NCBI GenBank assembly: GCA_000092065.1 | Contig: CP000585.1 | Source of the DNA: Ostreococcus lucimarinus | Taxonomy: Eukaryota | DNA length: 64,000 nucleotides | Reading direction: 5' to 3' (one strand) | Shown: in pieces, positions 1 to 64,000 of the stretch | How positions within the stretch are numbered: position 1 is the first letter of the stretch | Layout: each line of letters begins with the position of its first letter | Translations under genes and position numbers: made by a program | The notes under the pieces: generated by a model | What the model was told of the DNA's origin: nothing | Database searches by the model: none | The model's input: only the letters and a program-made list of their open reading frames with translations

Positions 1-321
1 TTGTCGGAAGGTCAACAGTCCCGTCTCGTGTTTGCCATGATTTGCATGCAGCGTCCGAACTTGTTGCTTCTCGATGAGCCGACGAATCACTTGGATTTGG
101 AAGCGATCGATGCGCTCGCAGAAGCCATCAAGCGATACAACGGTGGGCTGGTGCTCGTGTCGCACGATTTCCGTCTCATCGACCAGGTCGCGGACAAGAT
201 TTGGGTGTGCGAGAACAAAACGGTGCGCGATTGGAAAACGGATATCAGAATGTACAAGAAGCACTTGAGCGACAAGGCGGATCGCGAAGCGCGCGAGCGC
301 AAGGCCAAGGTTCGCAAATAG
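1..321 (+). CDS. ABC-F family ATPase (ABCF2/GCN20-like), C-terminal fragment; 5' part lies outside the window
   Basis: Translation [53 protein letters not shown] carries the ABC signature-proximal and D-loop region typical of ABCF proteins. The ORF runs to the window edge and stops at 319-321. Confidence 0.8.
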
Positions 322-482
322 ATGAATTACTTTTACGGCGTTGACGTTGATACTACACCATTCATTGAGAAATTTTAATACTAATCCCATTCTAGTTCCT
401 CCACCTTTGATTCGCGCGTCACCCCGCCGCCGCGCCAACGCCGAATTTCGCCGCCACCGCCGTCTTCATCGCCACCAACCCC

Positions 483-1757
483 ATGTCCGTAAACCCTAAA
501 AATAGCGTCAGCGCCGTCATCCCCAAAATCACCGCCACCGCGTTCGACGCGATCGCTCGCCACGTCTTCCCAGACGTCAGCGGCGCGGTCGGCCACCGCA
601 ACAGCGGCGTCACGAAGCTCAAATTCTCCGGCTGCTGCGCCATCCACGCCCGCATCGCGCGCGCGGCGTACTCCGCCAACGACTCCTCTCGCACGTCGTC
701 GTCGTACGCGCCATCATCGCGCGCCAGCGCCTCGCGCGTCACCGTTCGCGTCACCGTTCGCGTTCGAAGCCAACCCGCGGCGTCGAACGCCGTCACCGCG
801 CCCCGCGCCGCGCGCGCGCGCCGCCGCGCCGTCGCCGCACCGCTCGACGCGCGCGCGACTCTCGAAGTCGCGCGCGCGCGGATCGTCGCGCCGCACCGCG
901 TCGACGTCGTCGCCATTCGCCGCGATGTGCGGTACCTCAGAATGTCGCGCGGCGTCGCGCGCGCGCGCGCGGCGCCGGCGCCGGTCGCGCGGTTCCGCGC
1001 GCGGCGTCGCGCCGGTCGCGCGGTTCCGCGCGCGGCGTCGCTCGGCGTCGACCTCGAGCCCTGGGCGCGCCCGCTCGAGCGCGCGCTCGACTTTCGACGC
1101 GATGGCGCCGGAAGCGCGTCGAGCCGCGCCGCGTCGCTGTTCACGACGGCCGTCTTCGCGCGCGCGTACTGGCGCGGGTATCGACAGCTGTTCAGGGCGC
1201 TCGGGTACCCGGGAGCCGCCGCCGAGGCGTCGCTCGCGCTCGGGACGCTGCGGGACGGCGGCGCGATGCTGGACGTGTCGTGCGGACCGGGGCTGATACT
1301 CGACCTCTTGGCGCGCCATTCGGCGCGCTCGGGGAAGTGGGAGCGCGTGGTTGGTTTAGATTTTTCTCGAGAGATGGTGACACTGGCGCGCGAGGCGTGC
1401 GGCGAGCGCGCGACGGTGGTGGTGGCGGACGCGTGCGATTTGCCGTTCGCCGATGGCGCATTCGACGTCTTGCATTCGAGCGCGGGGGCGCATTGTTGGG
1501 GCGATTTGAACAGCCGTGGCGTTCCCGAGTCGGCTTTTCGCGAAATGTATCGAGTTTTAAAACCGACGGGGGAGATACTGGTATCGACTGTCGTCCTGCT
1601 GAAGCCGACGACGGTTGAGGAGGAGTACTCGCGAACGCCGAACACGCCATTTTTCGACGAACGCGCGGTGTGCCGGATGATTCAAGACGCTGGGTTTCGC
1701 GATGTTGAAGTTATAGCAAAGGATAAGTGTTTCGTGGCCGTCAAGGCTGTTAAGTGA
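483..1757 (+). CDS. Class I SAM-dependent methyltransferase of the plant plastoglobule type (At1g78140/At2g41040-like) with an Arg/Ala/Ser-rich N-terminal extension that looks like a transit peptide
   Basis: ATG at 483. The C-terminal half reads YWRGYRQLF...LDVSCGPGLI...GLDFSREMV...VVADACDLPFADGAFDVLHSSAGAHCWGDL...VLKPTGEILV, which is methyltransferase motifs I, post-I and II in the arrangement of plastoglobule methyltransferases. The N-terminal 200 aa are low complexity, so the true start is uncertain. Confidence 0.7.
   Translation: MSVNPKNSVSAVIPKITATAFDAIARHVFPDVSGAVGHRNSGVTKLKFSGCCAIHARIARAAYSANDSSRTSSSYAPSSRASASRVTVRVTVRVRSQPAASNAVTAPRAARARRRAVAAPLDARATLEVARARIVAPHRVDVVAIRRDVRYLRMSRGVARARAAPAPVARFRARRRAGRAVPRAASLGVDLEPWARPLERALDFRRDGAGSASSRAASLFTTAVFARAYWRGYRQLFRALGYPGAAAEASLALGTLRDGGAMLDVSCGPGLILDLLARHSARSGKWERVVGLDFSREMVTLAREACGERATVVVADACDLPFADGAFDVLHSSAGAHCWGDLNSRGVPESAFREMYRVLKPTGEILVSTVVLLKPTTVEEEYSRTPNTPFFDERAVCRMIQDAGFRDVEVIAKDKCFVAVKAVK
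979..1040. repeat. Perfect 31-bp direct repeat x2 (GCCGGTCGCGCGGTTCCGCGCGCGGCGTCGC) inside the methyltransferase N-terminal coding region
   Basis: Visible at 979-1009 and 1010-1040. It encodes a duplicated PVARFRARRRA peptide. A smaller gtcaccgttcgc x2 repeat sits at about 738-761. Confidence 0.7.
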
Positions 1758-1854
1758 AGAGATGGCGGCGGAGGTGGCGAGGTTACGAAGCGACGCTAGC
1801 GGCGCGATGAATAGAATTAAAAATCAGCAACGAAACGCTTGTGCGCGCGCGAAA

Positions 1855-2976
1855 TCAACGGCGAAGAATCTGCTTCAGCGCTTGGTCGATCCTCTCGTAC
1901 TTGAACTTATAACCCACATCAAGCGCGGTTTTGGGTTGGATTCTCTGCCCTTGAAGAACTAGAGTCGATCCTTCGCCGAGAACTGCGCGCAACGCGAAAT
2001 CTGGCACCGGCAACCAACTCGGTTTCCCTAAGGTCTCGCCGAGGGATTCGCACATCTCTCGCATGCGGACGGGCGTTGGCGCGACGCAATTCACCGGACC
2101 TTCAAGTTTTACGTTTGTCAAGCTCTCCATTATGATCCCCACCGCGTCGTCTCTATGAATCCAACTAAACCACTGCTGACCGTCGCCCAAGGGCCCGCCC
2201 ATGAACGCTTGGAAAGTCGGCACCATCTTCCCGAGCGCCCCACCATCTCGATCGAGCACAATCCCTAATCGCAGCAGCACCACTCTACAATCTTCAACCC
2301 CACTCGCGGTTTGTTCCCACGCCTGGCAGACTTGACTTAAATAGTCCGCGCCTGGCCCGCTCGCTTCGTCGTACGTATCTGTCTCACTCGTCCCGTAGTA
2401 CCCGATCGCCGAAGCGTTCACCAATACCTTAGGTCTCTTGGCGTCGTTTGTGATCGAATTCACGTGTTCGACGACCGCCTTGGTGGTTTTCACTCGGGAC
2501 GCCATGATTTCACCCTTCACCTTCGGGTCCCAGCGCGTGCTGATTGGTTCGCCAGCTAAATTCACCACGTGCGTCGCGCCGAGCAACCCGCGTCGCCACT
2601 TATCCGGAGACACAAACGCGACGTCGCCCTTTGGGAGATTTTGTGGAGAAAGCTTCGCGCGAGCGCGGTTGACGTCTCGCGTGAGCACTCGCACTTCGGC
2701 GCCCCGCTCGAGGAGCGTCTCCACTAGCTTGCTACCCACGAACCCGGTTGCGCCCGTGATGGCGACGATGAGCCGATCGTCGGACGACGCTACGGACAGG
2801 TCGTCGTCCACGCTCGCGGAAGGCGCTAGAGCGCCCCGACGTGCGCGCGTCGAGCGGAAAAGATGGCGACGACACGTCTTATCCACCGAACGGGACGGCG
2901 AGCGGAGGCGCGCGCAGGGCGTCGCATTGCTCGCCGGAGCACGATAAAACGCGTTACAAGTCACTGCTGACGTCAT
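1855..2976 (-). CDS. SDR39U1 / DUF1731 epimerase-family protein (plant GIANT CHLOROPLAST 1 / SulA-like) with a transit-peptide-like N-terminus
   Basis: ATG verified (cat at 2974-2976). Rossmann motif IVAITGATGFVGSKLVETLLERGAEVRVLTRD. C-terminal ...LVLQGQRIQPKTALDVGYKFKYERIDQALKQIL matches the DUF1731 tail of the YfcH/SDR39U1 family. The first 70 aa are Ser/Arg/Ala-rich. Confidence 0.8.
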   Translation of the reverse strand: MTSAVTCNAFYRAPASNATPCARLRSPSRSVDKTCRRHLFRSTRARRGALAPSASVDDDLSVASSDDRLIVAITGATGFVGSKLVETLLERGAEVRVLTRDVNRARAKLSPQNLPKGDVAFVSPDKWRRGLLGATHVVNLAGEPISTRWDPKVKGEIMASRVKTTKAVVEHVNSITNDAKRPKVLVNASAIGYYGTSETDTYDEASGPGADYLSQVCQAWEQTASGVEDCRVVLLRLGIVLDRDGGALGKMVPTFQAFMGGPLGDGQQWFSWIHRDDAVGIIMESLTNVKLEGPVNCVAPTPVRMREMCESLGETLGKPSWLPVPDFALRAVLGEGSTLVLQGQRIQPKTALDVGYKFKYERIDQALKQILRR

Positions 2977-4610
2977 CTCGTGGTTTGAAGCTCGCGCCCG
3001 GTGCGCACCGCGTCGTCGACTGCGGCCTCACCAACGACGGCTTGACGTTTTTGCAGGAAACTATGCCGCCGAGCGGCGTCGGGCGTCAACCGTCGAGACG
3101 GATTCCAGTGCAGCGCTCGTAGTAGAAATGCGTTGAACCGATCGTCGTCGATATCGATGACTTTCGTGCGCTTGCTTCGCGGCTTGTGCTTTGAGGATGT
3201 CCGATCGCTACGTTTGTCGTCTCGTCGACTTCTCGCAAACGACGACTCGCACACATGAAAGTCGACTCGGCGATCGGAGTGTGCTGCCGAGCTAAGAATG
3301 CGGCGTGGAGGAGGCCCAATCCGCGAGGTGATCGCGCTTAACTGGCGTGCCTCATCGTCGCCCACAAATAAAGTTTTGCCAGTGGCAAGCTCGGCGAGAA
3401 CGCACGCCAAGCTCCATACGTCAATGGGATGGCCGTAATCGATTCCGAGCATGACTTCCGGAGCGCGGTAGAATCGGCTCTGAATGTACGTATACACTTG
3501 TTTTCCCTGAAAACACGCGCTTCCGAAGTCGATGAGTTTGACATCGAACGAGCCAGGATGTTCTAGCAAAATGTTTTCGGGTTTGATGTCACAGTGCACC
3601 ACTTGCATGTGTTTGAGGTACACGAGCGCATCCACCATTTGCCGAGCGATATGGCGGACGTGTTGAATATCTAACTTCGCGAACGCGCGGGCTTCCAAGA
3701 ACTCGTACAAGTTGATGTGAAGCAGCTCAAACACAACGCACAATCGACCGCGAAACTTTAAATGCTCGAACATCTTCACTACGCGACTCGAACCACCTTC
3801 GACACGTTTGAGCACCGAAACTTCCACGCGAGCTTGACTCGCAAATGTTTCGTCAGGAGAAATCAGTTTAAGTGCCACTTCGCGCTTATATTTATGGTCA
3901 AAGCAACGCACAACTTGACCGAAATTTCCCGCGCCGAGTGAATTGAACATTTCAAATCGAAACGCCACGTGCTCGCCCTTCCTGATGCGAAAGGCATCGT
4001 CCTCGTCACCACTGCTAGCACCGGAACCGTGCGATAGCGTTTGCGTGTCGTCTGAGAGATGTTCTAGAGTCGGCACGTACCACACATGTTTGTAACGCAA
4101 AATATCGTTTCGGTCCATCACTCGAAGCCGCTTCCAAAACTTCTGCATCGCTTCTACGATCGACATTCCGATCGAGTCTCCATGCCTGGACCTATGAGTT
4201 TCCGGTGTCTGTTGGGATTGGTATTTTCGCCTCGCCGTGCCAGGCCGGCCGGTGGCGCCCGCGCCGTGTCGTCGACTCGAGCGCGCGCTGAGCGGTGGTA
4301 TGGTTGGTGTGAACTTAGGGGTCATGGCCGTTTCGTACGACGATGTCTGCTGGACCACGCCGAAACAACCATTGCAAGTTCCATATTTGTCGTCGGTCAC
4401 TCTGGCGTTTGCGAGCGCGTGCGAACGTAAACGAGTTTGAGTCACGGTCGCAGTGGCAAGTCTTCTCGGTGGAAGTTCGGTCAACGCGTCCACGCGGCGA
4501 GGAGCCGTAGAAGGCATACGACATCCTTCGCCGCCCGGTTTAGCGACTGGGTCAATTGTGAGGGTTGGGAAAATGCGCCTACGATCGTTTGTCGCATCTC
4601 GAGTCCGCAT
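2973..4610 (-). CDS. DYRK-family dual-specificity protein kinase
   Basis: ATG verified (cat at 4608-4610). Kinase subdomains include HCDIKPENILL, DFGSA, and activation loop YTYIQSRFYRAPEVMLG, the DYRK-type Y-x-Y. Its stop codon overlaps the start codon of the downstream gene in ATGA. Confidence 0.85.
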   Translation of the reverse strand: MRTRDATNDRRRIFPTLTIDPVAKPGGEGCRMPSTAPRRVDALTELPPRRLATATVTQTRLRSHALANARVTDDKYGTCNGCFGVVQQTSSYETAMTPKFTPTIPPLSARSSRRHGAGATGRPGTARRKYQSQQTPETHRSRHGDSIGMSIVEAMQKFWKRLRVMDRNDILRYKHVWYVPTLEHLSDDTQTLSHGSGASSGDEDDAFRIRKGEHVAFRFEMFNSLGAGNFGQVVRCFDHKYKREVALKLISPDETFASQARVEVSVLKRVEGGSSRVVKMFEHLKFRGRLCVVFELLHINLYEFLEARAFAKLDIQHVRHIARQMVDALVYLKHMQVVHCDIKPENILLEHPGSFDVKLIDFGSACFQGKQVYTYIQSRFYRAPEVMLGIDYGHPIDVWSLACVLAELATGKTLFVGDDEARQLSAITSRIGPPPRRILSSAAHSDRRVDFHVCESSFARSRRDDKRSDRTSSKHKPRSKRTKVIDIDDDRFNAFLLRALHWNPSRRLTPDAARRHSFLQKRQAVVGEAAVDDAVRTGRELQTTR

Positions 4611-4743
4611 CGGCTTGTGAGGTTCGCGTTGGCCAAATATAGGTGGCAGCCAACAAGTAAACTGCTCATCTAATTTTCAAACCTTGATTTTCTAGCTAAC
4701 CACTCCGGAACACGTCCCGATCATCCTAACGTTATTTCCGACA

Positions 4744-5655
4744 CTATTTCTGCGCTTCCGCGCGTTTCTTTGCCTGTTCCAGCGCTTCTGTCAATTTCTT
4801 CGCGGCGGCAACTTCCTTCAGGAGTGCGAAGACCAACGGGATATAATTGTGCCTACGTCGTATATTATCGTTCCTCCATTCAGCCACTTTAGCCTCTTCG
4901 ACTTCTAATTCGCGCTGCAAATGCGCGATCTCATCCGCGGCGCCAGTGCTCGACGACCGTAGTTCCTCGAGTCGCTGTGAAATTGCGATTCTAGGATCCT
5001 TCGTAACAGCCATGAGATTAAACTTGATCTCATTCGACGCGAATGACGCGATCTTCCGTTGAATCGCCGGAACCGCTACGTCTAACCAATGCCCGTCGCC
5101 AAAGCTTCCGTGATTGATCGGCCCTCTCTGCAAACCATCGAGTTCGAAGACGGAACCGCCTCTTGGTACGTAGGCAACAAAGTGAAACACGTCGTCGTCC
5201 TCTTGCGCAGGCCTAGACTGCAAGACGATTGGTTCTGGACGCGCGAACGAGTTATGTGCGTCGCGAATGATGTCCGAGTTGGAGATACTCATCCCTTTCG
5301 TTTCAGCATCGAAGTCGAGGGTGAACTCCCTTAGCGTTTGGAGCGTCTCGCCCAACTCAACTTCTTGTTCGGCGTTCAACAACACGCTAAGCACCGCTTG
5401 CGTGGCGCACGCGTTGTGAATCACTTGCGACGCGAAGAACAAATCTTGCGGTGGGTTTTCATCGACCTCAACTGCGCTCGAGCTGTGACCGCCGCGCCAC
5501 TTGAACAAAAATATGAGTCCGTAGATTGGTTCGTTACGACGAAGTTCATCAACGTCTAGCGAGTAGAGTTCTGTGAATGCGACGCCACGCGCGCCGATTC
5601 GATGGACCAGCTCGCCGAAGACCCCGGGATCGCTCTCGATGAGGCACCAGTCCAT
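4744..5655 (-). CDS. Ubiquitin C-terminal hydrolase, UCH37/UCHL5-like (peptidase C12 with C-terminal ULD/coiled-coil tail)
   Basis: ATG verified. N-terminal WCLIESDPGVF, Cys box QVIHNACATQAVLSVLLN and His box HFVAYV are present. C-terminal NYIPLVFALLKEVAAAKKL resembles the UCH37 tail. Confidence 0.85.
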   Translation of the reverse strand: MDWCLIESDPGVFGELVHRIGARGVAFTELYSLDVDELRRNEPIYGLIFLFKWRGGHSSSAVEVDENPPQDLFFASQVIHNACATQAVLSVLLNAEQEVELGETLQTLREFTLDFDAETKGMSISNSDIIRDAHNSFARPEPIVLQSRPAQEDDDVFHFVAYVPRGGSVFELDGLQRGPINHGSFGDGHWLDVAVPAIQRKIASFASNEIKFNLMAVTKDPRIAISQRLEELRSSSTGAADEIAHLQRELEVEEAKVAEWRNDNIRRRHNYIPLVFALLKEVAAAKKLTEALEQAKKRAEAQK

Positions 5656-5801
5656 CGAGTGCGCGCGCGTGAGTGTGCGGTTGAACTTCTTAGGGGTCGT
5701 GCTCGTCGGTGAAGGGCGAACGAACTTTATTCAATAAAGAGTTTGTATAATTACAGCAGTTGGCGTGCTAAAGTGCGCGCCGCGTTCGTCTTATCGCGAT
5801 A

Positions 5802-8800
5802 CTATTCCATGATGTCGTCGACAGCGCCACCGAAGCGGCCCCACAAACCAGATCGGCGAGCGACGGGCTGTTCGGGCTCTTTCTCAGGTTCATCATCGAG
5901 GACGCTCTCGTCGACGGATTCTCCGGGTGCAAGCGCACGGCTCTCGACGATTATTTCGTTGCCGTCAGAGTCATACTCGACGATTTCAAGAATCTCTTCC
6001 GTCTCTTCAAGGTAACCAGGTTCTTCTTCCTGCTCGCCGTCTTCACTCGGTTCATCTTCAACTTCTGTGTCGTAGGTCGTGGCGATCTCGACGCGCGAGC
6101 CATACCTGCGCTCCATCGATTCTTCCACGTCGTACACGACGGTGGGTTTGGATGTAGGTGAAGGCGCGCTTCGAATCGGTTCTACTGGCTCCGGCTCGGG
6201 TCGCTTTGGAATTTCCGGCATCTCGAACGTTGGCTCGTCGCCCAAGTCAAAGTTCACCGTGGTCGAACCGACGTTCGGATCTGCCATCTTTGGCTCGGGT
6301 CTAGCCATGAGCTTGTCCCGTTCCGATCTCAACTCGTTTAGCTCCGCCAGCTGAGATTTACAGGTTTCGTGACACTCATCGAGAAGCTTCTGCAGTTCTG
6401 CGGTGCCGTCGTCATGCGGCTGTGATTTCGCAAGCACCAATGCCCTCTTAAGCTCCGCGATCTCCACCTTGAGTGTGATTAGGAACTCTTCAGCGCCTTG
6501 AGCGCGTTTGTCATTCATTCTAGCCCAGTTCTCGGCGTACTCGACGGCCTCTTGGCTTGACTTGATCTCGTCTTCCAACGTGGTGACTTCTTCTCGCGTG
6601 GACGCGAGTTCGATTTCAAGGTCGTGAATTTTAGCCCGAGTTGCAGCCGAATCGCCTGTCGCACCAGCGGCTTCGAGCTTCGCGGCCGCAATAGCCTTTA
6701 CAGACTTCTCGCGTTCATCGCTCAATTCATCTTCGAGATCACTGATTCGCTCTTTGAGTGCAGCCAGCTTGCCACGCAAGTCTTCTTCGTACTCAATTCG
6801 CACATTCGAAAGCTCGCTGCGCAACTTCGTAATCTTCGCGTCGCTCGCCTTTTGGATGCGCTGACTTTCAAACATAAGTTCTTCTTGCTCGGCCGCGTAT
6901 TCTTGGACTTGCGCGCGAAGCTTAGCCAATTCAACTTCGGCGTCGTTTAACTGTTCTTGTGTACGTTCGAGCTTCCGCTGAATCAAGTCAGCATTTTGTC
7001 TGGCTTCAATCTGGAAGAAGTTGAACTCCTTCGTGATAAAGTCCTTGGCGACACGCAAACGTTCGAGCTCGGCGAGAGCCTCGTCGAGTTCCTCCTTGAG
7101 AGATACATTTTCGTCGTTCAGCTTCTTGCCTGCGCTGATGAGGTCGGCACTCTTTGAGCTCACTCGTTCGGCTTCAGCGCCGAGCTCATTCTGAGTGCTC
7201 TCGTACTCAGCCTTGAGTTCCTTCACCTGCAACTCAAGACGCTCAATGAGCGTGGTTTGCGAGGTGATCTTTAAATGCAGTTCTTTCTTCACGCGCATAG
7301 TTTCCTCTGAAGCAACATTCGTCGCAGTCATCGCGGCAGTTGCCTCACGTTCTCGCGAGGACAGCTTCTCGCGTAGCGCGTGGACTTCACGTTCTCGCTT
7401 GGTGCGCTCCGTTACGAGTTCTGTTTCAAGATGTTCAACCTTCGTTCTGAGCACGTGAATCTCTCGCAGAAGATCGGGGTCGTTGCTTGATGATGCTTGA
7501 GATTTATCCTTCGCACCTCGCTCGAGCTCGTCCAATCTAAGACGGAGTTTCATCATGTCAGAAACAGCGACGTCACGCGAATCCGTCATTTCAACAAGAT
7601 CGCCCTCGAGATCTTCGATGATTCTCGCATAATCCCGCGCCGCGTTTTCGCGATCCTTGATTTCTTTACCTATGGCGAAACTGTGATCGGAAATGATCTT
7701 TTCAACTGCCGCGGCATGTTTGCGCTCGATCGAGATGATTTCTTGCTCGAGCTCTGAGATGCGCTGTCGCAGCGTTTTCACGAGTTCATCGTTCACACCT
7801 GTATTTTTCCCCTTGACGCGTTCGGCATCACTCAACTGTCGACGCAGCAAATCAAGCTCTTTCTCCAAAAGTTCTTTTTCCGAAACATGCTCGGCGGATT
7901 TCGCTTTGAGCGCGTCCAGCTCAGACTGCAACGAGGGGATGATCGACTGTTTCGCTTTCAGCTCGGCGAGCTTTTCTTGCAAAGCGGCAAGTTTCGTCTC
8001 CAACATCTTTCGTTCCTCATCGGCATTTGCCGACGCAGGCACTTGCTTTCTCAGCTCGTCCAAATCTGCTTGCAAAGTATGAATTGTTCTTGTCGCAACT
8101 TCACCGTGCACCTTTAATTCCGTTTTGAGCGACCCTGCGAAAGAAGAAGCCAGAGACAAAAGTCTCTTGTTACGAACATCACGAATCGTGCATCGTAACA
8201 ACGCCGCCCAGCGTAATTGTGCGCGTTCGGACTTGTTAAGGCCATATTGCTTGCCCTCCATATCTGCAAGTCGCTTCGCTGCAGACGCTGCGTCGGCCAT
8301 CGCTCGAGATTGCAGATCGTTGAAATCTCGCTCGAGTCGCTTAATCTTTTCCTGAGCGGCAGCATTTGCCGACGCAGGCACTTGCTTTCTCAGCTCGTCC
8401 AAATCTGCTTGCAAAGACTGAATTGTTCTTGTCGCAACTTCACCGTGCACCTTTAATTCCGTTTTGAGCGACCCTGCGAAAGAAGAAGCCAGAGACAAAA
8501 GTCTCTTGTTACGAACATCACGAATCGTGCATCGTAACAACGCCGCCCAGCGTAATTGTGCGCGTTCGGACTTGTTAAGGCCATATTGCTTGCCCTCCAT
8601 ATCTGCAAGTCGCTTCGCTGCAGACGCTGCGTCGGCCATCGCTCGAGATTGCAGATCGTTGAAATCTCGCTCGAGTCGCTTAATCTTTTCCTGAGCGGCA
8701 GCTAGGCCAACGCTTTGCTCGCCACCAGTGAGAAGCATCTTCTCCAAATCAGAAATCGTCTCATCTCGCTGCCCGATGATAGCTTGAGACTTTGTCATCT

Positions 8801-11800
8801 CGTACGAAACTCGGATCTTTTCCTTTTCGAGCTGTGAGATCTTCAACTTGAGATTAATAATCTCCTCCTGCAACGTGCGCTCTCGCGCCTCTGAGGACGC
8901 TTCAGATTCAGTGGCACCGGCGAGGCGCTTCTGCATGCCGTCGAGCTTATCCTGTAACGAATGAATGGTGATCTGGGCGGTGTTTCTGTGCGCAACGAGT
9001 TCTCGCAATGTCGCCTTGCTGTGGCCGAGAGCAATATTAAGGAAACGTCGATGGCCTTCCTTCACTTGCAAGATGCGGCACGTCGTGCGCCAACGAAGCG
9101 CGGCACGTTCTGATTTCGTGTGCATCATTGCATCATCGTGCGTTCTCTCCAATGAGACACATCTCTTTCGTAAAACATCCAACTCCTGCTCAAGCCGCTG
9201 AGCGACGCGAGCAGCATCTTCTGCGTCTACAGCAGACTGAGCCTTGAAGTCCTCGTACTGCATTCGCAACTCAGACAACTCGCGACGCGTAGTAATGGCG
9301 TCTCCCGACATCGAAGACTTCGACTTCTCCAACTCTGTTTCATGCTCCAGTAATAGCCTTTCGAGCTCCTCAACTCTTGAATCGCGAAGTCCCAAAGTAC
9401 TAGCGTGACGGAACTTGAGCACAGTGAGTTCCTTCTTCTGAATTTGCACGAGATCGGCAATTTGCTGCTCAAAGTCGGCGTGCGCTTGCTCGGCGCGTTT
9501 CGCAGCGTCAGCGGCTTCAGCGCGCATGCGCTCTCTCAATTCTCCAAGTTGCTGCTCGAAGTTCGCCACCATAAGTTGGTATCGAGATTCAGAATCTTCA
9601 GCATCCGATGCTGCTTTCGCCTTGTGCCGAGCAGACAGACTTTCGAGTAAAGTCTTAAAGTTCGCCTGCGCTTCAAGTTCGCGTTCAGCCGCTTCATCCG
9701 CCGCCGCGCGCAGTTGTTGCTCGAAATCCGCTTGCGATTGCTGCGCGCGTGCTTCAGCGCTGTCAGCATCAGCTTTCATGCGCTTGCGTAAATCCTCGAG
9801 CTGCTTCTCGTACTCTTCCTTCATCTGCAGGAAACGAGCGTGTTCAAACGTTGCATCGGACTTTGACTTATTCTTCAATCGCTCCGCCAAGTCATCGAGC
9901 TGATTTTTGAAATCAACCTGCGCTTGGTGCTCGCGCGCAGCACTTTCATCTGCGTCTATACGTGCGCGTGTGCGAAGATCTTCGATTTGCTTGTCATAGT
10001 CGGATTTCATGCTTTGGGCTCGACTCTTCGCCTTTTCCGCGTCAAGCTTGAGTTGATTCTGGAGGTCGTCCAATTGCGCAACAAGGTTCGCCTTTTCGTC
10101 CTGAAGACGCTGCAACTCCGAAGAAGCGGTGGATTTCGTGGAATCCATCGAGGACTGTGCCTCTTGAAGCAAGAGTTCAAGCTCGGCGACGCGTGCGTCG
10201 CGCACGCGTACAGTCTCGTCGAGATCTTCGAGCGCCTTCAGCTTCGCTTTCACTTCAAGCATCTGGTCATTGAGCGAGCGAATCGTCTTGTCGGACGTCG
10301 CCGCCCAGCTGCGTGCCTCGACGAGCTCGGCGGACGTAAACGATTTTACGAGTGCGACATGACGCTGGTGCAACCTTCGTGCGCGCAAGACGCGGCACAT
10401 CCAGGACCAGCGCAACGACGTTCGTTGAGACAAAGCACGCGCTTCCGCGTCTACGAGAGCCTTTTCAGCGGCTGCAAGTTGCGAGCGGAGAGCATCACCG
10501 TCATTTGAAGCCGCGCTGGTCTTCAATGATAACCCTTCCAACTCGGCCCGCAGCGTCTCAATTGTGCTCGCCAACGTCAACTTTTCTTCGGAGGAAACTT
10601 TCAGTAACTCCTTCAGATCGCTAACAGACTTCTGAAGCGCGGTTATATCATCAGCCGCTCGACTGTTTTCACCCTTCGCCGCTTGCAAAGCAATTTTATA
10701 ACCATTGACATCTTTTTCGAGTTCAATGATTCGCGCGACTCGCTTTGCTTCTTCATCCGCGCTCCATTGTGCTTGGAGAGTTTCAATTTGGCTTCGCGAC
10801 TCGGCGAGCTCGCGGCGTAAAGTGATGACGTCCCCGGTAGAAGTAGACTTCAACGCCTCCCAATCGTTCTGTGATTCAAGTAACAGAGCCTCGAGTTCGT
10901 GAATGCGTTTGTCACGAAGTCCCATAGCACTCGCTTGACGGAACTTGACAACCGCAGAATCCTTCTTGTGAACTTCAGCGAGATCAGCCAGTTGTTGCTC
11001 GAAATCCGCTTGCGATTGCTGCGCGCGTGCTTCAGCGCTGTCAGCATCAGCTTTCATGCGCTTGCGTAAATCCTCGAGCTGCTTCTCGTACTCTTCCTTC
11101 ATCTGCAGGAAACGAGCGTGTTCAAACGTTGCATCGGACTTTGACTTATTCTTCAATCGCTCCGCCAAGTCATCGAGCTGATTTTTGAAATCAACCTGCG
11201 CTTGGTGCTCGCGCGCAGCACTTTCATCTGCGTCTATACGTGCGCGTGTGCGAAGATCTTCGATTTGCTTGTCATAGTCGGATTTCATGCTTTGGGCTCG
11301 ACTCTTCGCCTTTTCCGCGTCAAGCTTGAGTTGATTCTGGAGGTCGTCCAATTGCGCAACAAGGTTCGCCTTTTCGTCCTGAAGACGCTGCAACTCCGAA
11401 GAAGCGGTGGATTTCGTGGAATCCATCGAGGACTGTGCCTCTTGAAGCAAGAGTTCAAGCTCGGCGACGCGTGCGTCGCGCACGCGTACAGTCTCGTCGA
11501 GATCTTCGAGCGCCTTCAGCTTCGCTTTCACTTCAAGCATCTGGTCATTGAGCGAGCGAATCGTCTTGTCGGACGTCGCCGCCCAGCTGCGTGCCTCGAC
11601 GAGCTCGGCGGACGTAAACGATTTTACGAGTGCGACATGACGCTGGTGCAACCTTCGTGCGCGCAAGACGCGGCACATCCAGGACCAATGCAAAGCTGCG
11701 CGCTCTGACTTGGCTTGCACGAGCGCCTTTGCGCGCGTCGTGTTGGATTCGTCGAGCTGCTCGCGAAGAATTCTGAGCTCGCCGTGCAAGCGCGAGACTT

Positions 11801-14800
11801 GACCGGAGGATGAGCTCCTCGCTGACTCAAGTGAAGTTTCATATTCACTTATAGCGGTCTCCAGACGCTGGCGTTCGAGCTCAAGTTCATTGATACGGGC
11901 TTCCTTCTCCTCAATTTCATCCTTGTGCGTGTGACGCGCAGCAGTGAGAAGTTTTTCGTGCTCGTCGATGGAAGCTTCGAGGCGCTTGACGAGCGCTTCC
12001 AATTCAGTAATACGGCGCTGATCGACGTCCTTCTTCTTCAACGATTCAAATTTCGCGCGCAATTTTTCAACCTCGGACTTGTTCTTTTCATCCGTCTTTC
12101 GAGCTGACCTATTGGCATTGTCGAGTTTTTTCTCGAGATCACGTATCGTTTCTCGCAAGGCATCCGCTTCTCTTCTGGAAACCTTCACAGCTTCGTCATA
12201 CCGCTTTTTCGAATCCTTGTCCAGCGTGTCGAGATCCCTGTTCAGTTGCTTCGCGAGTTTACCACTCTCGGAGAGTTTCTCCTCCAAATCTTTGACTTTC
12301 ATCCGCGCTTGCGACTCATCCGAAGCCATCTTACCCTTTAACGTAGTGATTTCGTCTTGATGCGCTTCTTCCTTCTTCGCGGCGTCGTCAGCGCGTTGCT
12401 TCAGTTTGGCGTTGGATTCATTCAACGACGTAATCGTGCGCTGAGTGAACTCTACGTAGAGTTTATGATCAGCTCTCATGCCACGAGTGAAGTCCTTTGA
12501 GGTATCGAAGAACCTGTCATGACGATCTCGCTGTTTGACATTCGTAAGGAGTAGTCTCCATCTTGCCGCCGCGAGCTTCGCGGATGATGTCTCCTGGAGC
12601 CCGGCATAAAGTGAACTCGTTTCGTCGAGGCGGTTACGGAGCGTCGCGCACTCCGATCTCAATCGCGACTCTTCTGAGGAGAGTCGCGCTTTTGTTGATT
12701 CCGCGCTCGACTGGAGTTCTTTCATGCCATCCTCCAAGGAGGCGATGAGCTGTTGAAGCTCCTCAATTCGAGCTTCCGACGCCTTCTTTATCCCCAGATT
12801 CTTTGCGACTTCATTTTCGAGTTGCTTCTTAAGATTACGAATTTCGTCGTTCAGAGAGTTGATCGTTCGCTCGCTTTGCTTTTCAATTGAGGCCCGATTC
12901 TTTTCCGCTTCTTCAAACTGCTTCTTCATGACGTTCAAATTGTCATCGCGTCGCTTTCGCAACATCTTGAGCTCTTCGTCAACCTTTGATTTGCTCTTTT
13001 TACTTCCTTCCAGGTCATTCTTTAGCGCCGCAACCGTGTCACCGAGCGAACGAACCGTCTTTGTCGATGCCTCCGCGTGAAGACGGTATTCAGTCCTCAT
13101 CGACTTGACAAAGTCGCGAGCTGTGTGCGTAAATCGGATGCCACGATTTCTTAGACGAAGCTCGTTGGCCAACATCGACCAGCGAATACGGACACGATCC
13201 CTCTTCGAGGCTACGTGAGCTTCCGCTTCCGCTTTCCACGCGTCTCGGATGTCTTTGATTTCCTGCTCGAGGGAGCGAGAATATGCCGTCTTCGTTTCGT
13301 GTAACGAGTTCTGATAACTTTCGACCATACCTTCGAGCACCCCAATGCGCTCGTCGCGCGCCTTCATAGCGCCGTCGGTCTGGAACATTTCGCCTTGCAT
13401 CTGTTCGATTTGCGTCTCAAATTGCTTGGATTGCTTATGCATTTCCTTCAGGTCCGTCTTCGACTTTGCTATAGTACCTTCGAGCGACTTGTTCTTGCTT
13501 ACCATATCAGCGAGCTCCTTCTTTAGCGCTGCTATTGTGTCACCAAGCGAGCGAACTGTTTTTGTCGTGCCCTCGGCGTGAAGCCGATATTCAGTCTTCA
13601 TTGACTTGGCAAAGTCCTTTGAAGTATTCAGGAATCGAAGGTGTCGCTTACGCGTGCGAAGGAGCGAGCACAATGCAGTCCAGCGGCTCGTCGCGAGTTC
13701 ACTCTGCAAGACATCGATACGCTCTCGCAAAGTTGAAATTTCGCCTTCAAGTTCACGGGAATACCGCGTTTTTGTTTCGTGCAGAGATTCCTGATACTCA
13801 CTCACCATCTTTTCAAGCGCTTGAATACGATTATCGCGGGCGGCCAACGCAAGTTCATTATTGAATTTGAATGCGTCACTCTCACGGACTTCGTTCTTCA
13901 ATGCTGCCGCAAACTGTTTCGAATTCTGGAAGAATCGATTATGCCGAGCCTTGAATGTAAGGAAGCGCGCAAAGTGAGACCAACGAAGCGTGGCCAGCTT
14001 CGATCGATGCTCGCTGTCGCCTTCTGCAAGACGCTTTTCTAACTCGACAACACTTTCCGCCAGCGATTCTTTACTTGCCATCATATCGCTGAGGTCCTTT
14101 TCAAGCCTTTTGATCGTCTTGTCACTCTCACGGACTTCGTTCTTCAATGCTGCCGCAAACTGTTTCGAATTCTGGAAGAATCGATTATGCCGAGCCTTGA
14201 ATGTAAGGAAGCGCGCAAAGTGAGACCAACGAAGCGTGGCCAGCTTCGATCGATGCTCGCTGTCGCCTTCTGCAAGACGCTTTTCTAACTCGACAACACT
14301 TTCCGCCAGCGATTCTTTACTTGCCATCATATCGCTGAGGTCCTTTTCAAGCCTTTTGATCGTCTTGTCAAGGGACCGTATCGTTGCCGTCGCCGCGGCA
14401 GCGTGCTGCCTATATTCCTCCTTCATGGATCTGGAGAAGTCCTTTGAAACAGCGTAAAATCTGGCGTGCTTTTGAATGATTCGTGATTTGCTATACATCG
14501 CGGCCCATCGCAATCTTGCCCGTTCACTCCTTCCGTTCGCGATCGCTGAAGCGTGCGCAGCCTGTTCCGAGGTCAGCCTGCTTTGAAGGCGTGCAACTTC
14601 GCCCTCGAGGTCGCGGGAATACCTCGTCTTTGTTTCGTGCAATGAGGATTGATACTCCTGCAACATTCCTTCGAGGGTCACAATGCGCTTGTCTCGAACA
14701 TCCAAGCATTCCGCGTGATCTCCCCTGAGCTTCGCAATAATCGCTCGCAGTTCATCATTGCGCTTCGTGAGTTCGGCGTTTGTTGCTTCGGCTTTGTCTT

Positions 14801-17670
14801 GCAGAGACAAATATCTTCTGTTGATCGATTCTGTACCTTTCACGGCTGAATCCAGTGAACTACGCAACGTGTCGTTCGCTTGAGCCATGTCTCGCTCTCT
14901 GGTCGCCGAGAATTCTGCATTGACGTTGTACTGATGCTTGAGAACGCTCAATTCGTCAGCAAGTGCCAGTAATTCAGACTTAGCACTGTCGCGCGATGCC
15001 GTCATGTTAAGCAAATCATTCTGCAAAAATTCAACCTTTTGCTGCCATTCCTTGACGTTCGCTGCGTGACTTCCGCGAAGTTGTCTATCCCTGGCGTCGC
15101 TCTCACTCGTCTTAAAATCAAGCTGAAGTCTGAGTTCGGCGATTTGAGCCTGAAGCTGCTGCGCGCTCACATCAGCGGCGCGCGTCTCCACTGGCCGCAT
15201 CGATTCGACATGTTGAATCTTGATGTGCTTCTCTTCAAGAATCTGGCAGCGCTGCGTAACCTCACGAATCGATTTGGTAACTGAGACCTTGTGCTGCTCG
15301 GCCATCAAAGTCGACTTGGTGGATTCGGATACCGCAACTTCAAGCTGCTTGCTCTTAATATCGAGCCTGCTCAGATCCACGGATTGCGTGTTGATGATGT
15401 TGTAGGCTTCACGCAGCTTAGCGGCCTCGTTCTGCTTCACCAATGTGAATTCCTTGTCCTTTTCGCGCAGAAGTCGTCTGTACTTGGCGACATCTTCTTC
15501 ATTCTTCGCACGCAACTGCTTACACTGCTTCTCAAGCTGAGCCATTTTCAATTGATCCGCCTCGCTCATCGACGGCACCGCGGCTGTCTCGCCATCGGTT
15601 GCACGTACCGGATATTTTTTGGCAATTTCGTTCTCAAGCGCTTGAACTCGTCGCTGATCCTTCTCACGAAGCTCGCAGACAGTCTTCAATTCAGTCTCTG
15701 TGTTAGTGAGCTTTACGAGTAGAGCGTCGTACGCGTTCTTGAGGCTTGTTCCGCGAATGGACGCGCGCCATTTTGCAACACCGAGCGCGGCGCGACGGTC
15801 GGATAACTCGGCTGTTCTCGACTCGAGTTCGCGTTCAATGCCCGTGATTTGATCGCTAAGACTATCGATCTTCTCGTCTCGGCTACGAAGGTCACGAATG
15901 TACGACGCGTGATCCGTTTTCAATTCGAGGATTTCTGCATCTTTACTCTTTAGTGACGATTCGAGCAACCCCAAAGAGTCCGCAGCGGCTTGCTTCTGAC
16001 TCTCCATCGACGCTTGTGCGGATTTGAATGCCTCAGTGCTGGAGTGTTTCAACTCTTGGAGCGCAGCCTCACCGTCGGAGATCTGCTGTCGCAGTTGCGC
16101 AATGATAGTATTCGACTTGATGACGTGCGCGCTGTGCGCCTGTTGAGCCGCCGAGTGATCAGCGTCGAGTTTCTCCGACGCATCTCGAAGAGTCGCGATT
16201 TCCTTACGTAACTCATCGATCAACGCGGCGTTTCGCTCGTTGTCGCGGCTTTGTAACTCCTCTTTTGACTTGAGCTGCACTTGAGACTCAACTTCATCCT
16301 TCCGTAACTTTTCTATGGTGTCCAAATACTCAAGCATGCGCGTCTTGAGCGCAAAGTTTTGCATTCGCGAAGTTAAGTGCGCGAACGTCAATCCGGTTCT
16401 CCGCTCGATCAACGTTCGTTCAACGTCCGGCACACCCTGATTGGAATTGTAGTGAAGTGTGTGACGGTCGCTTGTCATCAAGTCACGGATTTTCGCACGG
16501 CAAACTTGAAGTTCTTCCTCTATCAAATGCTTGCGGCCTCGGACACTTTCTTCGCGCGATTCCGCTTTGGACAAGAGACGCATCAGTCGCGAAATCTCGG
16601 CGCGTAGATTCGTCCGATCCGTGTCAAACTTAGTGCGATCTCGCTTGCGCGACTTTTCACTCTGCGTGATCTTCGTGCGAATAATGGTCGTCTCGCGTAC
16701 GTGCGACTCAATGCTCTCCTTCAACTTGCGCTCAATCACCGTCGTCGTGCTCTGCGACTGCTCCAACTCCTTCGTTAGAAGCTTGATTTCTGAGGTGAGC
16801 TTCTTCGAAGTGGTTTGAAGTTCTTTCGTCGCGCTGTCGCGCTCGCCCGTCACAGCGTTGATCCGCACTCTTAAAGCATTGAGTTCATCCTTCAGGCGAT
16901 CGACTTCTTCGGACTTGCCATCGAGGCTCTTCTTGAGAGCAGCGTTTTCGATTTCAAGTTTGTGTTTGTCATCTTCCAACTTCGCGAAGGCCTCGTTGGT
17001 TGATATAGAGATGTTAATCGACGACTTGATGTCATACGAGCTCTTTAACTCGATTTCAAGCTTCGAAATGCGCTCCTGCGCGTTCGCGTTGATTTTCTCG
17101 AGCTCGATGATGTCCTTCTTCAACTTGGCGTTCAAGTCGTCGAGTTGATCGCGCTTGCGGCGTTCGTCGAGCGCATTTTGCTTAGTCACTCGATTCGCGG
17201 CCTCAATAGCAGCCTCGAGAGAGCGCTTTGCCTTTACTCGATCCTTCTCCGCGTTTGCAGTCAGTTCTTGAATCTTCTTTTCCATATGTGCCTTGAGGTC
17301 GTTCAACTCTTGCTCGAGCGCGGCCTTCGCCGAACGCTCCTCGCCGAGCCAGCGCGTGTGCTCCTCGAGCGCGGCTTCTGCGGTCGCGCGTCGCTTGTGA
17401 CAGTCGCCACAATCATTGCGCTCTGCACGAAGCGCTTCTTCTGCACGTAACGCTCGAACGCGCCAACTATCATCGACAGTCTTGACTCCGCCGTCTGTGC
17501 CTCGCCATGCTTCGAGCAGGGCAAGCGGTTCAACACGAAAACTCACCCCCATGGGGTTATCGACGCGTTTAATGAGCGGACTCGTGCTCAACTCGGGTTC
17601 ATCGTGCACGTCAGACCCATTCGTTAACCCATCCAACAGTCGAGAGATGGCGCTTGCGGAATCTTCTTTT

Positions 17671-17711
<41 letters not shown>

Positions 17712-17981
17712 TGCCTTGGGCTTGGGCTTCTCTCTCTTCGGCCTTGGCGACGGCGAGCGCCTCTCTCTCGCCTCGCGCGGCCGATTTATGAAATCATCCC
17801 GACTTTGTCTGGTATCGACCCCCAAAAGCATCCCTTTGAAGAAATTCACTGATTTCCCGTTCGCCTCCCCGTTCTTGGCCCCCGTCCTCGTCTTACCGTC
17901 CGTCGGCGGAAGTTCGCACCCTTCGCCGCCGAATCGGCACTCTGCGCGCGCGCGAGCGATCATCGCACCATCGTCAATCAT
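5802..17981 (-). CDS. Giant (about 4,060 aa) coiled-coil protein with an N-terminal poly-Pro tract, at least 11 copies of a Trp-containing ~45-aa module, and an acidic C-terminal tail
   Basis: A single uninterrupted 12.2-kb ORF. The track start at 17987 is a TTG; the first ATG is the third codon, at 17981-17979. Heptad-like E/K/R/L/Q-rich sequence runs throughout. The module (K)SERAxLRWxxxxxxxRxxxRFxxxSKDFxxSMxxEYRLH...KTIRSL recurs. It ends in the acidic EDEPSEDGEQEEEPGYLEETEEILEIVEYDSDGNE. Undetected introns cannot be excluded. Confidence 0.7.
8024..8700. repeat. Intragenic tandem duplication, 2 x ~339 bp, near-identical, inside the giant coiled-coil gene
   Basis: The sequence from gcatttgccgacgcaggcacttgctttctcagctcgtcc through to cttaatcttttcctgagcggca occurs at about 8024-8360 and about 8361-8700 with only a few mismatches. 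The track shows identical 76-aa antisense ORFs at 8125..8355 and 8464..8694. It duplicates a 113-aa protein segment. Confidence 0.9.
9706..11693. repeat. Intragenic segmental duplication: two near-identical ~710-bp copies (9706-10415 and 10984-11693) separated by 568 bp (copy starts 1278 bp apart), inside the giant coiled-coil gene
   Basis: Identical strings such as ttgctcgaaatccgcttgcgattgctgcgcgcgtgcttcagcgctgtcagcatcagctttcatgcg begin at 9721 and 10999. Identical antisense ORFs sit at 9924.. and 11202... The duplication covers an approximately 235-aa protein segment. More diverged paralogous copies of the same unit exist elsewhere, for example about 9390-9480 against 10925-10990. Confidence 0.9.
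13875..14370. repeat. Intragenic tandem duplication, 2 x 246 bp, near-identical, inside the giant coiled-coil gene
   Basis: The sequence gtcactctcacggacttcgttcttcaatgctgccgcaaactg... occurs at 13875 and 14121. The track shows identical antisense ORFs at 13990.. and 14236... It duplicates an 82-aa segment. Confidence 0.9.
17673..17712. repeat. (GGC)13 microsatellite encoding the poly-Pro tract (P14) of the giant protein
   Basis: The run ggcggcggcggc... is visible. On the minus strand the CCG frame gives PPPPPPPPPPPPPP. Confidence 0.9.
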
Positions 17982-18808
17982 CGTCAATCGCGGTCATCGC
18001 GCGCGTTCCGATTCGCGCGCGTTCGCCTCGCCTTCGCTCGCCTCGCCTCGCCTCGCCCGCCGCGTTCAACCGCACGTACTCGCCAACCATTCAAATTTAT
18101 CGCTCCGCATCGACGCCAACGTCTCATCCGACCCCTTCGTCGTCCTCGCCCAATCCTCGCGTCCGATCGGCGTCGTCGGTCGCGCGCTCATCGCGCCTCG
18201 ATCGCCTCCGCGCCGGTCTCACGCGCGCGAACGCGACGCGATTCGAACGTTCGTTGATTCGCAATCGCAATCGCGATTCGTTCCGTGGGACGACCGTCCG
18301 CGCGGTCTCGTTCGCGTCGTTCGCGTTCGCTCGCGGTGCGCGCGCGCGTGCGTTCGCTCGCGCTCGCGCTCGCGCTCGCGCTCGCGTCGACGGCGCCGAA
18401 CACTGCCGCGCGCGCGCCTTCGGAATTGAATTCCCGAATCGAGGCCGACGCGTCATCCTCGCGCTCGACGAGTCACGACCCGTCGCGAGTGGATTTCTCA
18501 TAATACACACACGGACCGTCGCCGCCGCGGCGCCGCGCGAAGGGTCGGTCGCGCGAGTGCGCGGCGCGGACCTCGCGCGCGCGTCGAGCGACGCGTTCGC
18601 GCGCGCGCGGATCGACGCGCGCGAGCGCCCGAAGCGTCCGCGCGGACGCGCGACGGCGTCGACGCGAAAAAGCGGCGACGCGCGGTGGAATCGCGACGAA
18701 AGGACGCCGAACGGACGGACGCGGAGAATCGAACGAGCGACGGCGTGACGCGCGAGCGGACGCGCGCGCGCGCGAGTGGACGCGCGTCGGACGCGAGCGT
18801 CGAAGACG
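17982..18808. promoter_or_regulatory. Divergent (bidirectional) promoter / 5'UTR region between the giant coiled-coil gene (-) and the ACT-domain kinase (+); contains simple repeats
   Basis: The two ATGs face away from each other. The region contains (GCCTCG)n at about 18033-18058, (CGCTCG)n at about 18355-18400, and a cgcaatcgcaatcgcgattcg near-palindrome at about 18258. The inference is positional. Confidence 0.4.
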
Positions 18809-20536
18809 ATGAGTCGGCAGAGAGAGTCGAAGGAGGAAGTCGCGCGACGAGCGTTGGCGGAGTTTAGTTCGCAGATCGAAGAGGTTACGCGGAGCTCGGG
18901 GGACGCGACGACGAGGGCGCGGGTGGAGCGACATCTGACGCGATTGCCGAGGCAGTACTCGCTGGACGTGAACTATCTTGAGGATATTCTCGCGCACGCG
19001 GATATTCTGGATAAGGCGGCGACGGATGATCGCGAAGGGACGGGGGGGCGGAGGTCGGGGGTATGGTGCACGTGTCGCGAGGTCGACGTGTCGAGAAAGA
19101 ATGCAGAGGTCGTCGACGCCATGGATGCCGACGATTCGACGTCGATGGATCATAACTCGCGCGGCGTGGATATTCTACGTCATGGAAGTGGGTACGGGGG
19201 ATCACACAGCGGGTCGACGAGACCCAATTTGCGCGCGCCGACGTTTGGTTCGAGCTTGACGTTGACGATGCTCGGCAGTACGGCGGATCCTCGACAGGTG
19301 GGGATGTACGAGATCGCGGTGAGCGCGGGGAACAAACCACGTTTACTCTCGCGCGTGTCCGCCGTTTTATTCGACGTTGGGTTGAACATTGCCGAAGCGC
19401 ACGTTTTTTGCACCGACGATGGTTACGCGTTGGATATTTTCATAGTCACGGGTTGGCGACAAGGAGACGCGGCCTCGGTGCAATCAGCCGTACAGACAGC
19501 ATTAGATGCCGCGGACTTTAGCGATTTACCGGCATCTTCGAAAGGAACGAACGCGATCACCTCCAGTCAAGGATCTGAGGGCAGGATGTCGAACCCCTCT
19601 GGCGATAGGTCAAACTCAGATTCCATCTCCATAGACGGCGGCGAATGGGAACTCACTGAAAAACAGCTCGTGTTTAACGAAAAGATCGCTAGTGGAGCGT
19701 TTGGGCTTTTGTATAGGGGGAGCTACTGCGGCCAAGAGGTGGCCATCAAAGTCCTGAAGAGCAACGCCGCGGAGGGCTCGGGGGCCGAGACGTTGCGCGA
19801 ATTCGCGCAAGAGCTCAACATTTTGCGACGTGTTCATCACAAGAACATCATACAGCTCATCGGAGCGTTGACAAAGCAAAAAACGATGTGTCTAGTCACC
19901 GAATTCATGCACGGTGGGAACCTTCTGCAGTACGTGCAAGAGCACGCGCTCAAGCTTCCCGAGCTCATTCGGTATTCTCTAGGAGTCGCCATGGGTTTGG
20001 ATTACTTGCACAAGATTAACATCATCCATCGCGACATCAAGACGGCGAACTTACTTTTGGATGAAAATAACGCGGTGAAGATCGCAGACTTTGGCGTCGC
20101 GCGCATCCAGCCCACGGATGGGTCAACCATGACGGCGGAAACCGGCACTTACCGATGGATGGCGCCCGAAGTCATCGCGCATCAATTCTATAACGAGAAA
20201 GCTGACGTGTACTCGTACGGTATCATGGTTTGGGAGCTCGTGAGTGGCGGCGAAGTACCTTATCCCGGCTACACCCCCTTACAAGCCGCTGTCGGCGTCG
20301 TGCAGCGCGGGTTGCGACCGACGATTGCTCCGTCGTGCCACGCCGTCATCGCGCAAGTGATGCAGTACTGCTGGCTCGTCGACCCCAACGCCCGCCCTGG
20401 TTTCGAGCAAATCATCTCGTTGCTAAAGCACGTCGACGTTCCGCGCGAACAAGAGGGCAAGCACGGGTTTTTCGATCGTTTGAGATCGGTGAGCTTCAAG
20501 TCAAAGAAAAAGGAAGCACAAACGCGCAGCGGTTGA
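18809..20536 (+). CDS. Ser/Thr (dual-specificity, TKL/STY-type) protein kinase with an N-terminal ACT domain
   Basis: The track start at 18776 is a GTG, and the first in-frame ATG is at 18809 (MSRQRESKEE). The ACT-like segment is VGMYEIAVSAGNKPRLLSRVSAVLFDVGLNIAEAHVFCTDDGYALDIFIV. Kinase motifs present are GSGAFGLLYRG, VAIKVLK, HRDIKTANLLLDE, DFGVAR and GTYRWMAPE. Confidence 0.85.
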   Translation: MSRQRESKEEVARRALAEFSSQIEEVTRSSGDATTRARVERHLTRLPRQYSLDVNYLEDILAHADILDKAATDDREGTGGRRSGVWCTCREVDVSRKNAEVVDAMDADDSTSMDHNSRGVDILRHGSGYGGSHSGSTRPNLRAPTFGSSLTLTMLGSTADPRQVGMYEIAVSAGNKPRLLSRVSAVLFDVGLNIAEAHVFCTDDGYALDIFIVTGWRQGDAASVQSAVQTALDAADFSDLPASSKGTNAITSSQGSEGRMSNPSGDRSNSDSISIDGGEWELTEKQLVFNEKIASGAFGLLYRGSYCGQEVAIKVLKSNAAEGSGAETLREFAQELNILRRVHHKNIIQLIGALTKQKTMCLVTEFMHGGNLLQYVQEHALKLPELIRYSLGVAMGLDYLHKINIIHRDIKTANLLLDENNAVKIADFGVARIQPTDGSTMTAETGTYRWMAPEVIAHQFYNEKADVYSYGIMVWELVSGGEVPYPGYTPLQAAVGVVQRGLRPTIAPSCHAVIAQVMQYCWLVDPNARPGFEQIISLLKHVDVPREQEGKHGFFDRLRSVSFKSKKKEAQTRSG

Positions 20537-20765
20537 CGAACGCCGCGACGACGCCCGTGCGTCGTAGTCTTAGCTACACGAATTACGCGATGTATGACCG
20601 CGTGTCTGTTATTCAAAGCGAGTCACTCGTCGCTTTCTCGAACAACCACTCCGTCCCGCGTCCCTCGTGCCGCACACCGCCGCTCGCGCTCGCGCGAGCG
20701 CGGTTTCGATGTCCGATCATGGCTCTCGCCCTCCTCGCCCAGGCAGCACGCTTCTCTTCAGAATC

Positions 20766-20948
20766 ATGAACCCCGAACTGTTCTACACCGTCCCCAAGCC
20801 CGTTCTCGCCGTCGGCGCCGCCGTCGTCGCCGTCGCGTGCGCCAACACCGCCCGTCTCGTCCTCACCGCCGACCGACCCGAGCGCGACGCCGCGCGCGCG
20901 CGCGAAAACTTCGTCGACGACGACGACGGCGACGACGCGCAGCCGTAG
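20766..20948 (+). CDS. Candidate small single-pass membrane protein (60 aa: MNPELFYTVPKPVLAVGAAVVAVACANTARLVLTADRPERDAARARENFVDDDDGDDAQP)
   Basis: An ATG-initiated ORF in the 600-bp gap between two plus-strand genes. It has one hydrophobic helix plus an acidic tail. I recognise no homology, and in GC-rich DNA it could be spurious. Confidence 0.25.
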   Translation: MNPELFYTVPKPVLAVGAAVVAVACANTARLVLTADRPERDAARARENFVDDDDGDDAQP

Positions 20949-21135
20949 CCGTAGCCTTAGCCGTAGAATCCCAGCCCGCGTTCGTCCCAGCCGCGCCGCG
21001 CCGCGACCGCGACGCGTCGCGGTCGCGCGTCCAACACTATTAGTGTTACACTAAACGGTAACGCTCGACCGATCGAGCGACGCGACACAGCGCGACACAG
21101 CGCGACGCGCGCGCGACCGGACGCGCGCGGTCGTC

Positions 21136-24100
21136 ATGGACGTCTCGGTGTTCGCGACGATCGACGCGCGATCGGGCGACGGCGGCGACGCGGGCGCGGC
21201 GACGCGCGCGCTGGCCGTCGTCGATGACCGCGCGGATGCGACGGACGCGCGACGCGCGCGCGGCGTGGCGATGACGCGCGGTGGCGCGCTGTGGAGCATG
21301 ACGCAGGTGTACGCGATGTTGCTCGTCGTCGTCGTCGGGTATAACGCGACGGCGAGCGCGTTTCGGGGACGGCGATTGGATCTGAGCCCGGAGGGGATGA
21401 TGTTGGCGGGCGGCGTCGACCCGGCGACGGTGGCGAGGTATAACGCGACGCACGGCGCGGCCTTTGGGTACGGAGCGAACGCACAGAGAACGAGCGCAGT
21501 CGCGACGCGGTGGCGACACGTGACGCGGTACGCGATTCGAGGTTCGTTCAACGCGGCCGCGGGGGCGGCGGTCGGCGCCGTCTCGCAAAGCGCGCGTTTG
21601 GCGCGAGGAAGCGTGCGATTACTCGTGCCCGCGCTCGAACGCCTGGGGCTTGGCGCGATCGTGGACGCGGTGGCCATTGTGAGCTCGACGGCGACGTCGT
21701 CGGTGAGGAATATGGTGTGGTTGGTGATGTTCGCGTCGACGCCCGTCGTCGATTTCACGCTTTTGCCGCTGTACGATTTCGTCCTCGACGGTCTCGAGCC
21801 GTTGTATCAGACATTCTTCACGGGTACGATGGATTTCTTCGAGGACATGACGTTTAACCTGGAGCAAAATCTTGCGACGGTGCTCGACGCGCGTTTGCTT
21901 TCGGTGATCAGGCGACCGATGCGAATATTCTTGAACCCGTTCAAGTGGCCGAGGGCACTGTATGACGCCTTTATTCGTCCCGCGTACGAGTTTTGCGCCT
22001 ACCCCGAGCTCTTCGACGCGCTAGACGAGCCCGTGCGGCCCATCGTGAAGCGTACGTACGGTGATAGATGTCGAGCCAGCGCGTGGGGGGATTGGACCAA
22101 GTGCAGCATGCAATGCGGTAGCGGTTTCAGAGTGCGCGTAAATCACTGCGGCAAAAAGCAGTACGAGCGATGCGTCGGCGCGGGCGTCGTCGGCTGCGAC
22201 GGCGTGTGCGATAGCGGCTTGCGAACCGACTGCAACGGCATGTGCGGTGGCAAAGCACTTCTCGACAAATGTGCGGTTTGCGGCGGTAACAACGCCGCCA
22301 TCGGCTGCGATGGCAAGTGCTTCAGCGGTATGCGAGAAGATACAGTCGGTAACTGTTGCCACGCGGCGACAATCACCGCGAGCGGCATGTGCGGAGAAGG
22401 CGACAACTTACCCGCGCATCTTAAGGCGGCAGCGGCGGCGGCTCGCGCGAAGGCGACGTCCGCAAAGAAGAATGTCTCCCTAGTGCGGCGGTTCATCAAC
22501 TTCGTGAAAGCGACGCTGCGTTTTGCGTTGAAGGCGGTCCTCGCCGTCCTTCGCGTCGTCGCCTTCGCCATTCGATTTGTTTCGGCGACGGTGACTTTTA
22601 CGCTGCACACTCTATTTTCTTCGGCCAGTCTGAAATTGGTCGGAACGCTCACTGCGTGTTACATGGCGATTGGGGTAGTCGATAAGAAGGCTCAAAAGAA
22701 CGTTGGGCAGTTTATTCGCGAAGTTGTCCCTTTCATGGATGAAGACGCAAAGGACGAGAGTCGAGTCGTCGGCGCATTCTCGAAAGCCCAAGCGGCGAAG
22801 ACGCCCAAGGAAAAGATTGAAGTCTTCGTCAAGGACCTCATTGAGAGCTTTAAGCGCGCGGGCGACGTTCCTGGTTCGATCGCGCACTATCTATCTTGGC
22901 TATGCAAGCGCTTGTACGGCGTAATCGTCGTTGTATCGCCTTTTATTCTGCAATTTCTTCGAGATGCGTCTTACGAAAACGTCGTGAGCGCACGGGCGCA
23001 GATGGCCAAAAAACATGAAGAGGCCGAAAACATTAAACGACAAAACGAAGAGCTTGCGAGGCGAATCGAGCAAGAGGTGCGCGCTGATGAGGAGCGCGAG
23101 AGACTCATGAGCGAAGCGGCAAAGGTGCGAGAAGAAGCCGCCAAAGCTGAACGTGAAGCGGCGGAGCGAGAGCAAGCGCGTCAAGAAGAAATGGCTCGCC
23201 TCACGGAAGCAGAGGCTCAAGCAAAGACGCAATTGGAAGAAGAACGAAAGAGAGCCACCAATATACTAGAACAAGAACGTGCTCAAGCGAAAGCTCGCCT
23301 CGCGGCGGAAGAGGCTCGTTTGAAGGAAGAAGCTGAACGGATCAAGCGAGAAGCGGCCCTGAAACAAGCAGAGCTGGAGCGTGAACGACAAGCGGAGCGA
23401 GAGCGCCTGGTGCGTGAAGAAGCCGAACTCAAGGAGCGTCTCGCTGAAGAGGAAGCGAAAGCGAAATCACATAGATTTGATGAGGAGGAGGCACTCAAAG
23501 TGCGCCTTGCGGAGTTGGAGGAGCGAATGAAGGAGCGCAGTGACGTCATAAAGAGGCTCGAAGCGGCGGATGTCGAAGTCAAGAAAGCCGAAGTCAGTCA
23601 GATGACGAATAGGGCTACTTCAGCTGCAGTACGTTTGGAGACGGCCGAGAACGAATTAGACAGCATGGCCAAACGCATAATCACGTTTGAGAAGGCGAAC
23701 ATGGGTAAAAAGTACGCACTCCAAAGCAAGCGCGCCATGGCAGACGCCAAGGAATACTGCGGGCTGCTTTCTGACTTTTTTGTGAGGAACGACGAACACC
23801 TTAAAGCGGAAGAAGAACTATCGATAATCACGAAATACCGAGACTTATCGAACGACGCGCCGGCTGCCCTCGTGGCCCGCTTAGAGGACGTCTCCGAGGT
23901 TCCCATCGCGATTTCGAAGCGGTTCAACTTTTTGCTCAAATACCGTGCTCGACGCAACGCCATCATCGTCTTGTCGAAACTTTCGGCGAGGCATCCTGAG
24001 GATGCGGTCAGACGCAAGTGCTTCGCCGCGTTGAACAAAATCACGCGGTCGTCGACGTTTGGTCTTATCGTCTCGGCGCGTTGTGCAGCGCTTCCAAACG

Positions 24101-24627
24101 CTCTAATGGCGATGGTGGAATGGGCGAGCTTGGGCGAAGAACGTATAACGGAGGACAACGCGCCGTGGGAGGCTATGGAACTTGTTCATAATCTCGTCTC
24201 CAGTCGACGCATGAAGCGCTCGGAAGTTCTTAGGCGCCATCTCGCCGGTGGGCTCTTCGGTCGCTGCATCTTGGCCGTGGTTAAACTCGTTCCACACATT
24301 CCCAGTTTTCAAGGAATGATCTTGGGAACGCTTTGGCAGCTCATGCGTGCCTCTGGTTACGATGCGACGCTGCAAAACGCCCTCGTCGCTGACGGCATCA
24401 TCCGCCACATCCTGGACTGCAAATCGTACGCCAAACAAAACAGTGAAGTCGCGCGCGTCTTCTGCGGCTGCGCTCTCGCGCTCGCCATGAACAACGAGCC
24501 GGTGCAAAAGCAAATGTTTGACAAAAAGTGGCCCGCGCGCATCGTCAAAATTTTAAGCCTTCACCAGGCGATCGATTACAAAGGCGAGTTCACCACGCTC
24601 AACGACTGGCTGTCGTCGAATGCGTAG
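21136..24627 (+). CDS. Large (1,163 aa) membrane-associated protein with a thrombospondin type 1 repeat, Cys-rich CxxCGG modules, transmembrane helices, a Glu/Arg/Lys-rich charged coiled-coil region and a C-terminal armadillo-like region
   Basis: ATG verified at 21136. The TSP1 signature is WGDWTKCSMQCGSGFRVRVNHCG. Cys-rich repeats are CDGVCDSG...CNGMCGG...CAVCGGNN...CDGKCFSG. Hydrophobic stretches include LKAVLAVLRVVAFAIRFVSATVTFTLHTLF. The charged region reads EEARLKEEAERIKREAALKQAELERERQAERERL. Confidence 0.7.
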   Translation: MDVSVFATIDARSGDGGDAGAATRALAVVDDRADATDARRARGVAMTRGGALWSMTQVYAMLLVVVVGYNATASAFRGRRLDLSPEGMMLAGGVDPATVARYNATHGAAFGYGANAQRTSAVATRWRHVTRYAIRGSFNAAAGAAVGAVSQSARLARGSVRLLVPALERLGLGAIVDAVAIVSSTATSSVRNMVWLVMFASTPVVDFTLLPLYDFVLDGLEPLYQTFFTGTMDFFEDMTFNLEQNLATVLDARLLSVIRRPMRIFLNPFKWPRALYDAFIRPAYEFCAYPELFDALDEPVRPIVKRTYGDRCRASAWGDWTKCSMQCGSGFRVRVNHCGKKQYERCVGAGVVGCDGVCDSGLRTDCNGMCGGKALLDKCAVCGGNNAAIGCDGKCFSGMREDTVGNCCHAATITASGMCGEGDNLPAHLKAAAAAARAKATSAKKNVSLVRRFINFVKATLRFALKAVLAVLRVVAFAIRFVSATVTFTLHTLFSSASLKLVGTLTACYMAIGVVDKKAQKNVGQFIREVVPFMDEDAKDESRVVGAFSKAQAAKTPKEKIEVFVKDLIESFKRAGDVPGSIAHYLSWLCKRLYGVIVVVSPFILQFLRDASYENVVSARAQMAKKHEEAENIKRQNEELARRIEQEVRADEERERLMSEAAKVREEAAKAEREAAEREQARQEEMARLTEAEAQAKTQLEEERKRATNILEQERAQAKARLAAEEARLKEEAERIKREAALKQAELERERQAERERLVREEAELKERLAEEEAKAKSHRFDEEEALKVRLAELEERMKERSDVIKRLEAADVEVKKAEVSQMTNRATSAAVRLETAENELDSMAKRIITFEKANMGKKYALQSKRAMADAKEYCGLLSDFFVRNDEHLKAEEELSIITKYRDLSNDAPAALVARLEDVSEVPIAISKRFNFLLKYRARRNAIIVLSKLSARHPEDAVRRKCFAALNKITRSSTFGLIVSARCAALPNALMAMVEWASLGEERITEDNAPWEAMELVHNLVSSRRMKRSEVLRRHLAGGLFGRCILAVVKLVPHIPSFQGMILGTLWQLMRASGYDATLQNALVADGIIRHILDCKSYAKQNSEVARVFCGCALALAMNNEPVQKQMFDKKWPARIVKILSLHQAIDYKGEFTTLNDWLSSNA

Positions 24628-24659
24628 GCACGCATAGCATCGCGCGACGCGTCATCTCA

Positions 24660-24664
24660 TGTAA
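24660..24664 (+). terminator. TGTAA putative polyadenylation signal 33 nt downstream of the TSP1-gene stop
   Basis: TGTAA is the polyadenylation signal used by chlorophyte algae. It is positioned just after the stop at 24625-24627. Confidence 0.4.
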
Positions 24665-24805
24665 ATTAATCACGAAATCGTGCCCCTGACGAGCTCGACG
24701 ACTAGCTCGCGCGAGCGCTCCCGCGCGGCGCGCCACTGAACCGTACTTCCACGCGCGCGGCGCCGTCCACCCGTCGCCGTCGCGAAGTCTCGAGTCGCGT
24801 GTTAC

Positions 24806-26482
24806 ATGCCACTCGAGCGCGGCGACGTCGGCGACGCGATGGTGCGCGCGCCCGCGGTGCCGGCGTCGTCCTCGCCCCGCGCCGACGCTTCGGCTTCGTC
24901 ATCTTTCGTTGACGTTCGTGAGGACGTCTCGCGAGACGATACCGATGCCGTTCGCGCGCCGAGCTCGCCCGCGCGTAGCGGGAGTAAATTGTGGGGCATC
25001 GCTCGCGCGCGGGTTCGAGACGACGCGGATGTCGCGAGAGGACGCGTCCGGGACGCGCTGCGGGACGGCGAGGACGCCGCCGCGGCGAACAAACCCGCGC
25101 GACGAGGACGTCGACGGATGAGCACGGAGTATGAAAATTATTTGCGACCGATCTTAGATAGAATGCCGGTGAAGCCAGAGCGCGTGAGTGCGGTGAATGG
25201 GCCGTTGATGAACGTCACGAGGATTGACGACAAGACGCTCGACGTAAAGATGACGACGTCGTTTCGAGCGCACTTTGGAGAATCGTTACCGAGTATTGGT
25301 CGACGCTCGTTGGCGCTTCCAGAGAGCGAAGGCGATGGGCAGAAAATCGTTGCGATCGGAAACAGCGGATGGATCGATCAAAACGCGGGCGGTGTGCAGA
25401 TTTCGGAGTTGGACTCGGGAGACTTCGTGCCGGGACGCGGGGGGCGGTATTCGGTCATGACGCCGGAGGATAGCTGGGGTGCGACCGAGCTTCGCGCGCC
25501 TTCACCCGCTATTGGATGGTACGATGATAATGAAACAACGAGTGATTCGCTTCAAACGGAGTTTCTGATCGACCCCGAGGACGTGCGATTGCAGGAGCGC
25601 ATCGCCGTCGGCGGTTTTGCCGAGGTGTTCAGAGGCACGTGGCAAGGGACCGTGGTTGCCGTGAAGCAGCTTTTAGAGCGCTCGAGCGAGGTAAAGACGA
25701 CGTTAGAAAGGGAGGTTGAGGTGTTGGCTAAGTTACGTCACCCAAACTTATTGCTGTTCATGGGATATTGCGTCGAGCCGCCGTTGATTTGCACGGAGTT
25801 TATGCGACGTGGATCGTTGCACACAATTTTAAAGTCAGGAAACGTGTTAGAACCGGCGAGGAACCATGCGGTCGCCATCGCAGTCGCGCGTGGGATGTCG
25901 TACTTGCATTCGCGATCTCCACCAATACTACATTTGGATCTGAAGAGTCCGAATATTTTGGTGGACGAGAAGTGGCGCGTGAAAATCGCTGACTTTGGCC
26001 TCGCGCGCATGCGCCAAACGACACAAGTCAGCGCGAAGAGCGAGTTTCACGGCACGCCAGAGTGGATGGCCCCAGAGATGCTGCGTGCTGAAGACTTCGA
26101 CGAACGTGCGGACTCGTACTCGTTCGGCGTCGTTTTGTGGGAACTTCTCACGGCGCGAAAACCGTGGATGGATTTACACCCGATGCAAATCGTCGCCGTC
26201 GTCGGTTACTCCGAACGCAAGCTCGAACTTCCACCCGAGGGCGTACCCGCCGCCGATCACGACTTCACCATCCTCCTCTCTGATCTCTTCCGCGCGTGTG
26301 CTCAAAAAGATCCGACAAATCGTCCGCTCTTCCCCGCCATTCTCGACGCTTTGGAAACCGCTCGCAAGCGCGTCGCCGCCGACGGCGCGAGCGCCGCCGC
26401 CGCCGCCGCTCCCAACCCGTCCGAGCGTTTGGGCGTCCAATTAGAAATCTTAGACCTAGCCAAAGACCGCGCGAGCGGCTGA
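24806..26482 (+). CDS. Raf-like (EDR1/CTR1-type, TKL) MAPKKK-family protein kinase with a long low-complexity N-terminal region
   Basis: ATG verified at 24806. Kinase motifs are IAVGGFAEVFRGTWQGTVVAVKQL, HLDLKSPNILVDEKWRVKIADFGLARM, GTPEWMAPE and SFGVVLWELLT. The N-terminal ~100 aa are Ala/Arg/Asp-rich, so the start could be a later Met. Confidence 0.85.
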   Translation: MPLERGDVGDAMVRAPAVPASSSPRADASASSSFVDVREDVSRDDTDAVRAPSSPARSGSKLWGIARARVRDDADVARGRVRDALRDGEDAAAANKPARRGRRRMSTEYENYLRPILDRMPVKPERVSAVNGPLMNVTRIDDKTLDVKMTTSFRAHFGESLPSIGRRSLALPESEGDGQKIVAIGNSGWIDQNAGGVQISELDSGDFVPGRGGRYSVMTPEDSWGATELRAPSPAIGWYDDNETTSDSLQTEFLIDPEDVRLQERIAVGGFAEVFRGTWQGTVVAVKQLLERSSEVKTTLEREVEVLAKLRHPNLLLFMGYCVEPPLICTEFMRRGSLHTILKSGNVLEPARNHAVAIAVARGMSYLHSRSPPILHLDLKSPNILVDEKWRVKIADFGLARMRQTTQVSAKSEFHGTPEWMAPEMLRAEDFDERADSYSFGVVLWELLTARKPWMDLHPMQIVAVVGYSERKLELPPEGVPAADHDFTILLSDLFRACAQKDPTNRPLFPAILDALETARKRVAADGASAAAAAAPNPSERLGVQLEILDLAKDRASG

Positions 26483-26659
26483 CCGCGCGATCGTGTCAGA
26501 ACAAAAGTTCCTTCCTCGTCGTTCCCGCGCGCCGCCTCGCAAGTTCTGAAGCACCTCTGGAAAAGTGAACGTTTTCGATGACGCGCATTCTCGTCATCGC
26601 GCGTCGCACGCGAGCGCGCGCGCGCGCCGTCGGCATGTCGGGAAACGAGCGCACGAGAG

Positions 26660-28384
26660 ATGAATCAACGTTCCTCGCCGGTGCGCGCGACGAACGCGAC
26701 GAACGCGACGCGTCGAGCGATGAATTCGCGCGCAATTAAACGTGTGACGACGACGACTGACGACGACGGAAACGACGCGGAAACGACAGACACGACGCCC
26801 GTGTACGCGACGTTCGCGGAAGACGTGACCGGGTTCTTCGGAAAGTGGAACTTGCAGCCGAACGCGCCGCGGTCGAAACGACTCGGGTCGCCCGCGCGCG
26901 ACGGCGGCCGCGGCGGCTCGGGACGCGCGGTCGGGACGTCTTCGCCGCCGCCGCGCGAACCGAAGTGGACGGACGAAACGGATGAGGACGATGAATATTT
27001 ATTTAGTGATCACGACGCGGTGACGCCGGCGGCGAAACGGCGAGTGGTGTCGTTCGAGAGGGTGAGGAGCGTGCCGGGGGCGCGCGCGGCGCGCGGCGCG
27101 GGGAACGCGGCCAAGTTGGCGGCGAAAAGTTTTAAGCGGTTCACGAGTCGGGCGGCGCGAGGCATGGTCGGGGTTCTGAGCGATCGCTCGAGCGTGTTCG
27201 ACTTTAAGATGTTTAAGCTCTTCACGTTCGTGTTGAACGTGACGCTGAGCACGTTTGAGATCCCAAGGCAGTTGATTTTGATTCCTCTCATCGTGGGCAG
27301 TCGATTGGCAATGGTGCCGGAGTGGCTGCTGAGCGCGTTCGAGTATGATTCGTGGGAGATGCCGAGAGCGAAAAAGAAACGCCCCAAGTTAAGCACCGAT
27401 TTTAAGTTCCCGACGCTTCGTTGGAATGCTTTGAAGACGTGGGAGAACGCGATGCAAGCGGGGAGAGAGAGTTTACGCCGCGTCGAGTCGCAAGTGCGCA
27501 CCGAGCCGGGTGAGACGCCGGAGATGAGAGCGGTGATTGATAAACTTATCGAGGAAGGTTTGGCGTACGACAAGGCGTGCGATAGCCAGAAGTCGCAGGC
27601 TGCGTTTGAGCGCGCGCTCGAGCTAAGACCGAAAGATCCGGTCGTGATGATTTCTTTGAGTAAGGAACTCAGCGACCGCGTCTTTGATCACGAAATTTTC
27701 CACAACAAGCCGCAGGCGAGACAGCTTGCGTCGAGAGCCGCTGATTTAGCATCGGAGGCGATCGAACTCGCACCTGAGAACGCACAGTGCTACATCGCGC
27801 TGGCCGTGGCGAACGCGCGGTTGAGCATGTTCAGCGACGCGCGGCAAAAGGTGGAACTCACGCACTCGATTAAAGGAAATTTAATGAAGGCGTTGGAAAT
27901 CGAGCCCGAGAGCGATTACGCCTATCACGTGCTGGCCAGATTCGAGCACACCATGGCGCACATCGGTGGATTGATGCGGTATTTAATCAAGACAATATAC
28001 GGCGCCATCGAACCGGCGACGATCGAGCGGGCTGAGGAGTACTTCAGGCGAGCGATTGAAATCAATCCAAAGCGCCTGATTCACGGCGTTGAGCTCGCCA
28101 AGCTTCTGTACGAAACGAAGCGATATGACGAGTGCAAAGAATTGTTGGTGCCATCGATCGAGCTAGAAATCGAAGACATCAACAGCGTGCGGACGAAGAA
28201 GGACGGCGAAGCGTTACTTAAGAAGTTGACCAACAAACTCAACAGGACGCCGAGTCGTCTCTCGATGTCTCGCACACCGTCCAAGCATCGTCTTCCGCGT
28301 ACCTCGTCCTCGTCGCACACTCCGATGTCGCCGTTGACACCGATCTCACGCAATAACTCCAAGGGCAGCGGGCTCTTTGATTAG
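26660..28384 (+). CDS. TPR-like repeat protein with an N-terminal hydrophobic anchor (architecture reminiscent of RMDN/FAM82-type proteins)
   Basis: ATG verified. The C-terminal half has TPR-like helical repeats (AAFERALELRPKDP..., AYHVLARFEHTMAHIGGLMRYL..., EEYFRRAIEINPKRL...). A hydrophobic segment LFTFVLNVTLSTFEIPRQLILIPLIVG is present. The family assignment is tentative. Confidence 0.55.
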   Translation: MNQRSSPVRATNATNATRRAMNSRAIKRVTTTTDDDGNDAETTDTTPVYATFAEDVTGFFGKWNLQPNAPRSKRLGSPARDGGRGGSGRAVGTSSPPPREPKWTDETDEDDEYLFSDHDAVTPAAKRRVVSFERVRSVPGARAARGAGNAAKLAAKSFKRFTSRAARGMVGVLSDRSSVFDFKMFKLFTFVLNVTLSTFEIPRQLILIPLIVGSRLAMVPEWLLSAFEYDSWEMPRAKKKRPKLSTDFKFPTLRWNALKTWENAMQAGRESLRRVESQVRTEPGETPEMRAVIDKLIEEGLAYDKACDSQKSQAAFERALELRPKDPVVMISLSKELSDRVFDHEIFHNKPQARQLASRAADLASEAIELAPENAQCYIALAVANARLSMFSDARQKVELTHSIKGNLMKALEIEPESDYAYHVLARFEHTMAHIGGLMRYLIKTIYGAIEPATIERAEEYFRRAIEINPKRLIHGVELAKLLYETKRYDECKELLVPSIELEIEDINSVRTKKDGEALLKKLTNKLNRTPSRLSMSRTPSKHRLPRTSSSSHTPMSPLTPISRNNSKGSGLFD

Positions 28385-28517
28385 ACCTATTATCGCCGAC
28401 GGTGAACCCAGCGAGGCGTATGTAATAAAGCACCGACTAGTGAGCAGCATCAGACAAACAGAATCCACTTTCTTCAGACACCAGCGCGCATCGCGTCGCG
28501 TCGCGCGAATCGTCGCC

Positions 28518-30497
28518 ATGGCGCCGAAGAAAAAGTCTGCGCACATCGCCCGCATGGCGGCCAGCGCGCAGAAGCGCGAGCGCGGTGACGTTTTGAGCGG
28601 CATTCGCGCCGCCGCCGAGGAACACGCCGCGGAAGACGGACGCGTGGACGCGCGACGAGGCATGGCGACGACCGTGTTCACGGTCGAGAGTCTCGGGTTA
28701 AAGTCGACGAAGACGCGGGCGAGCGAGAAGAAGCGCGGGATCGGTAGCGGCGGAGCACACCGAAGAGGGGTGACGACGGTGCTCGCGGCGGAGGCGAGCT
28801 ACGACGTGGAGCGACGCGTTCGAGACGGCCGACGACCGTTGATGAGCGAGCCGAGAGGGTACGACGAACGAACGCCGGACATGTTTCAAGACGACGCACG
28901 GTCGTTGAGGTTGATGCCGGCGCGGCCGAAATGGGATTATGAATTGAAAAGAGGACGGTTGCACGCGAGAGAACGAAAGGCGTTCGTGAAGTGGTTGCGA
29001 TCAGCAAAGGAGGCGATGATCGAGGCTGGGGGGTACGCACCCGCGTTTGAGCAAAACATAGAGGTTTGGAGACAGTTGTGGCGGGTGTTAGAGCGCTCAG
29101 ATGTGGCTGTGGTGGTCGTCGACGCGAGGAATCCGATGTTGCATTTGCCGCCAGCGTTGTATGCGCACGTGACGCGGCGATTGTGCAAACCTCTCGTCGT
29201 GGTGTTAAACAAGACGGATGCGGTACCGATGCGTGCGATCGATGAATGGGCTGCACATCTTATGGCGTCTTTGCCGGGAATCGACGCAGTTGTCGGTTTT
29301 TCTTCCCGCGACGAAGCACCCGAGGACGAACGGTTTTGGGATCGCAAGGACAAAAATCACGAGGAGCGAGACAACGCGTCAGTGCGCATGCACCGTCAAT
29401 CGAGTATTCCCATCGGACGCGACGCGTTACTGCGCGTGTGTCAAGAGCTCGCGCGTTCGGGCAAACGTTTCGACGCGGCGATGGAAGACACGATGGAAGA
29501 CGAACATGATGGAAACGACGACGGCGAAGAAGAAGGGGAAGAAGAGGAAGAAGAAGAAGAGGTGGACGAAGAGGGCGAAGCGTACGTGCGGCAGGCGTTG
29601 AATCAAGAGCGCGAGGAAGCAGAACGAGTGAAAGCTGAAGGCCGAATAATGATAGGACTCGTCGGGCACCCCAACGTGGGTAAGTCTTCGATGGTAAACT
29701 CTATTCTTCGACGTAAAGCGGTGAGCGTGAAGGCGACGCCGGGACACACGAAGACATTGCAGACGCTCATTTTGGACGATCACACGTGCTTGTGCGATTC
29801 TCCTGGCCTAGTATTTCCCCGCATCGATATTTCTCCCGCGGAGCAAATCATCGGCAATCTCATTCCTCTTCCAGTCGTCCGCGAGCCATTCAGCGCTATT
29901 CGTTGGATCGCCGAAGCAAAGCTCGTCGGTGCGGAGCGGTGGCAAGCGATTCAGCGCAAGTTCAGTGGGTCAAGTGATGGTAAGCTCGCGGCATCGCTCG
30001 CCGCGCCTATTACGAGCGTGCTGAAAGTTCGACCATCGAAGGAGTTCGATCCTGAGACGCTCGAGTTGCTGAACAACGAAGATTTGACAAACGACGAATT
30101 GCCGTGGTCGCCGCTCTCGCTGTGTCAAGCGTATGGCAAGATGCGAGGATTCGTGAAAACGCGCGGCGTCGACGTCCAACGCGCGGGGCAAGTCATTCTG
30201 AGCATGGTTTACGACGGCAAGATTCCGTACGCGATTCCGCCGCCGACCGGCGCGCCTGTGATGCGTTCGAAGGCGGATGTCGTCCAAATCGAAGAAGACA
30301 ACTTAACCGACGACGAGTCGGATGACGACGAAGTCAACGTCGTACGCTCTGGGTTCTCCGCGCTCGCCATGGATTCGGACGAAGAGACAGCGGCTCAGCA
30401 GTACGCTTACAGCTCGGACGAGGACACGAGAGGGACATTCATTTTGAGCCCTGAAGATCTCAAGGAATCCAAACGAGGCCAGCGCGGTAAAAAGTAA
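28518..30497 (+). CDS. LSG1: Large-subunit GTPase 1 (Lsg1/GNL1-like, circularly permuted YlqF/YawG GTPase)
   Basis: The start is taken at the ATG at 28518 (MAPKKKSAH, Lsg1-like), because the track start at 28377 is non-ATG and overlaps the upstream gene. Motifs appear in the permuted order G4 VVLNKTDAV, then G1 GHPNVGKSS, then G3 DSPGLVFP. The conserved segment is FEQNIEVWRQLWRVLERSDVAVVVVDARNP. An acidic (GAA)n-encoded poly-E insert is present. Confidence 0.85.
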   Translation: MAPKKKSAHIARMAASAQKRERGDVLSGIRAAAEEHAAEDGRVDARRGMATTVFTVESLGLKSTKTRASEKKRGIGSGGAHRRGVTTVLAAEASYDVERRVRDGRRPLMSEPRGYDERTPDMFQDDARSLRLMPARPKWDYELKRGRLHARERKAFVKWLRSAKEAMIEAGGYAPAFEQNIEVWRQLWRVLERSDVAVVVVDARNPMLHLPPALYAHVTRRLCKPLVVVLNKTDAVPMRAIDEWAAHLMASLPGIDAVVGFSSRDEAPEDERFWDRKDKNHEERDNASVRMHRQSSIPIGRDALLRVCQELARSGKRFDAAMEDTMEDEHDGNDDGEEEGEEEEEEEEVDEEGEAYVRQALNQEREEAERVKAEGRIMIGLVGHPNVGKSSMVNSILRRKAVSVKATPGHTKTLQTLILDDHTCLCDSPGLVFPRIDISPAEQIIGNLIPLPVVREPFSAIRWIAEAKLVGAERWQAIQRKFSGSSDGKLAASLAAPITSVLKVRPSKEFDPETLELLNNEDLTNDELPWSPLSLCQAYGKMRGFVKTRGVDVQRAGQVILSMVYDGKIPYAIPPPTGAPVMRSKADVVQIEEDNLTDDESDDDEVNVVRSGFSALAMDSDEETAAQQYAYSSDEDTRGTFILSPEDLKESKRGQRGKK

Positions 30498-30581
30498 AAT
30501 TCATTCATTGACGTTAAAAATGTCACGGAAATCGGCGCGCTCGTGATTAGCTATGGTGTTCGATGGTTGTGAAACAATGTT

Positions 30582-30660
30582 TGTAACGTTTAAGATTGTG
30601 TAAACGTGTAAAGAATGAATTCATTCATCGTCGATTTGTAAACGTTTAAAGAATGTGTAA
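30582..30660 (+). terminator. Cluster of five TGTAA motifs (3' end region of LSG1, overlapping the 3' end of the convergent downstream gene)
   Basis: TGTAA occurs at 30582, 30599, 30607, 30637 and 30656, within direct repeats gtaaacgtgtaaagaatg and gtaaacgtttaaagaatgtgtaaaag. This is an AT-richer island. Confidence 0.4.
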
Positions 30661-31497
30661 AAGCTTGAGCGCAATGGTGCCACTGACGAGCGCCAGCGCG
30701 GTCACCTTGAAGTACTTGCCGACGACGGAGACAACTTCGCCCACGAGAATTCGCAACATGACGCCGCCGAACAAAATCATGAACGCGACGAACGCGGCGT
30801 GCGAGCCGGCGTCTTTGACTTCTTCCGGAAGCAGATTCACGACTTGTCCCAACGCGCCGGCGACGAGTCCCAACGCGCTCGCCACCGCGCCCGCGTCCTG
30901 CGCCACCGCCGAAGGATCGATTTCACTCGCCTTCGTCGTCAGCGTCTCCACGGCTTTCACCAGCGCCTCTTGGCTCAACTCTCCCGTGGTGTAATACGTG
31001 TACCCAGCGACGACCGCCACCGTTCCCAGCGCCGGCGGCCCCCATCCCAGCGTCGGCGGTTTCGCCGCCGGCACCTCCCCCGTCGCGTTGAACGACTTCA
31101 CCCCGATCTCTCCTCCCGGGAATCCTCCCGCCATTCCCCCGAAGTCCTTCTGCAGCCGCACTTCCCTCGTTTCGCGCCGCTTCGCCTTCGCCTTCTCCAG
31201 CGCCTTGGCCGCGTTCGTCGCCGCCAATTCGTCCCGGTACGACCACAAGCCTCTCTCCCCGCCCGCGAACCCGCCGGTGAACGCGTCGTCTCGACCCGTC
31301 TTGCTCACCAGCCCTCGGTCGTCCTTGATGTACTTGCCCTTTCCCGCGTAGTACTCGCCTCGCGGCGCCGGTTTCGCCGCGCACGAGACGCGCGCGACGA
31401 CGCGCGCGCGACGCGTCTCGCCGGGACAACCCTCGGCGCTTATCCGTCCGCGCGCGCGCGCGAACGCGCCGGCGCGCTGCGTCAGCGACGCGGACAT
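30646..31497 (-). CDS. Hypothetical organelle-targeted membrane protein: Ala/Arg/Ser-rich transit-peptide-like N-terminus, Gly-rich middle, two C-terminal transmembrane helices
   Basis: ATG verified (cat at 31495-31497). The N-terminus MSASLTQRAGAFARARGRISAEG...VSCAAKP is typical of a chlorophyte transit peptide. C-terminal segments AAFVAFMILFGGVMLRILVG and VTALALVSGTIALKLLHIL are hydrophobic. I could not assign a family. Confidence 0.5.
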   Translation of the reverse strand: MSASLTQRAGAFARARGRISAEGCPGETRRARVVARVSCAAKPAPRGEYYAGKGKYIKDDRGLVSKTGRDDAFTGGFAGGERGLWSYRDELAATNAAKALEKAKAKRRETREVRLQKDFGGMAGGFPGGEIGVKSFNATGEVPAAKPPTLGWGPPALGTVAVVAGYTYYTTGELSQEALVKAVETLTTKASEIDPSAVAQDAGAVASALGLVAGALGQVVNLLPEEVKDAGSHAAFVAFMILFGGVMLRILVGEVVSVVGKYFKVTALALVSGTIALKLLHIL

Positions 31498-31589
31498 CGA
31501 GCGCGCGCGCGCGTCTCGGCGCTCGACGGCTCGAGCGAGGCGCGCGGCGCGGTGTGCGGCGCGCGCGAGATCGCGACGCGCGGTGCGTC
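31498..31589. promoter_or_regulatory. 92-bp divergent promoter region between the hypothetical membrane protein gene (-) and DNAJC17 (+)
   Basis: The two verified ATGs are at 31497 (-) and 31590 (+). Confidence 0.4.
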
Positions 31590-31670
31590 ATGGCGGACGT
31601 CGACGAGAACGCGTACGCCGCGCTGGGACTGGCGTTCGAGGACGCGCCGAGCGAGGCGACGATTAAAAAG
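31590..31670 (+). CDS. DNAJC17: DnaJ homolog subfamily C member 17-like (J-domain + RRM protein), exon 1
   Basis: ATG at 31590. It encodes MADVDENAYAALGLAFEDAPSEATIKK, the start of a J domain, and is followed immediately by GTGCGT. Confidence 0.8.
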
Positions 31671-31813
31671 GTGCGTCGAGCGCGCGACGCGCGCGACGCG
31701 CGACGCGCGGGGCGACGCGACGCGCGCGACTCGACGATTTCGCATTCGCATTCGCATTCGAAACGACGACTGACGACGACGACGACGACGACGACGCGCG
31801 CGAAAACTCGCAG
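31671..31813 (+). other. DNAJC17: Spliceosomal intron (143 nt, GT..AG, phase 0) splitting the J domain of DNAJC17
   Basis: Donor is AAG|GTGCGT at 31671. Acceptor is ...aaaactcgCAG| ending at 31813. Splicing joins ...ATIKK to AFRKLALKCHPDK, restoring the invariant HPD motif. The intron contains (CATTCG)3 and (GACGAC)8 tracts. Confidence 0.8.
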
Positions 31814-32677
31814 GCGTTCCGAAAACTCGCGCTGAAATGCCACCCCGATAAGCGGCCGGCGTCGGAGCGCGAGCGGGCGGAGAAGGAGTTTGACGCGCTG
31901 CGACGCGCGAGCGACGCGCTGCTCGACGTCGACGCGCGACGCGCGTTGGATGATTTCCTGCGCGCGAAAGCGGCGCGAGCGCGCGCGCACGCGGCGCACG
32001 GAGCGAAGAGAAAACGAGATTTAGAGGATCTGGAGGCGCGGGAGCGGAAGGCGGCGAGCGCGGGGGAGGTGGGGGCGGAGCGCGCGGCGCGAGAGCGGTT
32101 GCGAGGCGAGTTGGAGCGTTTGCGGCGTCGACGCGAGGAAGCGACGCGGGGGGGGAAGGCGCGAGATGGCGATGGCGTGGGGACGGCGGCGACGACGTCG
32201 ACGGTGCCGGAGCACTTGTATCGAGCGCTCAAGGTGGTGTGGCGACGCGACGGCGACGCGGACGACGACGCGTACTCGGCCAAGGAGCTGCGGGAGATTT
32301 TTGAAACCTTTGGTCGCATCGAGGACGTCGTGATTCGCGAGGGGAAGAAGAAGAAAGGCAGCGCGCTCGTCGTGTTTGCAGACGGCGACGCGTGCGCCAC
32401 GGCGTCTGGGGCGACGTGTGGGCGGTCGAGTAATCCGTTGGTCGTCGCGCGCGCCGCGATTCCTCCGAAAGTCGACGCGGGGGAACCGGCGAAGCGACGG
32501 GACGACGCGGCGTCGGGAGGCGTTTCACCGGCGCCGGCGAGCGAAACGACCGCGGCTCGAGCGCCGAGCGTCGCGAATCTAGACTTTGAGAGCGTGGTGC
32601 TGGAGCGATTGAAACGCGCGCAAGAGCGCGCTCGGCTCGTCGCAGAGGCGGAAGCGGAAGGCGACGACGAATCGTGA
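31814..32677 (+). CDS. DNAJC17: DNAJC17-like, exon 2 (rest of the J domain, Arg/Glu-rich coiled coil, C-terminal RRM)
   Basis: It encodes AFRKLALKCHPDKRPASERERAEKEFDALRRASDALLD...LKVVWRRDG...ELREIFETFGRIEDVVIREGKKKKGSALVVFADGDACATA, which is RRM-like. It is in frame with the track ORF at 31946..32677. Confidence 0.8.
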   Translation, partial: AFRKLALKCHPDKRPASERERAEKEFDALRRASDALLDVDARRALDDFLRAKAARARAHAAHGAKRKRDLEDLEARERKAASAGEVGAERAARERLRGELERLRRRREEATRGGKARDGDGVGTAATTSTVPEHLYRALKVVWRRDGDADDDAYSAKELREIFETFGRIEDVVIREGKKKKGSALVVFADGDACATASGATCGRSSNPLVVARAAIPPKVDAGEPAKRRDDAASGGVSPAPASETTAARAPSVANLDFESVVLERLKRAQERARLVAEAEAEGDDES

Positions 32678-32851
32678 TTTTTTATAGCGTGGTAGACACA
32701 TCGTGTCGCGTGGCGCGGCGCACAATCTAGTAATCATTGCAATACCGAACATTTCGTGATCGCATCGCGCTCTGAAAGAGTGCTAGAAGAAGTCAAGAGC
32801 GACTGCGTCCTCGAAGGCGAGGTCGCGTCTCTTTGCTAAGAATACCCGTCC

Positions 32852-33271
32852 TCACTTGGCGTACTTCGCCGTCCACTCTCGCGCCGTTTGCAGCGCTCCG
32901 TGTTCGTCCGTTTTCCAGTGCTCCGCCACGTTCTCTCGCAAAGGGTCATCTGGGTTCGGCGCGCTCATCAACGCCTGCACGCTGAGTAAAATCGTACGAA
33001 TCTGCAGCGCCGGAGACCACTTATCCTTCAACACGTCCAAACAGATGCGCCCAATCTTATCCGTGTTCGGGTGATAAATTTTCGTCCTGAAGAACACCTC
33101 CGGCGGCGCCATGGGATAATCCGCGGGTAAGAACAGCTCCAACTTGAACTTCCCGCCCTCGTACGCCGTTCCCCGCGGTCCCTCCACGACGACGAAAAAG
33201 TGTCGCAGGTTCGTCTCGCTCACCTCCACCGCGATCCCCGGAATCGGTTCCTGCTGCAATCGCTGCGCCTC
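32852..33271 (-). CDS. UBE2N: Ubiquitin-conjugating enzyme E2 N (Ubc13), exon 2
   Basis: It encodes [32 protein letters not shown]...[60 protein letters not shown]...EWTAKYAK. This is near-identical to human UBE2N (…[60 protein letters not shown]…). Confidence 0.9.
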
Positions 33272-33496
33272 CTGCGTCGTCATCGCGCGTCGCGCGCGTC
33301 GTTTCGTCATTCTCGCGTCGTCGCGTCTCGTCGCCTTCCCGTCTCCCGTCTCGCGCGCGCCGTTTTCCCGCGCGTCGCCTTCGCCGCGGTCCGCCGTCGT
33401 CGCGCCCGATTTCACCGCGTCGCGCGTCGTCGTCTCGTTCGTCGTCGTCGTCGTCGTCGCCTTCGCGTCGTCGCCTTCGTCGCGCGTCCGCCGCAC
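33272..33496 (-). other. UBE2N: Spliceosomal intron (225 nt, GT..AG, phase 0) in UBE2N, in frame and stop-free, and therefore masked inside a long ORF
   Basis: Minus-strand donor is AAG|GTGCGG at 33496 and acceptor is acgacgCAG|GAG ending at 33272. Splicing gives [26 protein letters not shown], which aligns with human MAGLPRRIIKETQRLLAEPVPGI. The intron has a (GACGAC)n tract that encodes poly-T if left unspliced. Confidence 0.85.
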
Positions 33497-33535
33497 CTTG
33501 AGGATCCGTCGCGGGAGCGACGACGCGTCCGCCAT
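33497..33535 (-). CDS. UBE2N: UBE2N (Ubc13), exon 1 (13 codons, [13 protein letters not shown])
   Basis: ATG verified (cat at 33533-33535). The 53 in-frame codons the track places upstream ([11 protein letters not shown]...) are not coding. Confidence 0.85.
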
Positions 33536-33669
33536 CCTCGTCGACCGGCGTCGCCGCGTTCGCGCGCGCGCGTCGCTCGCGTCGCGCGCGTCGCGCGCGT
33601 CGCCGCCCTCGCGCGCTCTCGCGCGTCTCGCGCGCGCGCGCTCGTCGTGCGTCGACGCCGCGCGTCGCG

Positions 33670-34683
33670 ATGTTCGGTCGCGTCGTCGCGGCACTCGCGC
33701 GCGCGATGGCGCCGACGCGCGTCGCCGACGCGCGTCGACGCGGGCCGCACGCGCGCGGGGTCGCGCTCTTCGTCGCGCTCGCGCTGCAGTACGCGTCGCA
33801 GCCGTTCCTGCGCGCGCGCTACGCGGCGAACGCGCGCGCGTCGGCGCTCGTGCTGAGCGTCGAGATCGCCAAGGCGACGCTGTGCGCGTGCGCGCTGCTG
33901 CGACGACGCGAGACGCGAGGGGCGCTGCGACGGGCGTCCGCGCGGTCGCTGCTCGCGTCGGGCGCGCCGGCGGCGGTGTACGCGGCGCAGAACGTGCTGC
34001 TGCAGAGGGGCGCGCGCGCGCTGGACGGCGTGACGTTCAACTGCCTGAACCAGACGAAGCTCGCGAGCGCGGCGGCGTTTCTGTGGCTGGGAGGGGCGCG
34101 GCAGAGCCGAGCGCAGTGCTTGGCGCTGGTGGGGACGCTCGCGGCGGCGGTGAATCTGTTCGGGGGGGAGACGGCGGCGAGCGGCGGCGGCGGCGCGGCG
34201 AGCGCGGCGGCGCGCGCGGCGGGCGCGACGAGCGTGTTGGTGGCGTCTGCGCTGTCGGGATTGTCGGGAGCGATGTGTCAGTTCGCGCTGCAGGGGAGCG
34301 AGAAGCTTCCGGCGATGATGACGCTGGAGATGGCGATCACGGGGGTGCCGATGGTGTTGCTCGCGGAGCGCGTCGCCGCCGGCGACGAGTTTCGCCTGAG
34401 CGCGGTGTACGAGTCGTGGACGGCTTGGGCGCTCGTTCCCGTGCTGTCGAGCGCGATCGGTGGGATACTGGTGGGGGAGATCACGAAGCGATTAGGTTCG
34501 ATCGCGAAGGGGTTCGCCGTGACGTGCGGTTTGGTGCTGACGGGGGTGTTTCAGAGCGTCTTCGCGGGCGCGGCGCCGCCTCGCGCGCACGTCGTGAGTT
34601 TGATCGTCATCGTCATCAGCACTTGGGTGCACACCGCGTTTCCGCCAGTCGAGAAGCGTAAGAAGAAGCGCAAGACGGGTTGA
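33670..34683 (+). CDS. Nucleotide-sugar transporter (SLC35A/UDP-galactose-CMP-sialic acid transporter family)
   Basis: A multi-pass membrane protein. The motif region is [40 protein letters not shown], and it has a C-terminal basic tail KRKKKRKTG. My hand-indexing of the start is within 1 nt of the track value. Confidence 0.75.
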
Positions 34684-34777
34684 GCGAGGGTGTGTCGTAG
34701 CGATAGCATTCGGTTGGAATAGTATTTGGTAGTATTTCTAAGCGCCGAGGGCGCGTGCCCGTTGAGGGCGCTATGCG

Positions 34778-36328
34778 CTATCTTCTATAATCTTTCCACG
34801 ACTCGCGAGCGGTCATCGCGCGCATGAGGCTTAGAAATAAAATACTCAGCACGCTTCCCGTCATAGCGGCCACGTTGAACGTCATCGAAAAGTCTGGCGT
34901 GGGAAGAAGCAGGAGGAGACTGTTCATGTACAGCGTCTCGGGAGCCACTGAGGATGCTCGAAGTTTATCGAGAAACGCGCTCGCCTGCTGCGTACGAGGC
35001 ACACGTGTGTCGGCGTGGATGACACGGAACGCATCGAATCGAGCCGGAGGTAAGTCGAACCCACGGTTCGCGTCCGGAGGAAACTCTTGCGCTCGAAGGA
35101 AACCTTTGTCGAAATCAAGGCGCAAGCGAAGCATCGAGGCGTTCGCTGGAAGCACCATTTGTAACTCAAGCAATGAAGAACGCACGCGATCTTCTGCGGG
35201 CACGAAGTGCATTTCATCCAACACTTCGCGCGACACCGCGACTCCGTCCAGCTCGATAGAAAGCGTGTGCATGTACAGCTTCACGAACCAAGGAAGCGGC
35301 TGGAACAAACGAGCACGTATGGGCGGCGACGAGTTCGCGCTCGATTCCAGCGCCGGCCGCTCGATATCGATCACAATACCACCGAACTCATTCCCAGTGC
35401 CCGTCAAGAACCGTTCGACGTACAGCGTGGGCGTGCGATGGTTGACTCCGAGAGCGTCGGCGTCGAACGCCGCCGACGACGACAAATTGAAAGTCGCGAT
35501 ATCATCTCCATCGCGCGCGTGAACGTACGAGCCATCGGCGGCGACGCAGACGTCACTCGCCACTCGCTGGATCGTTCCGATAATTTCAGCGTACGACTCG
35601 CTAGCATCTGGCAACACCATCATCAAAGTTTGCTCGGATCGCGTGTAACCGTCGCCATCCTTGGACAACCTCACGCCGAACGTCAAATGTCTCGCGCTAA
35701 ACACTTCGTGCGCAGTTTTCAGCGCCTTTGCCAATCCCGCTCTATCGCGACAAGGCAACTGCTTCAACCACGGCGCTAAGTTCTCCACGCACACCGCCTC
35801 TTGCGGTAAACTCGCGTGCTTCACCGTCGCGGCGTCGCTCGCCCGTCGCGCCGACGACGCCTCCCCATCCCAAGCGTTAAATCCCAACACCGGTGACGTC
35901 ACCGCCGTAGACGTCCCCAGCGCGCTCAGAGACGCGCAGAACGTCCCGCCGAGCGCCGTCGTCGCGTCTCGCCACCCTCGCTCGGCGTCCTCGTCCGCGC
36001 GCCACGTCCCGAGCGCCTCCGCGCCGATCGGTTTCGCCACCACCGGCGGCGCCCCCCATCGCCGCGCGTTCCAACGCCCGCGTCCGAACCACAGTTCGAG
36101 CGTTTCTGCGCGTGATTTCGCGAGCACCGCGCGCAGGGGCTTGGCCATGACGGCGGAGTGTCGTTCGAGCTCATGCTCGGTGGTGGTGAAGGTGAACACC
36201 AAGGCGACGGCGTCGTCGCGTAAACGCTCGATGAGGACCTCCTCGACGAAAGATGCGCGCGCCGCGACGATGGGGATCATCGCGGCTAACGCCAGGAAGA
36301 CGGCGCATGGGAACGCGCGCGCGCGCAT
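34778..36328 (-). CDS. PIGT: GPI transamidase component PIG-T (Gpi16)
   Basis: ATG verified (cat at 36326-36328). It has a signal peptide. Several blocks align with human PIG-T: [30 protein letters not shown] against ...[38 protein letters not shown] against [31 protein letters not shown] against PWYLRLYVHTL; and [12 protein letters not shown] against [12 protein letters not shown]. A C-terminal transmembrane helix is present. Confidence 0.9.
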   Translation of the reverse strand: [516 protein letters not shown]

Positions 36329-36369
36329 CGCGTTCTGCGGCGTATAGTGTTTGATGATTCGTCAACTGG

Positions 36370-38291
36370 CTAGAGTGGAAATTCGCGTCGAAGAGCGCCG
36401 ATGTCGTGCTTGTCGACGTGTTCTAAGAGATCTAATCGTCCGGTGCAACCAAGACTGATGCGGACGTAGCCCCAGGTCGGACTTTCGGGGTTGGGATTCA
36501 TCGATAACGCGCGAATGTAATAAGGCATCGACTCGGCGTACCGGCCTTGGTTGGCATAACTGATGCCCATGTTTGACCACGCGCGAACGTAGTTGGGTTT
36601 GATGGTCAGCGCGCGGCGATATGCCCCTACTGCGTCGGCACTCTCGGCGCCGTTCGCCTGCGTGGCGCCGATTTTGTTCCACAATGAATGGTCGTCGGGG
36701 CGCAAATTGGCGGCTCGTTGAAAGGCGTTGACTGCGTCTTCGTAATTCCTCGTCAAATGCGCCATGACACCGAGCACAGTTTGCACGTCAGCGTCGTTCG
36801 GTGCTTGTCGAGCGGCTTCTCTGAACATTGCCATGACGTTTTCGGGCGTGTGTGGCGCTTGTCCGGCGGCGATGTGTTTGAAGCGCTCTTGACTTCCGAG
36901 CCACTCACACGCGTGGCCGAGGGCTTCATCCTGGTCCAGCTCGTTCGCGTGGCTCACAGCGAGGGCGAGTAGAACATTTGGATTTTGCGGGTTCGCCTCG
37001 TACGCTTTTGACATCGCCGCGATGGCTTGCTGGTCATCGTCATTTTCCGCTTGGATGCGTCCCAGATGGTACCACGCTTCGCTGTTGCTCTGATCTTGAC
37101 GCACCCACGCCTCAGCGGCGAGGGCAGCTTCGGCGAGTACGCCCGTCTTTGCCAATTCCATCGTTTTCTCTTGCAAACCACTTTGACCGAGGTATGGGTT
37201 CGGGTCGGTGAATTTGTAGTTGCTCCGTTCTGAAAGCGGATTTTGTTGCATTTCGTCCCAAACGTTTTGCATCCATTCTGGGTTGTTGCGCTGCATATCT
37301 TCAAACTCGCTCGCCCACTCGCGCGGTACGTTCTTGAACTCTTCTGCCCAATCGTCGACGTTTGACTGCCTTTGCGATTCCATCTCGCGCTGCGAGAATT
37401 GCTGCGCCCACGCTTGGCTCGTCGGATTTTGACGCTGCATCTGCGCTGTAAACTGGTCCGCCCATTGAGGTTGCGGTTGCTGTGTTTGCTCGATGAACTC
37501 GGCCGCCCATCGCTCACCTTGGTCCACATGCCGCGCCTGAGGTGCCGCGTTTACCTCCTGCAAACCGTCTTCTCTCACGACGACTTGCCCGCTACCAAGT
37601 TTGGACATGAGTTGCGCGAATTTAGAATTCGCAAACTTTGGATCGGCGTTCAACGTCGCCGCAAGCTCACTACTTTGTTTCGCAGTTTGTGCCGCAACGT
37701 CAGTAAGCGGTGCTTGCACATCACTGGCGTGTTGTTGTGAAAACTCGTCCGCCCATCTGTTTTGCGCCGCGCCAAACTCCTCGCCCCAGCGCGTGCCTTG
37801 ATTTGATCTGTACTCTTGCGCCCACGCATCGGCGCGCGGTGGCGCGTGCATCGTGTGTGGCGGCGGCGGGTGGTTGTGAAACTCGTTTGCCCACTGCGCG
37901 TGCCTTGAAGTCTCAACATTCGCGAATTCTTCCGCCCAGGAACTCGGCGACGCCTGCGCGTGAAGTGGTTGCTGAAATCCGCGCGCCCAGCGGTCGCCGC
38001 GCTGCATCTCGCGAAGCATCGCCGCATTATGCGCCATCTGCGCTCGGGCGCTCATCTCAGCGTCATCCATGCGCATGCGCTCGAAGCCGTCTTCCATCTC
38101 CCCCTGCGACTGCAAATGTCTCGCCATCACAGCGCTCCTATTTCGAGCGAACGACTTCTCCAGCGCCGACGCCCCGCGCGCGTCCAACCTCGCATCCGGC
38201 ACCATCTGCACCGGTGCCGCCGCATATCGACCACTCGCACGCATCGTTCCTTCACGCACGTCTTCCACACCGTCCAACAGCCCCTCTCTCG
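36370..38291 (-). CDS. PEX5: Peroxisomal targeting signal 1 receptor PEX5 (plant-like), exon 2: ten WxxxF/Y motifs plus the C-terminal TPR domain
   Basis: The TPR domain is almost collinear with Arabidopsis PEX5: LGRIQAENDDDQQAIAAMSKAYEANP, HSLWNKIGATQANGAESADAVGAYRRALTIKPNYVRAWSNMGISYANQGRYAESMPYYIRALSMNP...ALRREFPL. The WxxxF/Y motifs are WAEEF, WANEF, WAQEY, WGEEF, WADEF, WAAEF, WADQF, WAQQF, WAEEF and WASEF. NRSAVMARHL matches the plant RSSIMARHF. Confidence 0.85.
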
Positions 38292-38419
38292 CTAAATGTA
38301 ACCCATTCGCCGCGTTCGCCGCGCCTCGCGCGAGTTGGTCTGCGCGCCGAGTCCAACCGTCAGTCACGTCGTCTCGCGCGTCGTCTCGCGCGTCGCGTCG
38401 AGCGTCCGCGCGCACGAAC
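38292..38419 (-). other. PEX5: Proposed spliceosomal intron (128 nt, GT..AG, phase 1) in PEX5 that joins an out-of-frame first exon to the main ORF
   Basis: Minus-strand donor is CGAG|GTTCGT at 38419 and acceptor is TTACATTTAG|CG ending at 38292. The 1+2 phase joins ...QRASER to A-REGLLDGVEDV... in the main frame. That an intron exists is near-certain because of the frame change, but the exact acceptor is a model. Confidence 0.55.
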
Positions 38420-38588
38420 CTCGTTCGCTCGCGCGCTGTATCTGTTGTTCGCGCGCGCGCGTGCCTCGATCGCCGAGTAAGACGTCGGCGACGCGCGCGA
38501 TTGGATTCGCGGCGCTCGACGGACCGGCGCCGTCGCTGGGTTCGCACGACGCGCCGCCGGTCGCGAGATCGCGCATGAACCTCGACAT
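38420..38588 (-). CDS. PEX5: PEX5, exon 1 (MSRFMRDLATGGASCEPSDGAGPSSAANPIARVADVLLGDRGTRAREQQIQRASER)
   Basis: ATG verified (cat at 38586-38588). MRDLATGGASC...NPI matches the conserved PEX5 N-terminus (Arabidopsis MAMRDLVNGGAAC...NPLGAL). It lies in a different frame from the 776-aa track ORF, whose first ~150 Arg-rich residues are therefore not coding. Confidence 0.8.
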
Positions 38589-38704
38589 CGCGCCGCGGGT
38601 TCGAGCGTGCGGTCGGCGCGGTCGCGCGGGTCGAGTTGTAACGTAGGCGTCTGCGTTGGGTTGCGTCACGTCGCGTTTGGTATTGCAATTGACGGCGCAA
38701 GGAA

Positions 38705-40282
38705 TCACGTGAGCACGAGGGCGATCTCGCTAGGTTCTAAATCTTCCAATATCCGCCAGTTGTAGAGGTAATAGTGCAAATTCCCGTCGCCGATGCCGAA
38801 ATTGAGCGCGCTCAGGAAGGATTCGTTTTCCATCAAATCGAGCGCGTTGAAGACGTCGAATGCGTTGTTTCGCGCCAAAATGAGGGCGTCTTCCATGAGC
38901 TTCACGAGCGGCATGGACGTCGCGACGTTGTAATACGAGTACGCCGCCTTCAGAGTTTTGTGCTTGGTTTTGCTGTGAATGATTTGCGACGGTAAGTTGT
39001 AAAAGCTGACGAAGTCGGTGATCTTGTTCGTCTTCTCGTCCTCGACGACGTATGAAAACACGACGTCCTCGCGCGGCAACAACCAGTGCCGAACTTCGGC
39101 CTCATTCATTATGGGCGCCACGGCGAATCTAGTCAAATATTTGCTCAACAACGCCGTCACGCGTGGAACGTCGGCCTCGGTCATGTGACGCAACCCTTCC
39201 GATTTTGGCTTCGCGGCAAGCTTGAACATCTGCACCGCGCGTGACATCGAGGCGTCGCGACCCAGGCGCGTGAATCCGATGTCGACGAGCTTTTTAATAT
39301 CCAAACTCCGATGCCAATAACGCGCTTTCGATATCGGCTTCGGCAACAGCACTCCCGCGGTGTACGTCGCTTGCCACACATCTTTCGCGTTGACCCGTCG
39401 CGTAATCTCCTTGATGAGCGTCGGCGCGATGCGCTTCGAGCGCAACTTTTTATGAATGCACAAGAAATTGATCTCCGCCAAGTCGATTTCTTTCCCCTTC
39501 ACCCTGAGTTTCGCCGGCACGCCCGTGATGAACGCCACGAGCGTCTGCGTCACCTTCAACCGCACTCCAACGTGCCAATCACCGTGATACTCCGGCGGTC
39601 GCAGCGCCCACTTTAAAAACTCTTGCGAGTATTGAAATCGAAACATCGCGTCGTCGTCCTCCACGTAGTTGTTCGTCAACAGCTCGTACACCTCCTCCTG
39701 CGTCCTCGAGTCCGTCATATCGCACGAGCACCACTCGTACCCCGGCGGCAGCGCGCCTCCGCTCTCGCTCGTCTCACTCGCGAGTTTCGGCGGGTCGATC
39801 GGTCCTTCCCGCAGCTCCGCGCCGCGCGACGTGTCCTCGCCGAATTGTCGCACGGGTTGCGTCTCCCAGAATTCGTGCGACGGCATTCGCGACGTCCGCT
39901 TCCCTTCGCGTTCGGCGAGGTGATGCTTCACGAGCGCGTCGACCACGCTCGACACCGTCGGCGCGTCGCCGTCGCGCGCGCGATCGACATCGCCTTCGAC
40001 ATCTCGTCCGCGCACCGCGTCGTTTCGCGCGTCGCGCGCGTCCGACGCGTCGGCGCCGACGACGCGCGCGTTCGCGTCGGCGCTCGCGGCGCGCGGCGCC
40101 GCGTCGGCGTCGGCGTCGGCGCGCATGTCGCGTCCAGCGCGTCGGAGTGCGGGCCGACGCCGTTCATCGGCAGAGCGCGACGCGTCGGCGAGCGCGCGAG
40201 ACACCGAGTCGGCGCGCGAGCGCGCGCGAGCGATCGACGCGTCGACGCTCAGACGCATAGACGCCCGGACGCGTCGAGACAT
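38705..40282 (-). CDS. NMT: Glycylpeptide N-tetradecanoyltransferase (N-myristoyltransferase)
   Basis: ATG verified at 40282. Conserved blocks are FWETQPV, EINFLCIHKKLRSKRIAPTLIKEITRRVN and YYLYNW. The N-terminal ~140 aa are Arg/Ala/Asp-rich, and the true start may be a downstream Met. Confidence 0.85.
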   Translation of the reverse strand: MSRRVRASMRLSVDASIARARSRADSVSRALADASRSADERRRPALRRAGRDMRADADADAAPRAASADANARVVGADASDARDARNDAVRGRDVEGDVDRARDGDAPTVSSVVDALVKHHLAEREGKRTSRMPSHEFWETQPVRQFGEDTSRGAELREGPIDPPKLASETSESGGALPPGYEWCSCDMTDSRTQEEVYELLTNNYVEDDDAMFRFQYSQEFLKWALRPPEYHGDWHVGVRLKVTQTLVAFITGVPAKLRVKGKEIDLAEINFLCIHKKLRSKRIAPTLIKEITRRVNAKDVWQATYTAGVLLPKPISKARYWHRSLDIKKLVDIGFTRLGRDASMSRAVQMFKLAAKPKSEGLRHMTEADVPRVTALLSKYLTRFAVAPIMNEAEVRHWLLPREDVVFSYVVEDEKTNKITDFVSFYNLPSQIIHSKTKHKTLKAAYSYYNVATSMPLVKLMEDALILARNNAFDVFNALDLMENESFLSALNFGIGDGNLHYYLYNWRILEDLEPSEIALVLT

Positions 40283-40404
40283 CGAGGCGCGCGCGCGCCG
40301 CGCGCGCGAACGCGTCGAACGCGCGCGCGGAAGACGCCAGGTGGTGACGAGAACGGCTTTGACGACGCGCGCGAGACGCGAGACGCGCGAGACGGAAGCG
40401 CGCG
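40283..40404. promoter_or_regulatory. 122-bp divergent promoter region between NMT (-) and the TMEM184 gene (+)
   Basis: The two verified ATGs are at 40282 (-) and 40405 (+). Confidence 0.4.
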
Positions 40405-41547
40405 ATGAAGTGGTACCTAGGGTATACCACCGCGCACCACGTCACGGGGTTCTTAGCGTGGACGAGCGCGATCGTCGCCGTCGCGCTCGTCGCCATGCAC
40501 GTGAAGCACTACACCATGCCGCGGGTGCAGCGACACATAAATCGAGTGATTCTCGTCGTGCCCGTGTTCTCGTTGCTGAGCTGGATCTCGCTCGTGATCG
40601 AAAATAATAAGGCGGAGTTCTACATCGAGGTCGTGCGAGATTGCTACGAGAGCTGGGTGGTGTACAACTTTTTGAATCTTTGTCTGGCGTACGTCGGCGG
40701 ACCGGGCGCCATCGTGAACGCCATGGCTGGGAAGGAGATCAAAGTCGGTTCTTGGTTGCGCGGGACGTGCATCTTTGATCGTGATTTAGTGGTAGATGGG
40801 AACTACATTCGGCGGTGCAAACAAGGATGCTTGCAGTTCGTGTTTATCAAGCCGATTTTGTCGGTTATAGAAATCGTGCTGCAAGCCAAAGGGAAGCTCG
40901 GCGACGGACAGATCAACTTTTTGAAGGCGTACGTGTACATTCTCTTCGTGTATAACATTTCATACACACTCGCTTTGTACGCGCTGTGGATGTTTTACTT
41001 GGGCGCACACGACCCACTGGCGAAGTACAATCCGTTACTCAAGTTTATCATCGTCAAGAGCGTGATCTTTTTGAGCTTTTGGCAAAGCTTCTTCACCGCC
41101 ATGGCGGTGCGCACGGGAAGTTTGGATAGCCCCGAAGAAGGTCGCGCGGTGCAGGACGTACTTATTTGCTGCGAGATGTTCGTCGTATCGTTGATGATGT
41201 GGTTCGCGTTCCCATACACCGATTTCGTCGACCCAACGGGCGCCAAGCGTGGCTTCGTCTCCAACGTCGTCAACTTTGTCTCTGTGCGCGACGTCTTTGA
41301 CGATACGGTGCATCAGTTTGGGGCGACATATCAAGACTACACGCTTCACGGTGACGGAGAGACACCGGATAGGACGGTGAAGATGCGTACATTCGTTCCT
41401 ATGGGTCGTTCGAGCGCACCCGAGCACGACACCGCGAGCCTGTCGGCGAACGCGTCGGTGTGGGACGACCTGGAAGCGGCGGCAAACGCGCCCCCGCTTC
41501 GAAGCGACGCGCCTGAACACGAGTTGGCGACGATCGGCGAAGAATAA
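40405..41547 (+). CDS. TMEM184 / OST-alpha family (DUF300) multi-pass membrane protein
   Basis: ATG verified. The seven-TM core reads ...YESWVVYNFLNLCLAYVGGPGAIVNAM...FLKAYVYILFVYNISYTLALYALWMFY...LLKFIIVKSVIFLSFWQSFF, typical of DUF300. Confidence 0.8.
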   Translation: MKWYLGYTTAHHVTGFLAWTSAIVAVALVAMHVKHYTMPRVQRHINRVILVVPVFSLLSWISLVIENNKAEFYIEVVRDCYESWVVYNFLNLCLAYVGGPGAIVNAMAGKEIKVGSWLRGTCIFDRDLVVDGNYIRRCKQGCLQFVFIKPILSVIEIVLQAKGKLGDGQINFLKAYVYILFVYNISYTLALYALWMFYLGAHDPLAKYNPLLKFIIVKSVIFLSFWQSFFTAMAVRTGSLDSPEEGRAVQDVLICCEMFVVSLMMWFAFPYTDFVDPTGAKRGFVSNVVNFVSVRDVFDDTVHQFGATYQDYTLHGDGETPDRTVKMRTFVPMGRSSAPEHDTASLSANASVWDDLEAAANAPPLRSDAPEHELATIGEE

Positions 41548-41618
41548 AATTAGGAATGAGTTAGCGGATGAGTTGTTAGTACCAGATATAATTACATGGA
41601 CGGAAATACATGCCAGCG

Positions 41619-42545
41619 TCAATCCAGATAGAACAAGGTGACGAGCTTTCGCATAGTTTTCGCGTTGCGGCACGTTTCGAGCAAAAGTCTGGAATCGTGA
41701 AAAGCGAAGACGATGATTTGTTTCACCTTACTCACGATCGTGTCGTTGCATATCCTCGACGCCTCTACGAGAGGCATGCCGTCGTTCTCCGGGGCTTCGA
41801 CGATTTGCGCCACGCCCTCCAACAGCTCCCTCGATTCTCGCGGTTGCTTGGCCAGACTTTGCGGTAAAACCACTGTGAGCAATTCGGGCTGCTCGGCGCG
41901 AAGCGCCCCTCTGATCACCGCCGCGTTCGTCCCGGTGGCACCACTCGTGTATATGTGATTCCCCGTCAAACAAAGCGCGTACGCCAAAATTTCAATCAAC
42001 TGCTGGTGCATGAAACCCATATTCCTCGTCCCGAAGAAGCCGATTTCCTTCGGGCAGTCCTCTTGAATCGCGATGAGCTCTTGCAAGTAATCCACATCCA
42101 GCGTCATCCCGCTCGGTTTATCCTCAACCGCGGCCACACCTTTCACGACAGCCTCACCTTGCGTCGACAGCCCGTCGCCCGAGTAATCCGCGCCGAACAA
42201 ACCCTCCAAATCTTCTCGCGGTCCGCCGCGCGTCGTCTCGCGACCCCGGTCGCCGACGTCGCCGGCGTCTCGCGACACCGACGTCTCATCCCGCGCGCCC
42301 GCGCGCGCCCGCGCGTCTCTCTCGCGCGCTCCGCGCGTCATCGTCGTCCGCGACGCGCGCGTCATCGCGTCTCCGCGCGTCGCGCGTCGCGCGTCGTCGC
42401 CGCGATGATCCCATCGCACCGGTGCCGACACGCGTCGCCGTTCGAGCGTCGCGACCGGTCCCGCGCGCGCGCCGGCGCCGCGCGCGCGCGCTCGAAACGC
42501 TCGCGCGTCCCCCACCGCGCGCGTCGCGCCGCGCATCGTCGACAT
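41619..42545 (-). CDS. DprA/Smf-like Rossmann-fold protein with a long Arg/Ala-rich (transit-peptide-like) N-terminus
   Basis: ATG verified at 42545. The core IGFFGTRNMGFMHQQLIEILAYALCLTGNHIYTSGATGTNAAVIRGAL...LTVVLPQSLAKQPRESRELLEGVAQIVEAP follows the DprA pattern (GSR..s..G......la..La..g..vvSG.A.GID.aAH.gAL...T.aVL..Gld..YP..n..L). The assignment is from memory of the family profile. Confidence 0.5.
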   Translation of the reverse strand: MSTMRGATRAVGDARAFRARARGAGARAGPVATLERRRVSAPVRWDHRGDDARRATRGDAMTRASRTTMTRGARERDARARAGARDETSVSRDAGDVGDRGRETTRGGPREDLEGLFGADYSGDGLSTQGEAVVKGVAAVEDKPSGMTLDVDYLQELIAIQEDCPKEIGFFGTRNMGFMHQQLIEILAYALCLTGNHIYTSGATGTNAAVIRGALRAEQPELLTVVLPQSLAKQPRESRELLEGVAQIVEAPENDGMPLVEASRICNDTIVSKVKQIIVFAFHDSRLLLETCRNAKTMRKLVTLFYLD

Positions 42546-42636
42546 CGCGCGCGCGTCGCGATCTCAAGTTTCGACGCCACCATCGCGCGCGCACGACGCC
42601 CGTCCCGCCGCACTGCGCGACGCGCGGTCGGCGGAG
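42546..42636. promoter_or_regulatory. 91-bp divergent promoter region between the DprA-like gene (-) and USO1 (+)
   Basis: The two verified ATGs are at 42545 (-) and 42637 (+). Confidence 0.4.
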
Positions 42637-45519
42637 ATGCACCGCCTCGGCGCCGTGGCGTCGTCGTTCAAGCACGGCGCGTCGAGCGTGGCGAAAAACA
42701 TCGTCTTCGGCGCGCCCGAGGACGATTCGGGCGCGGGCGCCGAGCCGTTGCTGGACGAACTCACCGAGGGCGTCCTCGGCGCCGATCGCATCGCCGCCGC
42801 GGAAGCGCTGCGACGGTTGATCGAAAAGGATGAACGCGCGCGGTCGTTCGTCGCCGAGCGAGGGCTGGTGAAGATGTTCGAGACGCTGCGGGATACGAAC
42901 GATGACGACGGTTTGGTGCGCGCGACGCTGGAGACTATGCGAGCGGCGGCGAGCGGAGAAGCGAGCGAAGGACGCGAACGGGCGCGAGAGGTGATCACGG
43001 GAGACGTGAATAACGTGAAACAGTTGGTGAGTGAGCTTAGGGGGGTGGATTTTTATTCAAAGCTGCACGCGGCGCAGACGCTGAGCGAGGCGAGCGAGAC
43101 GCGAGGCGAGGCGATGCGAGCGGGAATGTTGGCGGATCCCACCGCGGTGCCGACGCTGATGGATGCGATGAAGGAAAATGAAGTGATTCGTAATGAAATA
43201 CTATTGCTTCTTGTGTCGCTGACGAGAGGAAACGAGGAGTTGCAAAAGATCGTTGCGTTTGAGGGCGCGTTTGAGCGCGCGTTCGCCGTGATGCGAGAGG
43301 AGGGTGGCGTCGACGGCGGCGTGGTCGTGCAAGACTGTTTGGAGTTGTGCAATAACTTACTCAGGGATAATCCTAGCAACCAGACCTTGTTTCGCGAGAG
43401 CGGGTTTGTGCGCAGCGTTCCGGGCATGGCGGCGGTGGAGCGTGAGATTGGTAATGCCGGCATGCAAGGAATTTCGGCGCAAAAAGCAGCGAATACGTTG
43501 TGCGCGCTCGAGACGGTGCATCTACTGGTTAGCCCTGATGAAGAAAGTGGGAAACGTAAGCACTTGAACAGAGATGACGAGCTAGATGCGATGATGAAGC
43601 AGCAACGCTTGCAGGGTTGTCGAGCGAACCAAAGCGAATTGGCCAAGCACGGAACGGTGGAAATTCTTGTGCGAGCGGCATTGGGAGATTCAGCGGTGAA
43701 CGCCGTCAGTGTGCGCGTCGCAGCCTTACGCGCATTGGCGGCGCTCGTGCGCGACCATGAAGGTAACCAGACCGCGTTGTTTAGCGCCACGGCTGATCGT
43801 GCGGGCACGGTGACTGAACCAGCGCTGTTGTCGTGCGGCCGAGCGGCGCTACATAGCGAATCGCCAGCTGAGCGCAGTGCCGCAATATTAGTTTTAGGCG
43901 CGGCGATGCTCGGAAATCCCGATGGTCAGCTACTGCTCGTATCCACGCTCGCACCGACTGGTCTAGGAGCTGATGACAGGAGTGAGGAGTCGTCGCTTGG
44001 TGGGTTACTTGCCCGAGCTCTTATGCAGAAGGGCGGATCGAGCGTGGCGTTCGACGAAGCCAGCACAGCGGCGGCGAGTGTTCTTCGCGACATGCTGCAC
44101 AAAAACGATCAAAGTAAACTCAAAGCACTACGGGTAAACTTGGAACCACTGAGCTCACGCTCGAACGCGTCTGAACTGTTGCTTCCTCGTTGCGTGCGCC
44201 AACTCGCGGTGACGCACGCTCGGGAAGAGGATGAAGAAAAGGTGGAAAAGCTGCAGTCGGTTCTCTTGCGGCTTTTGATCGTGTGGCTATACGAGTGCAA
44301 GGCGGCGGTTGAAGCGTTTTTGTCGTCCCCGGGGCATCTTCCCGCCATAGCCGATCTGGCACGAACTGGCGGAAGCACAGAATCGCCCCATGTCGCCGCG
44401 CTCGCATGCGTCGTGTTGGGATGCTGCTTGCTCGAAAACTCTGGGAGCGTGCTCGACGTCGTCTCTGCCCGAGTGGGATTGCAGAATTTCTTCATGAAGT
44501 GGGAGACGATGACGAAGTCATCGCTGTACGCCGACGCGTCGAGAGCACCCACGTTGCCAAAACCTTTGACGCGAGCGAATGCGGCGAAGTTCGCGACGCA
44601 GAGTGAGGGAGCGGAGGATGTCTCACCCGGTGGAGGATTGTACGATCACGACATTACAGTGTTCATCAACGAGTTAGAAGAGCGCGTGAAGTCGGCAATA
44701 ATGTCACTGTATGCGAAGCCTTCGGGCGCTGGAGATGAGTGTGCGGTGTCGAGCGTGGCTAAACGAGAGGACGAAGACGACGTCTCATACGCGCGGCGCT
44801 TACAAGAGGCACTTCAAGCGAGTGAGTCGGAATTAGCGGAGGTGCGCTCGCGAAACGCCGTACTGGCAGAACAGATTTTGGGCGTTGCACCGACATCGGC
44901 AAACGCGAGCGATGATCCATCCGCAGTGGCGAAGAACGGCGCGCGTCACGCGTCCGCCGAAGCCCTTCACGCCGCCGTCGAGGCGGCGAAGCGAGCGAGC
45001 GCCCAAGAGATCGCATCCCTAACTTCCGAGCTTGAGGAAGTCAAAAAAGTGGCCGAAGAACGTCAGGAAGCCCTCACGTCATTGAGCACGGCGTATAACG
45101 GTTTAGAAGCGGAGGTGTATCGTCTCGAAACTGAAGCCAATGGCTTGCGCGAAAAGCTCCACGCGTCTTCGGAATTTGGCGGCGGCGCCGCGCCCGAGAC
45201 CTCATCTTTAGACATCGCGCGAGAAGCCGGCCGCGAAGAAGGTCGCCGTCTCGCTGAGGCTGAAGCAGAGTTACGCATCCGTGACGCCGTCGACGCCGCG
45301 CTCGTGGACGCCGATTCTCGCCTCCGCGCCGCCGTCGAAGCCGCCGTCGCCGACGCTCGCGCCGCCGACGAAGCAGAGCTCAACGATCTTCTCGCCTGTC
45401 TCGGGCAAGAGGAAGCGTCCAAGGAGCACTTGCTCGCTAAACTCATCGCCGCGGGCGAGAGCGAGGCCGCGCTATTGGACGAGCTCGCGTCCATCGTCAT
45501 CGAGGACGTCGACGCGTAG
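42637..45519 (+). CDS. USO1: General vesicular transport factor p115 / USO1 (plant golgin candidate 6-like): armadillo N-terminal domain, coiled-coil tail, acidic C-terminus
   Basis: ATG verified. Strong match to the p115 armadillo region: VIRNEILLLLVSLTRGNEELQKIVAFEGAFERAFAVMREEGGVDGGVVVQDCLELCNNLLRDNPSNQTLFRE against human IRNDGVLLLQALTRSNGAIQKIVAFENAFERLLDIISEEGNSDGGIVVEDCLILLQNLLKNNNSNQNFFKE. The C-terminus is a coiled coil plus IEDVDA. Confidence 0.85.
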   Translation: MHRLGAVASSFKHGASSVAKNIVFGAPEDDSGAGAEPLLDELTEGVLGADRIAAAEALRRLIEKDERARSFVAERGLVKMFETLRDTNDDDGLVRATLETMRAAASGEASEGRERAREVITGDVNNVKQLVSELRGVDFYSKLHAAQTLSEASETRGEAMRAGMLADPTAVPTLMDAMKENEVIRNEILLLLVSLTRGNEELQKIVAFEGAFERAFAVMREEGGVDGGVVVQDCLELCNNLLRDNPSNQTLFRESGFVRSVPGMAAVEREIGNAGMQGISAQKAANTLCALETVHLLVSPDEESGKRKHLNRDDELDAMMKQQRLQGCRANQSELAKHGTVEILVRAALGDSAVNAVSVRVAALRALAALVRDHEGNQTALFSATADRAGTVTEPALLSCGRAALHSESPAERSAAILVLGAAMLGNPDGQLLLVSTLAPTGLGADDRSEESSLGGLLARALMQKGGSSVAFDEASTAAASVLRDMLHKNDQSKLKALRVNLEPLSSRSNASELLLPRCVRQLAVTHAREEDEEKVEKLQSVLLRLLIVWLYECKAAVEAFLSSPGHLPAIADLARTGGSTESPHVAALACVVLGCCLLENSGSVLDVVSARVGLQNFFMKWETMTKSSLYADASRAPTLPKPLTRANAAKFATQSEGAEDVSPGGGLYDHDITVFINELEERVKSAIMSLYAKPSGAGDECAVSSVAKREDEDDVSYARRLQEALQASESELAEVRSRNAVLAEQILGVAPTSANASDDPSAVAKNGARHASAEALHAAVEAAKRASAQEIASLTSELEEVKKVAEERQEALTSLSTAYNGLEAEVYRLETEANGLREKLHASSEFGGGAAPETSSLDIAREAGREEGRRLAEAEAELRIRDAVDAALVDADSRLRAAVEAAVADARAADEAELNDLLACLGQEEASKEHLLAKLIAAGESEAALLDELASIVIEDVDA

Positions 45520-45627
45520 TCGCCGACGTCAAACCAACCGTCGCCGAGTTGTAATCCACGCGCACTTCCCCCCGCACACCGCACCGCGCGCGCGAGCTCG
45601 CGCCCACACACCGCGCGCGCGCATTCG

Positions 45628-46818
45628 ATGGGCGCCGCCGCGGCCAAGCTTCGCGATCTCCGCGCCGGCCCGCTCGACGCGTCCGAGTGCGCCGAACTCA
45701 AACCAGTCTGGGGCCCATTCGTGGACACCTTCGTCGCCACCTTACACGCCCAAGGCGCCGCCGTCGCGCCCGTCGACGTCGACGAACGAACGCCGCGATC
45801 GCCCGCGACGCCGTCGGCGGCGCACGCGTCGACGTCGACGTCGTATCGACGCCCGAGCGTCGAACGATTGGTCGCCATCGGCGACGTGCACGGAGACCTG
45901 GCGAAGACGCGCGAAGCGTTTCGCGCGGCGAAACTGACGAACGCGCGCGACGAATGGGTCGGAGGGACGACGACGTGCGTGCAAGTGGGCGATCAGCTCG
46001 ATCGAGGGAAGGACGAGGTGGCGATATTGCATTTTTTGGAGCGGTTGCGAGGCGAAGCGCGAGCGGCGGGGGGCGAACTCGTGGTGATGAATGGAAATCA
46101 CGAGACGCTGAACGTGAGCGGGAGGTATAGGTATTCGTTAGCGGAGGGTAACGCTGATTTCACGCGATGGCGGGCGCGACAGGACATTGGGAAGGTTTTG
46201 CGAGCGAATTGCGGGTTGGCGGCGGGCGTGTGCGAGTCGCGCGCTGGCGAAGCGGCGAAGACGGATACTCTACCGAGTTTCGTGAAAGAGGGCGAGGGTG
46301 ATCGCTGGCGCGCGCTCGCTCCGGGAGCACCGTTGGCGCTGAGGTTTTTGGCGCACCAGCCGGTGGTGGTGGCGATCGGGAGCACTTTGTTCGTGCACGG
46401 CGGTGTGTTACCAGAGCACGTCAAGTACGGCTTGGATACGCTCAACGAAGAGATCTCGCAGTGGATCAAGCGGGGTAAAATCAAAAGTGCGCCGCCGTTA
46501 AGCGTCCAAGGGCGAGATTCGGTGGTTTGGGCGCGCGATTACTCGCACGTGCAAGAACATAAGTGCGATTGCGACTTACTAGAGGAGACGCTTCGGATGA
46601 TTCCCGGCGTCGAGCGCGTCGTCGTCGGGCACACCATCCAGCATCCGCACGGAATTACCTCCGCGTGCGACGGTAAAGTCATCCGTATCGACGTGGGTAT
46701 GTCGAAAGGGTGCGTCGACGCCAAACCTGAGGCGTTAGAGATTTTAAAGGACGGCGAGTCCATCGCGAAAATGAAGCTTGGTGACGACGGCGAAACCGTC
46801 GAGACGACGACGTTGTGA
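45628..46818 (+). CDS. Shewanella-like protein phosphatase (SLP; PPP-family metallophosphoesterase)
   Basis: ATG verified. Metallophosphatase motifs GDVHGD, GDQLDRG and GNHE sit in an SLP-like context (LVAIGDVHGDLAKTREAF...VQVGDQLDRGKDEVAILHFLERL...VVMNGNHETLNV). The N-terminus is MGAAAAK. Confidence 0.8.
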   Translation: MGAAAAKLRDLRAGPLDASECAELKPVWGPFVDTFVATLHAQGAAVAPVDVDERTPRSPATPSAAHASTSTSYRRPSVERLVAIGDVHGDLAKTREAFRAAKLTNARDEWVGGTTTCVQVGDQLDRGKDEVAILHFLERLRGEARAAGGELVVMNGNHETLNVSGRYRYSLAEGNADFTRWRARQDIGKVLRANCGLAAGVCESRAGEAAKTDTLPSFVKEGEGDRWRALAPGAPLALRFLAHQPVVVAIGSTLFVHGGVLPEHVKYGLDTLNEEISQWIKRGKIKSAPPLSVQGRDSVVWARDYSHVQEHKCDCDLLEETLRMIPGVERVVVGHTIQHPHGITSACDGKVIRIDVGMSKGCVDAKPEALEILKDGESIAKMKLGDDGETVETTTL

Positions 46819-46959
46819 GCGCATCGCCGCACGCACCGTTGACGCAGTAGTATTTGTAAAAGAATATTCTCTCATCTGATTCATATTCACAAGCTTCGCC
46901 GATGCGAATTTCTAATTTTACTGGGACAACGAGAATGCTATGAAAAGAAAGAAGTCGCC

Positions 46960-47337
46960 TTACGCGTTCATGCAAAGGGTGGCGCACCCAGACTCGGGAA
47001 ACCCGATCGGGTTGTTCGTAGTGCTCGTACTCGTCGGCACGCACGTGTTGACGAACGAGCTGCACCCAGACATCGCCGCCTTCACCCACGGCAAGAGCGC
47101 CGGCAAAGTCGTCGGCGCCGTCTTCGAGGCGTCGTTCCCGACGTAACGGAACATACCCAAGTATTTCGGCGGCAAGTGACGGTACGGCGCGTGTCGCATA
47201 CCGGTCGTGATGAAAATCAACGCCGCGTAAATCCCCGAGAAGAACGTCCAGAGACAAAGGATGTACACCGCGAGCTTGGCGATGTTTTCCTTGCTCATCT
47301 CGTACCCCGGTTCCACCGGCGCCTTTTCGACCACAAC
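46960..47337 (-). CDS. Small single-pass membrane protein (conservatively 46960..47298 from ATG MSKENIAKLAVYILCLWTFFSGIYAALIFITTGMRHAPYRHLPPKY...); possibly exon 2 of a two-exon gene
   Basis: The ORF has one clear TM helix. The track start at 47334 is a GTG, and the first ATG is at 47298. A 7-codon candidate first exon at 47602-47622 (ATGGCGGCGAAGAAAGAGAAG|GTGCGC) could splice to GTT at 47337 via acceptor ACGTAG at 47338-47343. This is a speculative model. Confidence 0.35.
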   Translation of the reverse strand, partial: VVVEKAPVEPGYEMSKENIAKLAVYILCLWTFFSGIYAALIFITTGMRHAPYRHLPPKYLGMFRYVGNDASKTAPTTLPALLPWVKAAMSGCSSFVNTCVPTSTSTTNNPIGFPESGCATLCMNA

Positions 47338-47752
47338 CTACGTTCCGTCGCGTCGCGTCCATCGTCAGTCGCGCGTTCCGATCGTCGATCGATTTTTCAT
47401 TCACCGCGCGCGCGTCGTCTCGTCCCCGCGCGTCGTTCGCGCGCGCGTCCGACGCCGTCCGCGTCGCGCCCGCGAGAGGTTTTCGCCGTCGCGTCGATCG
47501 CGTCGCGCGCGCGCCGCGCGACGTCGATCGCGCCCGCGGCGCGCGCGCGATCGATGTCGAGCGACGCGTTCGCGCCGTCGCGCGCGTCGCGCGTCGCGCA
47601 CCTTCTCTTTCTTCGCCGCCATCGTCGCGCGTCGTGTGGCGTCGACCGCGGACCTTTCGCGACGGCGGGGTCGACCGACCGCGGTCCGCGGGGCGATGGC
47701 GCGGTTTTAGGGCGGGCCGTACTGTTTGCGCATACGATTGGAATGTGATGCT

Positions 47753-48724
47753 TTAAAAGAGCGTCTTGGACAGCGTCGCGACGGCGGCGCGGAGGACTTT
47801 GGCGTCGCCGCACGCGATGACCTCGCCCTGGAATTCGCCGGACTCTAGAGACGCGCGATCGGCGGTGAAACGCAAGGCGTTGCCCTTCCAGTCGGTCATG
47901 TAACCGCCCGCGCCCTTGACGATGGGGACGAGCGCCATGTAGTCGTACGGCTTGAGGTCGGCTTCGACGACGAGGTCGGCGAATCCCATGGCGAGTAAAC
48001 CGTAGGCGTAGCAGTCGCAACCGTACATTGGAATCTTAACCTTACGCGCGAGGGTTTCGTAACGCGCGGCGTTCATGCCTTCGAACATTAACGGCGTGGT
48101 GCTGTACATGTACGCGTCGCCGACGCTCTCGCACGGCTTGACGGATATCGGCTCGCCGTTCATCGTGCTCACGCGTCCACTGACCCCTATCCATCGCTCC
48201 TTGAGCACGGGTTGATCTAAAATCCCAAGCACGGGCTCGCCGTCGTGCAAAAGCGCGATTAACGTCCCCCAAAGTGGTTTACCCGTGATGAAACTCTTCG
48301 TCCCGTCGATTGGGTCGAAGACCCACGTCCACTCGCTCGACCCGCCCGCGCCGAGTTCGATCCCGTGTTCCTCCCCGAAGATCGCGTGCGTCGGGTACTC
48401 TCGCGTCACCATCGCTCGCATCACCGCCTCCGCCTGCTGATCCGCGATCGTCACCGGCGACGAATCCTTTTTATCCTCCACCTCGACGCCGCGCGCGCGA
48501 AAGTACTTCGTCGTCGTCCCGCCCGCGGCGTCCGCGAGCGCCTCCGCGAATCGCACGTACGCCTCCGGCACGACGACGCGCGGCACATCGCTCGCATCGC
48601 CCATCGCCGCGCGCGCGGTCGCGCGCGCGCGCGTCGCGCGTCGCCTCGAATTCGCGTCGCCTCGAATCCGCGTCGACGCCGACGCGCTCGCCGCGCTCGC
48701 CGCGCGCGCGTCCGCGGCGCGCAT
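47753..48724 (-). CDS. Histidinol-phosphate phosphatase of the inositol-monophosphatase family (plant IMPL2 / HisN-type)
   Basis: The track start at 48835 is a GTG, and the first in-frame ATG is at 48724. IMPase motifs are FGEEHG, WVFDPIDGTKSFITGKPLWGTLIALL and YGCDCYAYGLLAMGFADLVVEADLKPYD, with a HisN-type C-terminal WKG. The pre-sequence is Ala/Arg/Ser-rich. Confidence 0.8.
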   Translation of the reverse strand: MRAADARAASAASASASTRIRGDANSRRRATRARATARAAMGDASDVPRVVVPEAYVRFAEALADAAGGTTTKYFRARGVEVEDKKDSSPVTIADQQAEAVMRAMVTREYPTHAIFGEEHGIELGAGGSSEWTWVFDPIDGTKSFITGKPLWGTLIALLHDGEPVLGILDQPVLKERWIGVSGRVSTMNGEPISVKPCESVGDAYMYSTTPLMFEGMNAARYETLARKVKIPMYGCDCYAYGLLAMGFADLVVEADLKPYDYMALVPIVKGAGGYMTDWKGNALRFTADRASLESGEFQGEVIACGDAKVLRAAVATLSKTLF

Positions 48725-48884
48725 CGCGCGCGGGACGCGCGACGGAACGCGACGCGCGACGCGAGCGCGCGACGCGAGCGCGCGACGCGAGCGCGCGACG
48801 ACGTGTGCGGTCGACCGAAGCGGCTCGGTCGACACATTTGGTCGTCACAGAGCGACGCGCCTCCGCGTCACCGCGCGCGCCGCG

Positions 48885-49002
48885 ATGGCGGACACGAACC
48901 GAATCATGAAAGAGCTGCGCGAGATCGCGAGCGACGTCGCGTCGCAGGTCAAGGTGACGCAGCACGGGGACAGTTTGGTGCACATGAAGGGCACCATCGC
49001 GG
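48885..49002 (+). CDS. UBE2K: Ubiquitin-conjugating enzyme E2 K (UBC core + C-terminal UBA), exon 1
   Basis: ATG verified at 48885. It encodes MADTNRIMKELREIASDVASQVKVTQHGDSLVHMKGTIAG, matching human UBE2K (MANIAVQRIKREFKEV...IKVDLVDENFTELRGEIAGP). Confidence 0.9.
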
Positions 49003-49070
49003 GTGCGTGCGCGCGATCGCGACGCGGCGAAACGCGTCGCGAGAGACTGACGGGCGACGGCCGCGCGCAG
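49003..49070 (+). other. UBE2K: Spliceosomal intron (68 nt, GT..AG, phase 1) in UBE2K
   Basis: Donor is G|GTGCGT at 49003 and acceptor is gcgCAG| ending at 49070. G plus GA reconstitutes a Gly codon, giving ...TIAG-PSETVYEGGTF..., which aligns with human ...EIAGPPDTPYEGGRY.... The length is not a multiple of 3, which explains why the two exons fall in different track ORFs (48885..49157 and 48365..49531). Confidence 0.9.
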
Positions 49071-49531
49071 GACCGAGCGAGACGGTGTACGAGGGCGGGA
49101 CGTTTCACATCGACATACAGATCGGGGCGTCGTATCCGTTCGAACCGCCGAAGATGAAGTTTCTCACCAAGGTGTGGCATCCAAACGTGTCGAGCCAGAC
49201 GGGGGCGATTTGCCTGGACGTGCTGAAGGATCAGTGGTCGCCGGCGTTGACGCTGAAGACGGCGCTGTTGTCGTGTCAGGCGCTGCTGGCGGCGCCGGAA
49301 CCGGACGATCCGCAGGACGCGCAGGTGGCGCAGATGTACACGGAACGACGAGGGGAGTTCGACGAGACGGCGAGGACGTGGACGAAGAAGTACGCCACGG
49401 AGGATCAGAAGGATCCGGTCGTCGGGGAGTTGATGGAGATGGGGTTCAGTGAGGGTGCGGTATTGAAAGCGCTGACGAAGTGCGGTGGGAATAAGGATCG
49501 CGCGGTCGAGGAGCTGTTGGGGGGGGCTTGA
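49071..49531 (+). CDS. UBE2K: UBE2K, exon 2 (UBC fold remainder + UBA domain)
   Basis: It encodes [69 protein letters not shown]...ELMEMGFSEGAVLKALTKCGGNKDRAVEELLGG. This closely matches human UBE2K ([69 protein letters not shown]...LCAMGFDRNAVIVALSS). Confidence 0.9.
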
Positions 49532-49637
49532 ACGCCGCCGTCGATTCGGTTTGCGCGAACGATGAACGTCGAAACGAACTACAATAGCACAGCACAACGC
49601 GCTTCGAGGCGCAATAGCGGATACGTACGATAAATAA

Positions 49638-50279
49638 ATGACACATAATGATCGCATCCAATTTATTCCCAAGTGGCACGTTCTGCTCGTGATTTTGTGC
49701 GCGTTCACGTCGTCGTACGCGGCGGCGGAGTCGGAGGCGAGGGCGCGAGCAACCGCGGCGCGAGTTCGCACCGCCGATGTCCGCACGTGCACCGGTCGAC
49801 CGGTAGACGCGCTCGTCGTCGGGCAAGCCATATGCTTGCGACAGCAAATCGATACCGCTTTGATTCAACCGCTTCCTCTGAGCGACGTGGACGTGGACGT
49901 AAAGGTGCTCGTCGGCGACGTCCAACAGCCTCTTCGAGGCGAACCTGTCGTCGACGCAGCGACGGATTCTATCACGTTTACATTCGTGCCGACGCGCGAT
50001 GCACGAAGCGGACGACTAAGTGTGGAGACTAGTGTGCAGCCGTCGAGCGATCCTCGCGTGAGTGCGGGGTATTACGATGTCATCTGGTACGAATTGAGTG
50101 TTGTGTGGCCAACATTTTTCTCGTATCGCGAGGTGGATGTGGCGCCGTCGACTGTGGAAGAGGAAGAGGAAGAGGAAGAGGAAGAGGTCAAGGCGGAGGT
50201 GGAATTCAACCCATTCCCCTGCACGTGGTTTCTCGGCGCCGATTATTTGTGCAACTCCACGACGTGGATATCAGGATGA
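49638..50279 (+). CDS. Hypothetical secreted protein candidate (signal-peptide-like N-terminus, poly-Glu tract), next to an unusual AT-rich island
   Basis: ATG at 49638 inside the AT-rich stretch ataaataaatgacacataatg. The N-terminus is MTHNDRIQFIPKWHVLLVILCAFTSSYAAAESE, and EEEEEEEEEEE is encoded by (GAAGAG)n at about 50150-50195. No homology recognised; it may be non-coding 3' region of the convergent UBE2K/helicase pair. Confidence 0.3.
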   Translation: MTHNDRIQFIPKWHVLLVILCAFTSSYAAAESEARARATAARVRTADVRTCTGRPVDALVVGQAICLRQQIDTALIQPLPLSDVDVDVKVLVGDVQQPLRGEPVVDAATDSITFTFVPTRDARSGRLSVETSVQPSSDPRVSAGYYDVIWYELSVVWPTFFSYREVDVAPSTVEEEEEEEEEEVKAEVEFNPFPCTWFLGADYLCNSTTWISG

Positions 50280-50324
50280 CTACTTTAAGATTGTTGAAAT
50301 GTACAGCTCTACATCTACGATTTT

Positions 50325-52931
50325 CTACTCGGCTTTTCTTCGTCGCGGAGCTCGCTTCGACTTAGGACCAGACGTCGCGTTTTCTGACGACAGCGTGCTC
50401 GAATCTTTTATATTCGCATTCACTGCCTTAGCTTTTCGCAGTGGAAGGGGTAGCAGCGCGTCGGAACCCGTGACTTTTGCGATGAGATCGCGAGACTTCT
50501 CAATTCTGTCTCTCGGCGTGCCTTCTCGCTTCCGCGTCGGCGGCGGAAGATCAACCGCAACTCGAGCGCCCCAATCGGTTTTACTTTTCCCACGAGACGT
50601 ACGTGATGTTGCCTTACCGCGCGAAGTCGACGGTATCGACACCGAGCGCTCCGGTTTCTTCGATCCAGTGAGCATCGCCGAGATACTGTCGAGCAAAAAC
50701 GAACGCCTCGCCGGTTGCGCGCTCTGCCCAAACCTTCGGCGCTCGCGCGCGTGACACAACATCAACTTGCGCTTCGCACGTGTGATGCCGACGTAAAACA
50801 GGCGAACTTCTTCATCTTGGTCGTCTTCACTATCGCCGTTACGCACAAAAGGAATCAACCCTTCCTCGACGCCAGAAATGAATACGCTGTTGAACTCCAA
50901 ACCTTTACTCGCGTGCATGGTCATAAGTTTGACCGTGTCTCCTCCTTCTTCTTCCTTGCTCTCGGCACTCGTGAGTAACGATATGCCTTCCAAAAACGAA
51001 CCTAAAGCTTCCAGGCCAACGCGATCCTGGATGGTTTCGTCAATGTCTTGCGGTGGCTCTTTCGCCAAGTTGATGAGCTCCTGCACAAACGCCCAACGCT
51101 CGTTGCCATCGTCGGCATCTTGCACGAGGGTGTCGTAACCCGTACATTTGATAATCGCTTCCAGCAGTTCGCCCGGTGTCGAGCTTTTCGCCTTCTCTCG
51201 GGTTTCCGCCATGAGCTGTGAAAATTTTAGTACAGCAGATCTCGCGCGCGTCGTCAATCCCATTTCCTCCGCGCTCGGCAGCAGTTCGGTCTGCCCTTCG
51301 TCGCCTTTGGTTCTCCAAGCGCCGTTGAACAGGGCGTCGCCGATTGACGGTGGAACGCCATCTGTTTTCGGAAGCGTATCAATCCATGCGCTGAGCTTTT
51401 CGATGGTTGAGTTCCCGATGCCTCTCGTTGGCGTGTTGATGATTCGGTTCAGACTCACCGTGTCCGCCGAGTTGGACACCACGCGCAGGTACGCGATCAT
51501 ATCTTTAATCTCCTTACGACCGTAGAACGATGTGTCGCCGATAACTTTGTGCGGTACGCCCGCACGAATAAACGCTTCCTCGAGCACTCGAGCCTGCGAG
51601 TTGGTTCGATACAAGACAGCGATTTCTGAATACCGTAAATCCGGGTCCTCCTTGACTGACTTGCGCGCCTCTAAAGCTATGAATTCGGCCTCTTCGCGAT
51701 CGTCATTTGCCTCGACGATCGCGACGTCACGTCCACCCGGGGTGTTCGCGACGAGGTCCAATGGCGACGGGAAAGCGCTTTCCTTGATGACTGCCTGCGC
51801 CGCCTCGACGATGGTCGCCGTACTTCTGTAATTCGTCGTCAGCATGTGCGTCTGGACATCCTTGAAGTCTTCATCGAACTGCGTGCGAATGTTTGCGACC
51901 TCGGCGCCGCGCCAACCATAAATAGCCTGATCGGCGTCGCCCACGACGAACACTGAACCTTGCGGCTGAGATAATTTTCTAATCAACTCGTACTGCGTCG
52001 TCGAAGTGTCTTGAAACTCGTCAACGAGTACCTGGCTCCATCGATGCTCATAATACGACCGTACGTCCGGGCACATCTCCAACATCGCCACTGTCGCCGA
52101 AAGCAAGTCATCAAAGTCAAATGCGTTCGCTTGCCGCAAACCGAGCTCGTACTCGTCGTAACACTCCACGAAGCGCTCGTGCGACATCGGCGGTATGGGC
52201 TTGTGCGCGTCCAAAAGTGCCCGCAACATGTGTGACCCATTCAACCCGACCGAGTGTTTCACGCACGACTTCGACGTACTAATCCAGTTTCTCATCGGTC
52301 CCGGCTGCGCCGTCTTCTTCGTCTCCCCAAACTTGTTCACCAACACGCCCTGCACGATTTGCTTGCTGTCGTCGGCGTCGTAAATCGTAAACTCTCCCGT
52401 TCGTCCTATGCCCGGAATTCGATCGCCGTGTCGTCGCAGCATCCTCGCCGCGACGGAATGAAACGTCCCTGCCGTGATCTCTCGCGCCGCGGCGTCGCCA
52501 ATCTTATCCCTCAATCTTTCTCGCAGTTCGCGCGCCGCCTTATTCGTAAACGTGATGCACAAAATCTCCCTCGGCGGCGTCTTCAGCTCGTGAATCAGGT
52601 GCGCGACGCGTCCGATGAGCACGTGCGTCTTCCCGGACCCCGGACCCGCGAGCACGCGCGTCGCGCCCACGGGCGCGAGCACCGCGGCGCGCTGGTCGTC
52701 GTTCAAACCGCGCACGTGCGGCGGTTCGAGCGCATCAACCGTCGCTTCAGCGCCCCACGGCGCGGCGGTGTACGTCCTCGCGCGCGCGCGCGCCTCGGGA
52801 TCGACCGCTCGCGTCACGCGCGACATTCCCGCCGCGCGCCGCGCGCACGCACGCGCGCACGCGCGCGCGCGCGTCCCGAGAGACGCGCTCGATGGCACCA
52901 TCGCGTGCGGCGTCGGCGCGCTCGCGCGCAT
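50325..52931 (-). CDS. UvrD/PcrA/Rep-family ATP-dependent DNA helicase with an Ala/Arg-rich (organelle-targeting-like) N-terminal extension and a basic C-terminal tail
   Basis: ATG verified (cat at 52929-52931). Walker A is AGPGSGKT. Motifs Ia FTNKAARELRERL and II VLVDEFQDTS are present. The C-terminal motifs are MTMHASKGLEF and VGITRAKRKLML. Confidence 0.85.
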   Translation of the reverse strand: MRASAPTPHAMVPSSASLGTRARACARACARRAAGMSRVTRAVDPEARARARTYTAAPWGAEATVDALEPPHVRGLNDDQRAAVLAPVGATRVLAGPGSGKTHVLIGRVAHLIHELKTPPREILCITFTNKAARELRERLRDKIGDAAAREITAGTFHSVAARMLRRHGDRIPGIGRTGEFTIYDADDSKQIVQGVLVNKFGETKKTAQPGPMRNWISTSKSCVKHSVGLNGSHMLRALLDAHKPIPPMSHERFVECYDEYELGLRQANAFDFDDLLSATVAMLEMCPDVRSYYEHRWSQVLVDEFQDTSTTQYELIRKLSQPQGSVFVVGDADQAIYGWRGAEVANIRTQFDEDFKDVQTHMLTTNYRSTATIVEAAQAVIKESAFPSPLDLVANTPGGRDVAIVEANDDREEAEFIALEARKSVKEDPDLRYSEIAVLYRTNSQARVLEEAFIRAGVPHKVIGDTSFYGRKEIKDMIAYLRVVSNSADTVSLNRIINTPTRGIGNSTIEKLSAWIDTLPKTDGVPPSIGDALFNGAWRTKGDEGQTELLPSAEEMGLTTRARSAVLKFSQLMAETREKAKSSTPGELLEAIIKCTGYDTLVQDADDGNERWAFVQELINLAKEPPQDIDETIQDRVGLEALGSFLEGISLLTSAESKEEEGGDTVKLMTMHASKGLEFNSVFISGVEEGLIPFVRNGDSEDDQDEEVRLFYVGITRAKRKLMLCHARERRRFGQSAQPARRSFLLDSISAMLTGSKKPERSVSIPSTSRGKATSRTSRGKSKTDWGARVAVDLPPPTRKREGTPRDRIEKSRDLIAKVTGSDALLPLPLRKAKAVNANIKDSSTLSSENATSGPKSKRAPRRRKAE

Positions 52932-53278
52932 CTACCACCGTCGACGACGCGACGCTCGACGATCTCGCGCGCGCGACGATCGGCGATCTCGATCGCTGTG
53001 CGTCCACGCGCGCGCGACACGTCGGCGTCGGCGTCGACGCGCTGTGCGGCGGCGAGTGCGCGCGTCACGATGACGAGGACCAACACCCACGATTTCGAGC
53101 GACACTCTGCCGCGCGTCCACACGCGATCGCACGTCCTCGACGCGAATCGCGGCGGAGGAAACGATCTAGATCTCGCGTTTTCGACCGCTTGATCGACGT
53201 GTGCGCGCGCTGCGTTGAGCGCGAGACGCGATCTTGATCGCGATTGTGAATCGTGTCGGAGGCACCGGAACGCGGAAA

Positions 53279-54829
53279 ATGGCGGTGATGCGCGCGAGAG
53301 CGAGCGCGAGAGCGAGCGCGATTGCGTTAACGATCGTCACGTTCGTGGGCGTCGCGGCGACGGCGCGAGCGGAGATGTTTAACCCGTTTCAGAGGCCAAA
53401 GACCAAGGGCAAGGTGAGCGAACACGAAATCATTGCCGAAGCGCCGACGGATGATCACGTGTTGAAGCTCGATGCGAGCATCTTCGACAACGAGTTGAAA
53501 AAGTCGAAATATAACTTCGTGATGTTTTACGCGCCGTGGGATGGGCACTCAAAGGCGTTCATGCCGCGTTGGATGTCTTACGCGCAGTCGCATAAAATGG
53601 CGGGCACGGAGATGACGTTTTCGCTCGTGGACGCGACCAAGGAACGCGATTTGGATAAGCGATTCGAAATCGAGGAATACCCGACGCTCATATTGTTCCG
53701 TGATGGTGTGCCGAAGAGGTACGTGGGCGATCGATCGCCGCAACACTTGGATAAGTTTGTTCGAAGAAACTTGCTCAAGCCGGCGCGTTGGCTGGAAGGC
53801 ACGGACGACGTCGAAGTTTTCTTGATGGGTCGCGACGTCACCGTTATCGGGTTCTTCGATAACAAGGATGATTTGGACGTGTACCACCACGCCGCGGCTG
53901 AGTTTGATCTCGACTTTGGCGAGACGAAGAGCAAAATCGCCACTGAAGACTGGAAAGCGCCGTTCCCGACCATCAAGATGTGGCGCGACTTTGACAAAGA
54001 ACCCGTTAGGTACCCCGGCGACGTGCGCGATTTGGATGCTATCAAGTCCTGGATCGCCACTGAAATGGTCCCACCGATCGTGAAGTTCGAAAACAAGAAG
54101 CAACTCGAGCGCCTTTTCATGGGTCCGATCGCTGCGAACATCTTCGTATTCTTACCCGAAGACGCGACCGAAGCCGAGAAGATGTCGAAATCTTTAGAAA
54201 GTGCGGCCAGACAACTTCGTGGTAAGGTGCACATCATCACCGTCGATGCCAAAGAAACTGTCATGCATGACTACTTCTCTCTCCGCGAGAGCGACGGGCC
54301 GACGATTCGCCTTCTCTCGCATGACTTGAAGTATCAATACAAGGGCTCATTGGAGGCCGCCGAGATCTCAAACGATGTCGTGCACTTTTTCAAGGAATTC
54401 GAGGCGAAAAAGCTCGTGCCGTTGCTCAAGTCGCAAGATCCGCTCCCCAAGGACGGTGACGTTCTGCAAGTTGTCGGTAAGACGTTCCAGTCGTTGCTCA
54501 TGGATAACGACAAGCACGTCTTTGTTTGGTTCTACGCGCCGTGGTGCCGCACGTGCAAGGCGATGAAGCCGGTGTGGGATAAGCTCGCCACGCTTTACAA
54601 GGATGAGAAAGACATCATCATCGCCAAGATGGATGCGACGAAGAACGAGGCGAAGGATTTGCACGTTCGACACTATCCGACCGTGTACTACTATCATTCC
54701 GGTGATAAGCCCAGACACGAGGAATACGACGGACACATGGAAACGGATGCGTTCACCGATTTCCTCACCGAACGCACGGGCAAGAGTCCGCACAAGAGAC
54801 GTCGCCGAACGCCGCACATGGAGCTTTAA
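53279..54829 (+). CDS. Protein disulfide isomerase-family protein (signal peptide; first thioredoxin-like domain lacks the CxxC, later domain has CRTC active site)
   Basis: The track start at 53234 is a TTG, and the ATG is at 53279 (MAVMRARASARASAIALTIVTFVGVAATARA). The first thioredoxin-like domain has YAPWDGHSK in place of WCGHC. The C-terminal domain has FYAPWCRTCKAMKPVW. The C-terminus is ...PHMEL. Confidence 0.8.
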   Translation: MAVMRARASARASAIALTIVTFVGVAATARAEMFNPFQRPKTKGKVSEHEIIAEAPTDDHVLKLDASIFDNELKKSKYNFVMFYAPWDGHSKAFMPRWMSYAQSHKMAGTEMTFSLVDATKERDLDKRFEIEEYPTLILFRDGVPKRYVGDRSPQHLDKFVRRNLLKPARWLEGTDDVEVFLMGRDVTVIGFFDNKDDLDVYHHAAAEFDLDFGETKSKIATEDWKAPFPTIKMWRDFDKEPVRYPGDVRDLDAIKSWIATEMVPPIVKFENKKQLERLFMGPIAANIFVFLPEDATEAEKMSKSLESAARQLRGKVHIITVDAKETVMHDYFSLRESDGPTIRLLSHDLKYQYKGSLEAAEISNDVVHFFKEFEAKKLVPLLKSQDPLPKDGDVLQVVGKTFQSLLMDNDKHVFVWFYAPWCRTCKAMKPVWDKLATLYKDEKDIIIAKMDATKNEAKDLHVRHYPTVYYYHSGDKPRHEEYDGHMETDAFTDFLTERTGKSPHKRRRRTPHMEL

Positions 54830-54835
54830 CAATTG

Positions 54836-54865
54836 TGTAATGTCATCCGCGCTGTATCTATTACA
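54836..54865. terminator. Back-to-back TGTAA polyadenylation signals serving a convergent gene pair whose stop codons are 37 bp apart
   Basis: TGTAA on the plus strand at 54836-54840 follows the PDI stop at 54827-54829. TTACA at 54861-54865 is TGTAA on the minus strand, after the DUF445 stop at 54867-54869. Confidence 0.45.
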
Positions 54866-54866
54866 A

Positions 54867-56252
54867 CTATGCGAACGCTAAGAAATACTGCGCTACGCCC
54901 GTCAAAGCGCCTAATACCCCACCCACGACGATGAGTTTGATTTCGTCTTGCTCGAAAACCGGATGCAAAACGCGCTCGAAATCCTTTGCAGGAAGCTTTT
55001 GCATTCGCTCGCGCACCGTATCCTCGATGCCGAGCGCTTCGTTTTGATAATCGTATGTCACGGGCACGCAATCGGGAATCGAAGCAAAAATCATGTCTAC
55101 GATGGTGCACTTGATTTCGTCATACTTTTCCGCGCCGATGATGAGCTTTGCCGTCGTCACCGAGCCGATGGCTTTATCAAAAAAGTTTTCGGCGTTTCGT
55201 CGCACGAGGGCTTCAAACTTTTCCTTGTACGTTCCGTTCATCATCTCTTCCCACAAGTTCTCGGCGTTGCAAAAGTGAAGTTGATTCAAGCGCGCAAACT
55301 CTTCGCTCACTTCGTTTTGGCGCCTCAAAAACACGCCGTGCAACGTGACGCCGCACACGCGCTTTGGCTCGATTGGCTGGAAAATCACCTTCAACGCGAC
55401 GAAATTCGTGAGGTAGCCCACGGCGAATCCGAAAAATGGAAGCAACCACACTCCCTGCTCCGGAGCATGCTTGTCGACAAAGTAAAACACCACCATCTGC
55501 ACCAAACCAAACGCAAAACCAAAGTAAATCCCGCTCCGCTCGATGAATACGAACTCATTCGCGCCGACTTCTCGAAACATGTTGACCACCTTGTCCTTAT
55601 TATTCACCGCCAGCGTCACCACCATCGTCTTCAAATCCAGCACGTCGTACACATTTTCCATCAAATCCGCGATTATGTCTTCCAACAACCCACTCGATTG
55701 CGCCATGGCCTCCGCGACCATCTCCTCCCGCACCACTCTCGGCAATCCTTGCCAAAACGTCGGCGCCTCCCGCGCGAGCACCGTCTCAAATATATCCTCC
55801 GTCACGCACCGCATCTCGGGATCCATGATGCTCGCGAACGTTTTCGGCTCCAACCTCGTGAAAATTTCCTTGATATCGATCAATTTCTTCGTCATGAGAT
55901 CGACCAATATCTCCGCCATCTCTCCCGCCTTGCTCGGGATGATCCCTTGCCATCCGCCGAGCGCGCCGAACGGCTGCCCTTTCACTTGCGCAAACCTCAA
56001 GAACCCCGGGAAGAACTCGAGCGGATAGAACGTCATCTTCAGCGCGACGACGTTCGTCCCCCAGCCCACGGCGGCGGCGATGAACGGGATGAGCGCGTAT
56101 CGCCAGAGCGGCGTGGTCGAGTCAGCGGCGAGCAGTCGTCGCCGGAGACGCGTCGCGCCGTCGTCGTCGTCGGTCCAGCGCGCGAGCGCGAGCGTCGCGG
56201 CGACGTACGTCGTCGCCGCGAGCGTCACCGCGCGCGGGAATCGCCGGCGCAT
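54867..56252 (-). CDS. DUF445-family (YheB-like) membrane protein
   Basis: The 841-aa track ORF is coding only in its 3' part. The ATG at 56252 (MRRRFPRAVTLAATTYVAATLALARW...) fits, with hydrophobic N-terminal helices followed by GWQGIIPSKAGEMAEILVDLMTKKLIDIKEIF...LPFFGFAVGYLTNFVALKVIFQPIEP, a DUF445-like sequence. Everything upstream is antisense to the Deg protease gene. Confidence 0.6.
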   Translation of the reverse strand: MRRRFPRAVTLAATTYVAATLALARWTDDDDGATRLRRRLLAADSTTPLWRYALIPFIAAAVGWGTNVVALKMTFYPLEFFPGFLRFAQVKGQPFGALGGWQGIIPSKAGEMAEILVDLMTKKLIDIKEIFTRLEPKTFASIMDPEMRCVTEDIFETVLAREAPTFWQGLPRVVREEMVAEAMAQSSGLLEDIIADLMENVYDVLDLKTMVVTLAVNNKDKVVNMFREVGANEFVFIERSGIYFGFAFGLVQMVVFYFVDKHAPEQGVWLLPFFGFAVGYLTNFVALKVIFQPIEPKRVCGVTLHGVFLRRQNEVSEEFARLNQLHFCNAENLWEEMMNGTYKEKFEALVRRNAENFFDKAIGSVTTAKLIIGAEKYDEIKCTIVDMIFASIPDCVPVTYDYQNEALGIEDTVRERMQKLPAKDFERVLHPVFEQDEIKLIVVGGVLGALTGVAQYFLAFA

Positions 56253-56327
56253 CGCGTCGAGCGCGCGACGCGGCGGAGAAGTGGCGTCGTCGGCACAGGG
56301 AGACGCGCGGTCGCGGTCGCGTCCGTC
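56253..56327. promoter_or_regulatory. 75-bp divergent promoter region between the DUF445 gene (-) and the Deg protease gene (+)
   Basis: The two ATGs are at 56252 (-) and 56328 (+). Confidence 0.4.
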
Positions 56328-57650
56328 ATGGCGTCGCGCGCGTCGATCGCGTCGCGCGCGACGCCGGTTCCGCGCGCGCGCATCGCGCGGACGCGCGGAC
56401 GCGCGGGCGCGCGCGGAGGCGACGCGACGCGCGCGACGCGACGCGACGACGACGACGACGCGCGTCCGCCTCAACCGTCGACGCCATCGACGACGCGACG
56501 ACGCGCGCTGGCGCTGGCGCTCGCGTCCGCGACGACGCCCGCGATGGACGCGCGCGCGGCGAACGTGCCGACGCCCGCGATCGCGTCGAGCGGCGCGCTG
56601 GGCGCGCTGGAGTCGCAATTCATCGACGTCTTCGGACGCGCCGAACGCGCGGCGGTGAACGTCGTCGACCTCACGGTGCTGAATCAGAGTGGGAATCAGA
56701 GCGCGTTCGCGGGAGCGATCGTGGCCGAAGGGAACGGCACGGGAGTGGTGTGGGACGACGAAGGACACGTGGTGACGAATTATCACGTGCTGGGAGGCGT
56801 GCTCGCGAGCGCGCCGAAGGGGCGGAAGCTCGGCGAGGTGGCCAAGGTGACGATACAGACGAATGAGGGGAGTCGGACGTTCGCGGCGACGCTCGTGGGG
56901 GCGTCGAAGGAGAAAGATTTGGTGGTGATTAAGGTGGACGCGCCGAAGGAGTTGCTGAAGCCGGCGGTGGTGTCGTCGTCGTCGGAGGGCGTGCGCGTCG
57001 GGCAGGCGGTGTTCGCCATCGGTAACCCGTTCGGGTTCGATCACACGCTCACCACGGGCGTCGTGAGCGGGCTCAATCGAAGCATTCAGTCGCAGGTCGG
57101 GAGCTTGATCACCGGGGCGATCCAAACCGACGCGGCGATCAATCCTGGGAACAGTGGCGGACCGCTTTTGGATTCGCGCGGACAACTCATCGGCATCAAC
57201 ACCGCCATTTTCACCCCCACGGGGACGTCCGCGGGCGTCGGATTCGCGATTCCGATCGACACCGTCAATGCCGTCGTGCCGCAGCTCATCGCGAACGGCG
57301 AGGTGGTGTTCCCATCGTTGAACATTAAATTCGCCAACGCGAGCGTTGAACGCGATTTGCAAGTCCCCGTCGGTGGCGGCGCGCTCATTCAATCCTTCAT
57401 AGGCGACTCCGCGGCGTCAAAAGCGGGTTTTCTCGCCACTCGTCGAGGTATCGCCGGTATCGCACCCGGAGACGTCATCATCGCCGTCGACGGCGCGCCC
57501 TGCGGCGTCGCCGCCGACGTCGTCAGAGCCATCGAGCGCAAGCGAGTCGGCGACGACGTTCAAGTCACCGCCCTTCGCCGCGCCGCCGTGGGCGACGCCA
57601 AGCCCGAAAAGGTCACGCACACCATTCGCTTAGCCGCGGCGAACGCGTAG
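56328..57650 (+). CDS. Deg/HtrA-family serine protease (trypsin-like domain + PDZ) with a bipartite pre-sequence that includes a twin-arginine motif (thylakoid-lumen Deg1/5/8-like)
   Basis: The ATG at 56328 is the first Met upstream of the protease core. The pre-sequence is MASRASIASRATPVPRARIARTRGRAG...TTRRRALALALASATTPAMDA|RAAN, an RR motif plus a hydrophobic stretch plus AxA. The protease core has TNYHV, ...D..., and GNSGGPLLDSRGQLIGINTAIF with the catalytic Ser. A PDZ domain is GALIQSFIGDSAASKAGFL...GDVIIAVDG. The N-terminal 460 aa of the 900-aa track ORF are antisense of DUF445 and are rejected. Confidence 0.85.
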   Translation: MASRASIASRATPVPRARIARTRGRAGARGGDATRATRRDDDDDARPPQPSTPSTTRRRALALALASATTPAMDARAANVPTPAIASSGALGALESQFIDVFGRAERAAVNVVDLTVLNQSGNQSAFAGAIVAEGNGTGVVWDDEGHVVTNYHVLGGVLASAPKGRKLGEVAKVTIQTNEGSRTFAATLVGASKEKDLVVIKVDAPKELLKPAVVSSSSEGVRVGQAVFAIGNPFGFDHTLTTGVVSGLNRSIQSQVGSLITGAIQTDAAINPGNSGGPLLDSRGQLIGINTAIFTPTGTSAGVGFAIPIDTVNAVVPQLIANGEVVFPSLNIKFANASVERDLQVPVGGGALIQSFIGDSAASKAGFLATRRGIAGIAPGDVIIAVDGAPCGVAADVVRAIERKRVGDDVQVTALRRAAVGDAKPEKVTHTIRLAAANA

Positions 57651-58120
57651 TCGCCCGTTCATCGTGTAACGCACAATCCTTCGCGCGTCGTCCCGCGTCG
57701 GCTCGTCGCCAGCCGCGCCGCGCGCGTCGCCGCACATCGGCGCACTCGATCCGCGCAGACATGGGCGGCCGCCGCGCGCACCACGAAAACGGCGATCACC
57801 CCATGTGTTCGTTCGCGGCGTGCGTGCCGCCCAAGGAGTGGAGCGCCGAGCGCGTGAGGTGCGTCGCGACGCGCGCGATCGTCGCGAGATAACGACCTCG
57901 AGATATCGCTTGAGTTTCGTTCGAAACGCGCTCGCGCGACGCGCGCGCGCGACGCGGGCGGGCGACGAGGGATGCGACCGAAGCGAACGCGCGAACGCGA
58001 CTGACGAACGACGCGCGCGCGACGCACGAACGCAGGACGTGCGTGGATGAGTGCTTTGAAAAATTGCCGAAGACGTACTACAAGGTGGAACGACGCGAGT
58101 GCGGCGGATTGGCGCGGTCG

Positions 58121-59206
58121 ATGACGCACAAGGTGAAGTTTGCGAGCGGTAACTCGTATGAGCTGGCGCTGGTGAGCGATACGCTCGGGGCGGAGGAGGT
58201 TGGGAAGAAGTTTGAGGCGATTCGCGAGGAGCACGCGGACCTGCGCGAACGGTCGCTGGCGTTGAAGGCGTATTTGAAAGAGTTGAGCGGCAAGCATAAA
58301 TTTTCGTTCGTCGTGATCGACGATACGACGAAACGTGTTTTTGCCGCGGCGACGCAGTTCAGCGCGCCGTTGTCGTTCGGCCATTCGAAGGATGGGATGC
58401 TCGTTTTGTTTTGCGGCGCGGGGGGGAAGTCGGTGGCGACGCACTGGCCGCTCAACGAGCAAGAGGTGACCCAATGCGCGCAGCACGGCGAGGCGGCGCG
58501 ACGTCGAAGCATTGATGTGAGAGATCGTCCACCCGCGAACGCGGCCGGCGGCAGTAGGCGAAGCGTGGACGGCGGTAGGCGAAGCGTGGACGGCGGCAGG
58601 CGAAGCGTGGACGGCGGTCGCCGCAGCATCGACGAAAAAGCAGTCTTCACGTCTGAAGTCGGCTGGGTCGATCCGGGCGCCACCGTGCCAGTGGATTTCA
58701 CTCACAACAGGATCGTGCTCACGCATCTCCCAGTCGGGCGCTTCGTGTACGGGCACGGGTACCTACAGCCGTACGAGTTCACCTCGTTTTGGAGCAGCGC
58801 CCAGAGCAACCGCGCCGGCGTGCCCGAGCGGGCGTTCCACAGCGGCAATGACTGGTCAAAGGAGTCGCCCAACAGCAGCCGAAGAAGTAGTTTCGACGTC
58901 AACAGCGCCGACGGCGCGCCTCGACGTTCCAGCATCGACGAACGTCATCGCAAATGGGAAAGCACCAATTCAAAGTGCGACACCGAGGCGAGTTGGAAAA
59001 AACCCGCCGCAGAAGCGAAGCGCCCGCTCCCACCGCGTTCGCCGATAAAAAGCCAAGAACCCATCGTGCCTTCGCTCGAGAAATTATCCGTCAAGGACGG
59101 CGAGAAGAAAAAGAGCTCGCTCGGGTCAAAAATCCGTCGAAACCTGTCTGTCGAAAGTCTCAAAAAAGCCTTCGGCGTCGCGGGCAAGAAATCCGAAGAC
59201 GCGTGA
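58121..59206 (+). CDS. Hypothetical Ser/Arg/Lys-rich protein containing a 4x tandem heptapeptide repeat (GGRRSVD)
   Basis: The track start at 58043 is a GTG, and the first in-frame ATG is at 58121 (MTHKVKFASGN...). The composition is protein-like (K, E, F, Y), unlike the antisense ORF at 57659..58756. No family recognised. Confidence 0.4.
   Translation: MTHKVKFASGNSYELALVSDTLGAEEVGKKFEAIREEHADLRERSLALKAYLKELSGKHKFSFVVIDDTTKRVFAAATQFSAPLSFGHSKDGMLVLFCGAGGKSVATHWPLNEQEVTQCAQHGEAARRRSIDVRDRPPANAAGGSRRSVDGGRRSVDGGRRSVDGGRRSIDEKAVFTSEVGWVDPGATVPVDFTHNRIVLTHLPVGRFVYGHGYLQPYEFTSFWSSAQSNRAGVPERAFHSGNDWSKESPNSSRRSSFDVNSADGAPRRSSIDERHRKWESTNSKCDTEASWKKPAAEAKRPLPPRSPIKSQEPIVPSLEKLSVKDGEKKKSSLGSKIRRNLSVESLKKAFGVAGKKSEDA
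58553..58636 (+). repeat. 21-bp tandem repeat x4 (GGYAGKCGAAGCGTGGACGGC-like) encoding GGRRSVD x4
   Basis: The run ggcagtaggcgaagcgtggacggcggtaggcgaagcgtggacggcggcaggcgaagcgtggacggcggtcgccgcagcatcgac is visible. Confidence 0.85.
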
Positions 59207-59463
59207 CGCGAACGACCAGATATTCCGCCCCGCGCTCGCCTCGCGCCATTGTATTCTTAAACGCCACCCCATCCGCCTCGCCACTCGCCTCGCCGCTCAC
59301 ATTCCAGCATCGTCGCGTCGTGATACGCGAGGGTGTTAACCACCTCAATCAATCCAGTCATCCCGCGCGACCGCACACGCGCGCGTTTCGTCCGCGTCGA
59401 GCCGTGCGCATCGCGTGCGACACCGATCGACGCGTTTCGTCGAGCGGCGTCGCCGGACGCGTC

Positions 59464-59529
59464 ATGGGCGCCGAACCGACGGCGCGATCGGTCGTCACGA
59501 CCGCGAGCGGTCGGTTGACGACGGTGAAA

Positions 59530-59560
<31 letters not shown>

Positions 59561-62500
59561 TGAAAACGGCGCAGGGCGATGGCGAGAGCCCGTCGAGCGT
59601 GGCGTCGCCGTCGTCGTTCGGACTCGACTACCTGTTCGGTGTTTTTCGCGGAGGCTCGACGGCGAGCGAGGACGCGCCGGACGCGCCGGACGCGGACGCC
59701 GAGCCGAGGGACGACGACGCGAAGGCGGATGGCGTTCACGCGAAGGTCGGCACGGTGGTGCGAAGGTTTCAGGATGTTTACGATCAAGCGGAGGTGCGGA
59801 TGAGCGCGGCGCAGATGGTGTTTGAACGCGCGGCGACGGAGGCGACGACGGCGCAAGAACGCGCGGCGGCGGCGAAGAAGAGCGGACTGCCCGGAGCAGC
59901 GCAAGTCGCGGATGCAGTGCTGAAGCAAGCGAATATGAAACTGGAGCGCGCGTCTGTTGACTTTCAAGAGGCGGAGAAGGAGCTCAAGAGAGCAGCGGCG
60001 ACGAAGCGCGACGCGGAGGTGGAGCTCGCGGCGAGCGACAAGGCGCGGCGAGCGCGCGAGCGTTTGTTCGAGGGCAAAGGAAGAAAGGGAGGTTACGATG
60101 CAGACGTGGATGTCGAGGCGAAAAAGCTTGCCGCGGTGATTAAGCTCCAGCGTGCTTGGCGCCGATACGCGGAGCGGAAGCGAGCGAAACATCCGGATGC
60201 AATCGCGAGGACCATCGTTCGGCGTATTTTCTCTCGCGAAAGCGCCTTCGCAATTCTCGTCGCCTTTCTCGTTTTCTCCGGGTCGTTGTTCGCTGACGAC
60301 GCCGTGGGCGTTGGACAAAAAGGAGTTGGGATGATGGAAGCGATCCGCACGTTCTCGGCGCTCGATCACGGCTATCTGGCCCGCGGCGTCACCTCTGGCA
60401 CGGTCATGGCTGAGCTCACCGTGTTGCGAACGCGGCATGAAAATCTTCTCAGCGATGTCGACGAATGCGAGGCATCTCTAGACGCCCTGCGTCGTGGTGA
60501 GAGCGATGGCTGGGGAGGCGCTATGAAATCACCGCTCGCGGGCTCGTGCAGTTACAAACTACGAGAGGCCGAAAAAGAGTTGGCACGCCTGAAAAAGAAC
60601 AGCGAAGTCGACTCTGCGATCGCTGTGGATAAGCAAATCCGGCTTCTTCGCGCTGAGCTCACGCTTTCGAGACAACAATTCGAGCACCAGAAGTTCAAAC
60701 ACGAAGAGGATGTTGCGTATTTAACCGCCGTTCACGAGGCCGAGAACGAAAAGCTCATGGCGCACGCACAGGCAAACATCATGGACGCAAAGCACGAGGG
60801 AGCGCGATGGTTGCGTAAATCCCAACTCGAGCTCGAAGACGCGCAGATGGAGGTTTCTACGCTGCAAGATCGAGTGCTGGTCTATGAAAGAGAGCTTCGA
60901 GGTGATCCTTCCAGTTCAACGAACTTGCTCAAACAACACGACGCGCTAGTCAAGAAGCTCAAGAAGAAGCACGCCGCCGCCATTCAAGCGCTCGATTCGG
61001 ACTTCCGCGCCAAGCTGTCCGAAAGTAAAGCTGAAAACGTCAAATTTAAGAATCGCGATATCGACAGTCTTGAAAAGCTCAAGGAGAAACATGCGATCGT
61101 GCAGCGAAGCCTTGAGGAGACGATCAAACTTGCGAATGAACATGCGAATGCTGCAAAGGATCAAGTGTGCAAATCAAAGAAATCAAGCACCTTGACTTTC
61201 CTCGTCTACCCGCTCATCGCCGCTGTAGGTCTCCTGTTGGGTGTCGTAGCGAATTCAAACCACCAAACCGTCTCGAGTACGTCGAAATCAAAAGAACCTA
61301 CCGTGGAACCAGTTGTAGGCGTGCCAGTGTGCAAGCGATGCGAAGCCGCCGAAGCGCGGAGTAAGCAAATGCAGACAAGATGCGAATTCGCGGAAGACGC
61401 TAGTGCGAATCTTCGAAAAGAAATCAAGACACTTCAGGAGGACAACGCACGTGTGACCAAACGTTTGTCGCAACGCGTTGTTGTCAAGACCTCGAAGCTT
61501 GAGGGTAGTGAAGCACGAGAGCACGCCGAAGACGAGCACGGGCTCGAACAAGAGAACATTAAACTCACGACTCGAGTACACGAAGCGCAAGCGCGAGCGT
61601 TAGAGCTTACCGAGCAGAAAGAAATGTTGACGGTACGCGTTAACACAATTCAAAAGAAGTTGATTGAAGAGGGTGGGGTCATCAAAGAGCTTTCAGACAA
61701 ACTCGTTCACTCCGAGAAGGAGAATTTTGAGCTTCGACAAGTGGTTGAAGAATCTCGCGCGGACACGGCATCAGCAGAAAAGCGAATGGCCGATCTTATC
61801 AACTCACTCGATAGCACTGGTAAAGAGCGAGGTGGCCTGCAAAACGAGCTCGAGAGTGCAAACAAAAGGCTCAAAGACGCCGCGGCGCAACTCACCAAAT
61901 CCTCGGCGGCAGCGAAACAAAAGGATGAAAAAATTGAGACACTTCTTTCATCGAAGGAAGACGTCGAGAAGCAGCTCACGTTGGTCGCAGAAGATTTGGC
62001 TATTTTCAAAGAGCGATACGCCGCCGGTGAGCGCACCAAAGCGCAGCTCGAGGCGCATAATGCTGATTTGCAAGCACAACTGCGCAGATCAAAGTCGATG
62101 CACGAAACTCAAATTACGCAGCTTCAACAGCGACTCAGCGAAATTGATTCTGATCGCGAAGGCTTGAATAATGAGCAGGAGCGTCTCCTTGAAGAAGTCG
62201 TGTCCAAGCAAGAGGAAGTGGATCAACTGATGGCGCAAGTCATTAAGCTCCAAGACAGCGACGAGGCGTTGGGTGATGAGCTCGCTGATTTGATCAAGAT
62301 CAACGAATCCATGCGAGAACGATTGGAAATGCAAGAAGAGCTCCTCGCGCAGTCGCGCGAAAAGGATTTGGTCATCGTCGAGCACGAGTCTAACTTGGAT
62401 GCCCTGAATTCGCGATATGAAAAGACAAAGTCCAAGTTGAAGGCGTGTGAAATTTCGCGTGACGAAGGAGTTACTCAGCTTCGCAACCGCGATACTCGCA

Positions 62501-63918
62501 TCGAATTTTTGGAGGAGGAGCTGGCGTCAATTCGAGAGCTGCAAGGAGCCAATAGCGCGCGTCTTTCTGATCAGCTCAAACGTCTGGGTGAACTCGAAAT
62601 GGACGCTGGACGAAAGAAAGCGGCGAAGGAAGCGGCGGAATTGAAACTTGAGCAATCAGAGGCTGCGGCGAGAAAGACTGTGGCGCATTTGGAAGAAGAA
62701 ATTTCCAACTTACAAAACCAGCTCGCGAGCGAAAGGACGGCCGCAGAAATTTCGAGAGCGTCTGGTGACGTGAACGCTGCGAGACTTCGTCAAGAGACGC
62801 GCCAGCTGCAGGAGAAGATTGACGCGTTGAACGCTTGCGAAAGCGAAAAGGCGCAAATGAGTCAAGAGATCGCGCGACTTGAACAAGAGATGGAAGAGCT
62901 ACGCAGCCGGTTGGCTGAGCTTTTAGCGGAGTTAAGCGATATGAAACGAACTGGACAAGCTACTTCGCCCCTTGAAGTCGTGCAAGTCGAAGAAGAACGT
63001 CAAACGTTGGTGTACGACGAAGCCGCGGATATGCTACGAGGATTGAAACGAGTCTCCTTATTCAATCTCCTGTACTCTGTGTCTTTTGCCAAGGTTAGGG
63101 ATCAACGACAGTGGAATTCGTTGACGCTCAGTGCTTTATCTACTGCCGTGCGTCCGATCCCAACGCCACGGAAGCGCGACGCTGCGTATTACGCAAAGAA
63201 GCGCTGCGCCCGCGTTTTGGTTCACTTGGCGACGACGCCGGCTCATCACAACATTCCCCGCTCCGGCTGGCTCGAACACGAACAAGGGTCGATGTCGAAA
63301 GCGGTTGGCTGGCACGATGCCGAGGACGTATGGACATGGGCGACGCGCGCGCTCGCCGCAATTTCTCGCGTCTTCCAAGGACCAAATGCGCATCAAATGT
63401 ACCAACTCGGCGGCTTGCAAACCGCTTTGGAGTTGATGCGTCACGCCGAGTCGGCCGTAGATATTCAGCTTCACGGAGCAAGATCAATCAGCGGATTGAT
63501 ATCTGGCGAGCTTGCGTTTTTCGGCCGCGACGCTCCTCAAATTGTCAGCGGCAGCGCGCTCGAGACGCTCGCGGTGACCCTGCGCACGTTCCCACTCGAC
63601 GTTCGAGTCGTTCGTGCAGCCGCCCGCGCAGTGTGGGTGTGCATCCACCTCGGTGGTCAATTCGGACAGCACACCTTTGTGCAACAACAAGTCTACGAAC
63701 CGCTCATGTTCGCCATGAACTGTCACCTTGGGGATTTGAAAGTCGTGGAATCGTGCTGCGGCGCCGTCCTCGCGGCAGCGTCAGCCAATCCTGACACCCA
63801 ACAGAAACTTGCGGACTCGGGTGTTCGTGATGTCGTCCGCGACACGTTACAAACTATCAGCGAAGTGTCGTTCAGTGGCGCGTTTACCGACCTCAGTGAT
63901 TGGCTTTTCGAAGCGTAG
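59464..63918 (+). CDS. Second giant coiled-coil protein (about 1,480-1,650 aa): basic N-terminus, poly-Thr tract, IQ-like motif, one transmembrane segment, long coiled coil, C-terminal armadillo/HEAT-like region
   Basis: One ORF spans 58954..63918. The ATG at 58954 overlaps the upstream gene in another frame, so an in-frame ATG at 59464 (MGAEPTARSV) is preferred. The IQ-like motif is AAVIKLQRAWRRYAERKRAKH. The TM segment is LTFLVYPLIAAVGLLLGVVANS. Coiled-coil sequence is extensive (EEL..., LQ...). The C-terminal 270 aa are non-coiled and helical-repeat-like. Confidence 0.6.
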
Positions 63919-64000
63919 CCGCGCTTTCGTGTAACACTGCGTTTTCTAAAACTTTTACACTTCAACACTCTCCGACACGAGCTTCATAGATCGGCGCTCG

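Follow-up and report, generated by a model that had tools for sequence, protein, structure and literature searches.

Does the interval that separates a short reading frame from a longer, RRM-encoding one in Ostreococcus lucimarinus constitute a spliceosomal intron, and what kind of protein results when the two frames are joined? A first-pass annotation of the locus had claimed that the J-domain of a DNAJC17 gene is split by a 143-nt GT-AG intron, and this claim is borne out by the reading frames, the DnaJ profile, and the comparative evidence. Within the window (the whole 64-kb stretch of DNA that was analysed), the interval 31671-31813 is very probably a spliced intron; its splicing is deduced from the sequence rather than observed in transcripts.

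Gene model and splice signals

The 27 codons of the first exon read MADVDENAYAALGLAFEDAPSEATIKK, starting with ATG 31590. This is the first ATG past the divergent upstream gene, as positions 31498-31589 contain none, and its context is tgcgtcATGG, with G at both -3 and +4. The predicted intron opens with GTGCGT and closes with CAG. Since 143 is not divisible by three, reading on without splicing leads to a stop codon (31833-31835) after 81 amino acids. From 31814 the reading is AFRKLALKCHPDK, which continues in frame into the listed ORF 31946-32677 and through to the TGA at 32675-32677; the TTG start assigned to that ORF is an artefact, because the bacterial code was used on a eukaryotic gene. 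The exon 2 frame is open over 31667-32677 (336 codons) with no ATG at all, and exon 2 of one related lineage (L007) is also devoid of methionine. With ATG 31590 being the first available, a eukaryotic ribosome would thus reach the ORF only by way of exon 1 and splicing. The product of joining both exons has 314 amino acids, with a complete J-domain and a C-terminal RRM. The positions and sequences given in the first-pass annotation were all exact; the HPD codons lie at 31841-31849 (Table 1).

Table 1. Features of the DNAJC17 locus (positions within the window) and of the orthologous introns in related lineages
Feature	Position	Strand	Remarks
Exon 1, DNAJC17 ortholog	31590-31670	+	ATG and 26 codons; J-domain helix I and first part of helix II
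Predicted phase-0 U2-type GT-AG spliceosomal intron	31671-31813	+	143 nt, 69% GC; sole frame-restoring GT..AG pair
Predicted 5' splice site GTGCGTC, preceded by exonic AAG	31671-31677	+	6 of 7 positions of the consensus GTGCGTG (PMC2483917)
Putative branch-point box GACTGACG	31768-31775	+	presumed branch A at 31773, 40 nt upstream of the acceptor
Predicted 3' splice site CAG	31811-31813	+	CAG in four lineages, TAG in the fifth
Intron simple-sequence interior	31680-31796	+	Tandem Repeats Finder
Exon 2	31814-32677	+	287 codons and TGA; rest of J-domain, charged helical linker, RRM, conserved C-terminal helix
HPD codons CAC CCC GAT, residues 37-39	31841-31849	+	columns invariant in the 13-sequence alignment
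RRM-type domain, residues 165-240	32225-32452	+	Pfam RRM_1, Foldseek
Part covered by XP_001417764.1 / ABO96057.1	32120-32677	+	exact substring, residues 130-314
Predicted spliced junction	31670/31814	+	...GATTAAAAAG/GCGTTCCGAAAA...
Intron, lineage L007/L008			131 nt; donor GTGCGA
Intron, lineage L014/L015			108 nt; donor GTGCGT
Intron, lineage L016/L017			126 nt; donor GTACGT
Intron, lineage L009/L010			133 nt; donor GTGCGA; acceptor TAG

When all GT..AG pairs with donors within 31600-31760 and acceptors within 31700-31840 were enumerated, 31671/31813 was the only one that joins both frames without a premature stop. An alternative GTGCGT donor at 31583, just 5' of the ATG, was rejected, as its use would remove the start codon together with the conserved exon 1. 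The effect of joining the exons is reflected by the Pfam DnaJ profile: the spliced product matches positions 2-63 of 63 continuously, with 49.8 bits (cut-off 27.8), whereas exon 2 alone scores 33.5 bits over positions 20-63 and the unspliced 81-aa product gives no match. Exon 1 supplies exactly the profile positions 2-19 that are absent from exon 2. The junction, IKK/AFRK, has ungapped counterparts (IKKAYRK or IKRAYRK) in the DNAJC17 proteins of Micromonas, insects, and fish, and solved J-domains (PDB matches to the product reach E-values down to 1e-08) align straight over it (e.g., PDB ID: 2dmx, which reads IKKAYRKLALRWHPDK).

A tblastn comparison with DNAJC17 orthologs, proposed in the first-pass annotation as a check on the alignment of the J-domain across the junction, matched exon 2 (E = 1e-70 for Micromonas, 1e-28 to 1e-31 for animals), with alignments that begin only at about query residue 25. 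When helix-I peptides of nine intron-free or annotated orthologs were searched against all six frames of the 64-kb window, exon 1 was the best match for three of them, the matches covering 31590/31605-31670 and ending exactly at 31670. The remaining six queries (M. pusilla, animals, and Ginkgo) gave only noise in this search, because the peptide is too short. When the contigs collected by JGI were scanned for the spliced junction, with a degenerate pattern for three lineages, no match was found; the control junction of a ubiquitin-conjugating E2 gene was not found there either, so the negative result has no power and carries no weight.

The splice signals conform to a class already described for the species. 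Irimia and Roy studied 319 introns of O. lucimarinus that are confirmed by ESTs and lie outside chromosome 2, and reported an atypical 5' consensus GTGCGTG, the motif ACTGAC in 87.2% of the introns, the extended box GACTGACG in 66.5%, and intron-length figures of about 111 and 168 nt (Table 2 in PMC2483917). Relative to these (PMC2483917), the DNAJC17 intron has the same GT/AG ends, a donor that differs only in its last position (GTGCGTC), an exact branch box, and a length of the same order; it shows no difference in kind, and it is missing from the RefSeq model. The 40 nt between the presumed branch adenine and the acceptor are at the upper end of the distances seen among the orthologous introns (22-40 nt). 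Such motifs alone prove nothing, being necessary but insufficient. The composite GTGCG[TA]...ACTGAC...YAG occurs six times on both strands of the window, compared with 6.5 +/- 3.0 in dinucleotide shuffles, i.e., with no enrichment, and was therefore dropped as stand-alone evidence. What stands above chance is the combination of a unique frame-joining pair, the completion of the DnaJ domain, and the recurrence in four other lineages.

In the proposed mechanism, the primary transcript would start within the 92-nt gap that separates exon 1 from the divergent upstream gene, and the spliceosome would recognise AAG/GTGCGTC, the branch box GACTGACG, and the acceptor CAG. Removal of the 143 nt would join codon 27 (K) to codon 28 (A) in helix II of the J-domain, and translation from the sole available ATG (31590) would give the 314-aa protein, composed, in order, of the J-domain (about residues 8-73), a long charged helix, the RRM (about residues 165-240), and the conserved C-terminal helix.

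Conservation and variation of the intron

Marine metagenome contigs provided four further Ostreococcus-type lineages, whose DNAJC17 proteins are about 60-65% identical and whose gene neighbourhood is the same. In all four, the exon 1 peptide is conserved, with a short first exon ending in ...AI(K/R)K, and a phase-0 intron occupies the identical codon boundary (Table 1); exon 2 starts with AFR(K/A)LALK.HPDK in all lineages. The donor pattern GT[GA]CG[TA] is kept in five of five lineages, and each of the four additional introns carries an ACTGAC box 22-38 nt before the acceptor. The five intron lengths, including the 143 nt in the window, span all three residues modulo 3, and retention of the intron leads to a premature stop in every one of the five lineages.

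In a multiple alignment of the introns, conservation is confined to the donor, the ACTGAC box, and the YAG acceptor, while the interiors are unrelated. Summed over lineage pairs, which are not independent, so that no probability can be attached to the counts, 71% of sites differ in the first 66 intron nucleotides, with no periodicity (159/167/144 by position modulo 3). The corresponding value for exon 1 is 35%, with differences of 60/71/97 by codon position (a third-position excess), and third positions are strongly over-represented among the differences in the first 50 codons of exon 2 (86/95/200). In five further Ostreococcus-type database proteins (P0005, P0008-P0010, and P0013), the sequence is cut off at or after exon 2, which would fit genes that are interrupted as well. 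The intron was already present in the ancestor that the sampled Ostreococcus-type lineages share.

Variation among wild marine populations of O. lucimarinus was followed in ten near-identical contigs. Compared with the 143 nt in the window, the intron measures 140 nt in six of these contigs and 139 nt in three. The variants comprise one 3-nt GAC repeat unit, a single-base deletion, and SNPs, and are located in the tandem arrays, whereas the wild contigs show 0-1 differences over 945 nt of exon. Because a single-base indel is fixed in a wild haplotype, the interval 31671-31813 is incompatible with being translated.

Three short tandem arrays, delimited with Tandem Repeats Finder, make up nearly the whole interior of the intron: GCGCGCGAC in about 6 copies (31680-31730), TTCGCA in 3.7 copies (31739-31760), and ACG in 11 copies (31763-31796). 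A blastn search of the intron against the 64-kb window found no second full copy, only short simple repeats of the (GAC)n and GCGCGA types, and an Rfam scan of the whole window at gathering thresholds returned no families. As judged by these window-wide searches, the intron is neither an introner-type repeat nor a host of a known small RNA.

Beyond Ostreococcus, the whole protein is encoded by one uninterrupted ORF in M. pusilla (P0012, whose 90%-identity cluster includes XP_003057413.1), in a second Micromonas-type lineage, and in Chloropicon primus; Micromonas has also retained the synteny with the UQ_con gene that lies downstream. The intron thus appears to be genus-wide in Ostreococcus and missing from the nearest sampled outgroups, which are Micromonas and Chloropicon; the clusters examined include no entry named Bathycoccus or O. 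tauri.

Alternative explanations and origin of the intron

It is very unlikely that the locus is not spliced at all, in which case the 81-codon ORF would be a uORF or noise, and the downstream protein, lacking helix I, would start at an internal or non-ATG codon. This explanation agrees with the database, where all calls begin at or after exon 2 (e.g., the 100%-identical P0001, a truncated 243-aa ORF call with a TTG start, and XP_001417764.1, a partial protein of 185 aa) and where the spliced N-terminus is present in no protein: among the 20 close matches and cluster members whose N-termini were inspected, none is spliced, all being truncated or reading through the intron. The truncated calls, however, come from prokaryote-type gene finders or carry a partial flag, and the exon 2 frame offers no ATG from which such a protein could start. 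Moreover, exon 1 constitutes the missing portion of the DnaJ profile and, unlike the sequence between the exons, has been conserved across five lineages, and a J-domain deprived of helix I and half of helix II would not fold as modelled. There is likewise a very slim chance that the intron is real but often retained or regulatory, the unspliced mRNA encoding the 81-aa peptide and being degraded, with feedback of the protein on its own pre-mRNA. Retention would indeed switch the gene off in all five lineages, and DNAJC17/Cwc23 proteins are tied to spliceosome disassembly and splicing efficiency (PMC6044358, PMC5958099). Yet the near-consensus donor and branch box suggest efficient constitutive splicing, and the interior consists of unconstrained simple sequence in which neither a conserved element nor an Rfam match was found.

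The probability that the insert is a recently spread introner-like element or another mobile insertion is close to negligible, even though the related genus Micromonas has documented introner elements (PMC4540971) and the Micromonas and Chloropicon orthologs are without the intron. The window contains no second copy, only simple-repeat matches, and the same position is occupied in five lineages at about 60-65% protein identity. Since these diverged lineages share the position while the interiors are unrelated, the insertion is old and bears no family resemblance. The introners of Micromonas (PMC4540971) are similar in that they, too, are Mamiellophyceae introns present in one lineage and absent from the orthologs of a sister lineage; they differ in forming repeated families with similar copies, whereas the orthologous DNAJC17 introns of Ostreococcus share only splice signals.

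An ordinary canonical intron being the preferred reading, its simplest history would be a gain in the stem lineage at an AAG/G proto-splice site. Bilaterian DNAJC17 genes, such as those of the moth Ostrinia furnacalis and the fish Centroberyx affinis, resemble that of O. lucimarinus in having a short first exon (26-27 codons) and a phase-0 first intron within the helix II codons. The position is not the same: the animal intron lies at E/IKKAYR, three codons (9 nt) upstream of IKK/AFR in Ostreococcus, and it is AT-rich in both animals, with lengths of 170 nt (moth) and about 5.9 kb (fish). Because Micromonas and Chloropicon are without the intron, an independent origin of the Ostreococcus and animal introns appears to be the simpler reading. 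A bolder proposal, which must be considered improbable, is that the stem gain at AAG/G, 9 nt from the conserved bilaterian intron, reflects parallel insertion, or sliding, into one and the same helix of the gene, and that the intron could in addition serve an intron-poor genome as an autoregulatory sensor of its splicing capacity. The idea of a sensor derives from the gene encoding a spliceosome-disassembly co-factor and from retention truncating the protein in every lineage.

Identity of the protein and consequences for annotation

The gene is identified by its homologs and predicted architecture as the DNAJC17/Cwc23 ortholog of O. lucimarinus. All named homologs are DNAJC17 proteins, those of animals being 30-35% identical over 94-99% of the length, and with animal and algal DNAJC17 queries this locus is the only strong tblastn match in the window. 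The C-terminal domain scores 25.6 bits with Pfam RRM_1 (cut-off 20.7), and the top PDB matches in Foldseek are all RRMs (target-normalised TM 0.57-0.77). An AlphaFold2 model built from a 13-sequence alignment has pLDDT values of 91-96 for residues 11-100 and contains the RRM fold. It places the K27/A28 junction within helix II (residues 22-35), ahead of the HPD loop (37-39), while residues 142-156 and 246-280 have pLDDT below 50 and are predicted to be disordered. Thus, the identification of a DNAJC17 gene in the first-pass annotation, with its HPD tripeptide and its continuation into the RRM-containing ORF, agrees with Pfam, the named homologs, and the model.

The order of a J-domain with HPD, a long charged linker, and an RRM is the same as in animal DNAJC17, S. 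pombe Cwf23, and S. cerevisiae Cwc23, and the architecture described for DNAJC17 is identical (PMC5958099). The C-terminal helix, DFESVVLERLKRAQERARL in O. lucimarinus, corresponds to DYESVVLxRMRQAAERQRL in the DNAJC17 family; in contrast to the family, the linker and the region preceding this helix are rich in alanine and arginine and predicted to be disordered. According to a preprint on Cwf23, that protein requires both its J-domain and its RRM, and orthologs in intron-rich eukaryotes carry an RRM (bioRxiv 10.1101/2024.06.27.600868). Cwc23 is a member of the NTR disassembly complex (PMC6044358), while human DNAJC17 is a speckle-localised modulator of splicing (PMC5958099); spliceosome or NTR association and Hsp70 stimulation have been described for the yeast and human proteins (PMC6044358, PMC5958099, PMC13388955). 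By homology, a spliceosome-linked function may be carried over from the family to the algal protein.

The present RefSeq entry for the gene, XP_001417764.1 ('predicted protein, partial', 185 aa), is devoid of the whole J-domain; it begins 306 nt past the acceptor and matches residues 130-314 of the spliced product exactly. This gene and its neighbours agree fully with proteins of O. lucimarinus CCE9901: XP_001417765.1 (UDP-galactose transporter), for instance, is contained letter for letter in the neighbouring ORF 33670-34683. Another intron of this class (49003-49070, 68 nt) lies elsewhere in the window, within the ubiquitin-conjugating E2 gene; its removal extends the UQ_con match from positions 37-139 to 1-139 of 140. 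This second split gene corroborates the more general view, expressed in the first-pass annotation, that the genome is intron-bearing and that listed ORFs can be exons of larger genes.

The DNAJC17 intron is an ordinary canonical intron of a signal class already known in O. lucimarinus (PMC2483917), and it leaves the knowledge of introns, J-proteins, and Ostreococcus unchanged. Its main value lies in annotation, where a two-exon, 314-aa model would take the place of the partial 185-aa RefSeq fragment. Metagenome gene calls across the Ostreococcus clade are all N-terminally truncated at this gene for the same cause. Prokaryote-style ORF calling on picoeukaryote contigs, as the locus shows, systematically drops short first exons. 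The locus also provides a tidy case of an intron that appears throughout one genus and is missing from its sister genera. With the corrected model, one of the smallest free-living eukaryotes would be credited with a complete co-chaperone of the DNAJC17/Cwc23 type.

Introns and candidate introns of the DNAJC17 class elsewhere in the window

A second intron of the window splits the gene for a ubiquitin-conjugating E2 with a UBA domain, and its class is identical to that of the DNAJC17 intron (see the table). The spliced product matches UQ_con over positions 1-139/140 with 153.5 bits, and exon 2 alone over positions 37-139 with 130 bits.

Another interval is a candidate intron with weaker support than these two. 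With it removed, a 389-codon ORF would gain a first exon of 32 codons (57761-59206, plus strand); the predicted 422-aa product contains four RRS(V/I)DGG repeats in tandem, and its sole domain match, to DUF3700, is below threshold. On the minus strand, no clear ATG-containing first exon was found for a 208-nt interval with similar signals; therefore, the interval may be an intron of the 5' UTR, or its signals may match by chance.

Introns, candidate introns and E2 genes in the window
Feature	Position	Strand	Size and phase	Signals	Remarks
E2 (ubiquitin-conjugating)	48885-49531	+	192 aa		UBA domain C-terminal; split by intron 49003-49070
Intron	49003-49070	+	68 nt, phase 1	GTGCGTG, GACTGACG, CAG	
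Candidate intron	57859-58035	+	177 nt, phase 2	GTGCGT...GACTGACG...CAG	
Interval	38340-38547	-	208 nt	GTGCGA, GACTGACG, CAG	Directly 5' of minus-strand 655-codon ORF
E2 (UQ_con)	32852-33694	-			Immediately downstream of DNAJC17, convergent

Surroundings of DNAJC17 and window composition

The E2 gene convergent with DNAJC17 was called at 280 aa from a GTG (ORF call) and at 227 aa in the metagenome calls, whereas the products called in relatives comprise only 115-168 aa; hence its true start, or the presence of a further intron, is uncertain. In the ORF call, the protein carries a long low-complexity N-terminal extension rich in arginine, aspartate, and threonine. On the other side of DNAJC17, a second copy of the GTGCGT hexamer (31583-31588) lies 1 nt 5' of the start codon. 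Its use as a donor would delete the ATG together with exon 1; presumably, it is not used.

Between about 4000 and 18000, the GC content is 0.50-0.55, compared to about 0.60-0.69 elsewhere in the window, and the AT skew is strongly negative (as low as -0.25). These values suggest that the minus strand carries either a single very large gene or a segment of distinct composition. Noise matches of the DNAJC17 tblastn search also cluster at about 4000-18000, in frame -3. An Rfam scan of the whole 64 kb at the gathering threshold returned no RNA families.

An intron indel in a wild haplotype

Among the marine metagenome contigs representing wild variants of the DNAJC17 locus (L011-L013), one haplotype has a 1-nt deletion in the intron. 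As a result, a bacterial-style gene call begins 5' of the DNAJC17 ATG, crosses the intron and continues into exon 2, yielding a spurious 373-aa 'protein' with a DnaJ Pfam match (database entry P0213). This entry illustrates how artefactual database proteins arise from intron indels.

Follow-up and report, generated by a model that had tools for sequence, protein, structure and literature searches.

The DNA analysed here, a window of 64,000 nucleotides from Ostreococcus lucimarinus, carries several genes that are interrupted close to their 5' ends by short introns. It belongs to a chromosome of 847,696 bp, which the order of the protein index (P002411-P002655), set against the gene counts per chromosome, suggests is chromosome 5. 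Five of the introns, in DNAJC17, UBE2N, PEX5, UBE2K and the gene of a small TM protein, had been found or proposed in an initial annotation made from the sequence alone; a sixth, in gene g57761, is already annotated and lies outside the range of that annotation, and a seventh is predicted in a TPR/RMD1-3-like gene. Their coordinates and signals are the following, where a slash marks the boundary between exon and intron:

DNAJC17, + strand: exon 1 31590-31670 (81 nt), intron 31671-31813 (143 nt, phase 0), exon 2 31814-32677; donor AAG/GTGCGTC, branch site GACTGACG at 31768-31775, acceptor CGCAG.
UBE2N, - strand: exon 1 33535-33497 (39 nt), intron 33496-33272 (225 nt, in frame), exon 2 33271-32852; donor AAG/GTGCGGC, degenerate branch site GAATGACG at 33312-33305 (one mismatch), acceptor CGCAG.
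PEX5, - strand: exon 1 38588-38420 (169 nt), intron 38419-38340 (80 nt), exon 2 38339-36370; donor GAG/GTTCGTG, branch site GACTGACG at 38365-38358, acceptor CGCAG.
Small TM protein, - strand: exon 1 47622-47602 (21 nt), intron 47601-47338 (264 nt, in frame), exon 2 47337-46960; donor AAG/GTGCGCG, branch site GACTGACG at 47370-47363, acceptor CGTAG.
UBE2K, + strand: exon 1 48885-49002 (118 nt), intron 49003-49070 (68 nt), exon 2 49071-49531; donor CGG/GTGCGTG, branch site GACTGACG at 49045-49052, acceptor CGCAG.
g57761, + strand: exon 1 57761-57858, intron 57859-58035 (177 nt), exon 2 58036-59206; donor GAG/GTGCGTC, branch site GACTGACG at 57999-58006, acceptor CGCAG.
TPR/RMD1-3-like gene, + strand, predicted: exon 1 26635-26680 (or from the ATG at 26578), intron 26681-26789 (109 nt, phase 1), exon 2 26790-28384; donor CCG/GTGCGCG, putative branch site GACTGACG at 26755-26762 with flanking GAC repeats, acceptor GACAG.

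The five introns first proposed are at exactly the places given for them, and the lengths of the introns (68-264 nt) and of the first exons (21-169 nt) agree, as do the donors, GTGCGT, GTGCGG, GTGCGT, GTTCGT and GTGCGC for DNAJC17, UBE2N, UBE2K, PEX5 and the TM gene. The runs of GACGAC reported in two of them are (GACGAC)4 at 31772-31795 in DNAJC17 and, in sense orientation, (GACGAC)3 at 33441-33458 in UBE2N; the DNAJC17 intron also contains the three copies of CATTCG, at 31743-31760. The introns of the window are positioned at 3-20% of the length of the CDS.

The common features of these introns had been taken as a possible sign of an extended 5' splice-site consensus specific to the lineage: this is correct, but it is not new, since the consensus of canonical O. 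lucimarinus and Mamiellophyceae introns is already found in Irimia & Roy 2008 and in Verhelst 2013. The parts of Irimia & Roy 2008 (PLoS Genet 4:e1000148; PMC2483917) that treat introns of O. lucimarinus confirmed by ESTs and lying outside chromosome 2 give the donor GTGCGTG, the branch site ACTGAC or GACTGACG, the acceptor CGCAG, and a distance of 20-35 nt from branch site to AG. In Micromonas, canonical introns have AG/GTGCGT, NCTGAC and a 5' location (Verhelst 2013, GBE 5:2393; PMC3879977). Among the seven introns of the window, six have a GTGCG donor, the exception being GTTCG in PEX5; six have the branch site GACTGACG, UBE2N having GAATGACG; and five have the acceptor CGCAG, the other two ending in CGTAG and GACAG. 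The distances from the branch A to the 3' splice site are 20, 20, 27, 29, 31, 35 and 40 nt. Compared with the canonical introns outside chromosome 2, to the extent that these parts of Irimia & Roy 2008 describe them, all elements match in the same organism, and the deviations are the one mismatch in the branch site of UBE2N and the donor of PEX5: there is no difference in kind. The branch site is the most informative element of the signature. Neither it nor the CGCAG acceptor was listed in the initial annotation, and GACTGACG is exact in four of the five introns considered there. Across lineages, GTGCG is present in 17 of 22 introns, and GACTGACG in 16.

The canonical introns of Micromonas place the branch site 43-52 nt before the acceptor (Verhelst et al. 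2013; Condon et al. 2026, PLoS Biol), against 20-40 nt here, and Micromonas-like homologues of DNAJC17, which are on long contigs, have an uninterrupted J domain and lack the intron. The introns of the outlier chromosome (BOC1/chromosome 2) are about 40-75 nt long, with less than 43% GC and no discernible branch site, unlike those of the window, with a GC content of 0.61-0.77, a strong branch site, and lengths of 68-264 nt.

Counting motifs is of little help in recognizing such introns. The pattern GTKCG occurs 566 times on both strands of the 64-kb window, and thus carries little information alone; GTGCG is under-represented, with 275 occurrences against 319 in shuffled sequences, and ACTGAC is likewise rarer than in shuffles over the whole window. 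None of the three longer patterns counted in the window is in excess over dinucleotide shuffles: 6 versus 4.2 for GACTGACG, 16 versus 15.4 for GTGCGTG, and 7 versus 5.4 for the composite pattern. Consequently, counts were dropped, and the case is made from position and from the independent evidence of gene models. The non-random feature of the signature is its location: in 128 kb of strand-specific sequence, all six occurrences of GACTGACG are on the sense strand and inside 5'-proximal introns. The g57761 intron was picked up by the scan for this motif.

Evidence of splicing comes from several sources. The spliced products of five genes are identical to RefSeq proteins of O. lucimarinus CCE9901: UBE2N (152 aa, XP_001418007.1), UBE2K (192 aa, XP_001417769.1), PEX5 (712 aa, XP_001418009.1), the small TM protein (132 aa, XP_001418012.1) and g57761 (422 aa, XP_001417772.1); for UBE2N, PEX5 and g57761, it is these models that point to splicing. 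For UBE2K, exactly the 68 nt of the intron are absent from Logan contigs L007, L008 and L009, and for the TM gene the 264 nt are absent from Logan contig L010, which joins 47600 directly to 47339; all four contigs are assumed to be derived from RNA, and an intron-less allele would give the same picture, although the introns of PEX5, TM and UBE2K are present in each of the six metagenome haplotypes, L001-L006. The case of DNAJC17 is different, for RefSeq has only a partial model of 185 aa, XP_001417764.1, that lacks the J domain. Joining the two exons yields a contiguous J domain, in a product of 314 aa that aligns with the J domains of its homologues from residue 1, and the homology of this restored domain argues that the intron is real.

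Three alternative gene models were discarded. In g57761, the donor at 57820 is also in frame, but donor 57859 gives the 422 aa of the RefSeq protein, and the motif CVPPKE is conserved in orthologues. In PEX5, the donor GTGCGCG at 38415 breaks the reading frame. Finally, g57761 is not joined by an intron to the giant ORF at 58954-63918: its stop is at 59206, and the ATG of the giant gene is at 59465.

The position of each of six introns, all but the predicted one, can be compared within the genus. It is matched in L012, L013 and L015 for DNAJC17 and, at the identical codon, for UBE2N; in L017 and L019 for PEX5; in L017 for the TM gene; and in L017, L018 and L019 for UBE2K and g57761. These positions are thus common to three to four Ostreococcus lineages, between which the interiors are unalignable and differ in length. 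Variation within populations was also considered as a test of constraint, but a single SNP is all that distinguishes L001-L006 over the introns of PEX5, TM and UBE2K, and this near identity leaves the test without power.

These comparisons bear on two other readings of the data. The in-frame segments of UBE2N (225 nt) and TM (264 nt) could be low-complexity insertions or N-terminal extensions that are translated, and indeed UBE2N is free of in-frame stops over this segment, from which gene callers derive a protein of 227 aa. We find this scarcely credible: an insertion in UBE2N would interrupt the conserved N-terminal helix of the UBC fold (RRILK/EAQRL), the TM segment contains three in-frame stops and is missing from L010, and the spliced forms of both genes are the RefSeq models. 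Moreover, orthologues have, at the same codon, an unrelated sequence of other length and phase, and yet GT...AG boundaries and branch sites. Alternatively, the introns could be copies of a related and recently propagated family, as are the introner elements of Micromonas, and as the initial annotation had suggested in part. The same donor and branch-site motifs recur in all of them, as does a composition rich in CG and GAC; a few pairs have 20-26 nt of (CGCGCGAC)n in common, with z up to 3.1; and elements IE-A to IE-D of Micromonas are likewise short, GC-rich, spliceosomal and on the sense strand, class IE-C being about 67 nt long with GACTGACG (PMC3879977), where the UBE2K intron has 68 nt. 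However, within the 64-kb window, to which the comparison of copies applies, the interiors are no more alike than dinucleotide shuffles (mean pairwise z 0.68), the best matches being the CG-rich, low-complexity stretches of 20-26 nt. A multiple alignment with MAFFT is not coherent: it has a column identity of 41%, with donors and branch sites out of register. Introner elements occupy novel, lineage-specific sites with a bias towards the centre of genes, their sequence is conserved within a class, and of the Mamiellophyceae only Micromonas is described as having repeat introns (PMC3879977). The introns of the window are unique in sequence, 5'-proximal, and conserved in position over three to four Ostreococcus lineages with entirely different lengths and interiors, so that a family origin is very improbable.

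The five introns are thus real but ordinary. Because the literature had described these donor and branch-site motifs, the 5' position and the high GC content years before, what we have is a rediscovery of known O. lucimarinus signals and no new family of introns. On the seven introns of one 64-kb window, they are very probably U2-type canonical spliceosomal introns of the class found outside the outlier chromosome. They would be recognized through the strict signals of an intron-poor lineage, with a 5' splice site (A)AG/GTGCGTG and a branch site GACTGACG some 20-40 nt before the first AG, usually within CGCAG, while their interiors would be fast-evolving, non-homologous simple sequence of the types (GAC)n, (CGCGAC)n and (CG)n. 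Their 5' position may simply reflect the fact that intron-poor genomes generally retain introns there. Their GC-richness presumably follows from that of gene 5' ends, about 70% GC in the O. lucimarinus genome, and the GACGAC runs from the simple-sequence filler, with no need for a common origin. Saccharomyces cerevisiae and similar intron-poor genomes have few introns, strict 5' splice sites and branch sites, and a 5' bias (Mourier & Jeffares 2003; Irimia et al. 2007). The letters of the consensus differ, GTATGT and TACTAAC in S. cerevisiae against GTGCGT and ACTGAC here, and, unlike the introns of S. cerevisiae, those of the window are GC-rich and T-poor and have no polypyrimidine tract.

Strict signals are useful in annotation, as the pattern GTGCGTG ... 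GACTGACG ... CGCAG lets short 5' exons of Ostreococcus be found from sequence alone. They mend the partial RefSeq model of DNAJC17. They also account for prokaryote-style gene calls on marine metagenomes that are truncated or translate the intron: as had been anticipated for in-frame introns, UBE2N is read through into a falsely extended protein of 227 aa, and PEX5 is split into ORFs of 70 aa and 665 aa. The same signals point to a possible intron, so far unannotated, in the TPR/RMD1-3-like gene. This intron is predicted from signals and T-poor composition; the unspliced ORF of 574 aa from the ATG at 26660 is equally open, and the spliced protein had no counterpart in the protein collection that was searched.

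Further introns had been suspected in genes with long low-complexity N-termini, and these suspicions were not borne out. The Raf-like kinase shows no hidden intron, its ORF from the ATG at 18809 (575 aa) being a complete MMETSP transcript ORF, and neither does NMT, whose 473 aa are those of XP_001418010.1; in both genes, what looks like a low-complexity N-terminus is a T-poor 5' leader that remains open as an ORF. A relaxed scan for signals proposed a candidate of 395 nt, 18557-18951, in the Raf-like kinase: it was rejected, as it would remove the conserved HLTRLPRQYSLDVN region, and the unspliced transcript ORF also speaks against it. In the methyltransferase and the giant genes, the motif scan yielded no convincing candidate.

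There remains the composition of the interiors. The five introns first proposed had been described as being as GC-rich as the exons: their GC content, 0.69-0.77, exceeds that of the average CDS, 0.58, but equals that of local gene 5' ends, where the last 100 nt before start codons and the first 100 nt of CDS each have about 0.70. Pooled introns have 0.71. The interiors are a CpG-saturated, T-poor filler of GAC and CG units. In the pooled introns, T amounts to 7.5% and A to 21.5%, an AT skew of +0.48, where CDS has +0.11 and 5' flanks have about +0.06, and the T content of each intron is in the lowest 0.01-10% of windows of the same length. The motif GACGAC has 25 occurrences per kb in introns, while GTCGTC, in sense orientation, has none; dinucleotide ratios of observed to expected in the interiors are 0.31 for AG, 0.67 for GT, 1.83 for GA and 1.73 for AC; and T is nearly absent between branch site and 3' splice site. 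Runs of GACGAC are present in coding sequence too, for example a (GACGAC)4 that encodes a Thr run in the second giant gene. Strong T depletion and a GAC/CG filler are not mentioned in the parts of Irimia & Roy 2008 that describe these introns, and apart from this strand-asymmetric composition there is nothing biologically new here beyond that paper and Verhelst 2013.

The filler could be selected rather than neutral, if a spliceosome with strict GTGCG and ACTGAC-AG signals tolerated, in introns and 5' leaders, only repeat orientations free of GT and AG. An AT skew far from the values of CDS and 5' flanks, the low T content of each intron, the asymmetry between GACGAC and GTCGTC, the low AG and GT of the interiors, the near absence of T after the branch site, and the rarity of GTGCG and ACTGAC relative to shuffles over the window all go in this direction. 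On the other hand, equal skews would arise by slippage of a few seed repeats, a skew just as strong is found in some intergenic tracts (33536-33635), and the sample is 1,066 nt of intron sequence. Nor is T depletion conserved among orthologues: T amounts to 21-28% in the corresponding introns of L013 and L017, whose splice signals are the same. T depletion is therefore not needed for splicing, and was rejected as a requirement. Selection of the filler is thus possible but doubtful, and slightly more doubtful still is the particular form in which interiors and some 5' leaders would be kept free of GT and AG by selection against cryptic splice signals, with the (GACGAC)n runs as a by-product. 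If it holds genome-wide, the asymmetry of the filler could be relevant to the way in which spliceosomes with strict signals mould the sequence of introns. As a side observation, the GACGAC runs often abut the branch site, in the form ...GACGAC-T-GACGAC...

Exact sequence matches assign the window to O. lucimarinus CCE9901, on a chromosome of 847,696 bp. It has the look of a picoeukaryote genome, compact and GC-rich, with about 30 genes on both strands and very short spacers, and its genes are also found on hundreds of marine metagenome contigs. The models of the five genes in which the initial annotation had placed introns were reconstructed anew from the sequence. Intron positions agree exactly with the rebuilt models, the donors read as reported, and the runs of (GACGAC)n and CATTCG x3 lie where they had been placed, so that the observation as a whole is confirmed. 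Each of the five spliced coding sequences stays in frame up to its only stop, at the end. The list below includes two further introns that come from a scan for a branch-site motif.

Introns of the window (coordinates, strand, description)
31671-31813 (+): DNAJC17 intron, 143 nt; exon 1 of 81 nt; donor GTGCGT
33496..33272 (-): UBE2N intron, 225 nt; exon 1 of 39 nt; donor GTGCGG
38419..38340 (-): PEX5 intron, 80 nt; exon 1 of 169 nt; donor GTTCGT
47601..47338 (-): intron of the small TM gene, 264 nt; exon 1 of 21 nt; donor GTGCGC
49003-49070 (+): UBE2K intron, 68 nt; exon 1 of 118 nt; donor GTGCGT
57859-58035 (+): sixth intron, in gene g57761, from the GACTGACG scan; spliced product XP_001417772.1
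26681-26789 (+): predicted seventh intron, in the TPR gene, from the GACTGACG scan

The branch-site motif had been overlooked, and was exposed by scanning both strands of the window: GACTGACG, an extended form of ACTGAC, occurs six times, always on the sense strand and always within a 5'-proximal intron. It is present in four of the five introns first placed, and the UBE2N intron has the one-mismatch form GAATGACG instead. From the branch A to the first downstream AG, invariably the acceptor, there are 20-40 nt; CGCAG forms the 3' end of five introns out of seven, and all seven lie at 3-20% of the length of their coding sequence. This signature is identical to the one published for introns of O. 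lucimarinus outside chromosome 2 (Irimia & Roy 2008, PMC2483917): an atypical donor consensus GTGCGTG of 4.8 bits, a preference for CGCAG and about 20-35 nt between branch site and AG; of the EST-confirmed introns, 87% have ACTGAC and 66.5% have GACTGACG. The suggestion of a lineage-specific extended 5' consensus is thus correct, and the phenomenon was known before. For canonical Micromonas introns, AG|GTGCGT, NCTGAC and a 5' location have been reported (Verhelst et al. 2013, PMC3879977). A comparison within the Mamiellales has also covered the GC content of introns, their splice logos and their branch points (Condon et al. 2026).

Motif counts alone are no better than chance: what is not random is the location of the motifs, together with independent support from gene models. 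Counted on both strands, the window has 566 instances of GTKCG. Relative to block-wise dinucleotide shuffles of the window, there is no excess of GACTGACG (6 versus 4.2), of GTGCGTG (16 versus 15.4) or of the composite donor-branch-acceptor pattern (7 versus 5.4). Over the whole window, GTGCG (275 versus 319 +/- 17) and ACTGAC (16 versus 23 +/- 4.7, six of the 16 being within real introns) are rarer than in the shuffles, a shortage compatible with counter-selection of cryptic splice signals where, as in this genome, the signals are strict.

Four of the introns are not hidden, as they had been called: the spliced products of UBE2N, UBE2K, PEX5 and the TM gene match XP_001418007.1, XP_001417769.1, XP_001418009.1 and XP_001418012.1, respectively, from end to end without a difference, so that the reference annotation already contains these introns. 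Three Logan contigs (L007-L009), with 99-100% identity to the window, lack exactly 49003-49070, the UBE2K intron, and a fourth (L010) lacks exactly the 264 nt of the TM intron; we take these four contigs as putative spliced transcripts. The introns are kept in all six metagenome haplotypes (L001-L006). These haplotypes, from various metagenome assemblies that include a TARA sample, are nearly identical to the window at 35.6-56.8 kb across the introns examined, where a single SNP relative to CCE9901 is seen in about 850 aligned nt: population diversity appears very low.

The fifth intron probably improves on the reference. The RefSeq model of DNAJC17, XP_001417764.1, is a 185-aa partial protein without a J domain; the two-exon model (window 31590-32677) predicts a complete 314-aa protein with a J domain and an RRM. 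Splicing would restore the N-terminal J domain, MADVDENAYAALGL...IKK/AFRKLALKCHPDK, and the product can be aligned from its first residue to homologues of other green algae and animals. The intron seems to be confined to Ostreococcus, and may have been gained there or lost elsewhere. The J domain is uninterrupted in more distant, Mamiellales-like homologues (P0102, P0105, P0106, P0112 and P0118), mostly on long contigs. The remaining value of the analysis lies in annotation, with the DNAJC17 correction and the predicted TPR intron.

The other reading that had been proposed, a related family of introns, finds no support in their interiors. Stripped of donors and branch sites, and with each local alignment compared with 200 dinucleotide shuffles per pair, the interior pairs of the window have a mean z of 0.68. 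A few pairs reach 2.4-3.1, and in these the common stretch is only 20-26 nt of low-complexity (CGCGCGAC)n; the MAFFT alignment of the seven introns is incoherent, with a mean column identity of 41% and with donors and branch sites left unregistered. Syntenic loci of other Ostreococcus lineages were reached through DNAJC17 homologues (L012, L013 and L015) or through the neighbouring inositol-phosphatase gene (L017-L019). Every lineage in which the region is covered has introns at the same codons of DNAJC17, UBE2N, UBE2K, PEX5, the TM gene and g57761. The donors of these introns are of the GTGCG type and their branch sites contain GACTGAC; their length, phase and interior sequence are wholly different between lineages. 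Across lineages, 17 of 22 introns start with GTGCG and 16 contain GACTGACG. By these comparisons the introns are old singletons, fast-evolving in sequence and conserved in position. Being also 5'-proximal, the window introns are the opposite of the introner elements, the repeated introns of Micromonas, whose sequence is conserved, whose positions are novel and which are biased towards the centre of genes (Verhelst et al. 2013, PMC3879977).

The claim that the introns are as GC-rich as the exons holds for the beginning of the coding sequence only: the seven introns, pooled, have 71% GC, whereas the window's CDS have 58% overall and its intergenic sequence 63%, and GC is about 70% both in the first 100 nt of CDS and in the 100 nt that precede the start codon. 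The introns thus merely have the composition of gene 5' ends, and their distinguishing marks are strand asymmetry and dinucleotide make-up. Pooled, they contain 7.5% T and 21.5% A, an AT skew of +0.48 (CDS, +0.11; 5' flanks, about +0.06), and 28 CpG per 100 nt; the T content of each intron is among the lowest 0.01-10% of windows of the same length. Between branch site and acceptor there is almost no T, and hence no polypyrimidine tract. GACGAC occurs 25 times per kb in introns versus 1.7 in CDS, and no GTCGTC was found in the sense orientation of the seven introns. Since GA, AC and CG steps make up the interiors (observed/expected 1.8, 1.7 and 2.3; AG 0.31, GT 0.67), the GACGAC runs are just one form that a general GAC/CG filler takes. 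Several of them adjoin the branch site, as ...GACGAC-T-GACGAC... does in DNAJC17, TPR and the UBE2N intron of L012. Such runs are found in coding sequence as well: in the giant gene with its start at 59465, (GACGAC)4 at 59532 encodes Thr residues.

This T-poor, GT- and AG-poor filler raises a modest question beyond annotation. That it was shaped by selection to avoid cryptic GT and AG, rather than by slippage alone, is an unlikely though tenable explanation: T depletion is not conserved, the orthologous introns in L013 and L017 having 21-28% T, and is thus not required for splicing. The same T-poor CGCGAC/GACG composition is seen in some 5' leaders and bidirectional spacers (18540-18808 and 33536-33635, the latter with 1% T in UBE2N sense), and in head-to-head gene pairs the A-rich orientation falls to only one gene of the two.

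The interpretation given in the initial annotation is partly supported: the consensus stands, the family does not, and the additional introns expected in named genes have no support. For the Raf-like ACT-domain kinase, with its start at ATG 18809, the 575-aa product is identical to a complete MMETSP transcript ORF; the long N-terminus is a T-poor 5' leader, open by chance. NMT, of 473 aa, is XP_001418010.1, and a relaxed signal scan gave no convincing intron candidate in the methyltransferase or in either of the giant genes. Few introns are likely to have been missed by the scan, since ACTGAC or WCTRAY is reported for 87-93% of the introns that lie outside chromosome 2.

False extensions by in-frame read-through, also foreseen, do occur. 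The 225-nt UBE2N intron has no in-frame stop, and prokaryote-style gene calls on metagenomes translate it, yielding a 227-aa "E2 N" of 152 + 75 aa (P0002, P0003); metagenome calls also break PEX5 into ORFs of 70 and 665 aa, and shorten UBE2K to 148 aa. An Ostreococcus fragment homologous to g57761 (P0236) is listed by NCBI under "bacterium", as the hypothetical protein MDA9599284.1. The coding sequence of g57761 itself contains, at 58540-58630, a tandem RRSVDGG peptide repeat with 3-4 units of 21 nt.

In L018, the inositol-phosphatase and TM genes are separated by an extra PhzC/PhzF-family gene (11047-12045), absent in the window, L017 and L019. In the window, an ORF of 4,061 codons, 5802-17987 (-), lies in a block (4000-18000) of 50-55% GC, well under the value elsewhere in the window. 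Within this block, the relaxed scan found identical motif pairs at 10205 and 11483, 1,278 nt apart, which suggests long internal repeats in the ORF.

Follow-up and report, generated by a model that had tools for sequence, protein, structure and literature searches.

An in-frame, stop-free segment within the Ubc13 (UBE2N) gene of Ostreococcus lucimarinus is almost certainly a conventional spliceosomal intron

The Ubc13/UBE2N gene described here lies on the minus strand of a 64,000-nt stretch of Ostreococcus lucimarinus DNA (contig CP000585.1), referred to below as the window, and all coordinates are window positions. The ORF listing gave a 280-aa ORF with a GTG start at 32852..33694 (-), and the 53-residue Arg-rich leader that the original prediction had described for this ORF was found at those positions. 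The coding sequence of Ubc13 was resolved into two exons. Exon 1 (33535-33497, -) comprises 39 nt, consisting of the ATG (33535-33533) and 12 further codons, and ends in phase 0. Exon 2 (33271-32852, -) comprises 420 nt, with 139 codons (EAQRLQQEP...AKYAK) and the stop codon TGA at 32854-32852. Both exons are separated by a phase-0 GT-AG segment of 225 nt (33496-33272, -), GTGCGG...ACGCAG, with the 5' splice site GTGCGG at 33496-33491 (-), read from the reverse complement, and the 3' splice site CAG at 33274-33272 (-), abutting the GAG of Glu14. As had been predicted, no frame-0 stop was present between both ends, and removal of the segment joins AAG to GAG in phase 0 and restores the reading frame. 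A probable branch site, AATGAC, is located at 33311-33306 (-), with the branch A at 33307, and an (ACG)n microsatellite could be read at approximately 33459-33439 (-). The 3' UTR extends over at least 136 nt (32851-32716, -), according to the collinear continuation of the assembled public contig L034 (nt 1543-1678) described below.

Upstream of exon 1, the region 33694-33536 (-), translated as the Arg-rich leader of the 280-aa ORF, is non-coding with respect to Ubc13. It comprises a divergent spacer and, in antisense, the first codons of the neighbouring gene, a nucleotide-sugar transporter (Pfam PF04142) on the plus strand with its ATG at 33670. The spacer between both genes measures 134 bp (33536-33669) and contains 1.5% T on the Ubc13 strand, which is the reason why the leader reads open. 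The 53-aa leader is therefore the T-poor spacer and the start of the neighbouring gene read in frame, and lies outside the Ubc13 coding sequence. About 68 nt of this spacer (33603-33536) were present in contig L034 as a 5' leader. At gathering thresholds, no Rfam family was matched anywhere in the window, which therefore contains no known intronic RNA gene.

Joining of exon 1 and exon 2 gives a protein of 152 aa, and not of 149 aa as initially stated. This product aligned with the 152-aa human UBE2N without gaps over 146 aa, in agreement with the expected collinearity. The sequence identity was 68%, a clear match at the level of orthologues but lower than the "near-perfect" core that had been announced. 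UBE2N/Ubc13 chains of the PDB were retrieved with E values from 2e-68 to 6e-57, and the next class, UBE2D/Ubc4, with 2e-39. The Pfam domain UQ_con was detected with an E value of 1.5e-45 over profile positions 1-139 of 140. The HPN motif (H80-P81-N82) and the catalytic C90, in the numbering of the spliced protein, corresponded to invariant columns of the orthologue alignment; the UBC fold, this motif and the catalytic Cys are common to human UBE2N and yeast Ubc13, the K63-specific E2. On the basis of its UBC core, its HPN motif, its Cys and its greater proximity to UBE2N than to other E2 classes, the protein can be assigned to the Ubc13/UBE2N family.

The spliced product of the window was identical, residue for residue, to the deposited protein of O. 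lucimarinus CCE9901 (ABO96300.1 / XP_001418007.1 / UniRef100_A4RXJ5), the comparison being made at the protein level. Ser6 and Glu43 were found in both the window and the deposited protein, and Gln6 and Asp43 in the environmental population, which assigns the window to CCE9901 or to a strain nearly identical to it. Removal of the intron is thus already part of the reference annotation; the gene model is known and not new, and its biological consequence is small, as the correct model has been available in GenBank and UniProt since the publication of the O. lucimarinus genome. The deposited entry XP_001418007.1 is named "predicted protein" (UBC core domain), without a Ubc13 or UBE2N label.

The spliced product was used as the query of a protein search, and the contigs of the matches were fetched. 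This search did not retrieve any separate full-length spliced match from a close relative, but gave instead a 227-aa cluster representative (P0002), equal to the unspliced ORF, together with truncated relatives (P0003, P0227, P0230 and P0219). The syntenic metagenome loci shared the neighbouring genes, in which Gpi16, nucleotide-sugar transporter, Ubc13, DnaJ-RRM and GTPase were recognized. Four related lineages were compared with the window. In L020, exon 1 encodes MTDASQLPRRIIK and the intron has 175 nt and three in-frame stops; in L031, exon 1 encodes MADASQLPRRIIK and the intron has 163 nt and one in-frame stop; in L001, exon 1 encodes MDVSQLPRRIIK and the intron has 178 nt and four in-frame stops; and in L017, exon 1 encodes MDATGLPRRILK and the intron has 183 nt and one in-frame stop. 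A 3n length occurs in L017 but not in L020, L031 or L001. All four kept the mini-exon M-x3-4-LPRRI[IL]K followed by GT, as well as CAG directly before GA[AG]GC.CA[AG]CG (E-A-Q-R), and in all four the intron occupied the same phase-0 K|E junction. Identity of the exon 2 protein with these lineages was approximately 90-97% (97% with L020, the closest one), and their introns, apart from the 3' third of the one in L020, could not be aligned with that of the window. This pattern, in which frame and length vary at a fixed position between conserved exons, indicates that the insert evolves as non-coding sequence. A homologous insertion at the protein level, which would have spoken against an intron, was found in none of the four lineages, where the introns are closed.

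A contig lacking the intron was obtained by an exact-sequence look-up. The spliced environmental variant corresponded to P0234, a protein called on the Logan contig SRR5799337_44380 (L034; 1678 nt), in which exon 1 runs straight into exon 2. According to blastn, nt 1016-1123 of L034 match window positions 33603-33496 and nt 1121-1678 match positions 33273-32716, so that exactly the 225 nt 33496-33272 are missing. Over 558 nt, L034 was 100% identical to the environmental genomic alleles of loci L009-L016 (L009, L013 and L016 among them) and L021, and the intron is present in each of these loci. No match to the Ubc13 locus was obtained for nt 1-1015 of L034, and the contig is probably chimeric, joined through GACGCG low-complexity sequence. 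L034 is presumed, rather than proven, to be RNA-derived; its structure is hard to account for except by a spliced mRNA. A cDNA keeping 33272-33496 would have contradicted the proposed splicing; what was found is a presumed transcript contig without exactly these 225 nt.

These data bear on two readings in which no intron is removed. According to the first one, the 227-aa (or 280-aa) ORF would be translated as such, with a genuine insertion forming a low-complexity loop rich in Thr, Arg and Asp. The continuity of the ORF is in favour of this reading, as is the fact that metagenome pipelines label the 227-aa product as UBE2N and that Pfam still detects UQ_con in it. Nevertheless, the match in the unspliced product begins only at profile position 3, with loss of the first positions; the relatives cannot translate across the equivalent segment; L034 lacks precisely this segment, bounded by GT and AG; and neither the deposited reference protein nor any of the orthologues has an insert at this site. 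A translated insertion was accordingly considered exceedingly unlikely. According to the second one, translation would start without any intron at an internal ATG, either at 33310 or at 33283 (MTTQEAQRL...), and the 13 residues upstream would be a chance match within the 5' leader. Some metagenome gene calls, namely P0233 (152 aa) and P0232 (143 aa), use exactly these ATGs. However, the resulting product would be devoid of LPRRI(I/L)K, an invariant sequence that makes up half of helix alpha-1, the mini-exon and its GT are conserved in 4/4 relatives, the introns of these relatives contain no equivalent in-frame ATG, and L034 joins both exons, which leaves an internal start with hardly any probability.

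The position of the insert within the fold was examined with AlphaFold2 models of moderate confidence (mean pLDDT 56 and 65), used for the location of helix alpha-1. In the model of the spliced protein (mean pLDDT 65), helix alpha-1 comprises residues 8-20 and the junction falls in the middle of the helix. Lys13 and Glu14 were invariant across 32 diverse orthologues, none of which had an insertion between them. In the model of the unspliced 227-aa protein (mean pLDDT 56), residues 1-66 had pLDDT values below 50 and the rest of the insert was a low-confidence helix. Judging from these models, a translated insert would part the invariant LPRRI(I/L)K segment, one half of alpha-1, from the remainder of the fold. 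No recognizable domain was detected in the 75-aa insert, UQ_con being the only domain found by Pfam in the 227-aa product. An intein or insertion domain was also considered and discarded, the insert being of low complexity and mostly predicted to be disordered.

The same K|E phase-0 site is interrupted in more distant green plants. In Chlamydomonas reinhardtii (CM008962.1), an 86-nt intron follows ...LPRRIIK and precedes ETQKL, and in Physcomitrium patens (CM009324.2), GTAAGT stands right after ...PRRIIK and CAG before GAAACTCAG. Because the site is identical in both species, the intron position goes back at least to the ancestor of green plants. The first intron of Chlamydomonas and Physcomitrium differs from that of Ostreococcus in sequence, length and flavour of the splice signals. 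Additionally, the Ubc13 (UBC35-36-type) genes of both species contain extra introns further downstream, such as one after ...SEP(G), which are absent in Ostreococcus; the Ostreococcus gene keeps only the 5'-most ancestral intron and has lost the downstream ones. This intron may have been retained for reasons related to expression.

An origin as a recent introner-type or transposon-derived intron, belonging to a repeated family as in Micromonas, was weighed against this distribution. GACGCG/(ACG)n-rich sequence is common to the intron and to other introns and spacers of the window, as seen in short blastn matches (67-92% identity over 20-200 nt). On the other hand, no full-length or high-identity copy was retrieved within the 64 kb when the intron was used as the blastn query, the matches being of low complexity only, and its position, which recurs in the four related lineages as well as in Chlamydomonas and Physcomitrium, points to an ancient intron and not to a newly inserted one. 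Judged on the 64-kb window and on the conservation of the position, the sequence does not behave as an introner element, and such an origin was regarded as scarcely credible.

The splice signals were compared with those of the EST-confirmed introns of O. lucimarinus located outside chromosome 2, for which a 5' consensus GTGCGTG, the motif ACTGAC in 87% and GACTGACG in 66% of introns have been reported (Irimia & Roy 2008, PMC2483917). With this class, the Ubc13 intron shares a strong 5' splice site starting with GTGCG and a GC-rich composition, and the gene in which it lies is compact and otherwise poor in introns. It also has a candidate branch motif of the ACTGAC type, such motifs being placed approximately 30-45 nt upstream of the 3' splice site. 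The 5' splice site GTGCGG matches the first five bases of the consensus GTGCGTG and departs from it at +6, with G instead of T; L020 and L031 have GTGCGC. The motif AATGAC, 35 nt upstream of the 3' end, has one mismatch to the consensus ACTGAC and may be used as the branch site, as ACTGAC occupies the equivalent place, 35 nt upstream, in L020, and CTGAC is present in the remaining relatives at distances of 29-44 nt. This mismatch speaks against the intron reading, as does the lack of a polypyrimidine tract, which is, however, also missing from the neighbouring introns.

Further introns of the window were searched for with a regular expression (GT[AG][ACT]G ... [ACT]TGAC ... [CT]AG) joining open frames. 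The scan gave 114 candidates, mostly spurious in this GC-rich sequence, two of which were kept on homology support. The first one (31671-31813, +) belongs to the DnaJ-RRM gene, reads GTGCGT...CGACTGACGA...CGCAG and, once removed, joins helix I of the J-domain to AFRKLALKCHPDK. The second one (49003-49070, +) belongs to a UBE2K-like E2-UBA gene, reads GTGCGT...AGACTGACGG...GCGCAG and is supported by domain homology. Both display the signals reported for this intron class; they contain 10% and 7% T, respectively, and are free of in-frame stops. With 2% T versus 7-10% in these two introns, the Ubc13 intron is extreme in its T depletion, differing from them in degree but not in kind. Other low-T candidates of the scan, at 17942-18075 (-), 26681-26789 (+), 40147-40420 (+), 47338-47601 (-) and 57820-58035 (+), are unverified.

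Taking into account the related lineages, contig L034, the deposited protein, the site shared with Chlamydomonas and Physcomitrium and the splice signals, 33496-33272 (-) is almost certainly a conventional U2-type GT-AG spliceosomal intron between Lys13 and Glu14 of Ubc13, as originally proposed. The intron splits the gene at a junction midway along helix alpha-1 of the UBC fold and would be excised from the pre-mRNA, yielding a 152-aa E2 collinear with other Ubc13 proteins; its position is ancient, and it is the sole ancestral intron of the gene kept in this intron-poor, compact genome.

The absence of stop codons in this intron was evaluated against its composition. On the sense strand, five of its 225 nt are T (G 43%, C 29%, A 26%, T 2%), and its GC content is 72%. 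Among composition-preserving shuffles of the intron, 53% (dinucleotide) to 66% (mononucleotide) had no in-frame stop, and with one length in three being 3n, the joint chance of an intron that is both stop-free and of such a length is approximately 0.2. The open frame is no more than expected by chance and gives no sign of a coding function; the 3n length and the lack of stops are due to the T-depleted, GC-rich composition of the (GACGCG)/(ACG)n type. The same T-poor composition of the GACGCG/(ACG)n type was observed in the other introns and in the promoter spacer of the window.

A different reading accepts the intron but supposes its facultative, exitron-like retention: the intron would usually be spliced and some transcripts would keep it, escaping NMD and encoding a 227-aa isoform with a disordered 75-aa insert that splits alpha-1. 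It is known that NMD does not detect retained introns that are stop-free and of 3n length, and such introns are depleted in Paramecium and Yarrowia (PMC2911113); the Ubc13 intron has both properties, and a retained copy could, like those introns and like exitrons, be translated through without triggering NMD. Retention would also be consistent with the branch motif AATGAC, as compared with ACTGAC in the sister lineage L020, and with the fact that every sampled environmental allele of the species has an open version of 225 or 222 nt. However, openness is expected at approximately 0.2 from composition alone, and the environmental loci were chosen by exact protein identity, so that they cannot reveal out-of-frame alleles; population polymorphism was for this reason rejected as a coding test, since such retrieval is biased toward open frames. 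No frame is conserved among the relatives, the L020 intron having 175 nt and three in-frame stops and those of L031, L001 and L017 being closed too. Moreover, the insert would split an invariant helix, and residues 1-66 are disordered in the model of the 227-aa protein. Facultative retention was therefore considered very improbable, although less so than the readings that dispense with splicing.

Exitrons are located inside protein-coding exons and have coding-like conservation (PMC4484396). The Ubc13 segment is stop-free and of 3n length, but in contrast to exitrons it evolves as non-coding DNA and is closed or frame-shifted in 4/4 relatives; classification as an exitron or coding intron was accordingly discarded. 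A more elaborate version of retention was also contemplated, in which a branch site weakened in this species would allow regulated retention, giving a possibly inactive or dominant-negative 227-aa Ubc13 with alpha-1 (the E1/E3-binding face) split by the charged, disordered insert, and in which many T-depleted introns of Ostreococcus would be invisible to NMD. We hold this to be very unlikely; if true, NMD-invisibility of introns in Ostreococcus would be the opposite of the pattern of Paramecium and Yarrowia.

Returning to the spliceosomal intron, the only practical consequence of its open frame concerns gene catalogues. As anticipated in the original prediction, ORF finders silently read through it: the unspliced 227-aa ORF, annotated as UBE2N, was found on more than 170 contigs among the IMG and ENA metagenome gene calls, and even acts as a cluster representative in a protein catalogue. 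Prokaryote-style gene callers applied to marine metagenomes thus add 75 residues of translated intron to "UBE2N", and chimeric sequences containing the intron come to represent clusters in large protein catalogues. The Ubc13 locus is a small and clean example of two trends already known, namely of the 5'-most ancestral intron being kept in an intron-poor genome and of T-depleted, GC-rich non-coding DNA that reads as stop-free.

Some differences were also observed within the spliced protein itself. The Ostreococcus clade has PPEVFFRT, in contrast to P[PA]KVRF[LM]T in 31 diverse orthologues. Human UBE2N residues E55, F57 and R70, which belong to the Uev/Mms2-binding pocket (Mms2/Uev1), correspond in the alignment to E58, F60 and F73 of the Ostreococcus protein, the first two being kept and R70 being replaced. 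Close to R70, human K68 and M72 are replaced by E and R, respectively.

The unspliced 227-aa Ubc13 ORF (P0002) was called by marine metagenome pipelines (IMG, ENA), and other Ubc13 calls in these catalogues begin inside the intron, yielding products of 143, 152, 214 or 249 aa; such calls carry the name 'ubiquitin-conjugating enzyme E2 N'. These mis-calls concern the loci L009–L016 and L021–L030 and the proteins P0002, P0218, P0220, P0222, P0225, P0229 and P0231–P0233, of which the P0225 variant has one ACG unit fewer, corresponding to a 222-nt allele of the intron. The representative of the 90%-identity cluster is the unspliced form, behind which the correct 152-aa reference protein is hidden.

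The minus strand at 33235–33737 forms an island of about 500 nt almost without T. It takes in the Ubc13 intron together with the 134-bp divergent spacer and reaches into the nucleotide-sugar transporter gene, of which it includes the first codons; T is found within it only in Ubc13 exon 1. Two smaller A- or T-depleted islands are located at 926–1111 and 18613–18776. Three long ORFs of 505 aa (33144–34661, plus strand), 218 aa (33200–33856, plus strand) and 112 aa (33412–33750, minus strand) overlap the Ubc13 gene and spacer in other frames and strands than Ubc13, and were rejected as coding, being artefacts of the high GC content and the scarcity of T or A. Therefore, ORF length alone is no evidence of coding here. 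On the minus strand, a single ORF of 4061 codons extends over 5802–17987, a stretch of lower GC content (50–55%) and strong AT skew.

All supported introns of the window were T-poor on the sense strand and lacked a polypyrimidine tract downstream of the branch site, before the 3' splice site. The second E2 gene of the window (48885–49531, plus strand) is UBE2K/Ubc1-like and encodes a 192-aa enzyme in which Pfam detects UQ_con (3e-45) and, at the C-terminus, a UBA domain (7e-8); its 68-nt phase 1 intron (49003–49070, plus strand; GTGCGTG...AGACTGACGG...GCGCAG) has textbook Ostreococcus splice signals. The DnaJ-RRM (DNAJC17-like) gene, at 31590–32677 on the plus strand, has a 143-nt intron (31671–31813, plus strand; GTGCGT...CGACTGACGA...CGCAG) preceded by exon 1 (31590–31670, plus strand), which encodes MADVDENAYAALGLAFEDAPSEATIKK. 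Only the 243-aa downstream part, with a TTG start, appears in the ORF listing of the window, and exon 1 is also absent from the metagenome gene calls of the relatives L017 and L031.

Splice-type signals also mark five candidate 5'-proximal introns, one of them belonging to the 4061-codon ORF (134 nt, 17942–18075, minus strand; GTGCGG...TTGAC...GCGCAG) and the others located at 26681–26789, 40147–40420 and 57820–58035 (plus strand) and 47338–47601 (minus strand). They have a GTGCG donor, a branch motif of the (A/T)CTGAC type and 7–11% T, and each lies between a short ATG-initiated exon and a long ORF.

The 5' two-thirds (nt 1–1015) of L034, the contig joining Ubc13 exons 1 and 2 directly, carry a 223-aa ORF that is unrelated and runs on the other strand, and matched neither the window nor the 6 kb upstream flank in environmental loci. 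The join to the remainder sits in GGATGG/GACGCG low-complexity sequence, so L034 was probably assembled as a chimera.

Residues 69–76 of spliced Ubc13 (33050–33070, minus strand) are PPEVFFRT throughout the Ostreococcus-clade sequences (PPECFFRT in the protein P0219), whereas 31 diverse orthologues show P[PA]KVRF[LM]T with little or no variation. Human UBE2N K68, R70 and M72 are replaced by E, F and R. Since R70 is part of the Mms2/Uev1-binding pocket, the partner interface may have co-evolved in the Ostreococcus clade.

Follow-up and report, generated by a model that had tools for sequence, protein, structure and literature searches.

The PEX5 gene of Ostreococcus lucimarinus very probably consists of two exons separated by an 80-nt intron

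The locus considered here lies on the minus strand of a 64,000-nt stretch of Ostreococcus lucimarinus DNA (contig CP000585.1, assembly GCA_000092065.1), hereafter called the window, and is with high probability the PEX5 gene of O. lucimarinus CCE9901 (XP_001418009.1 / ABO96302.1 / UniProt A4RXJ8), made up of two exons and an 80-nt intron. Exon 1 (38420..38588) contributes 169 nt of coding sequence, which encode MSRFMRDLATGGASCEPSDGAGPSSAANPIARVADVLLGDRGTRAREQQIQRASER and stop in phase 1, one base into codon 57. The intron, a phase-1 intron of the spliceosomal type, occupies 38340..38419, and exon 2 (36370..38339) holds the rest of the coding sequence up to and including the stop codon TAG at 36372..36370. 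The gene is flanked on the same strand by an N-myristoyltransferase gene (NMT, 38705-40282), which leaves a spacer of 116 nt upstream of the PEX5 start codon, and by a GPI16/PIG-T homologue (34778-36328), which leaves 41 nt downstream of the stop codon. The gene order NMT-PEX5-GPI16 was kept in every relative examined, i.e. in all ten related loci that were fetched.

Joining the two exons without these 80 nt gives a protein of 712 aa, which an exact look-up in a collection of 15 billion protein sequences showed to be letter-for-letter XP_001418009.1 / ABO96302.1 / A4RXJ8, a record deposited as 'peroxisomal targeting signal 1 receptor [Ostreococcus lucimarinus CCE9901]'; all 712 residues are identical, and the two are the same gene. 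In that collection the exact 712-aa sequence also bears a 'MetaClust' source label, which we did not count as transcript evidence. The deposited gene model is itself a prediction, and the exact match is an agreement with the annotators rather than a proof of splicing. GenBank, RefSeq and UniProt already contain the PEX5 gene with its product and exon structure, which are thus already known, and as an annotated housekeeping gene the locus is of small biological weight. A preliminary description made from the letters of the sequence had recognized a plant-type peroxisome import receptor, PEX5, in an alga with a very small genome, and this reading is borne out by the domains and motifs described below as well as by the deposited O. 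lucimarinus protein.

When the sequence is read without splicing, there is an uninterrupted minus-strand ORF of 776 codons (36370..38700), which ends in ...GALRREFPL followed by the stop codon, and for which the 15-billion-sequence collection holds no record. The conserved N-terminus MSRFMRDLATGGASC...NPI is found in a different frame, which begins at the ATG at 38588 and runs up to CGAG/GTTCGTG (the slash marks the exon end), with the GT of the donor at 38419-38418. The preliminary description had accurately placed this ATG, the donor and the sequence TTACATTTAG (38301-38292), and had rightly assigned the true N-terminus to a separate exon in another frame; it was also correct in calling the Arg-rich start of the long ORF an artefact, but the artefact comprises about 120 residues (38700..38340) instead of the 150 given there. 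The artefact arises because the reading of the 776-codon ORF runs, over its first ~120 codons, through the intergenic spacer, then through exon 1 out of frame, and then through the intron.

The splice signals of the intron agree with those published for this genome. Among EST-confirmed O. lucimarinus introns outside chromosome 2, the donor consensus is GTGCGTG, the motif ACTGAC is found in 87% and its extended form GACTGACG in 66.5%, CGCAG is the preferred acceptor, and the branch points lie roughly 20-35 nt upstream of it (PMC2483917). The 5' splice site GTTCGTG (38413..38419) matches this consensus at 6/7 positions and deviates from it at one base (GTT vs GTG); the branch-point motif GACTGACG (38358..38365), with the presumed branch A at 38360, is an exact match to the extended consensus; and the 3' splice site CGCAG (38340..38344) ends 20 nt past the branch A with the first AG to follow it, there being no other AG between 38360 and 38344-38340. 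The spacing of 20 nt falls at the lower end of the peak of 20-35 nt that has been published (PMC2483917). By its donor, branch motif and acceptor, the intron thus fits the non-chromosome-2 U2-type class of Ostreococcus introns (Irimia & Roy 2008, PMC2483917). As a stand-alone signal, GACTGACG occurs 6 times in the window against 4.4 expected, which is not significant; since it is not enriched alone, it was weighed only jointly with the donor, the acceptor and the cross-species conservation.

Comparison with the relatives, ten related loci from eight lineages that all have the order NMT-PEX5-GPI16, shows homologous introns throughout. In all ten, exon 1 ends in phase 1 at G/GT[GAT]CG[TC], the relatives' donors at the same codon phase being GTGCGT, GTGCGC or GTACGT, and an ACTGA[CT] motif (ACTGAY) is followed 16-31 nt after the branch A by an in-frame CAG. 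A simple rule that takes the first AG after the branch motif was rejected, as it fails in some relatives with an AG 3-15 nt after the branch A; the feature that is consistent across the relatives is the first in-frame CAG at least 16 nt downstream of the branch A. The intron lengths are 80, 96, 94, 92, 81, 81, 90, 85, 78 and 92 nt, i.e. they range from 78 to 96 nt and fall into all three classes modulo 3. Close strains differ within the intron by indels that are not multiples of three. The frame offset between exon 1 and exon 2 is not the same in L001 and L002, nor in L009 and L011, although these are close strains and the proteins of the latter two share a 90% cluster, and two O. tauri strains have introns of 94 vs 92 nt with an identical protein. 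Exon 1, on the other hand, is conserved as protein across all eight lineages, with MSRF[AM]RDL kept in four Ostreococcus lineages, and its DNA is about 95% identical without indels between close pairs. Its N-terminal motif aligns with the PEX5 proteins of O. tauri and of land plants and with Bathycoccus-like PEX5, where MSRFMRDLATGGASC corresponds to MAMRDLVTGGAAC of plant PEX5 in an alignment with an invariant Cys column (Cys15, codon 38544..38546); this likeness counts for the present protein only if exon 1 is spliced in.

Conservation was also compared downstream of the acceptor. Eight of the loci have 44 nt, and the other two 41 nt, between the CAG acceptor and the LA[RQH]EGL block; in close pairs this stretch is free of indels, with 86-93% identity, against 78-79% with indels in the intron. 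The preliminary description had proposed an intron of ~128 nt, which places the 48 nt at 38292..38339 in the intron; these 48 nt behave as coding sequence because of their fixed length and their higher conservation relative to the intron, and they are best read as the completion of codon 57 followed by QLARGAANAANGLHLA. Its aligned counterpart in O. tauri is GREVALAREANGVGLA of the model XP_022839017.1, which joins ...REAREHG to GREVALAREANGVGLAQEGLL through the homologous intron and so retains the block that the 128-nt model deletes.

On the basis of the annotation, the comparison and the signal consensus, we therefore place the acceptor with considerable confidence at the CAG at 38342-38340, which gives an intron of 80 nt. 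The mature transcript would then in all likelihood read ...GCGAACGAG/ACCAACTCGCG... across the junction, which can also be written as ...GATACAGCGCGCGAGCGAACGAG/ACCAACTCGCGCGAGGCGCGG... or as GAACGAG/CGAGAGAGG. We stop short of certainty since no transcript junction was found, the deposited model is predicted, and GACTGACG does not occur above chance. Among metagenome contigs there were no exact DNA matches to this junction and none to the junctions of the 128- and 134-nt models, so that this collection yielded no transcript evidence for or against any of them; a protein search for junction-spanning peptides with the N-terminal 169 aa returned two unspliced fragments only.

The alternative put forward in the preliminary description keeps the same exon 1 and donor and ends a 128-nt intron at TTACATTTAG (AG 38293-38292), so that a 696-aa protein without QLARGAANAANGLHLA would be made, with a junction that would read GAACGAG/ACCAACTC, also written as GAACGAG/CGAGAGAGGGGCTGTTGG. 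This AG is in frame, and the short stretch rich in T just before it would speak for such an AG in plants or animals; it had been chosen as the only pyrimidine-rich AG nearby, one that restores the main frame. However, eight AGs between 38386 and 38250 restore that frame, so that frame cannot choose the acceptor, and we dropped frame restoration as a criterion; a pyrimidine tract, moreover, is absent from the EST-derived splice consensus of this genome, GTGCGTG / GACTGACG / CGCAG (PMC2483917). The AG of TTACATTTAG lies 68 nt past the branch A, with two in-frame AGs before it (38341 and 38326), and its ending TTTAG is neither CGCAG nor within 20-35 nt of the branch point (PMC2483917). In most relatives, O. 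tauri included, an in-frame AG is missing at the corresponding position, while the 48 nt that would be removed are conserved in length and align as protein across eight lineages. Finally, the 696-aa product is absent from the 15-billion-sequence collection, in which the 80-nt product is the deposited protein; relative to XP_001418009.1, it has a deletion of 16 residues after residue 56. With the acceptor at 38340, the 128-nt model would delete 16 codons of conserved length and puts the end of the intron 48 bases too far downstream (38292 vs 38340), and we consider it highly improbable.

Use of both acceptors (38340 together with 38292 or 38325) strikes us as no less improbable. These sites are mutually in frame, so that isoforms differing by 5-16 residues in a disordered linker would result, and, as several AGs downstream of 38340 are in frame, a minor use of them is compatible with the data. 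Against this, the downstream AGs are not conserved in the relatives, and a second acceptor sits ill with the strict splice signals published for the intron-poor part of the genome (PMC2483917). Two speculations may be mentioned here as very unlikely: that the AGs at 38326/38325 and 38293/38292 serve as minor acceptors that generate such 5-16-residue linker isoforms, and, separately, that the fixed number of eleven WxxxF/Y motifs across Ostreococcus, which exceeds that of angiosperms by two, reflects an avidity tuned to reduced PEX13/PEX14 docking in a minimal cell. The least probable reading, to which we give next to no credence, is that there is no splicing, that translation of PEX5 begins within the long ORF (at GTG 38367, giving 665 aa, or at a later Met) and that the MSRFMRDL... 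frame is a relic: many metagenomic gene calls do have products of 665, 635 or 607 aa, but these stem from intron-blind, prokaryote-style callers, and exon 1 is conserved as protein in all eight lineages, with 95% DNA identity and no indels in close pairs, and bears the Cys motif common to the PEX5 family from algae to land plants.

The 80-nt intron bears on the annotation of related sequences as well. Intron-blind callers in public and metagenomic catalogues yield PEX5 versions of 758, 665, 635 and 607 aa, the one of 665 aa starting at a GTG within the intron, and where the intron is stop-free and a multiple of three in length (81 nt in L007 and L020, 90 nt in L009), read-through proteins of 730-756 aa appear in the catalogues; in metagenomic catalogues, PEX5 is thus routinely truncated or mis-extended by such gene callers. 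As a lesson of method, the combination of frame restoration with a pyrimidine-rich AG is the wrong acceptor rule in Ostreococcus, and the signals to go by are GTGCGTG, GACTGACG and, about 20 nt further on, the first CGCAG. A long ORF across the splice junction, which we tried as a test on other intron-like candidates, was found to be undiscriminating, as unspliced frames are often open as well in this GC-rich sequence.

PEX5 is known for a disordered N-terminal half that carries several WxxxF/Y motifs (PMC8172628). In the O. lucimarinus protein, the disordered N-terminal region with these motifs extends over 37303..37989, and a strict scan for W-x-x-x-[FY] detected eleven of them, namely WARGF, WAEEF, WANEF, WAQEY, WGEEF, WADEF, WAAEF, WADQF, WAQQF, WAEEF and WASEF, with W codons that start at 37989, 37938, 37893, 37824, 37788, 37755, 37509, 37464, 37410, 37350 and 37317, respectively. 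The ten motifs counted in the preliminary description are thus to be raised by one, WARGF at 37989 being the addition. The number is far above chance (2000 residue shuffles gave 0.92 on average and 5 at most), and the array is real because the shuffles never exceed 5. The positions of the motifs are common to the relatives, and every sampled Ostreococcus lineage has 11, against 9 in Bathycoccus-like sequences, 9 in angiosperms and 7-11 in other chlorophytes; the count, which had been thought unusually high, is therefore not exceptional for the green lineage.

The C-terminal TPR domain, predicted to bind PTS1, comprises residues ~429-712 (36373..37224). Over its last ~300 residues, the protein matches PEX5 TPR domains of known structure from human, Trypanosoma and other organisms (1fch, 3r9a, 2c0m, 3cv0 and 8ggd) with E values of 1e-42 to 1e-47 (6e-44 for 1fch), the matches to PDB chains spanning residues ~400-710, and 8ggd, a full-length PEX5 chain, aligning over residues 292-711; in addition, multiple Pfam TPR families score above their cut-offs. 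The segments QAEN, GATQANG and NMGISYANQG align with the corresponding motifs of human PEX5 (3r9a), such that the Asn motifs of the PTS1 pocket, QAEN, GATxANG and NxGISxxNxG, are identical; residues of these motifs contact PTS1 in the 1FCH structure. Upstream of the TPR domain, residues 267-314 of the 712 aa (37567..37710, ..NADPKFANSKFAQLMSKLGSGQVVV..) form a putative PEX7-binding box region. It gives a weak match to Pfam PF25098 PEX18_PEX21_C (E 5e-4, 20.4 bits, which is below the gathering score of 25), and the box DPKFANSKFAQLMSKLGSGQVVV has a close counterpart in DPKFQNSKFLQFVSKMSRGELII of plant PEX5, the columns DPKFxNSxF...S+..xG being strongly conserved. The database homologues with E below 1e-40 come from green algae and land plants; every one that carries a name is PEX5 or peroxin-5, and the others are unnamed hypothetical proteins. 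The PDB matches, the named homologues, the N-terminal Cys motif, the putative PEX7 box, the EFPL end and the eleven WxxxF/Y motifs against 0.92 together identify the protein as PEX5.

By homology, the 712-aa product would be a plant-type PTS1 receptor, and its mode of action may be pictured after the published import mechanism (PMC9795577 and PMC8172628). In the cytosol, the TPR domain would bind the C-terminal PTS1 signal of folded matrix proteins, and, as in plants and mammals, PEX7 with its PTS2 cargo may be recruited by the box DPKFANSKF...GQVVV. Through its eleven WxxxF/Y motifs, the disordered N-terminal half would bring the complex into the PEX13 YG phase and could bind PEX14 on the lumenal side; after ubiquitination, PEX1-PEX6 would probably extract the receptor. 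PEX5-type receptors have a conserved N-terminal cysteine that is implicated in recycling in other organisms (Jansen et al. 2021, PMC8172628), and by analogy Cys15 in the exon-1 motif may be the residue involved in the return of the receptor to the cytosol.

A close known system is that of O. tauri, which is among the species of a published comparative analysis of PEX proteins (PMC8172628). Its PEX5 (XP_022839017.1 / CEF97993.1, 703 aa) is likewise encoded by two exons, with a phase-1 intron at the homologous codon and an ACTGAC...CAG 3' end, and has the same eleven WxxxF/Y motifs and the same flanking genes. The protein is about 71% identical to that of O. lucimarinus, a figure that belongs to the representative of its 90% cluster. 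The two genes differ in the length of the intron (94 or 92 nt in O. tauri vs 80 nt), in the donor, which is GTGCGC in O. tauri, and in the linker after the junction, GGREVALAREANGVGLA in O. tauri vs DQLARGAANAANGLHLA in O. lucimarinus.

The PEX5 proteins of land plants (e.g. Magnolia sinica and Lactuca sativa, of the Arabidopsis PEX5 type) have in common with the O. lucimarinus protein the N-terminal M..RDLvtGGa.C...NP motif, the putative PEX7-binding box DPKFxNSKF, the WxxxF/Y array, the TPR domain and the terminal EFPL. The angiosperm proteins differ in having a longer linker from the N-terminal motif to the first W motif, and nine W...[FY] motifs vs eleven here. The identity amounts to 43% over 520 aa (Magnolia) and is higher in the last TPRs, so that the TPR domain, which had been described as almost residue-for-residue that of plant PEX5, is less similar than this wording implied, while the terminal EFPL noted at the same time is indeed present. 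With human PEX5, the protein is alignable at this level in the TPR half only. There, the TPR domains of human PEX5 and PEX5L (1fch, 3r9a and 4eqf) belong by sequence to the same fold family (E 1e-44 to 1e-47), human QAEN, GATLANG and NLGISCINLG standing opposite QAEN, GATQANG and NMGISYANQG of O. lucimarinus, and O. lucimarinus has a shorter loop than human between TPR 7 and the C-terminal bundle.

The intron homologous to that of PEX5 in the window is 81 nt long in three of the related loci fetched for comparison (L007, L008 and L020) and 90 nt long in two others (L009 and L010). In both of these related lineages its length is thus divisible by three and it is free of stop codons; therefore, gene callers that are blind to the intron give a continuous 'PEX5' of 730-756 aa, of which 27-30 residues are spurious, and a retained intron would likewise keep the reading frame. 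Within the PEX5 intron of the window, a perfect 12-nt tandem duplication (two copies of ACGCGCGAGACG) occupies 38370-38393 on the minus strand, and it is absent from every related locus whose sequence was displayed in the comparison. The variation in intron length between lineages is probably due in part to this duplication.

The order NMT-PEX5-GPI16 (34778-40282 in the window) is common to all the relatives (L001-L020), and those loci that were retrieved together with broad flanking sequence keep the longer order Solute_trans_a/NMT/PEX5/GPI16/Nuc_sug_transp/UQ_con. The spacers are very short: the PEX5 ATG follows the NMT stop after 116 nt, and only 41 nt separate the stop codon of PEX5 from the ATG of GPI16, so that the PEX5 3' UTR must overlap the GPI16 5' region. 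The GPI16 downstream of PEX5 is annotated in one O. tauri assembly (GCA_000214015.2) as a single 495-aa product, and in the other (GCA_002158475.1) as a 247-aa product plus a 208-aa gene on the opposite strand, which looks like an annotation discrepancy between the two assemblies (loci L001 and L002).

A metagenomic relative of the window's PEX5 protein (P0004, 668 aa, 95% identical) changes past ...FKHIAA to an Arg-rich alternative frame, which is also present in the window as a 106-aa ORF (36362-36682). This switch suggests a frameshift in the TPR domain of that contig, either an assembly error or a real mutation.

The composite signature of the PEX5 intron, GT[GT]CG[TC]... GACTGACG ... followed by CAG 21-41 nt on, was also found on the plus strand at 26681-26789, 31583-31813, 49003-49070 and 57807-58035. 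These four stretches are possibly introns of neighbouring genes; a test for an ORF spanning the splice junction gave no discrimination. If spliced, the candidate at 31583-31813 would lead into AFRKLALKCHPD, which resembles a J-domain motif, and the 49003-49070 candidate has exactly the same 3' end as the PEX5 intron, GCGCGCAG.

Follow-up and report, generated by a model that had tools for sequence, protein, structure and literature searches.

The 64,000-nucleotide stretch of Ostreococcus lucimarinus contig CP000585.1 analysed here (the window) carries a nuclear gene whose 308-aa product has a core that we place, with high confidence, in the SLOG (Smf/DprA-LOG) superfamily, with DprA as its closest known relative. 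The family to which it belongs is old and separate from DprA; its members come from Melainabacteria and from plastid lineages of the green, glaucophyte and red-derived kinds. Our preferred, still tentative, explanation is that the protein resembles DprA in function, binding single-stranded nucleic acid in the plastid and serving DNA recombination or repair there.

Gene structure and domain layout

The protein text quoted in the sequence-only reading (...IGFFGTRNMGFMHQQLIEILAYALCLTGNHIYTSGATGTNAAVIRGALRAEQPELLTVVLPQ...) lies in a single minus-strand ORF that begins with ATG and has its TGA at 41619-41621 in the ORF listing of the window (Table 1). This ORF is a real gene, since the assembly collection contains the identical protein in 761 of its blocks and the protein has more than 1000 homologs, from prasinophytes to angiosperms, with about 100 invariant columns. 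No intron is necessary, because the ORF can be aligned from the conserved pre-domain through the family's common C-terminus, ...LFYLD-stop. The neighbouring genes encode Uso1/p115, an OSTalpha-type transporter and an N-myristoyltransferase, in keeping with the eukaryotic nuclear setting proposed earlier. The spacer on the Uso1/p115 side is presumably a bidirectional promoter. The window is GC-rich, with numerous overlapping spurious ORFs on both strands, and holds one copy of the family gene.

The gene is not new. It is catalogued as "uncharacterized protein" in hundreds of genomes, with scattered and contradictory automatic names. It is scarcely credible that any of the legacy names (cysteine sulfinate desulfinase/cysteine desulfurase, LOG/lysine-decarboxylase-like, inositol-tetrakisphosphate kinase) describes the protein: they are carried by some UniRef/NCBI entries only and conflict with one another, the 160-residue fold is of the SLOG Rossmannoid type, and none of 19 family members tested has a Pfam match to aminotransferase class V, LOG or ITPK. 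The LOG and cysteine-desulfurase readings were rejected, as profile matches and the PGGxGTxxE motif of LOG are both missing.

The core had been described as preceded by an Arg/Ala/Thr-rich leader of about 140 aa. A leader is indeed present, but the region falls into three parts, and the last of these (aa 111-150) has a pattern common to land plants, FG.D...[PS]TQ...V.G, and thus belongs to the mature protein. Residues 1-45 are unconserved among homologs, and residues 1-148 are disordered in the AF2 model. The core of 158 aa is highly conserved and modelled with a pLDDT of 91.7; it begins with the helix DYLQELIAIQ, followed by six beta-alpha units.

Table 1. Positions of the gene, its protein segments, its motifs and its flanking spacers in the window.
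Feature	Position	Strand	Remarks
Complete CDS without introns, 308 aa + TGA stop	41619..42545	-	orthologue of AT2G43945/AT3G59870
aa 1-45, presequence-like N-terminus	42411..42545	-	24% each of Arg and Ala; net charge +9, with two acidic residues
aa 46-110, mixed-charge R/D/T/G-rich low-complexity linker	42216..42410	-	unconserved even in close relatives
aa 111-150, semi-conserved pre-domain EDLEGLFGADYSGDGLSTQGEAVVKG...	42096..42215	-	column identity 0.42-0.51
aa 151-308, SLOG/DprA-like Rossmannoid core	41622..42095	-	ends C-terminally at ...LFYLD
G172-T173-R174, equivalent of DprA motif 1 (G-S/T/A-R)	42024..42032	-	hhalign aligns with DprA G-[ST]-R
T200-S-G-A-T-G-T-N207, family-invariant glycine-rich loop after strand 2	41925..41948	-	aligns with DprA S-G-l-A-x-G-I-D
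L227-P-Q229, invariant loop after strand 3	41859..41867	-	
A262-S-R-I-C266-N267, on helix alpha4, at presumed DprA motif 2 (F/L/Y-x-x-R-N) position	41745..41762	-	
F282-H-D-S285, conserved loop after strand 5	41691..41702	-	H, S invariant family-wide
91-bp GC-rich spacer	42546..42636	.	divergent Uso1/p115 gene (42637..45519 +) on other side
71-bp AT-richer spacer	41548..41618	.	then convergent OSTalpha-type transporter gene (40405..41547 +)

Relationship to DprA/Smf

A DprA/Smf-like core had been claimed, and across Pfam, NCBIfam, PHROGs and PADLOC the sole profiles to match are DprA-type models, phrog_768 and PsyrA among them. The sequence-only reading had accepted that better hits to LOG/TIGR00730 would speak against it; the searches of these libraries found only DprA-type matches and none to LOG/TIGR00730, so the claim holds on this point. 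The matches are weak. PF02481 aligns aa 163-246 of the window protein with profile positions 42-124 of 212 at 15.8 bits (E 0.0079), where the Pfam gathering threshold is 29.6 bits. The same profile matches all 19 family members tested, always below threshold (best E 0.0046), and the melainabacterial member P0251 comes just short of it at 29.4 bits (E 5.4e-7). With TIGR00732, whose equivalog cut-off is 191.15 bits, the window protein scores 13.3 bits, P0251 25.0 bits and a glaucophyte member 21.4 bits.

Comparison by hhalign of a family profile with a profile of 11 genuine DprAs gives 76.6% probability (E 2.1e-5) over 55 columns, from beta1 to alpha2, pairing G-[ST]-R with G-[ST]-R and TSG..GT with SG.A.GID. 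Sequence likeness to DprA is confined to this first third of the domain. The 11-DprA profile is required, as hhalign with the single E. coli Smf sequence is not significant (E 0.74), and PDB sequence searches, whether started from the single protein or from the family profile, gave no significant match and did not reach the DprA chains. Structural comparison is clearer. Two independent models both find their closest fold among DprA crystal structures, in line with the DprA-like fold first proposed: the top 11-13 Foldseek matches are all DprA, with TM 0.69-0.71 over about 153 of 160 residues. The core has the Rossmann fold of DprA type and, more generally, the Rossmannoid fold of SLOG type, in which strands 1 and 2 are each followed by a glycine-rich loop.

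Many DprAs, though not all, have an accessory N-terminal SAM domain or C-terminal DML1/winged-helix domain (PMC3950713). Pfam matches to SAM and DML1/winged-helix domains were absent from the 19 members tested, and the protein stops at strand 6. Their absence is not disqualifying, because single-domain DprAs exist (PMC3950713).

The core does not qualify as a recognisable DprA orthologue, given its scores below the curated cut-offs, the few alignable columns, the altered motif 2 described below and the missing accessory domains. We accordingly consider it very improbable that the protein is a true, diverged DprA/Smf orthologue that descends from the smf of the cyanobacterial endosymbiont and loads RecA exactly as bacterial DprA does. 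DprA comes first in every library and in the fold comparisons, and motif 1 is kept; against this stand 15.8 versus 29.6 bits, 13.3 versus 191 bits, the 55 alignable columns, the failure of motif 2 in 317 of 317 cores, the unmatched first 40 or so positions of the Pfam profile, and a separate melainabacterial clade whose members have the family motifs.

Conserved motifs of the core

The motif layout is as described before, except that the first motif reads G-T-R and not G-S-R. Of 317 family cores, 309 retain it; the Arg is missing in the other 8 and is replaced in one algal subgroup (GTS/GTQ/GTN). In HpDprA the corresponding Arg52 is a 'switch' that is essential for ssDNA binding (PMC3950713). 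The second ssDNA-binding motif of DprA, F/L/Y-x-x-R-N/D or A-M-x-R-N/D, lies on helix alpha6, and in HpDprA the substitutions R143E and F140E reduce ssDNA affinity about 173-fold and 18-fold, respectively (PMC3950713). At this position, on helix alpha4, all 317 family cores have C-N and none has R-N, whereas 10 of 10 genuine DprAs have [FL]xxRN. Cys266 would thus replace the DNA-contacting Arg of DprA, an equivalence with Arg143 that we infer from a low-confidence global hhalign alignment and the helix register; it stays provisional, since forced global or low-MAC hhalign is untrustworthy beyond helix 2. The family core is neutral (median pI 7.1, net charge 0), while 7 of 10 genuine DprA domains have a pI above 8.7.

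The invariant G-T-R, TSG..GTN, LPQ, E.P.ND, C-N, F.HDS and C-terminal LD would lie where the strands end C-terminally and along helix alpha4. Jointly they may form a Rossmannoid crevice that binds a nucleotide moiety.

Distribution and origin

A genome scan for P0251-like sequences gave at least 577 genomic matches. The best 80 of these are nearly all labelled Gastranaerophilales/Melainabacteria; a few are named otherwise (e.g. Muribaculaceae, Methanobacteriaceae) or unclassified. No oxygenic cyanobacterial family member is among the matches listed, and those listed for a search with a glaucophyte query are land plants. If this distribution holds, plastid lineages plus Melainabacteria without oxygenic cyanobacteria would be an unusual pattern for an endosymbiont-derived gene. 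Cryptophyte nucleomorph ORFs called "DprA" have been reported (PMC6559170) and are at most candidate members of the family.

The melainabacterial members fall into a clade of their own (100% support) that lies outside every algal group, and they already have all the family-specific motifs. Because they do, the family is an old, separate one and not a diverged cyanobacterial Smf copy, and the earlier suggestion, taken literally as descent from cyanobacterial smf, is not upheld. The motifs and the separate clade together place the split from DprA before the origin of plastids. Melainabacteria are non-photosynthetic, so the function of the family is not specific to photosynthesis.

In 64 of 76 melainabacterial loci, a UvrD/PcrA helicase gene lies next to the family gene in divergent orientation, while the genes one step outward vary. 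All 76 loci come from one order, so this synteny may partly reflect shared ancestry. A genuine-DprA HMM run on about 1 Mb of melainabacterial DNA retrieves exactly the 76 family genes, and no canonical DprA was found in the melainabacterial flanks. Two and three genes downstream, a NUDIX hydrolase (14/76) and a Cof-type HAD phosphatase (13/76) recur. LexA/SOS boxes of the Cheo, E. coli, cyanobacterial and alpha-proteobacterial types gave 0-1 matches each in 62 UvrD-family intergenic regions. The sole recurrent palindrome, CAAAA-N6-TTTTG, occurs in 30 of the 62 and, in AT-rich promoter DNA, is not interpretable.

Probable plastid location and the Arabidopsis orthologues

The core of the window protein is 70-71% identical to those of AT2G43945 and AT3G59870. 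The orthogroup has roughly 100 invariant columns, and its motifs TSG..GTN, LPQ, C-N, F.H.S and the C-terminal LD are present in the window protein. A 2026 preprint reports that the two Arabidopsis proteins are plastid-localised and candidate interactors or substrates of the CLPD chaperone, which makes the organelle targeting suggested for the algal protein plausible. The preprint (August 2026) terms their domain predictions "inconclusive" and assigns them no function, consistent with the earlier view that the family is scarcely characterised. Neither locus ID was found in the plastid and mitochondrial proteome atlas supplements searched. The comparison with them yields localisation and not mechanism.

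The composition of aa 1-45 suits an algal organellar presequence, although composition cannot tell plastid from mitochondrion, and algal members with secondary plastids bear signal-peptide-type leaders. Residues 1-45 are probably a plastid transit peptide, and we think it likely that the protein resides in the plastid.

Possible functions

We favour a plastid single-stranded nucleic-acid-binding factor, as stated at the outset, while judging its chances to be somewhat below even. The mature protein would work in the plastid stroma or nucleoid. As DprA does, its crevice would hold a nucleotide that is part of a single-stranded nucleic acid, and the protein may act on single-stranded plastid DNA in recombination, repair or replication restart, possibly assisting plastid RecA. 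Since motif 2 is altered, its binding mode must differ from that of canonical DprA. The homology to DprA and its fold, the retained motif 1 Arg and the UvrD pairing all speak for a DNA role. Against it are the invariant Cys and the Ser/Ala at the equivalents of Arg143 and Phe140, the loss of the motif 1 Arg in an algal subgroup, the neutral core and the lack of an SOS/LexA box. A role in plastid DNA recombination is plausible and unproven, because one of the two DNA-binding signatures of DprA is missing. The core identity of about 70% between a prasinophyte and Arabidopsis and the invariant Cys/His/Ser/Asn of the crevice would better suit an enzyme or a pocket for a small ligand. Rapid evolution is usual among RecA mediators.

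Alternatively, the crevice could bind or process a free nucleotide-derived ligand, for instance ADP-ribose/NAD derivatives, a nucleoside monophosphate or an alarmone, and the protein could be a plastid metabolic enzyme or sensor comparable to LOG, PpnN, ThsA-SLOG, YpsA or the Moco carrier protein. Cys266, His283 and Ser285 would then be catalytic or ligand-contact residues. This is the main rival reading, and we rate it only a little less likely than the favoured one. A published account of the SLOG superfamily credits it with binding low-molecular-weight molecules and free nucleotides and with catalysing nucleotide processing (PMC6459960). The invariant Cys in place of the DprA Arg, the neutral core, the extreme conservation of the crevice loops and the NUDIX and HAD phosphatase neighbours fit a small ligand, as does the co-trapping of the Arabidopsis orthologues with stromal metabolic enzymes reported in the preprint. 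However, models of LOG, LDcluster4, STALD and YpsA match none of the 19 members (a genuine LOG, at locus L021, scores 63.3 bits), and the PGGxGTxxE motif is missing from 317 of 317 cores. The strand-4/helix-4 layout E.P....A...CN..I appears to follow the DprA pattern SE.P....F..RN.I and not that of LOG. In addition, the neighbour with the strongest conservation encodes a DNA helicase and is not a gene of nucleotide metabolism.

The same fold evidence would serve an RNA-directed protein whose crevice binds single-stranded RNA in plastid RNA metabolism or ribosome biogenesis, as a nucleotide-binding pocket cannot distinguish DNA from RNA. Such a housekeeping role would suit both plastids and non-photosynthetic Melainabacteria, and partners of the translation apparatus would typically be very highly conserved. 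We nevertheless consider it improbable: no conserved RNA-related neighbour and no RNA-binding family match were seen, and the partner gene encodes a UvrD-type DNA helicase.

Within the favoured DNA role, a more specific proposal is that plastid recombination has in this family its missing presynaptic factor, which would take up single-stranded plastid DNA through a remodelled pocket and hand it to plastid RecA. We hold this to be unlikely in so specific a form, and a RecA-loading role is something we only infer. The protein would be an ancient, DprA-derived, cyanobacterial-lineage protein kept by every plastid and by Melainabacteria and, among the matches listed, not evident in oxygenic cyanobacteria. 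Its pocket would consist of G-T-R and the invariant, possibly redox-sensitive Cys-Asn, and it may act against or together with UvrD-type helicases. We know of no RecA loader in plastids. Plastid genome integrity depends on RecA-dependent recombination, and the family is a testable candidate for this gap, on the grounds of its DprA fold, its conservation from picoalgae to Arabidopsis, its plastid-localised orthologues and the UvrD pairing in bacterial relatives. RecA is present in plastids, and RecFOR and RecBCD homologs are absent from Physcomitrella, Arabidopsis and Chlamydomonas in a review table (PMC7076466). Even if the DNA idea fails, these are among the most conserved plastid proteins without a function, and the invariant Cys/His/Ser crevice offers clear targets for mutagenesis.

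Comparison with known systems

ShosA and PsyrA are DprA-like antitoxins of the ShosTA and PsyrTA defence systems. A defence-system reading was rejected: unlike ShosA and PsyrA, the melainabacterial genes have no phosphoribosyltransferase-like toxin partner nearby, eukaryotic members have no PADLOC match, and the family was not found on plasmids or phages. Its distribution is instead housekeeping-like and vertically inherited. The LOG phosphoribohydrolases (PF03641, TIGR00730) are set apart by their PGGxGTxxE motif (0/317 in the family) and match no family member in Pfam or NCBIfam; every structural search placed DprA ahead of LOG, Moco carrier protein, YpsA and ThsA-SLOG. AT2G43945 and AT3G59870 share the pre-domain motif and the C-terminus of the window protein, but their N-terminal leaders cannot be aligned with its leader, and Arabidopsis has two paralogues where the algal window has one.

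Unlike bacterial DprA/Smf (PF02481; 4LJK/4LJR, 3UQZ, 3MAJ), the family scores below thresholds, has an invariant Cys for the Arg and Ser/Ala for the Phe of motif 2, and has the single helix DYLQELIAIQ instead of the first 40 or so Pfam profile positions. The window protein also differs in having neither SAM nor DML1/winged-helix domains, in its neutral instead of basic core, in its much stronger conservation, and in being eukaryotic and, by prediction, organelle-targeted. Like DprA, the family has detectable homology from beta1 to alpha2, the G-[ST]-R and S-G-x-x-G loops at the same places, and an Asn on helix 4 followed three positions on by a hydrophobic residue, as in R-N-R-I-I.

Gene and surroundings

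The core text quoted in the sequence-only reading was found, as that reading had it, in a 308-aa ORF. At ~60% GC the window holds long spurious ORFs that overlap this one on both strands, so an ORF by itself is no proof of a gene here. Its reality is established by other evidence: in the public assembly collection 761 blocks record an identical protein, there are more than 1000 homologs, and from this alga to angiosperms ~100 alignment columns do not vary. The locus, with its close-set neighbours, is compact, intron-poor, eukaryotic and nuclear, and its style suggests a picoalgal genome of the Mamiellophyceae type. Since it is a normal, previously catalogued representative of a family found widely, the gene is in itself no discovery.

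Features of the window and segments of the 308-aa protein
Feature	Position	Strand	Remarks
308-aa ATG ORF	41619..42545	-	single ORF; TGA stop 41619-41621
Protein segment	aa 1-45		24% Arg, 24% Ala, net +9; presequence-like
Protein segment	aa 46-110		R/D/T/G low complexity, mixed charge; unconserved even between close relatives
Protein segment	aa 111-150		semi-conserved; FG.D...[PS]TQ...V.G common to land plants
Protein segment	aa 151-308		conserved core
Uso1/p115 gene	91 bp away		divergent from the 308-aa ORF; eukaryotic neighbour
OSTalpha-type transporter gene	71 bp away		convergent with the 308-aa ORF; eukaryotic neighbour
N-myristoyltransferase gene	further out		eukaryotic neighbour
Arg-rich ORF	41955..42833	+	overlaps the real gene
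Arg-rich ORF	41035..41673	-	overlaps the real gene
4,061-aa ORF	5802..17987	-	single ORF; no Pfam match at E<1e-5
1,654-aa ORF	58954..63918	+	no Pfam domain at E<1e-5
1,163-aa ORF	21136..24627	+	no Pfam domain at E<1e-5

The Arg-rich ORFs of 200-300 aa that overlap the gene on both strands, including the two tabulated, are typical artefacts of GC-rich DNA; in this window, therefore, an ORF's length alone does not show that it is a gene. The 4,061-aa ORF is rich in E/A/L/R/K and coiled-coil-like throughout, with a poly-Pro run near its N-terminus, and it coincides with the window's stretch of low GC (0.50-0.55) and strongly negative AT-skew. Its product is probably a giant coiled-coil protein. 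No tRNA gene was found anywhere in the 64-kb window.

Protein architecture and the conserved crevice

An Arg/Ala/Thr-rich leader of ~140 aa had been proposed. The composition of the first 45 residues agrees with a presequence, but aa 111-150 are shared with land plants and so belong to the mature protein. In the AF2 model aa 1-148 are disordered. A separate model of the core, built on a broad alignment, is of high confidence (mean pLDDT 91.7, pTM 0.85), with a leading helix (DYLQELIAIQ), six beta-alpha units and the C-terminal end ...LFYLD. Residues invariant across the family (G-T-R, T-S-G-x-x-G-T-N, L-P-Q, E-x-P-x-N-D, C-N, F-x-H-D-S and the terminal L-D) are placed at the C-terminal ends of strands, which form the ligand-binding site in Rossmann-like proteins, and in helix 4.

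Distribution and bacterial relatives

The Arabidopsis orthologues, AT2G43945 and AT3G59870, are 70-71% identical over the core; a preprint on the chloroplast chaperone CLPD, dated August 2026, gives both as plastid-localised candidate interactors. Named members come from Gloeochaete (glaucophyte), Discosporangium (brown alga), Vitrella (chromerid) and Effrenium (dinoflagellate), and many family sequences carry signal-peptide-like leaders, which suggest targeting to secondary plastids. The cryptophyte nucleomorph ORFs Gt1_228, HAN_1g126 and CMESO_444, whose Phyre2 models are DprA and for which cyanobacterial homologs are described (PMC6559170), presumably encode plastid-destined products and may be members of the same family. 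If they belong, the family has been retained in the nucleomorph in cryptophytes.

A scan of one genome per species returned at least 577 prokaryotic relatives; the best 80 of these are leaderless, 188 aa long and almost all from genomes labelled Gastranaerophilales/Melainabacteria. In a neighbour-joining tree these leaderless proteins group together with 100% support; they fall inside none of the algal clades, whether green (99%), glaucophyte (100%) or other, and are 37-47% identical to all of these. Tree and identities fit an old origin within Cyanobacteriota, not a recent transfer from a plant. No oxygenic cyanobacterial member was seen among the matches listed, and no family match was found on plasmids or phages. 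One UniRef entry of the family is named "Cyanobacteria-specific protein".

Source names conflict for five members (P0294, P0085, P0402, P0414, P0419): Cysteine sulfinate desulfinase/cysteine desulfurase, Cyanobacteria-specific protein, DNA recombination-mediator protein A and putative inositol-tetrakisphosphate 1-kinase 4-like. No passing domain match lies behind these names, and "cysteine desulfurase" and similar legacy names are unsupported by a Pfam search of 19 aligned members. In P0007 (Morella rubra, 361 aa), P0034 (Papaver, 403 aa) and P0135 (1,682 aa) the core is partly duplicated or joined to a long unrelated N-terminal region; these models are probably tandem duplications or annotation errors. 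Of all members, P0007 alone has a precomputed PF02481 match, a likely result of its repeat, which would double the score.

Within the melainabacterial loci (L007-L086; family gene near 6001-6560 where flanks are complete), a UvrD/PcrA-type helicase gene (PF00580 + PF13361) divergently adjoins the family gene in 64 of 76, a pairing that is suggestive and no more because all genomes come from one order. The second gene out (-2) varies, its commonest neighbour occurring 6 times. Downstream lies a HEAT-repeat protein gene in half of the loci (38/76), followed in a minority by genes for a NUDIX hydrolase and a Cof-type HAD phosphatase. No known type of SOS box was found in the promoter region shared with the helicase. 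A palindrome, CAAAA-N6-TTTTG, occurs in 30 of 62 intergenic regions.

Relationship to DprA and function

Every profile that matched was of DprA type. PF02481 was the only Pfam match for the window protein (15.8 bits, E 0.0079) and for all 19 aligned members, TIGR00732 the sole NCBIfam match for the window protein, DprA-like phrog_768 the sole match in PHROGs and, for the bacterial member, DprA-like PsyrA the sole match in PADLOC. The melainabacterial member scored 29.4 bits on PF02481 (E 5.4e-7), just under the 29.6-bit gathering score. Neither the window protein nor the 19 members matched LOG or another SLOG (Smf/DprA-LOG superfamily) family in Pfam; a genuine LOG protein in the melainabacterial loci, the positive control, scored 63 bits on the LOG model. 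A best match to LOG/TIGR00730, which the sequence-only reading had named as contrary to it, thus did not occur. We compared the family profile by hhalign with a profile of 11 genuine DprAs (E. coli Smf and ten DprA-type genes taken from a phage-record collection with Smf as query); 55 columns align, with E 2.1e-5 and a probability of 76.6%. The G-[ST]-R strands of the two align, as does the family's TSG..GTNaAvIRGAl with SGlA.GID.aAH.aAL of DprA. In Foldseek searches of the PDB, DprA took all top 13 places with the first model and the top 11 with the high-confidence core model (TM 0.69-0.71, ~153/160 residues). Homology to DprA is remote but significant, and the SLOG/DprA-like fold is confident.

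By the tests run, however, the window protein is not DprA. It misses the curated cut-offs of PF02481 (15.8 vs 29.6 bits) and TIGR00732 (13.3 vs 191 bits), its sequence-level alignment to DprA is limited to the first third of the domain, and neither a SAM nor a winged-helix domain was found in it. The proposed DprA/Smf identity therefore holds for the fold and the nearest known family and fails for membership. That the family is a plain DprA orthologue is very improbable, well behind the two leading readings. The ssDNA-binding DprA domain is defined by two motifs (Wang et al.; PMC3950713): G-S/T/A-R, in which R52E lowers affinity ~315-fold, and F/L/Y-x-x-R-N/D, in which R143E lowers it ~173-fold (HpDprA numbering). 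Among 317 complete family cores, 309 have motif 1, none has motif 2, and all have an invariant C-N after A-x-x-x. Judged by helix register and a global alignment of low confidence, Cys266 would stand at the Arg143 position. Five sequences from algal contigs (P0240, P0254, P0236, P0262, P0263) form a subgroup with 99% bootstrap and signal-peptide-like leaders; they have lost the motif 1 Arg (GTS/GTQ/GTN), have a longer TSGGGNGTN loop and end in ...FFLD. These five may represent a paralogue whose ligand has changed.

The putative Arg-to-Cys change, the neutral charge, the invariant His and Ser and conservation at an enzyme-like level all speak for the main rival, in which the family has shifted to binding a small molecule or to catalysis, as other SLOG proteins have (PMC6459960). 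We regard this shift as possible, if less probable than a role on DNA; an RNA-directed role is unlikely and ranks below both. Established are the SLOG/DprA-like fold, significant DprA homology, a strongly conserved crevice, plastid-localised orthologues and a non-photosynthetic bacterial branch. Tentatively, we prefer a reading in which the crevice of the mature protein would take a nucleotide of single-stranded nucleic acid and the protein would take part in recombination or repair of plastid DNA by acting on its single-stranded form, perhaps helping RecA. A review table lists no RecFOR or RecBCD homologs in plants or Chlamydomonas (PMC7076466); the family is a sensible candidate, open to testing, for a step of plastid DNA maintenance that has yet to be filled. 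It is a divergent DprA-clade SLOG variant, unusually strongly conserved and with no function assigned to it. It has C-N, against [FL]-x-x-R-N in each of the ten genuine DprAs tested, and a neutral core (median pI 7.1), whereas most DprA domains are basic.
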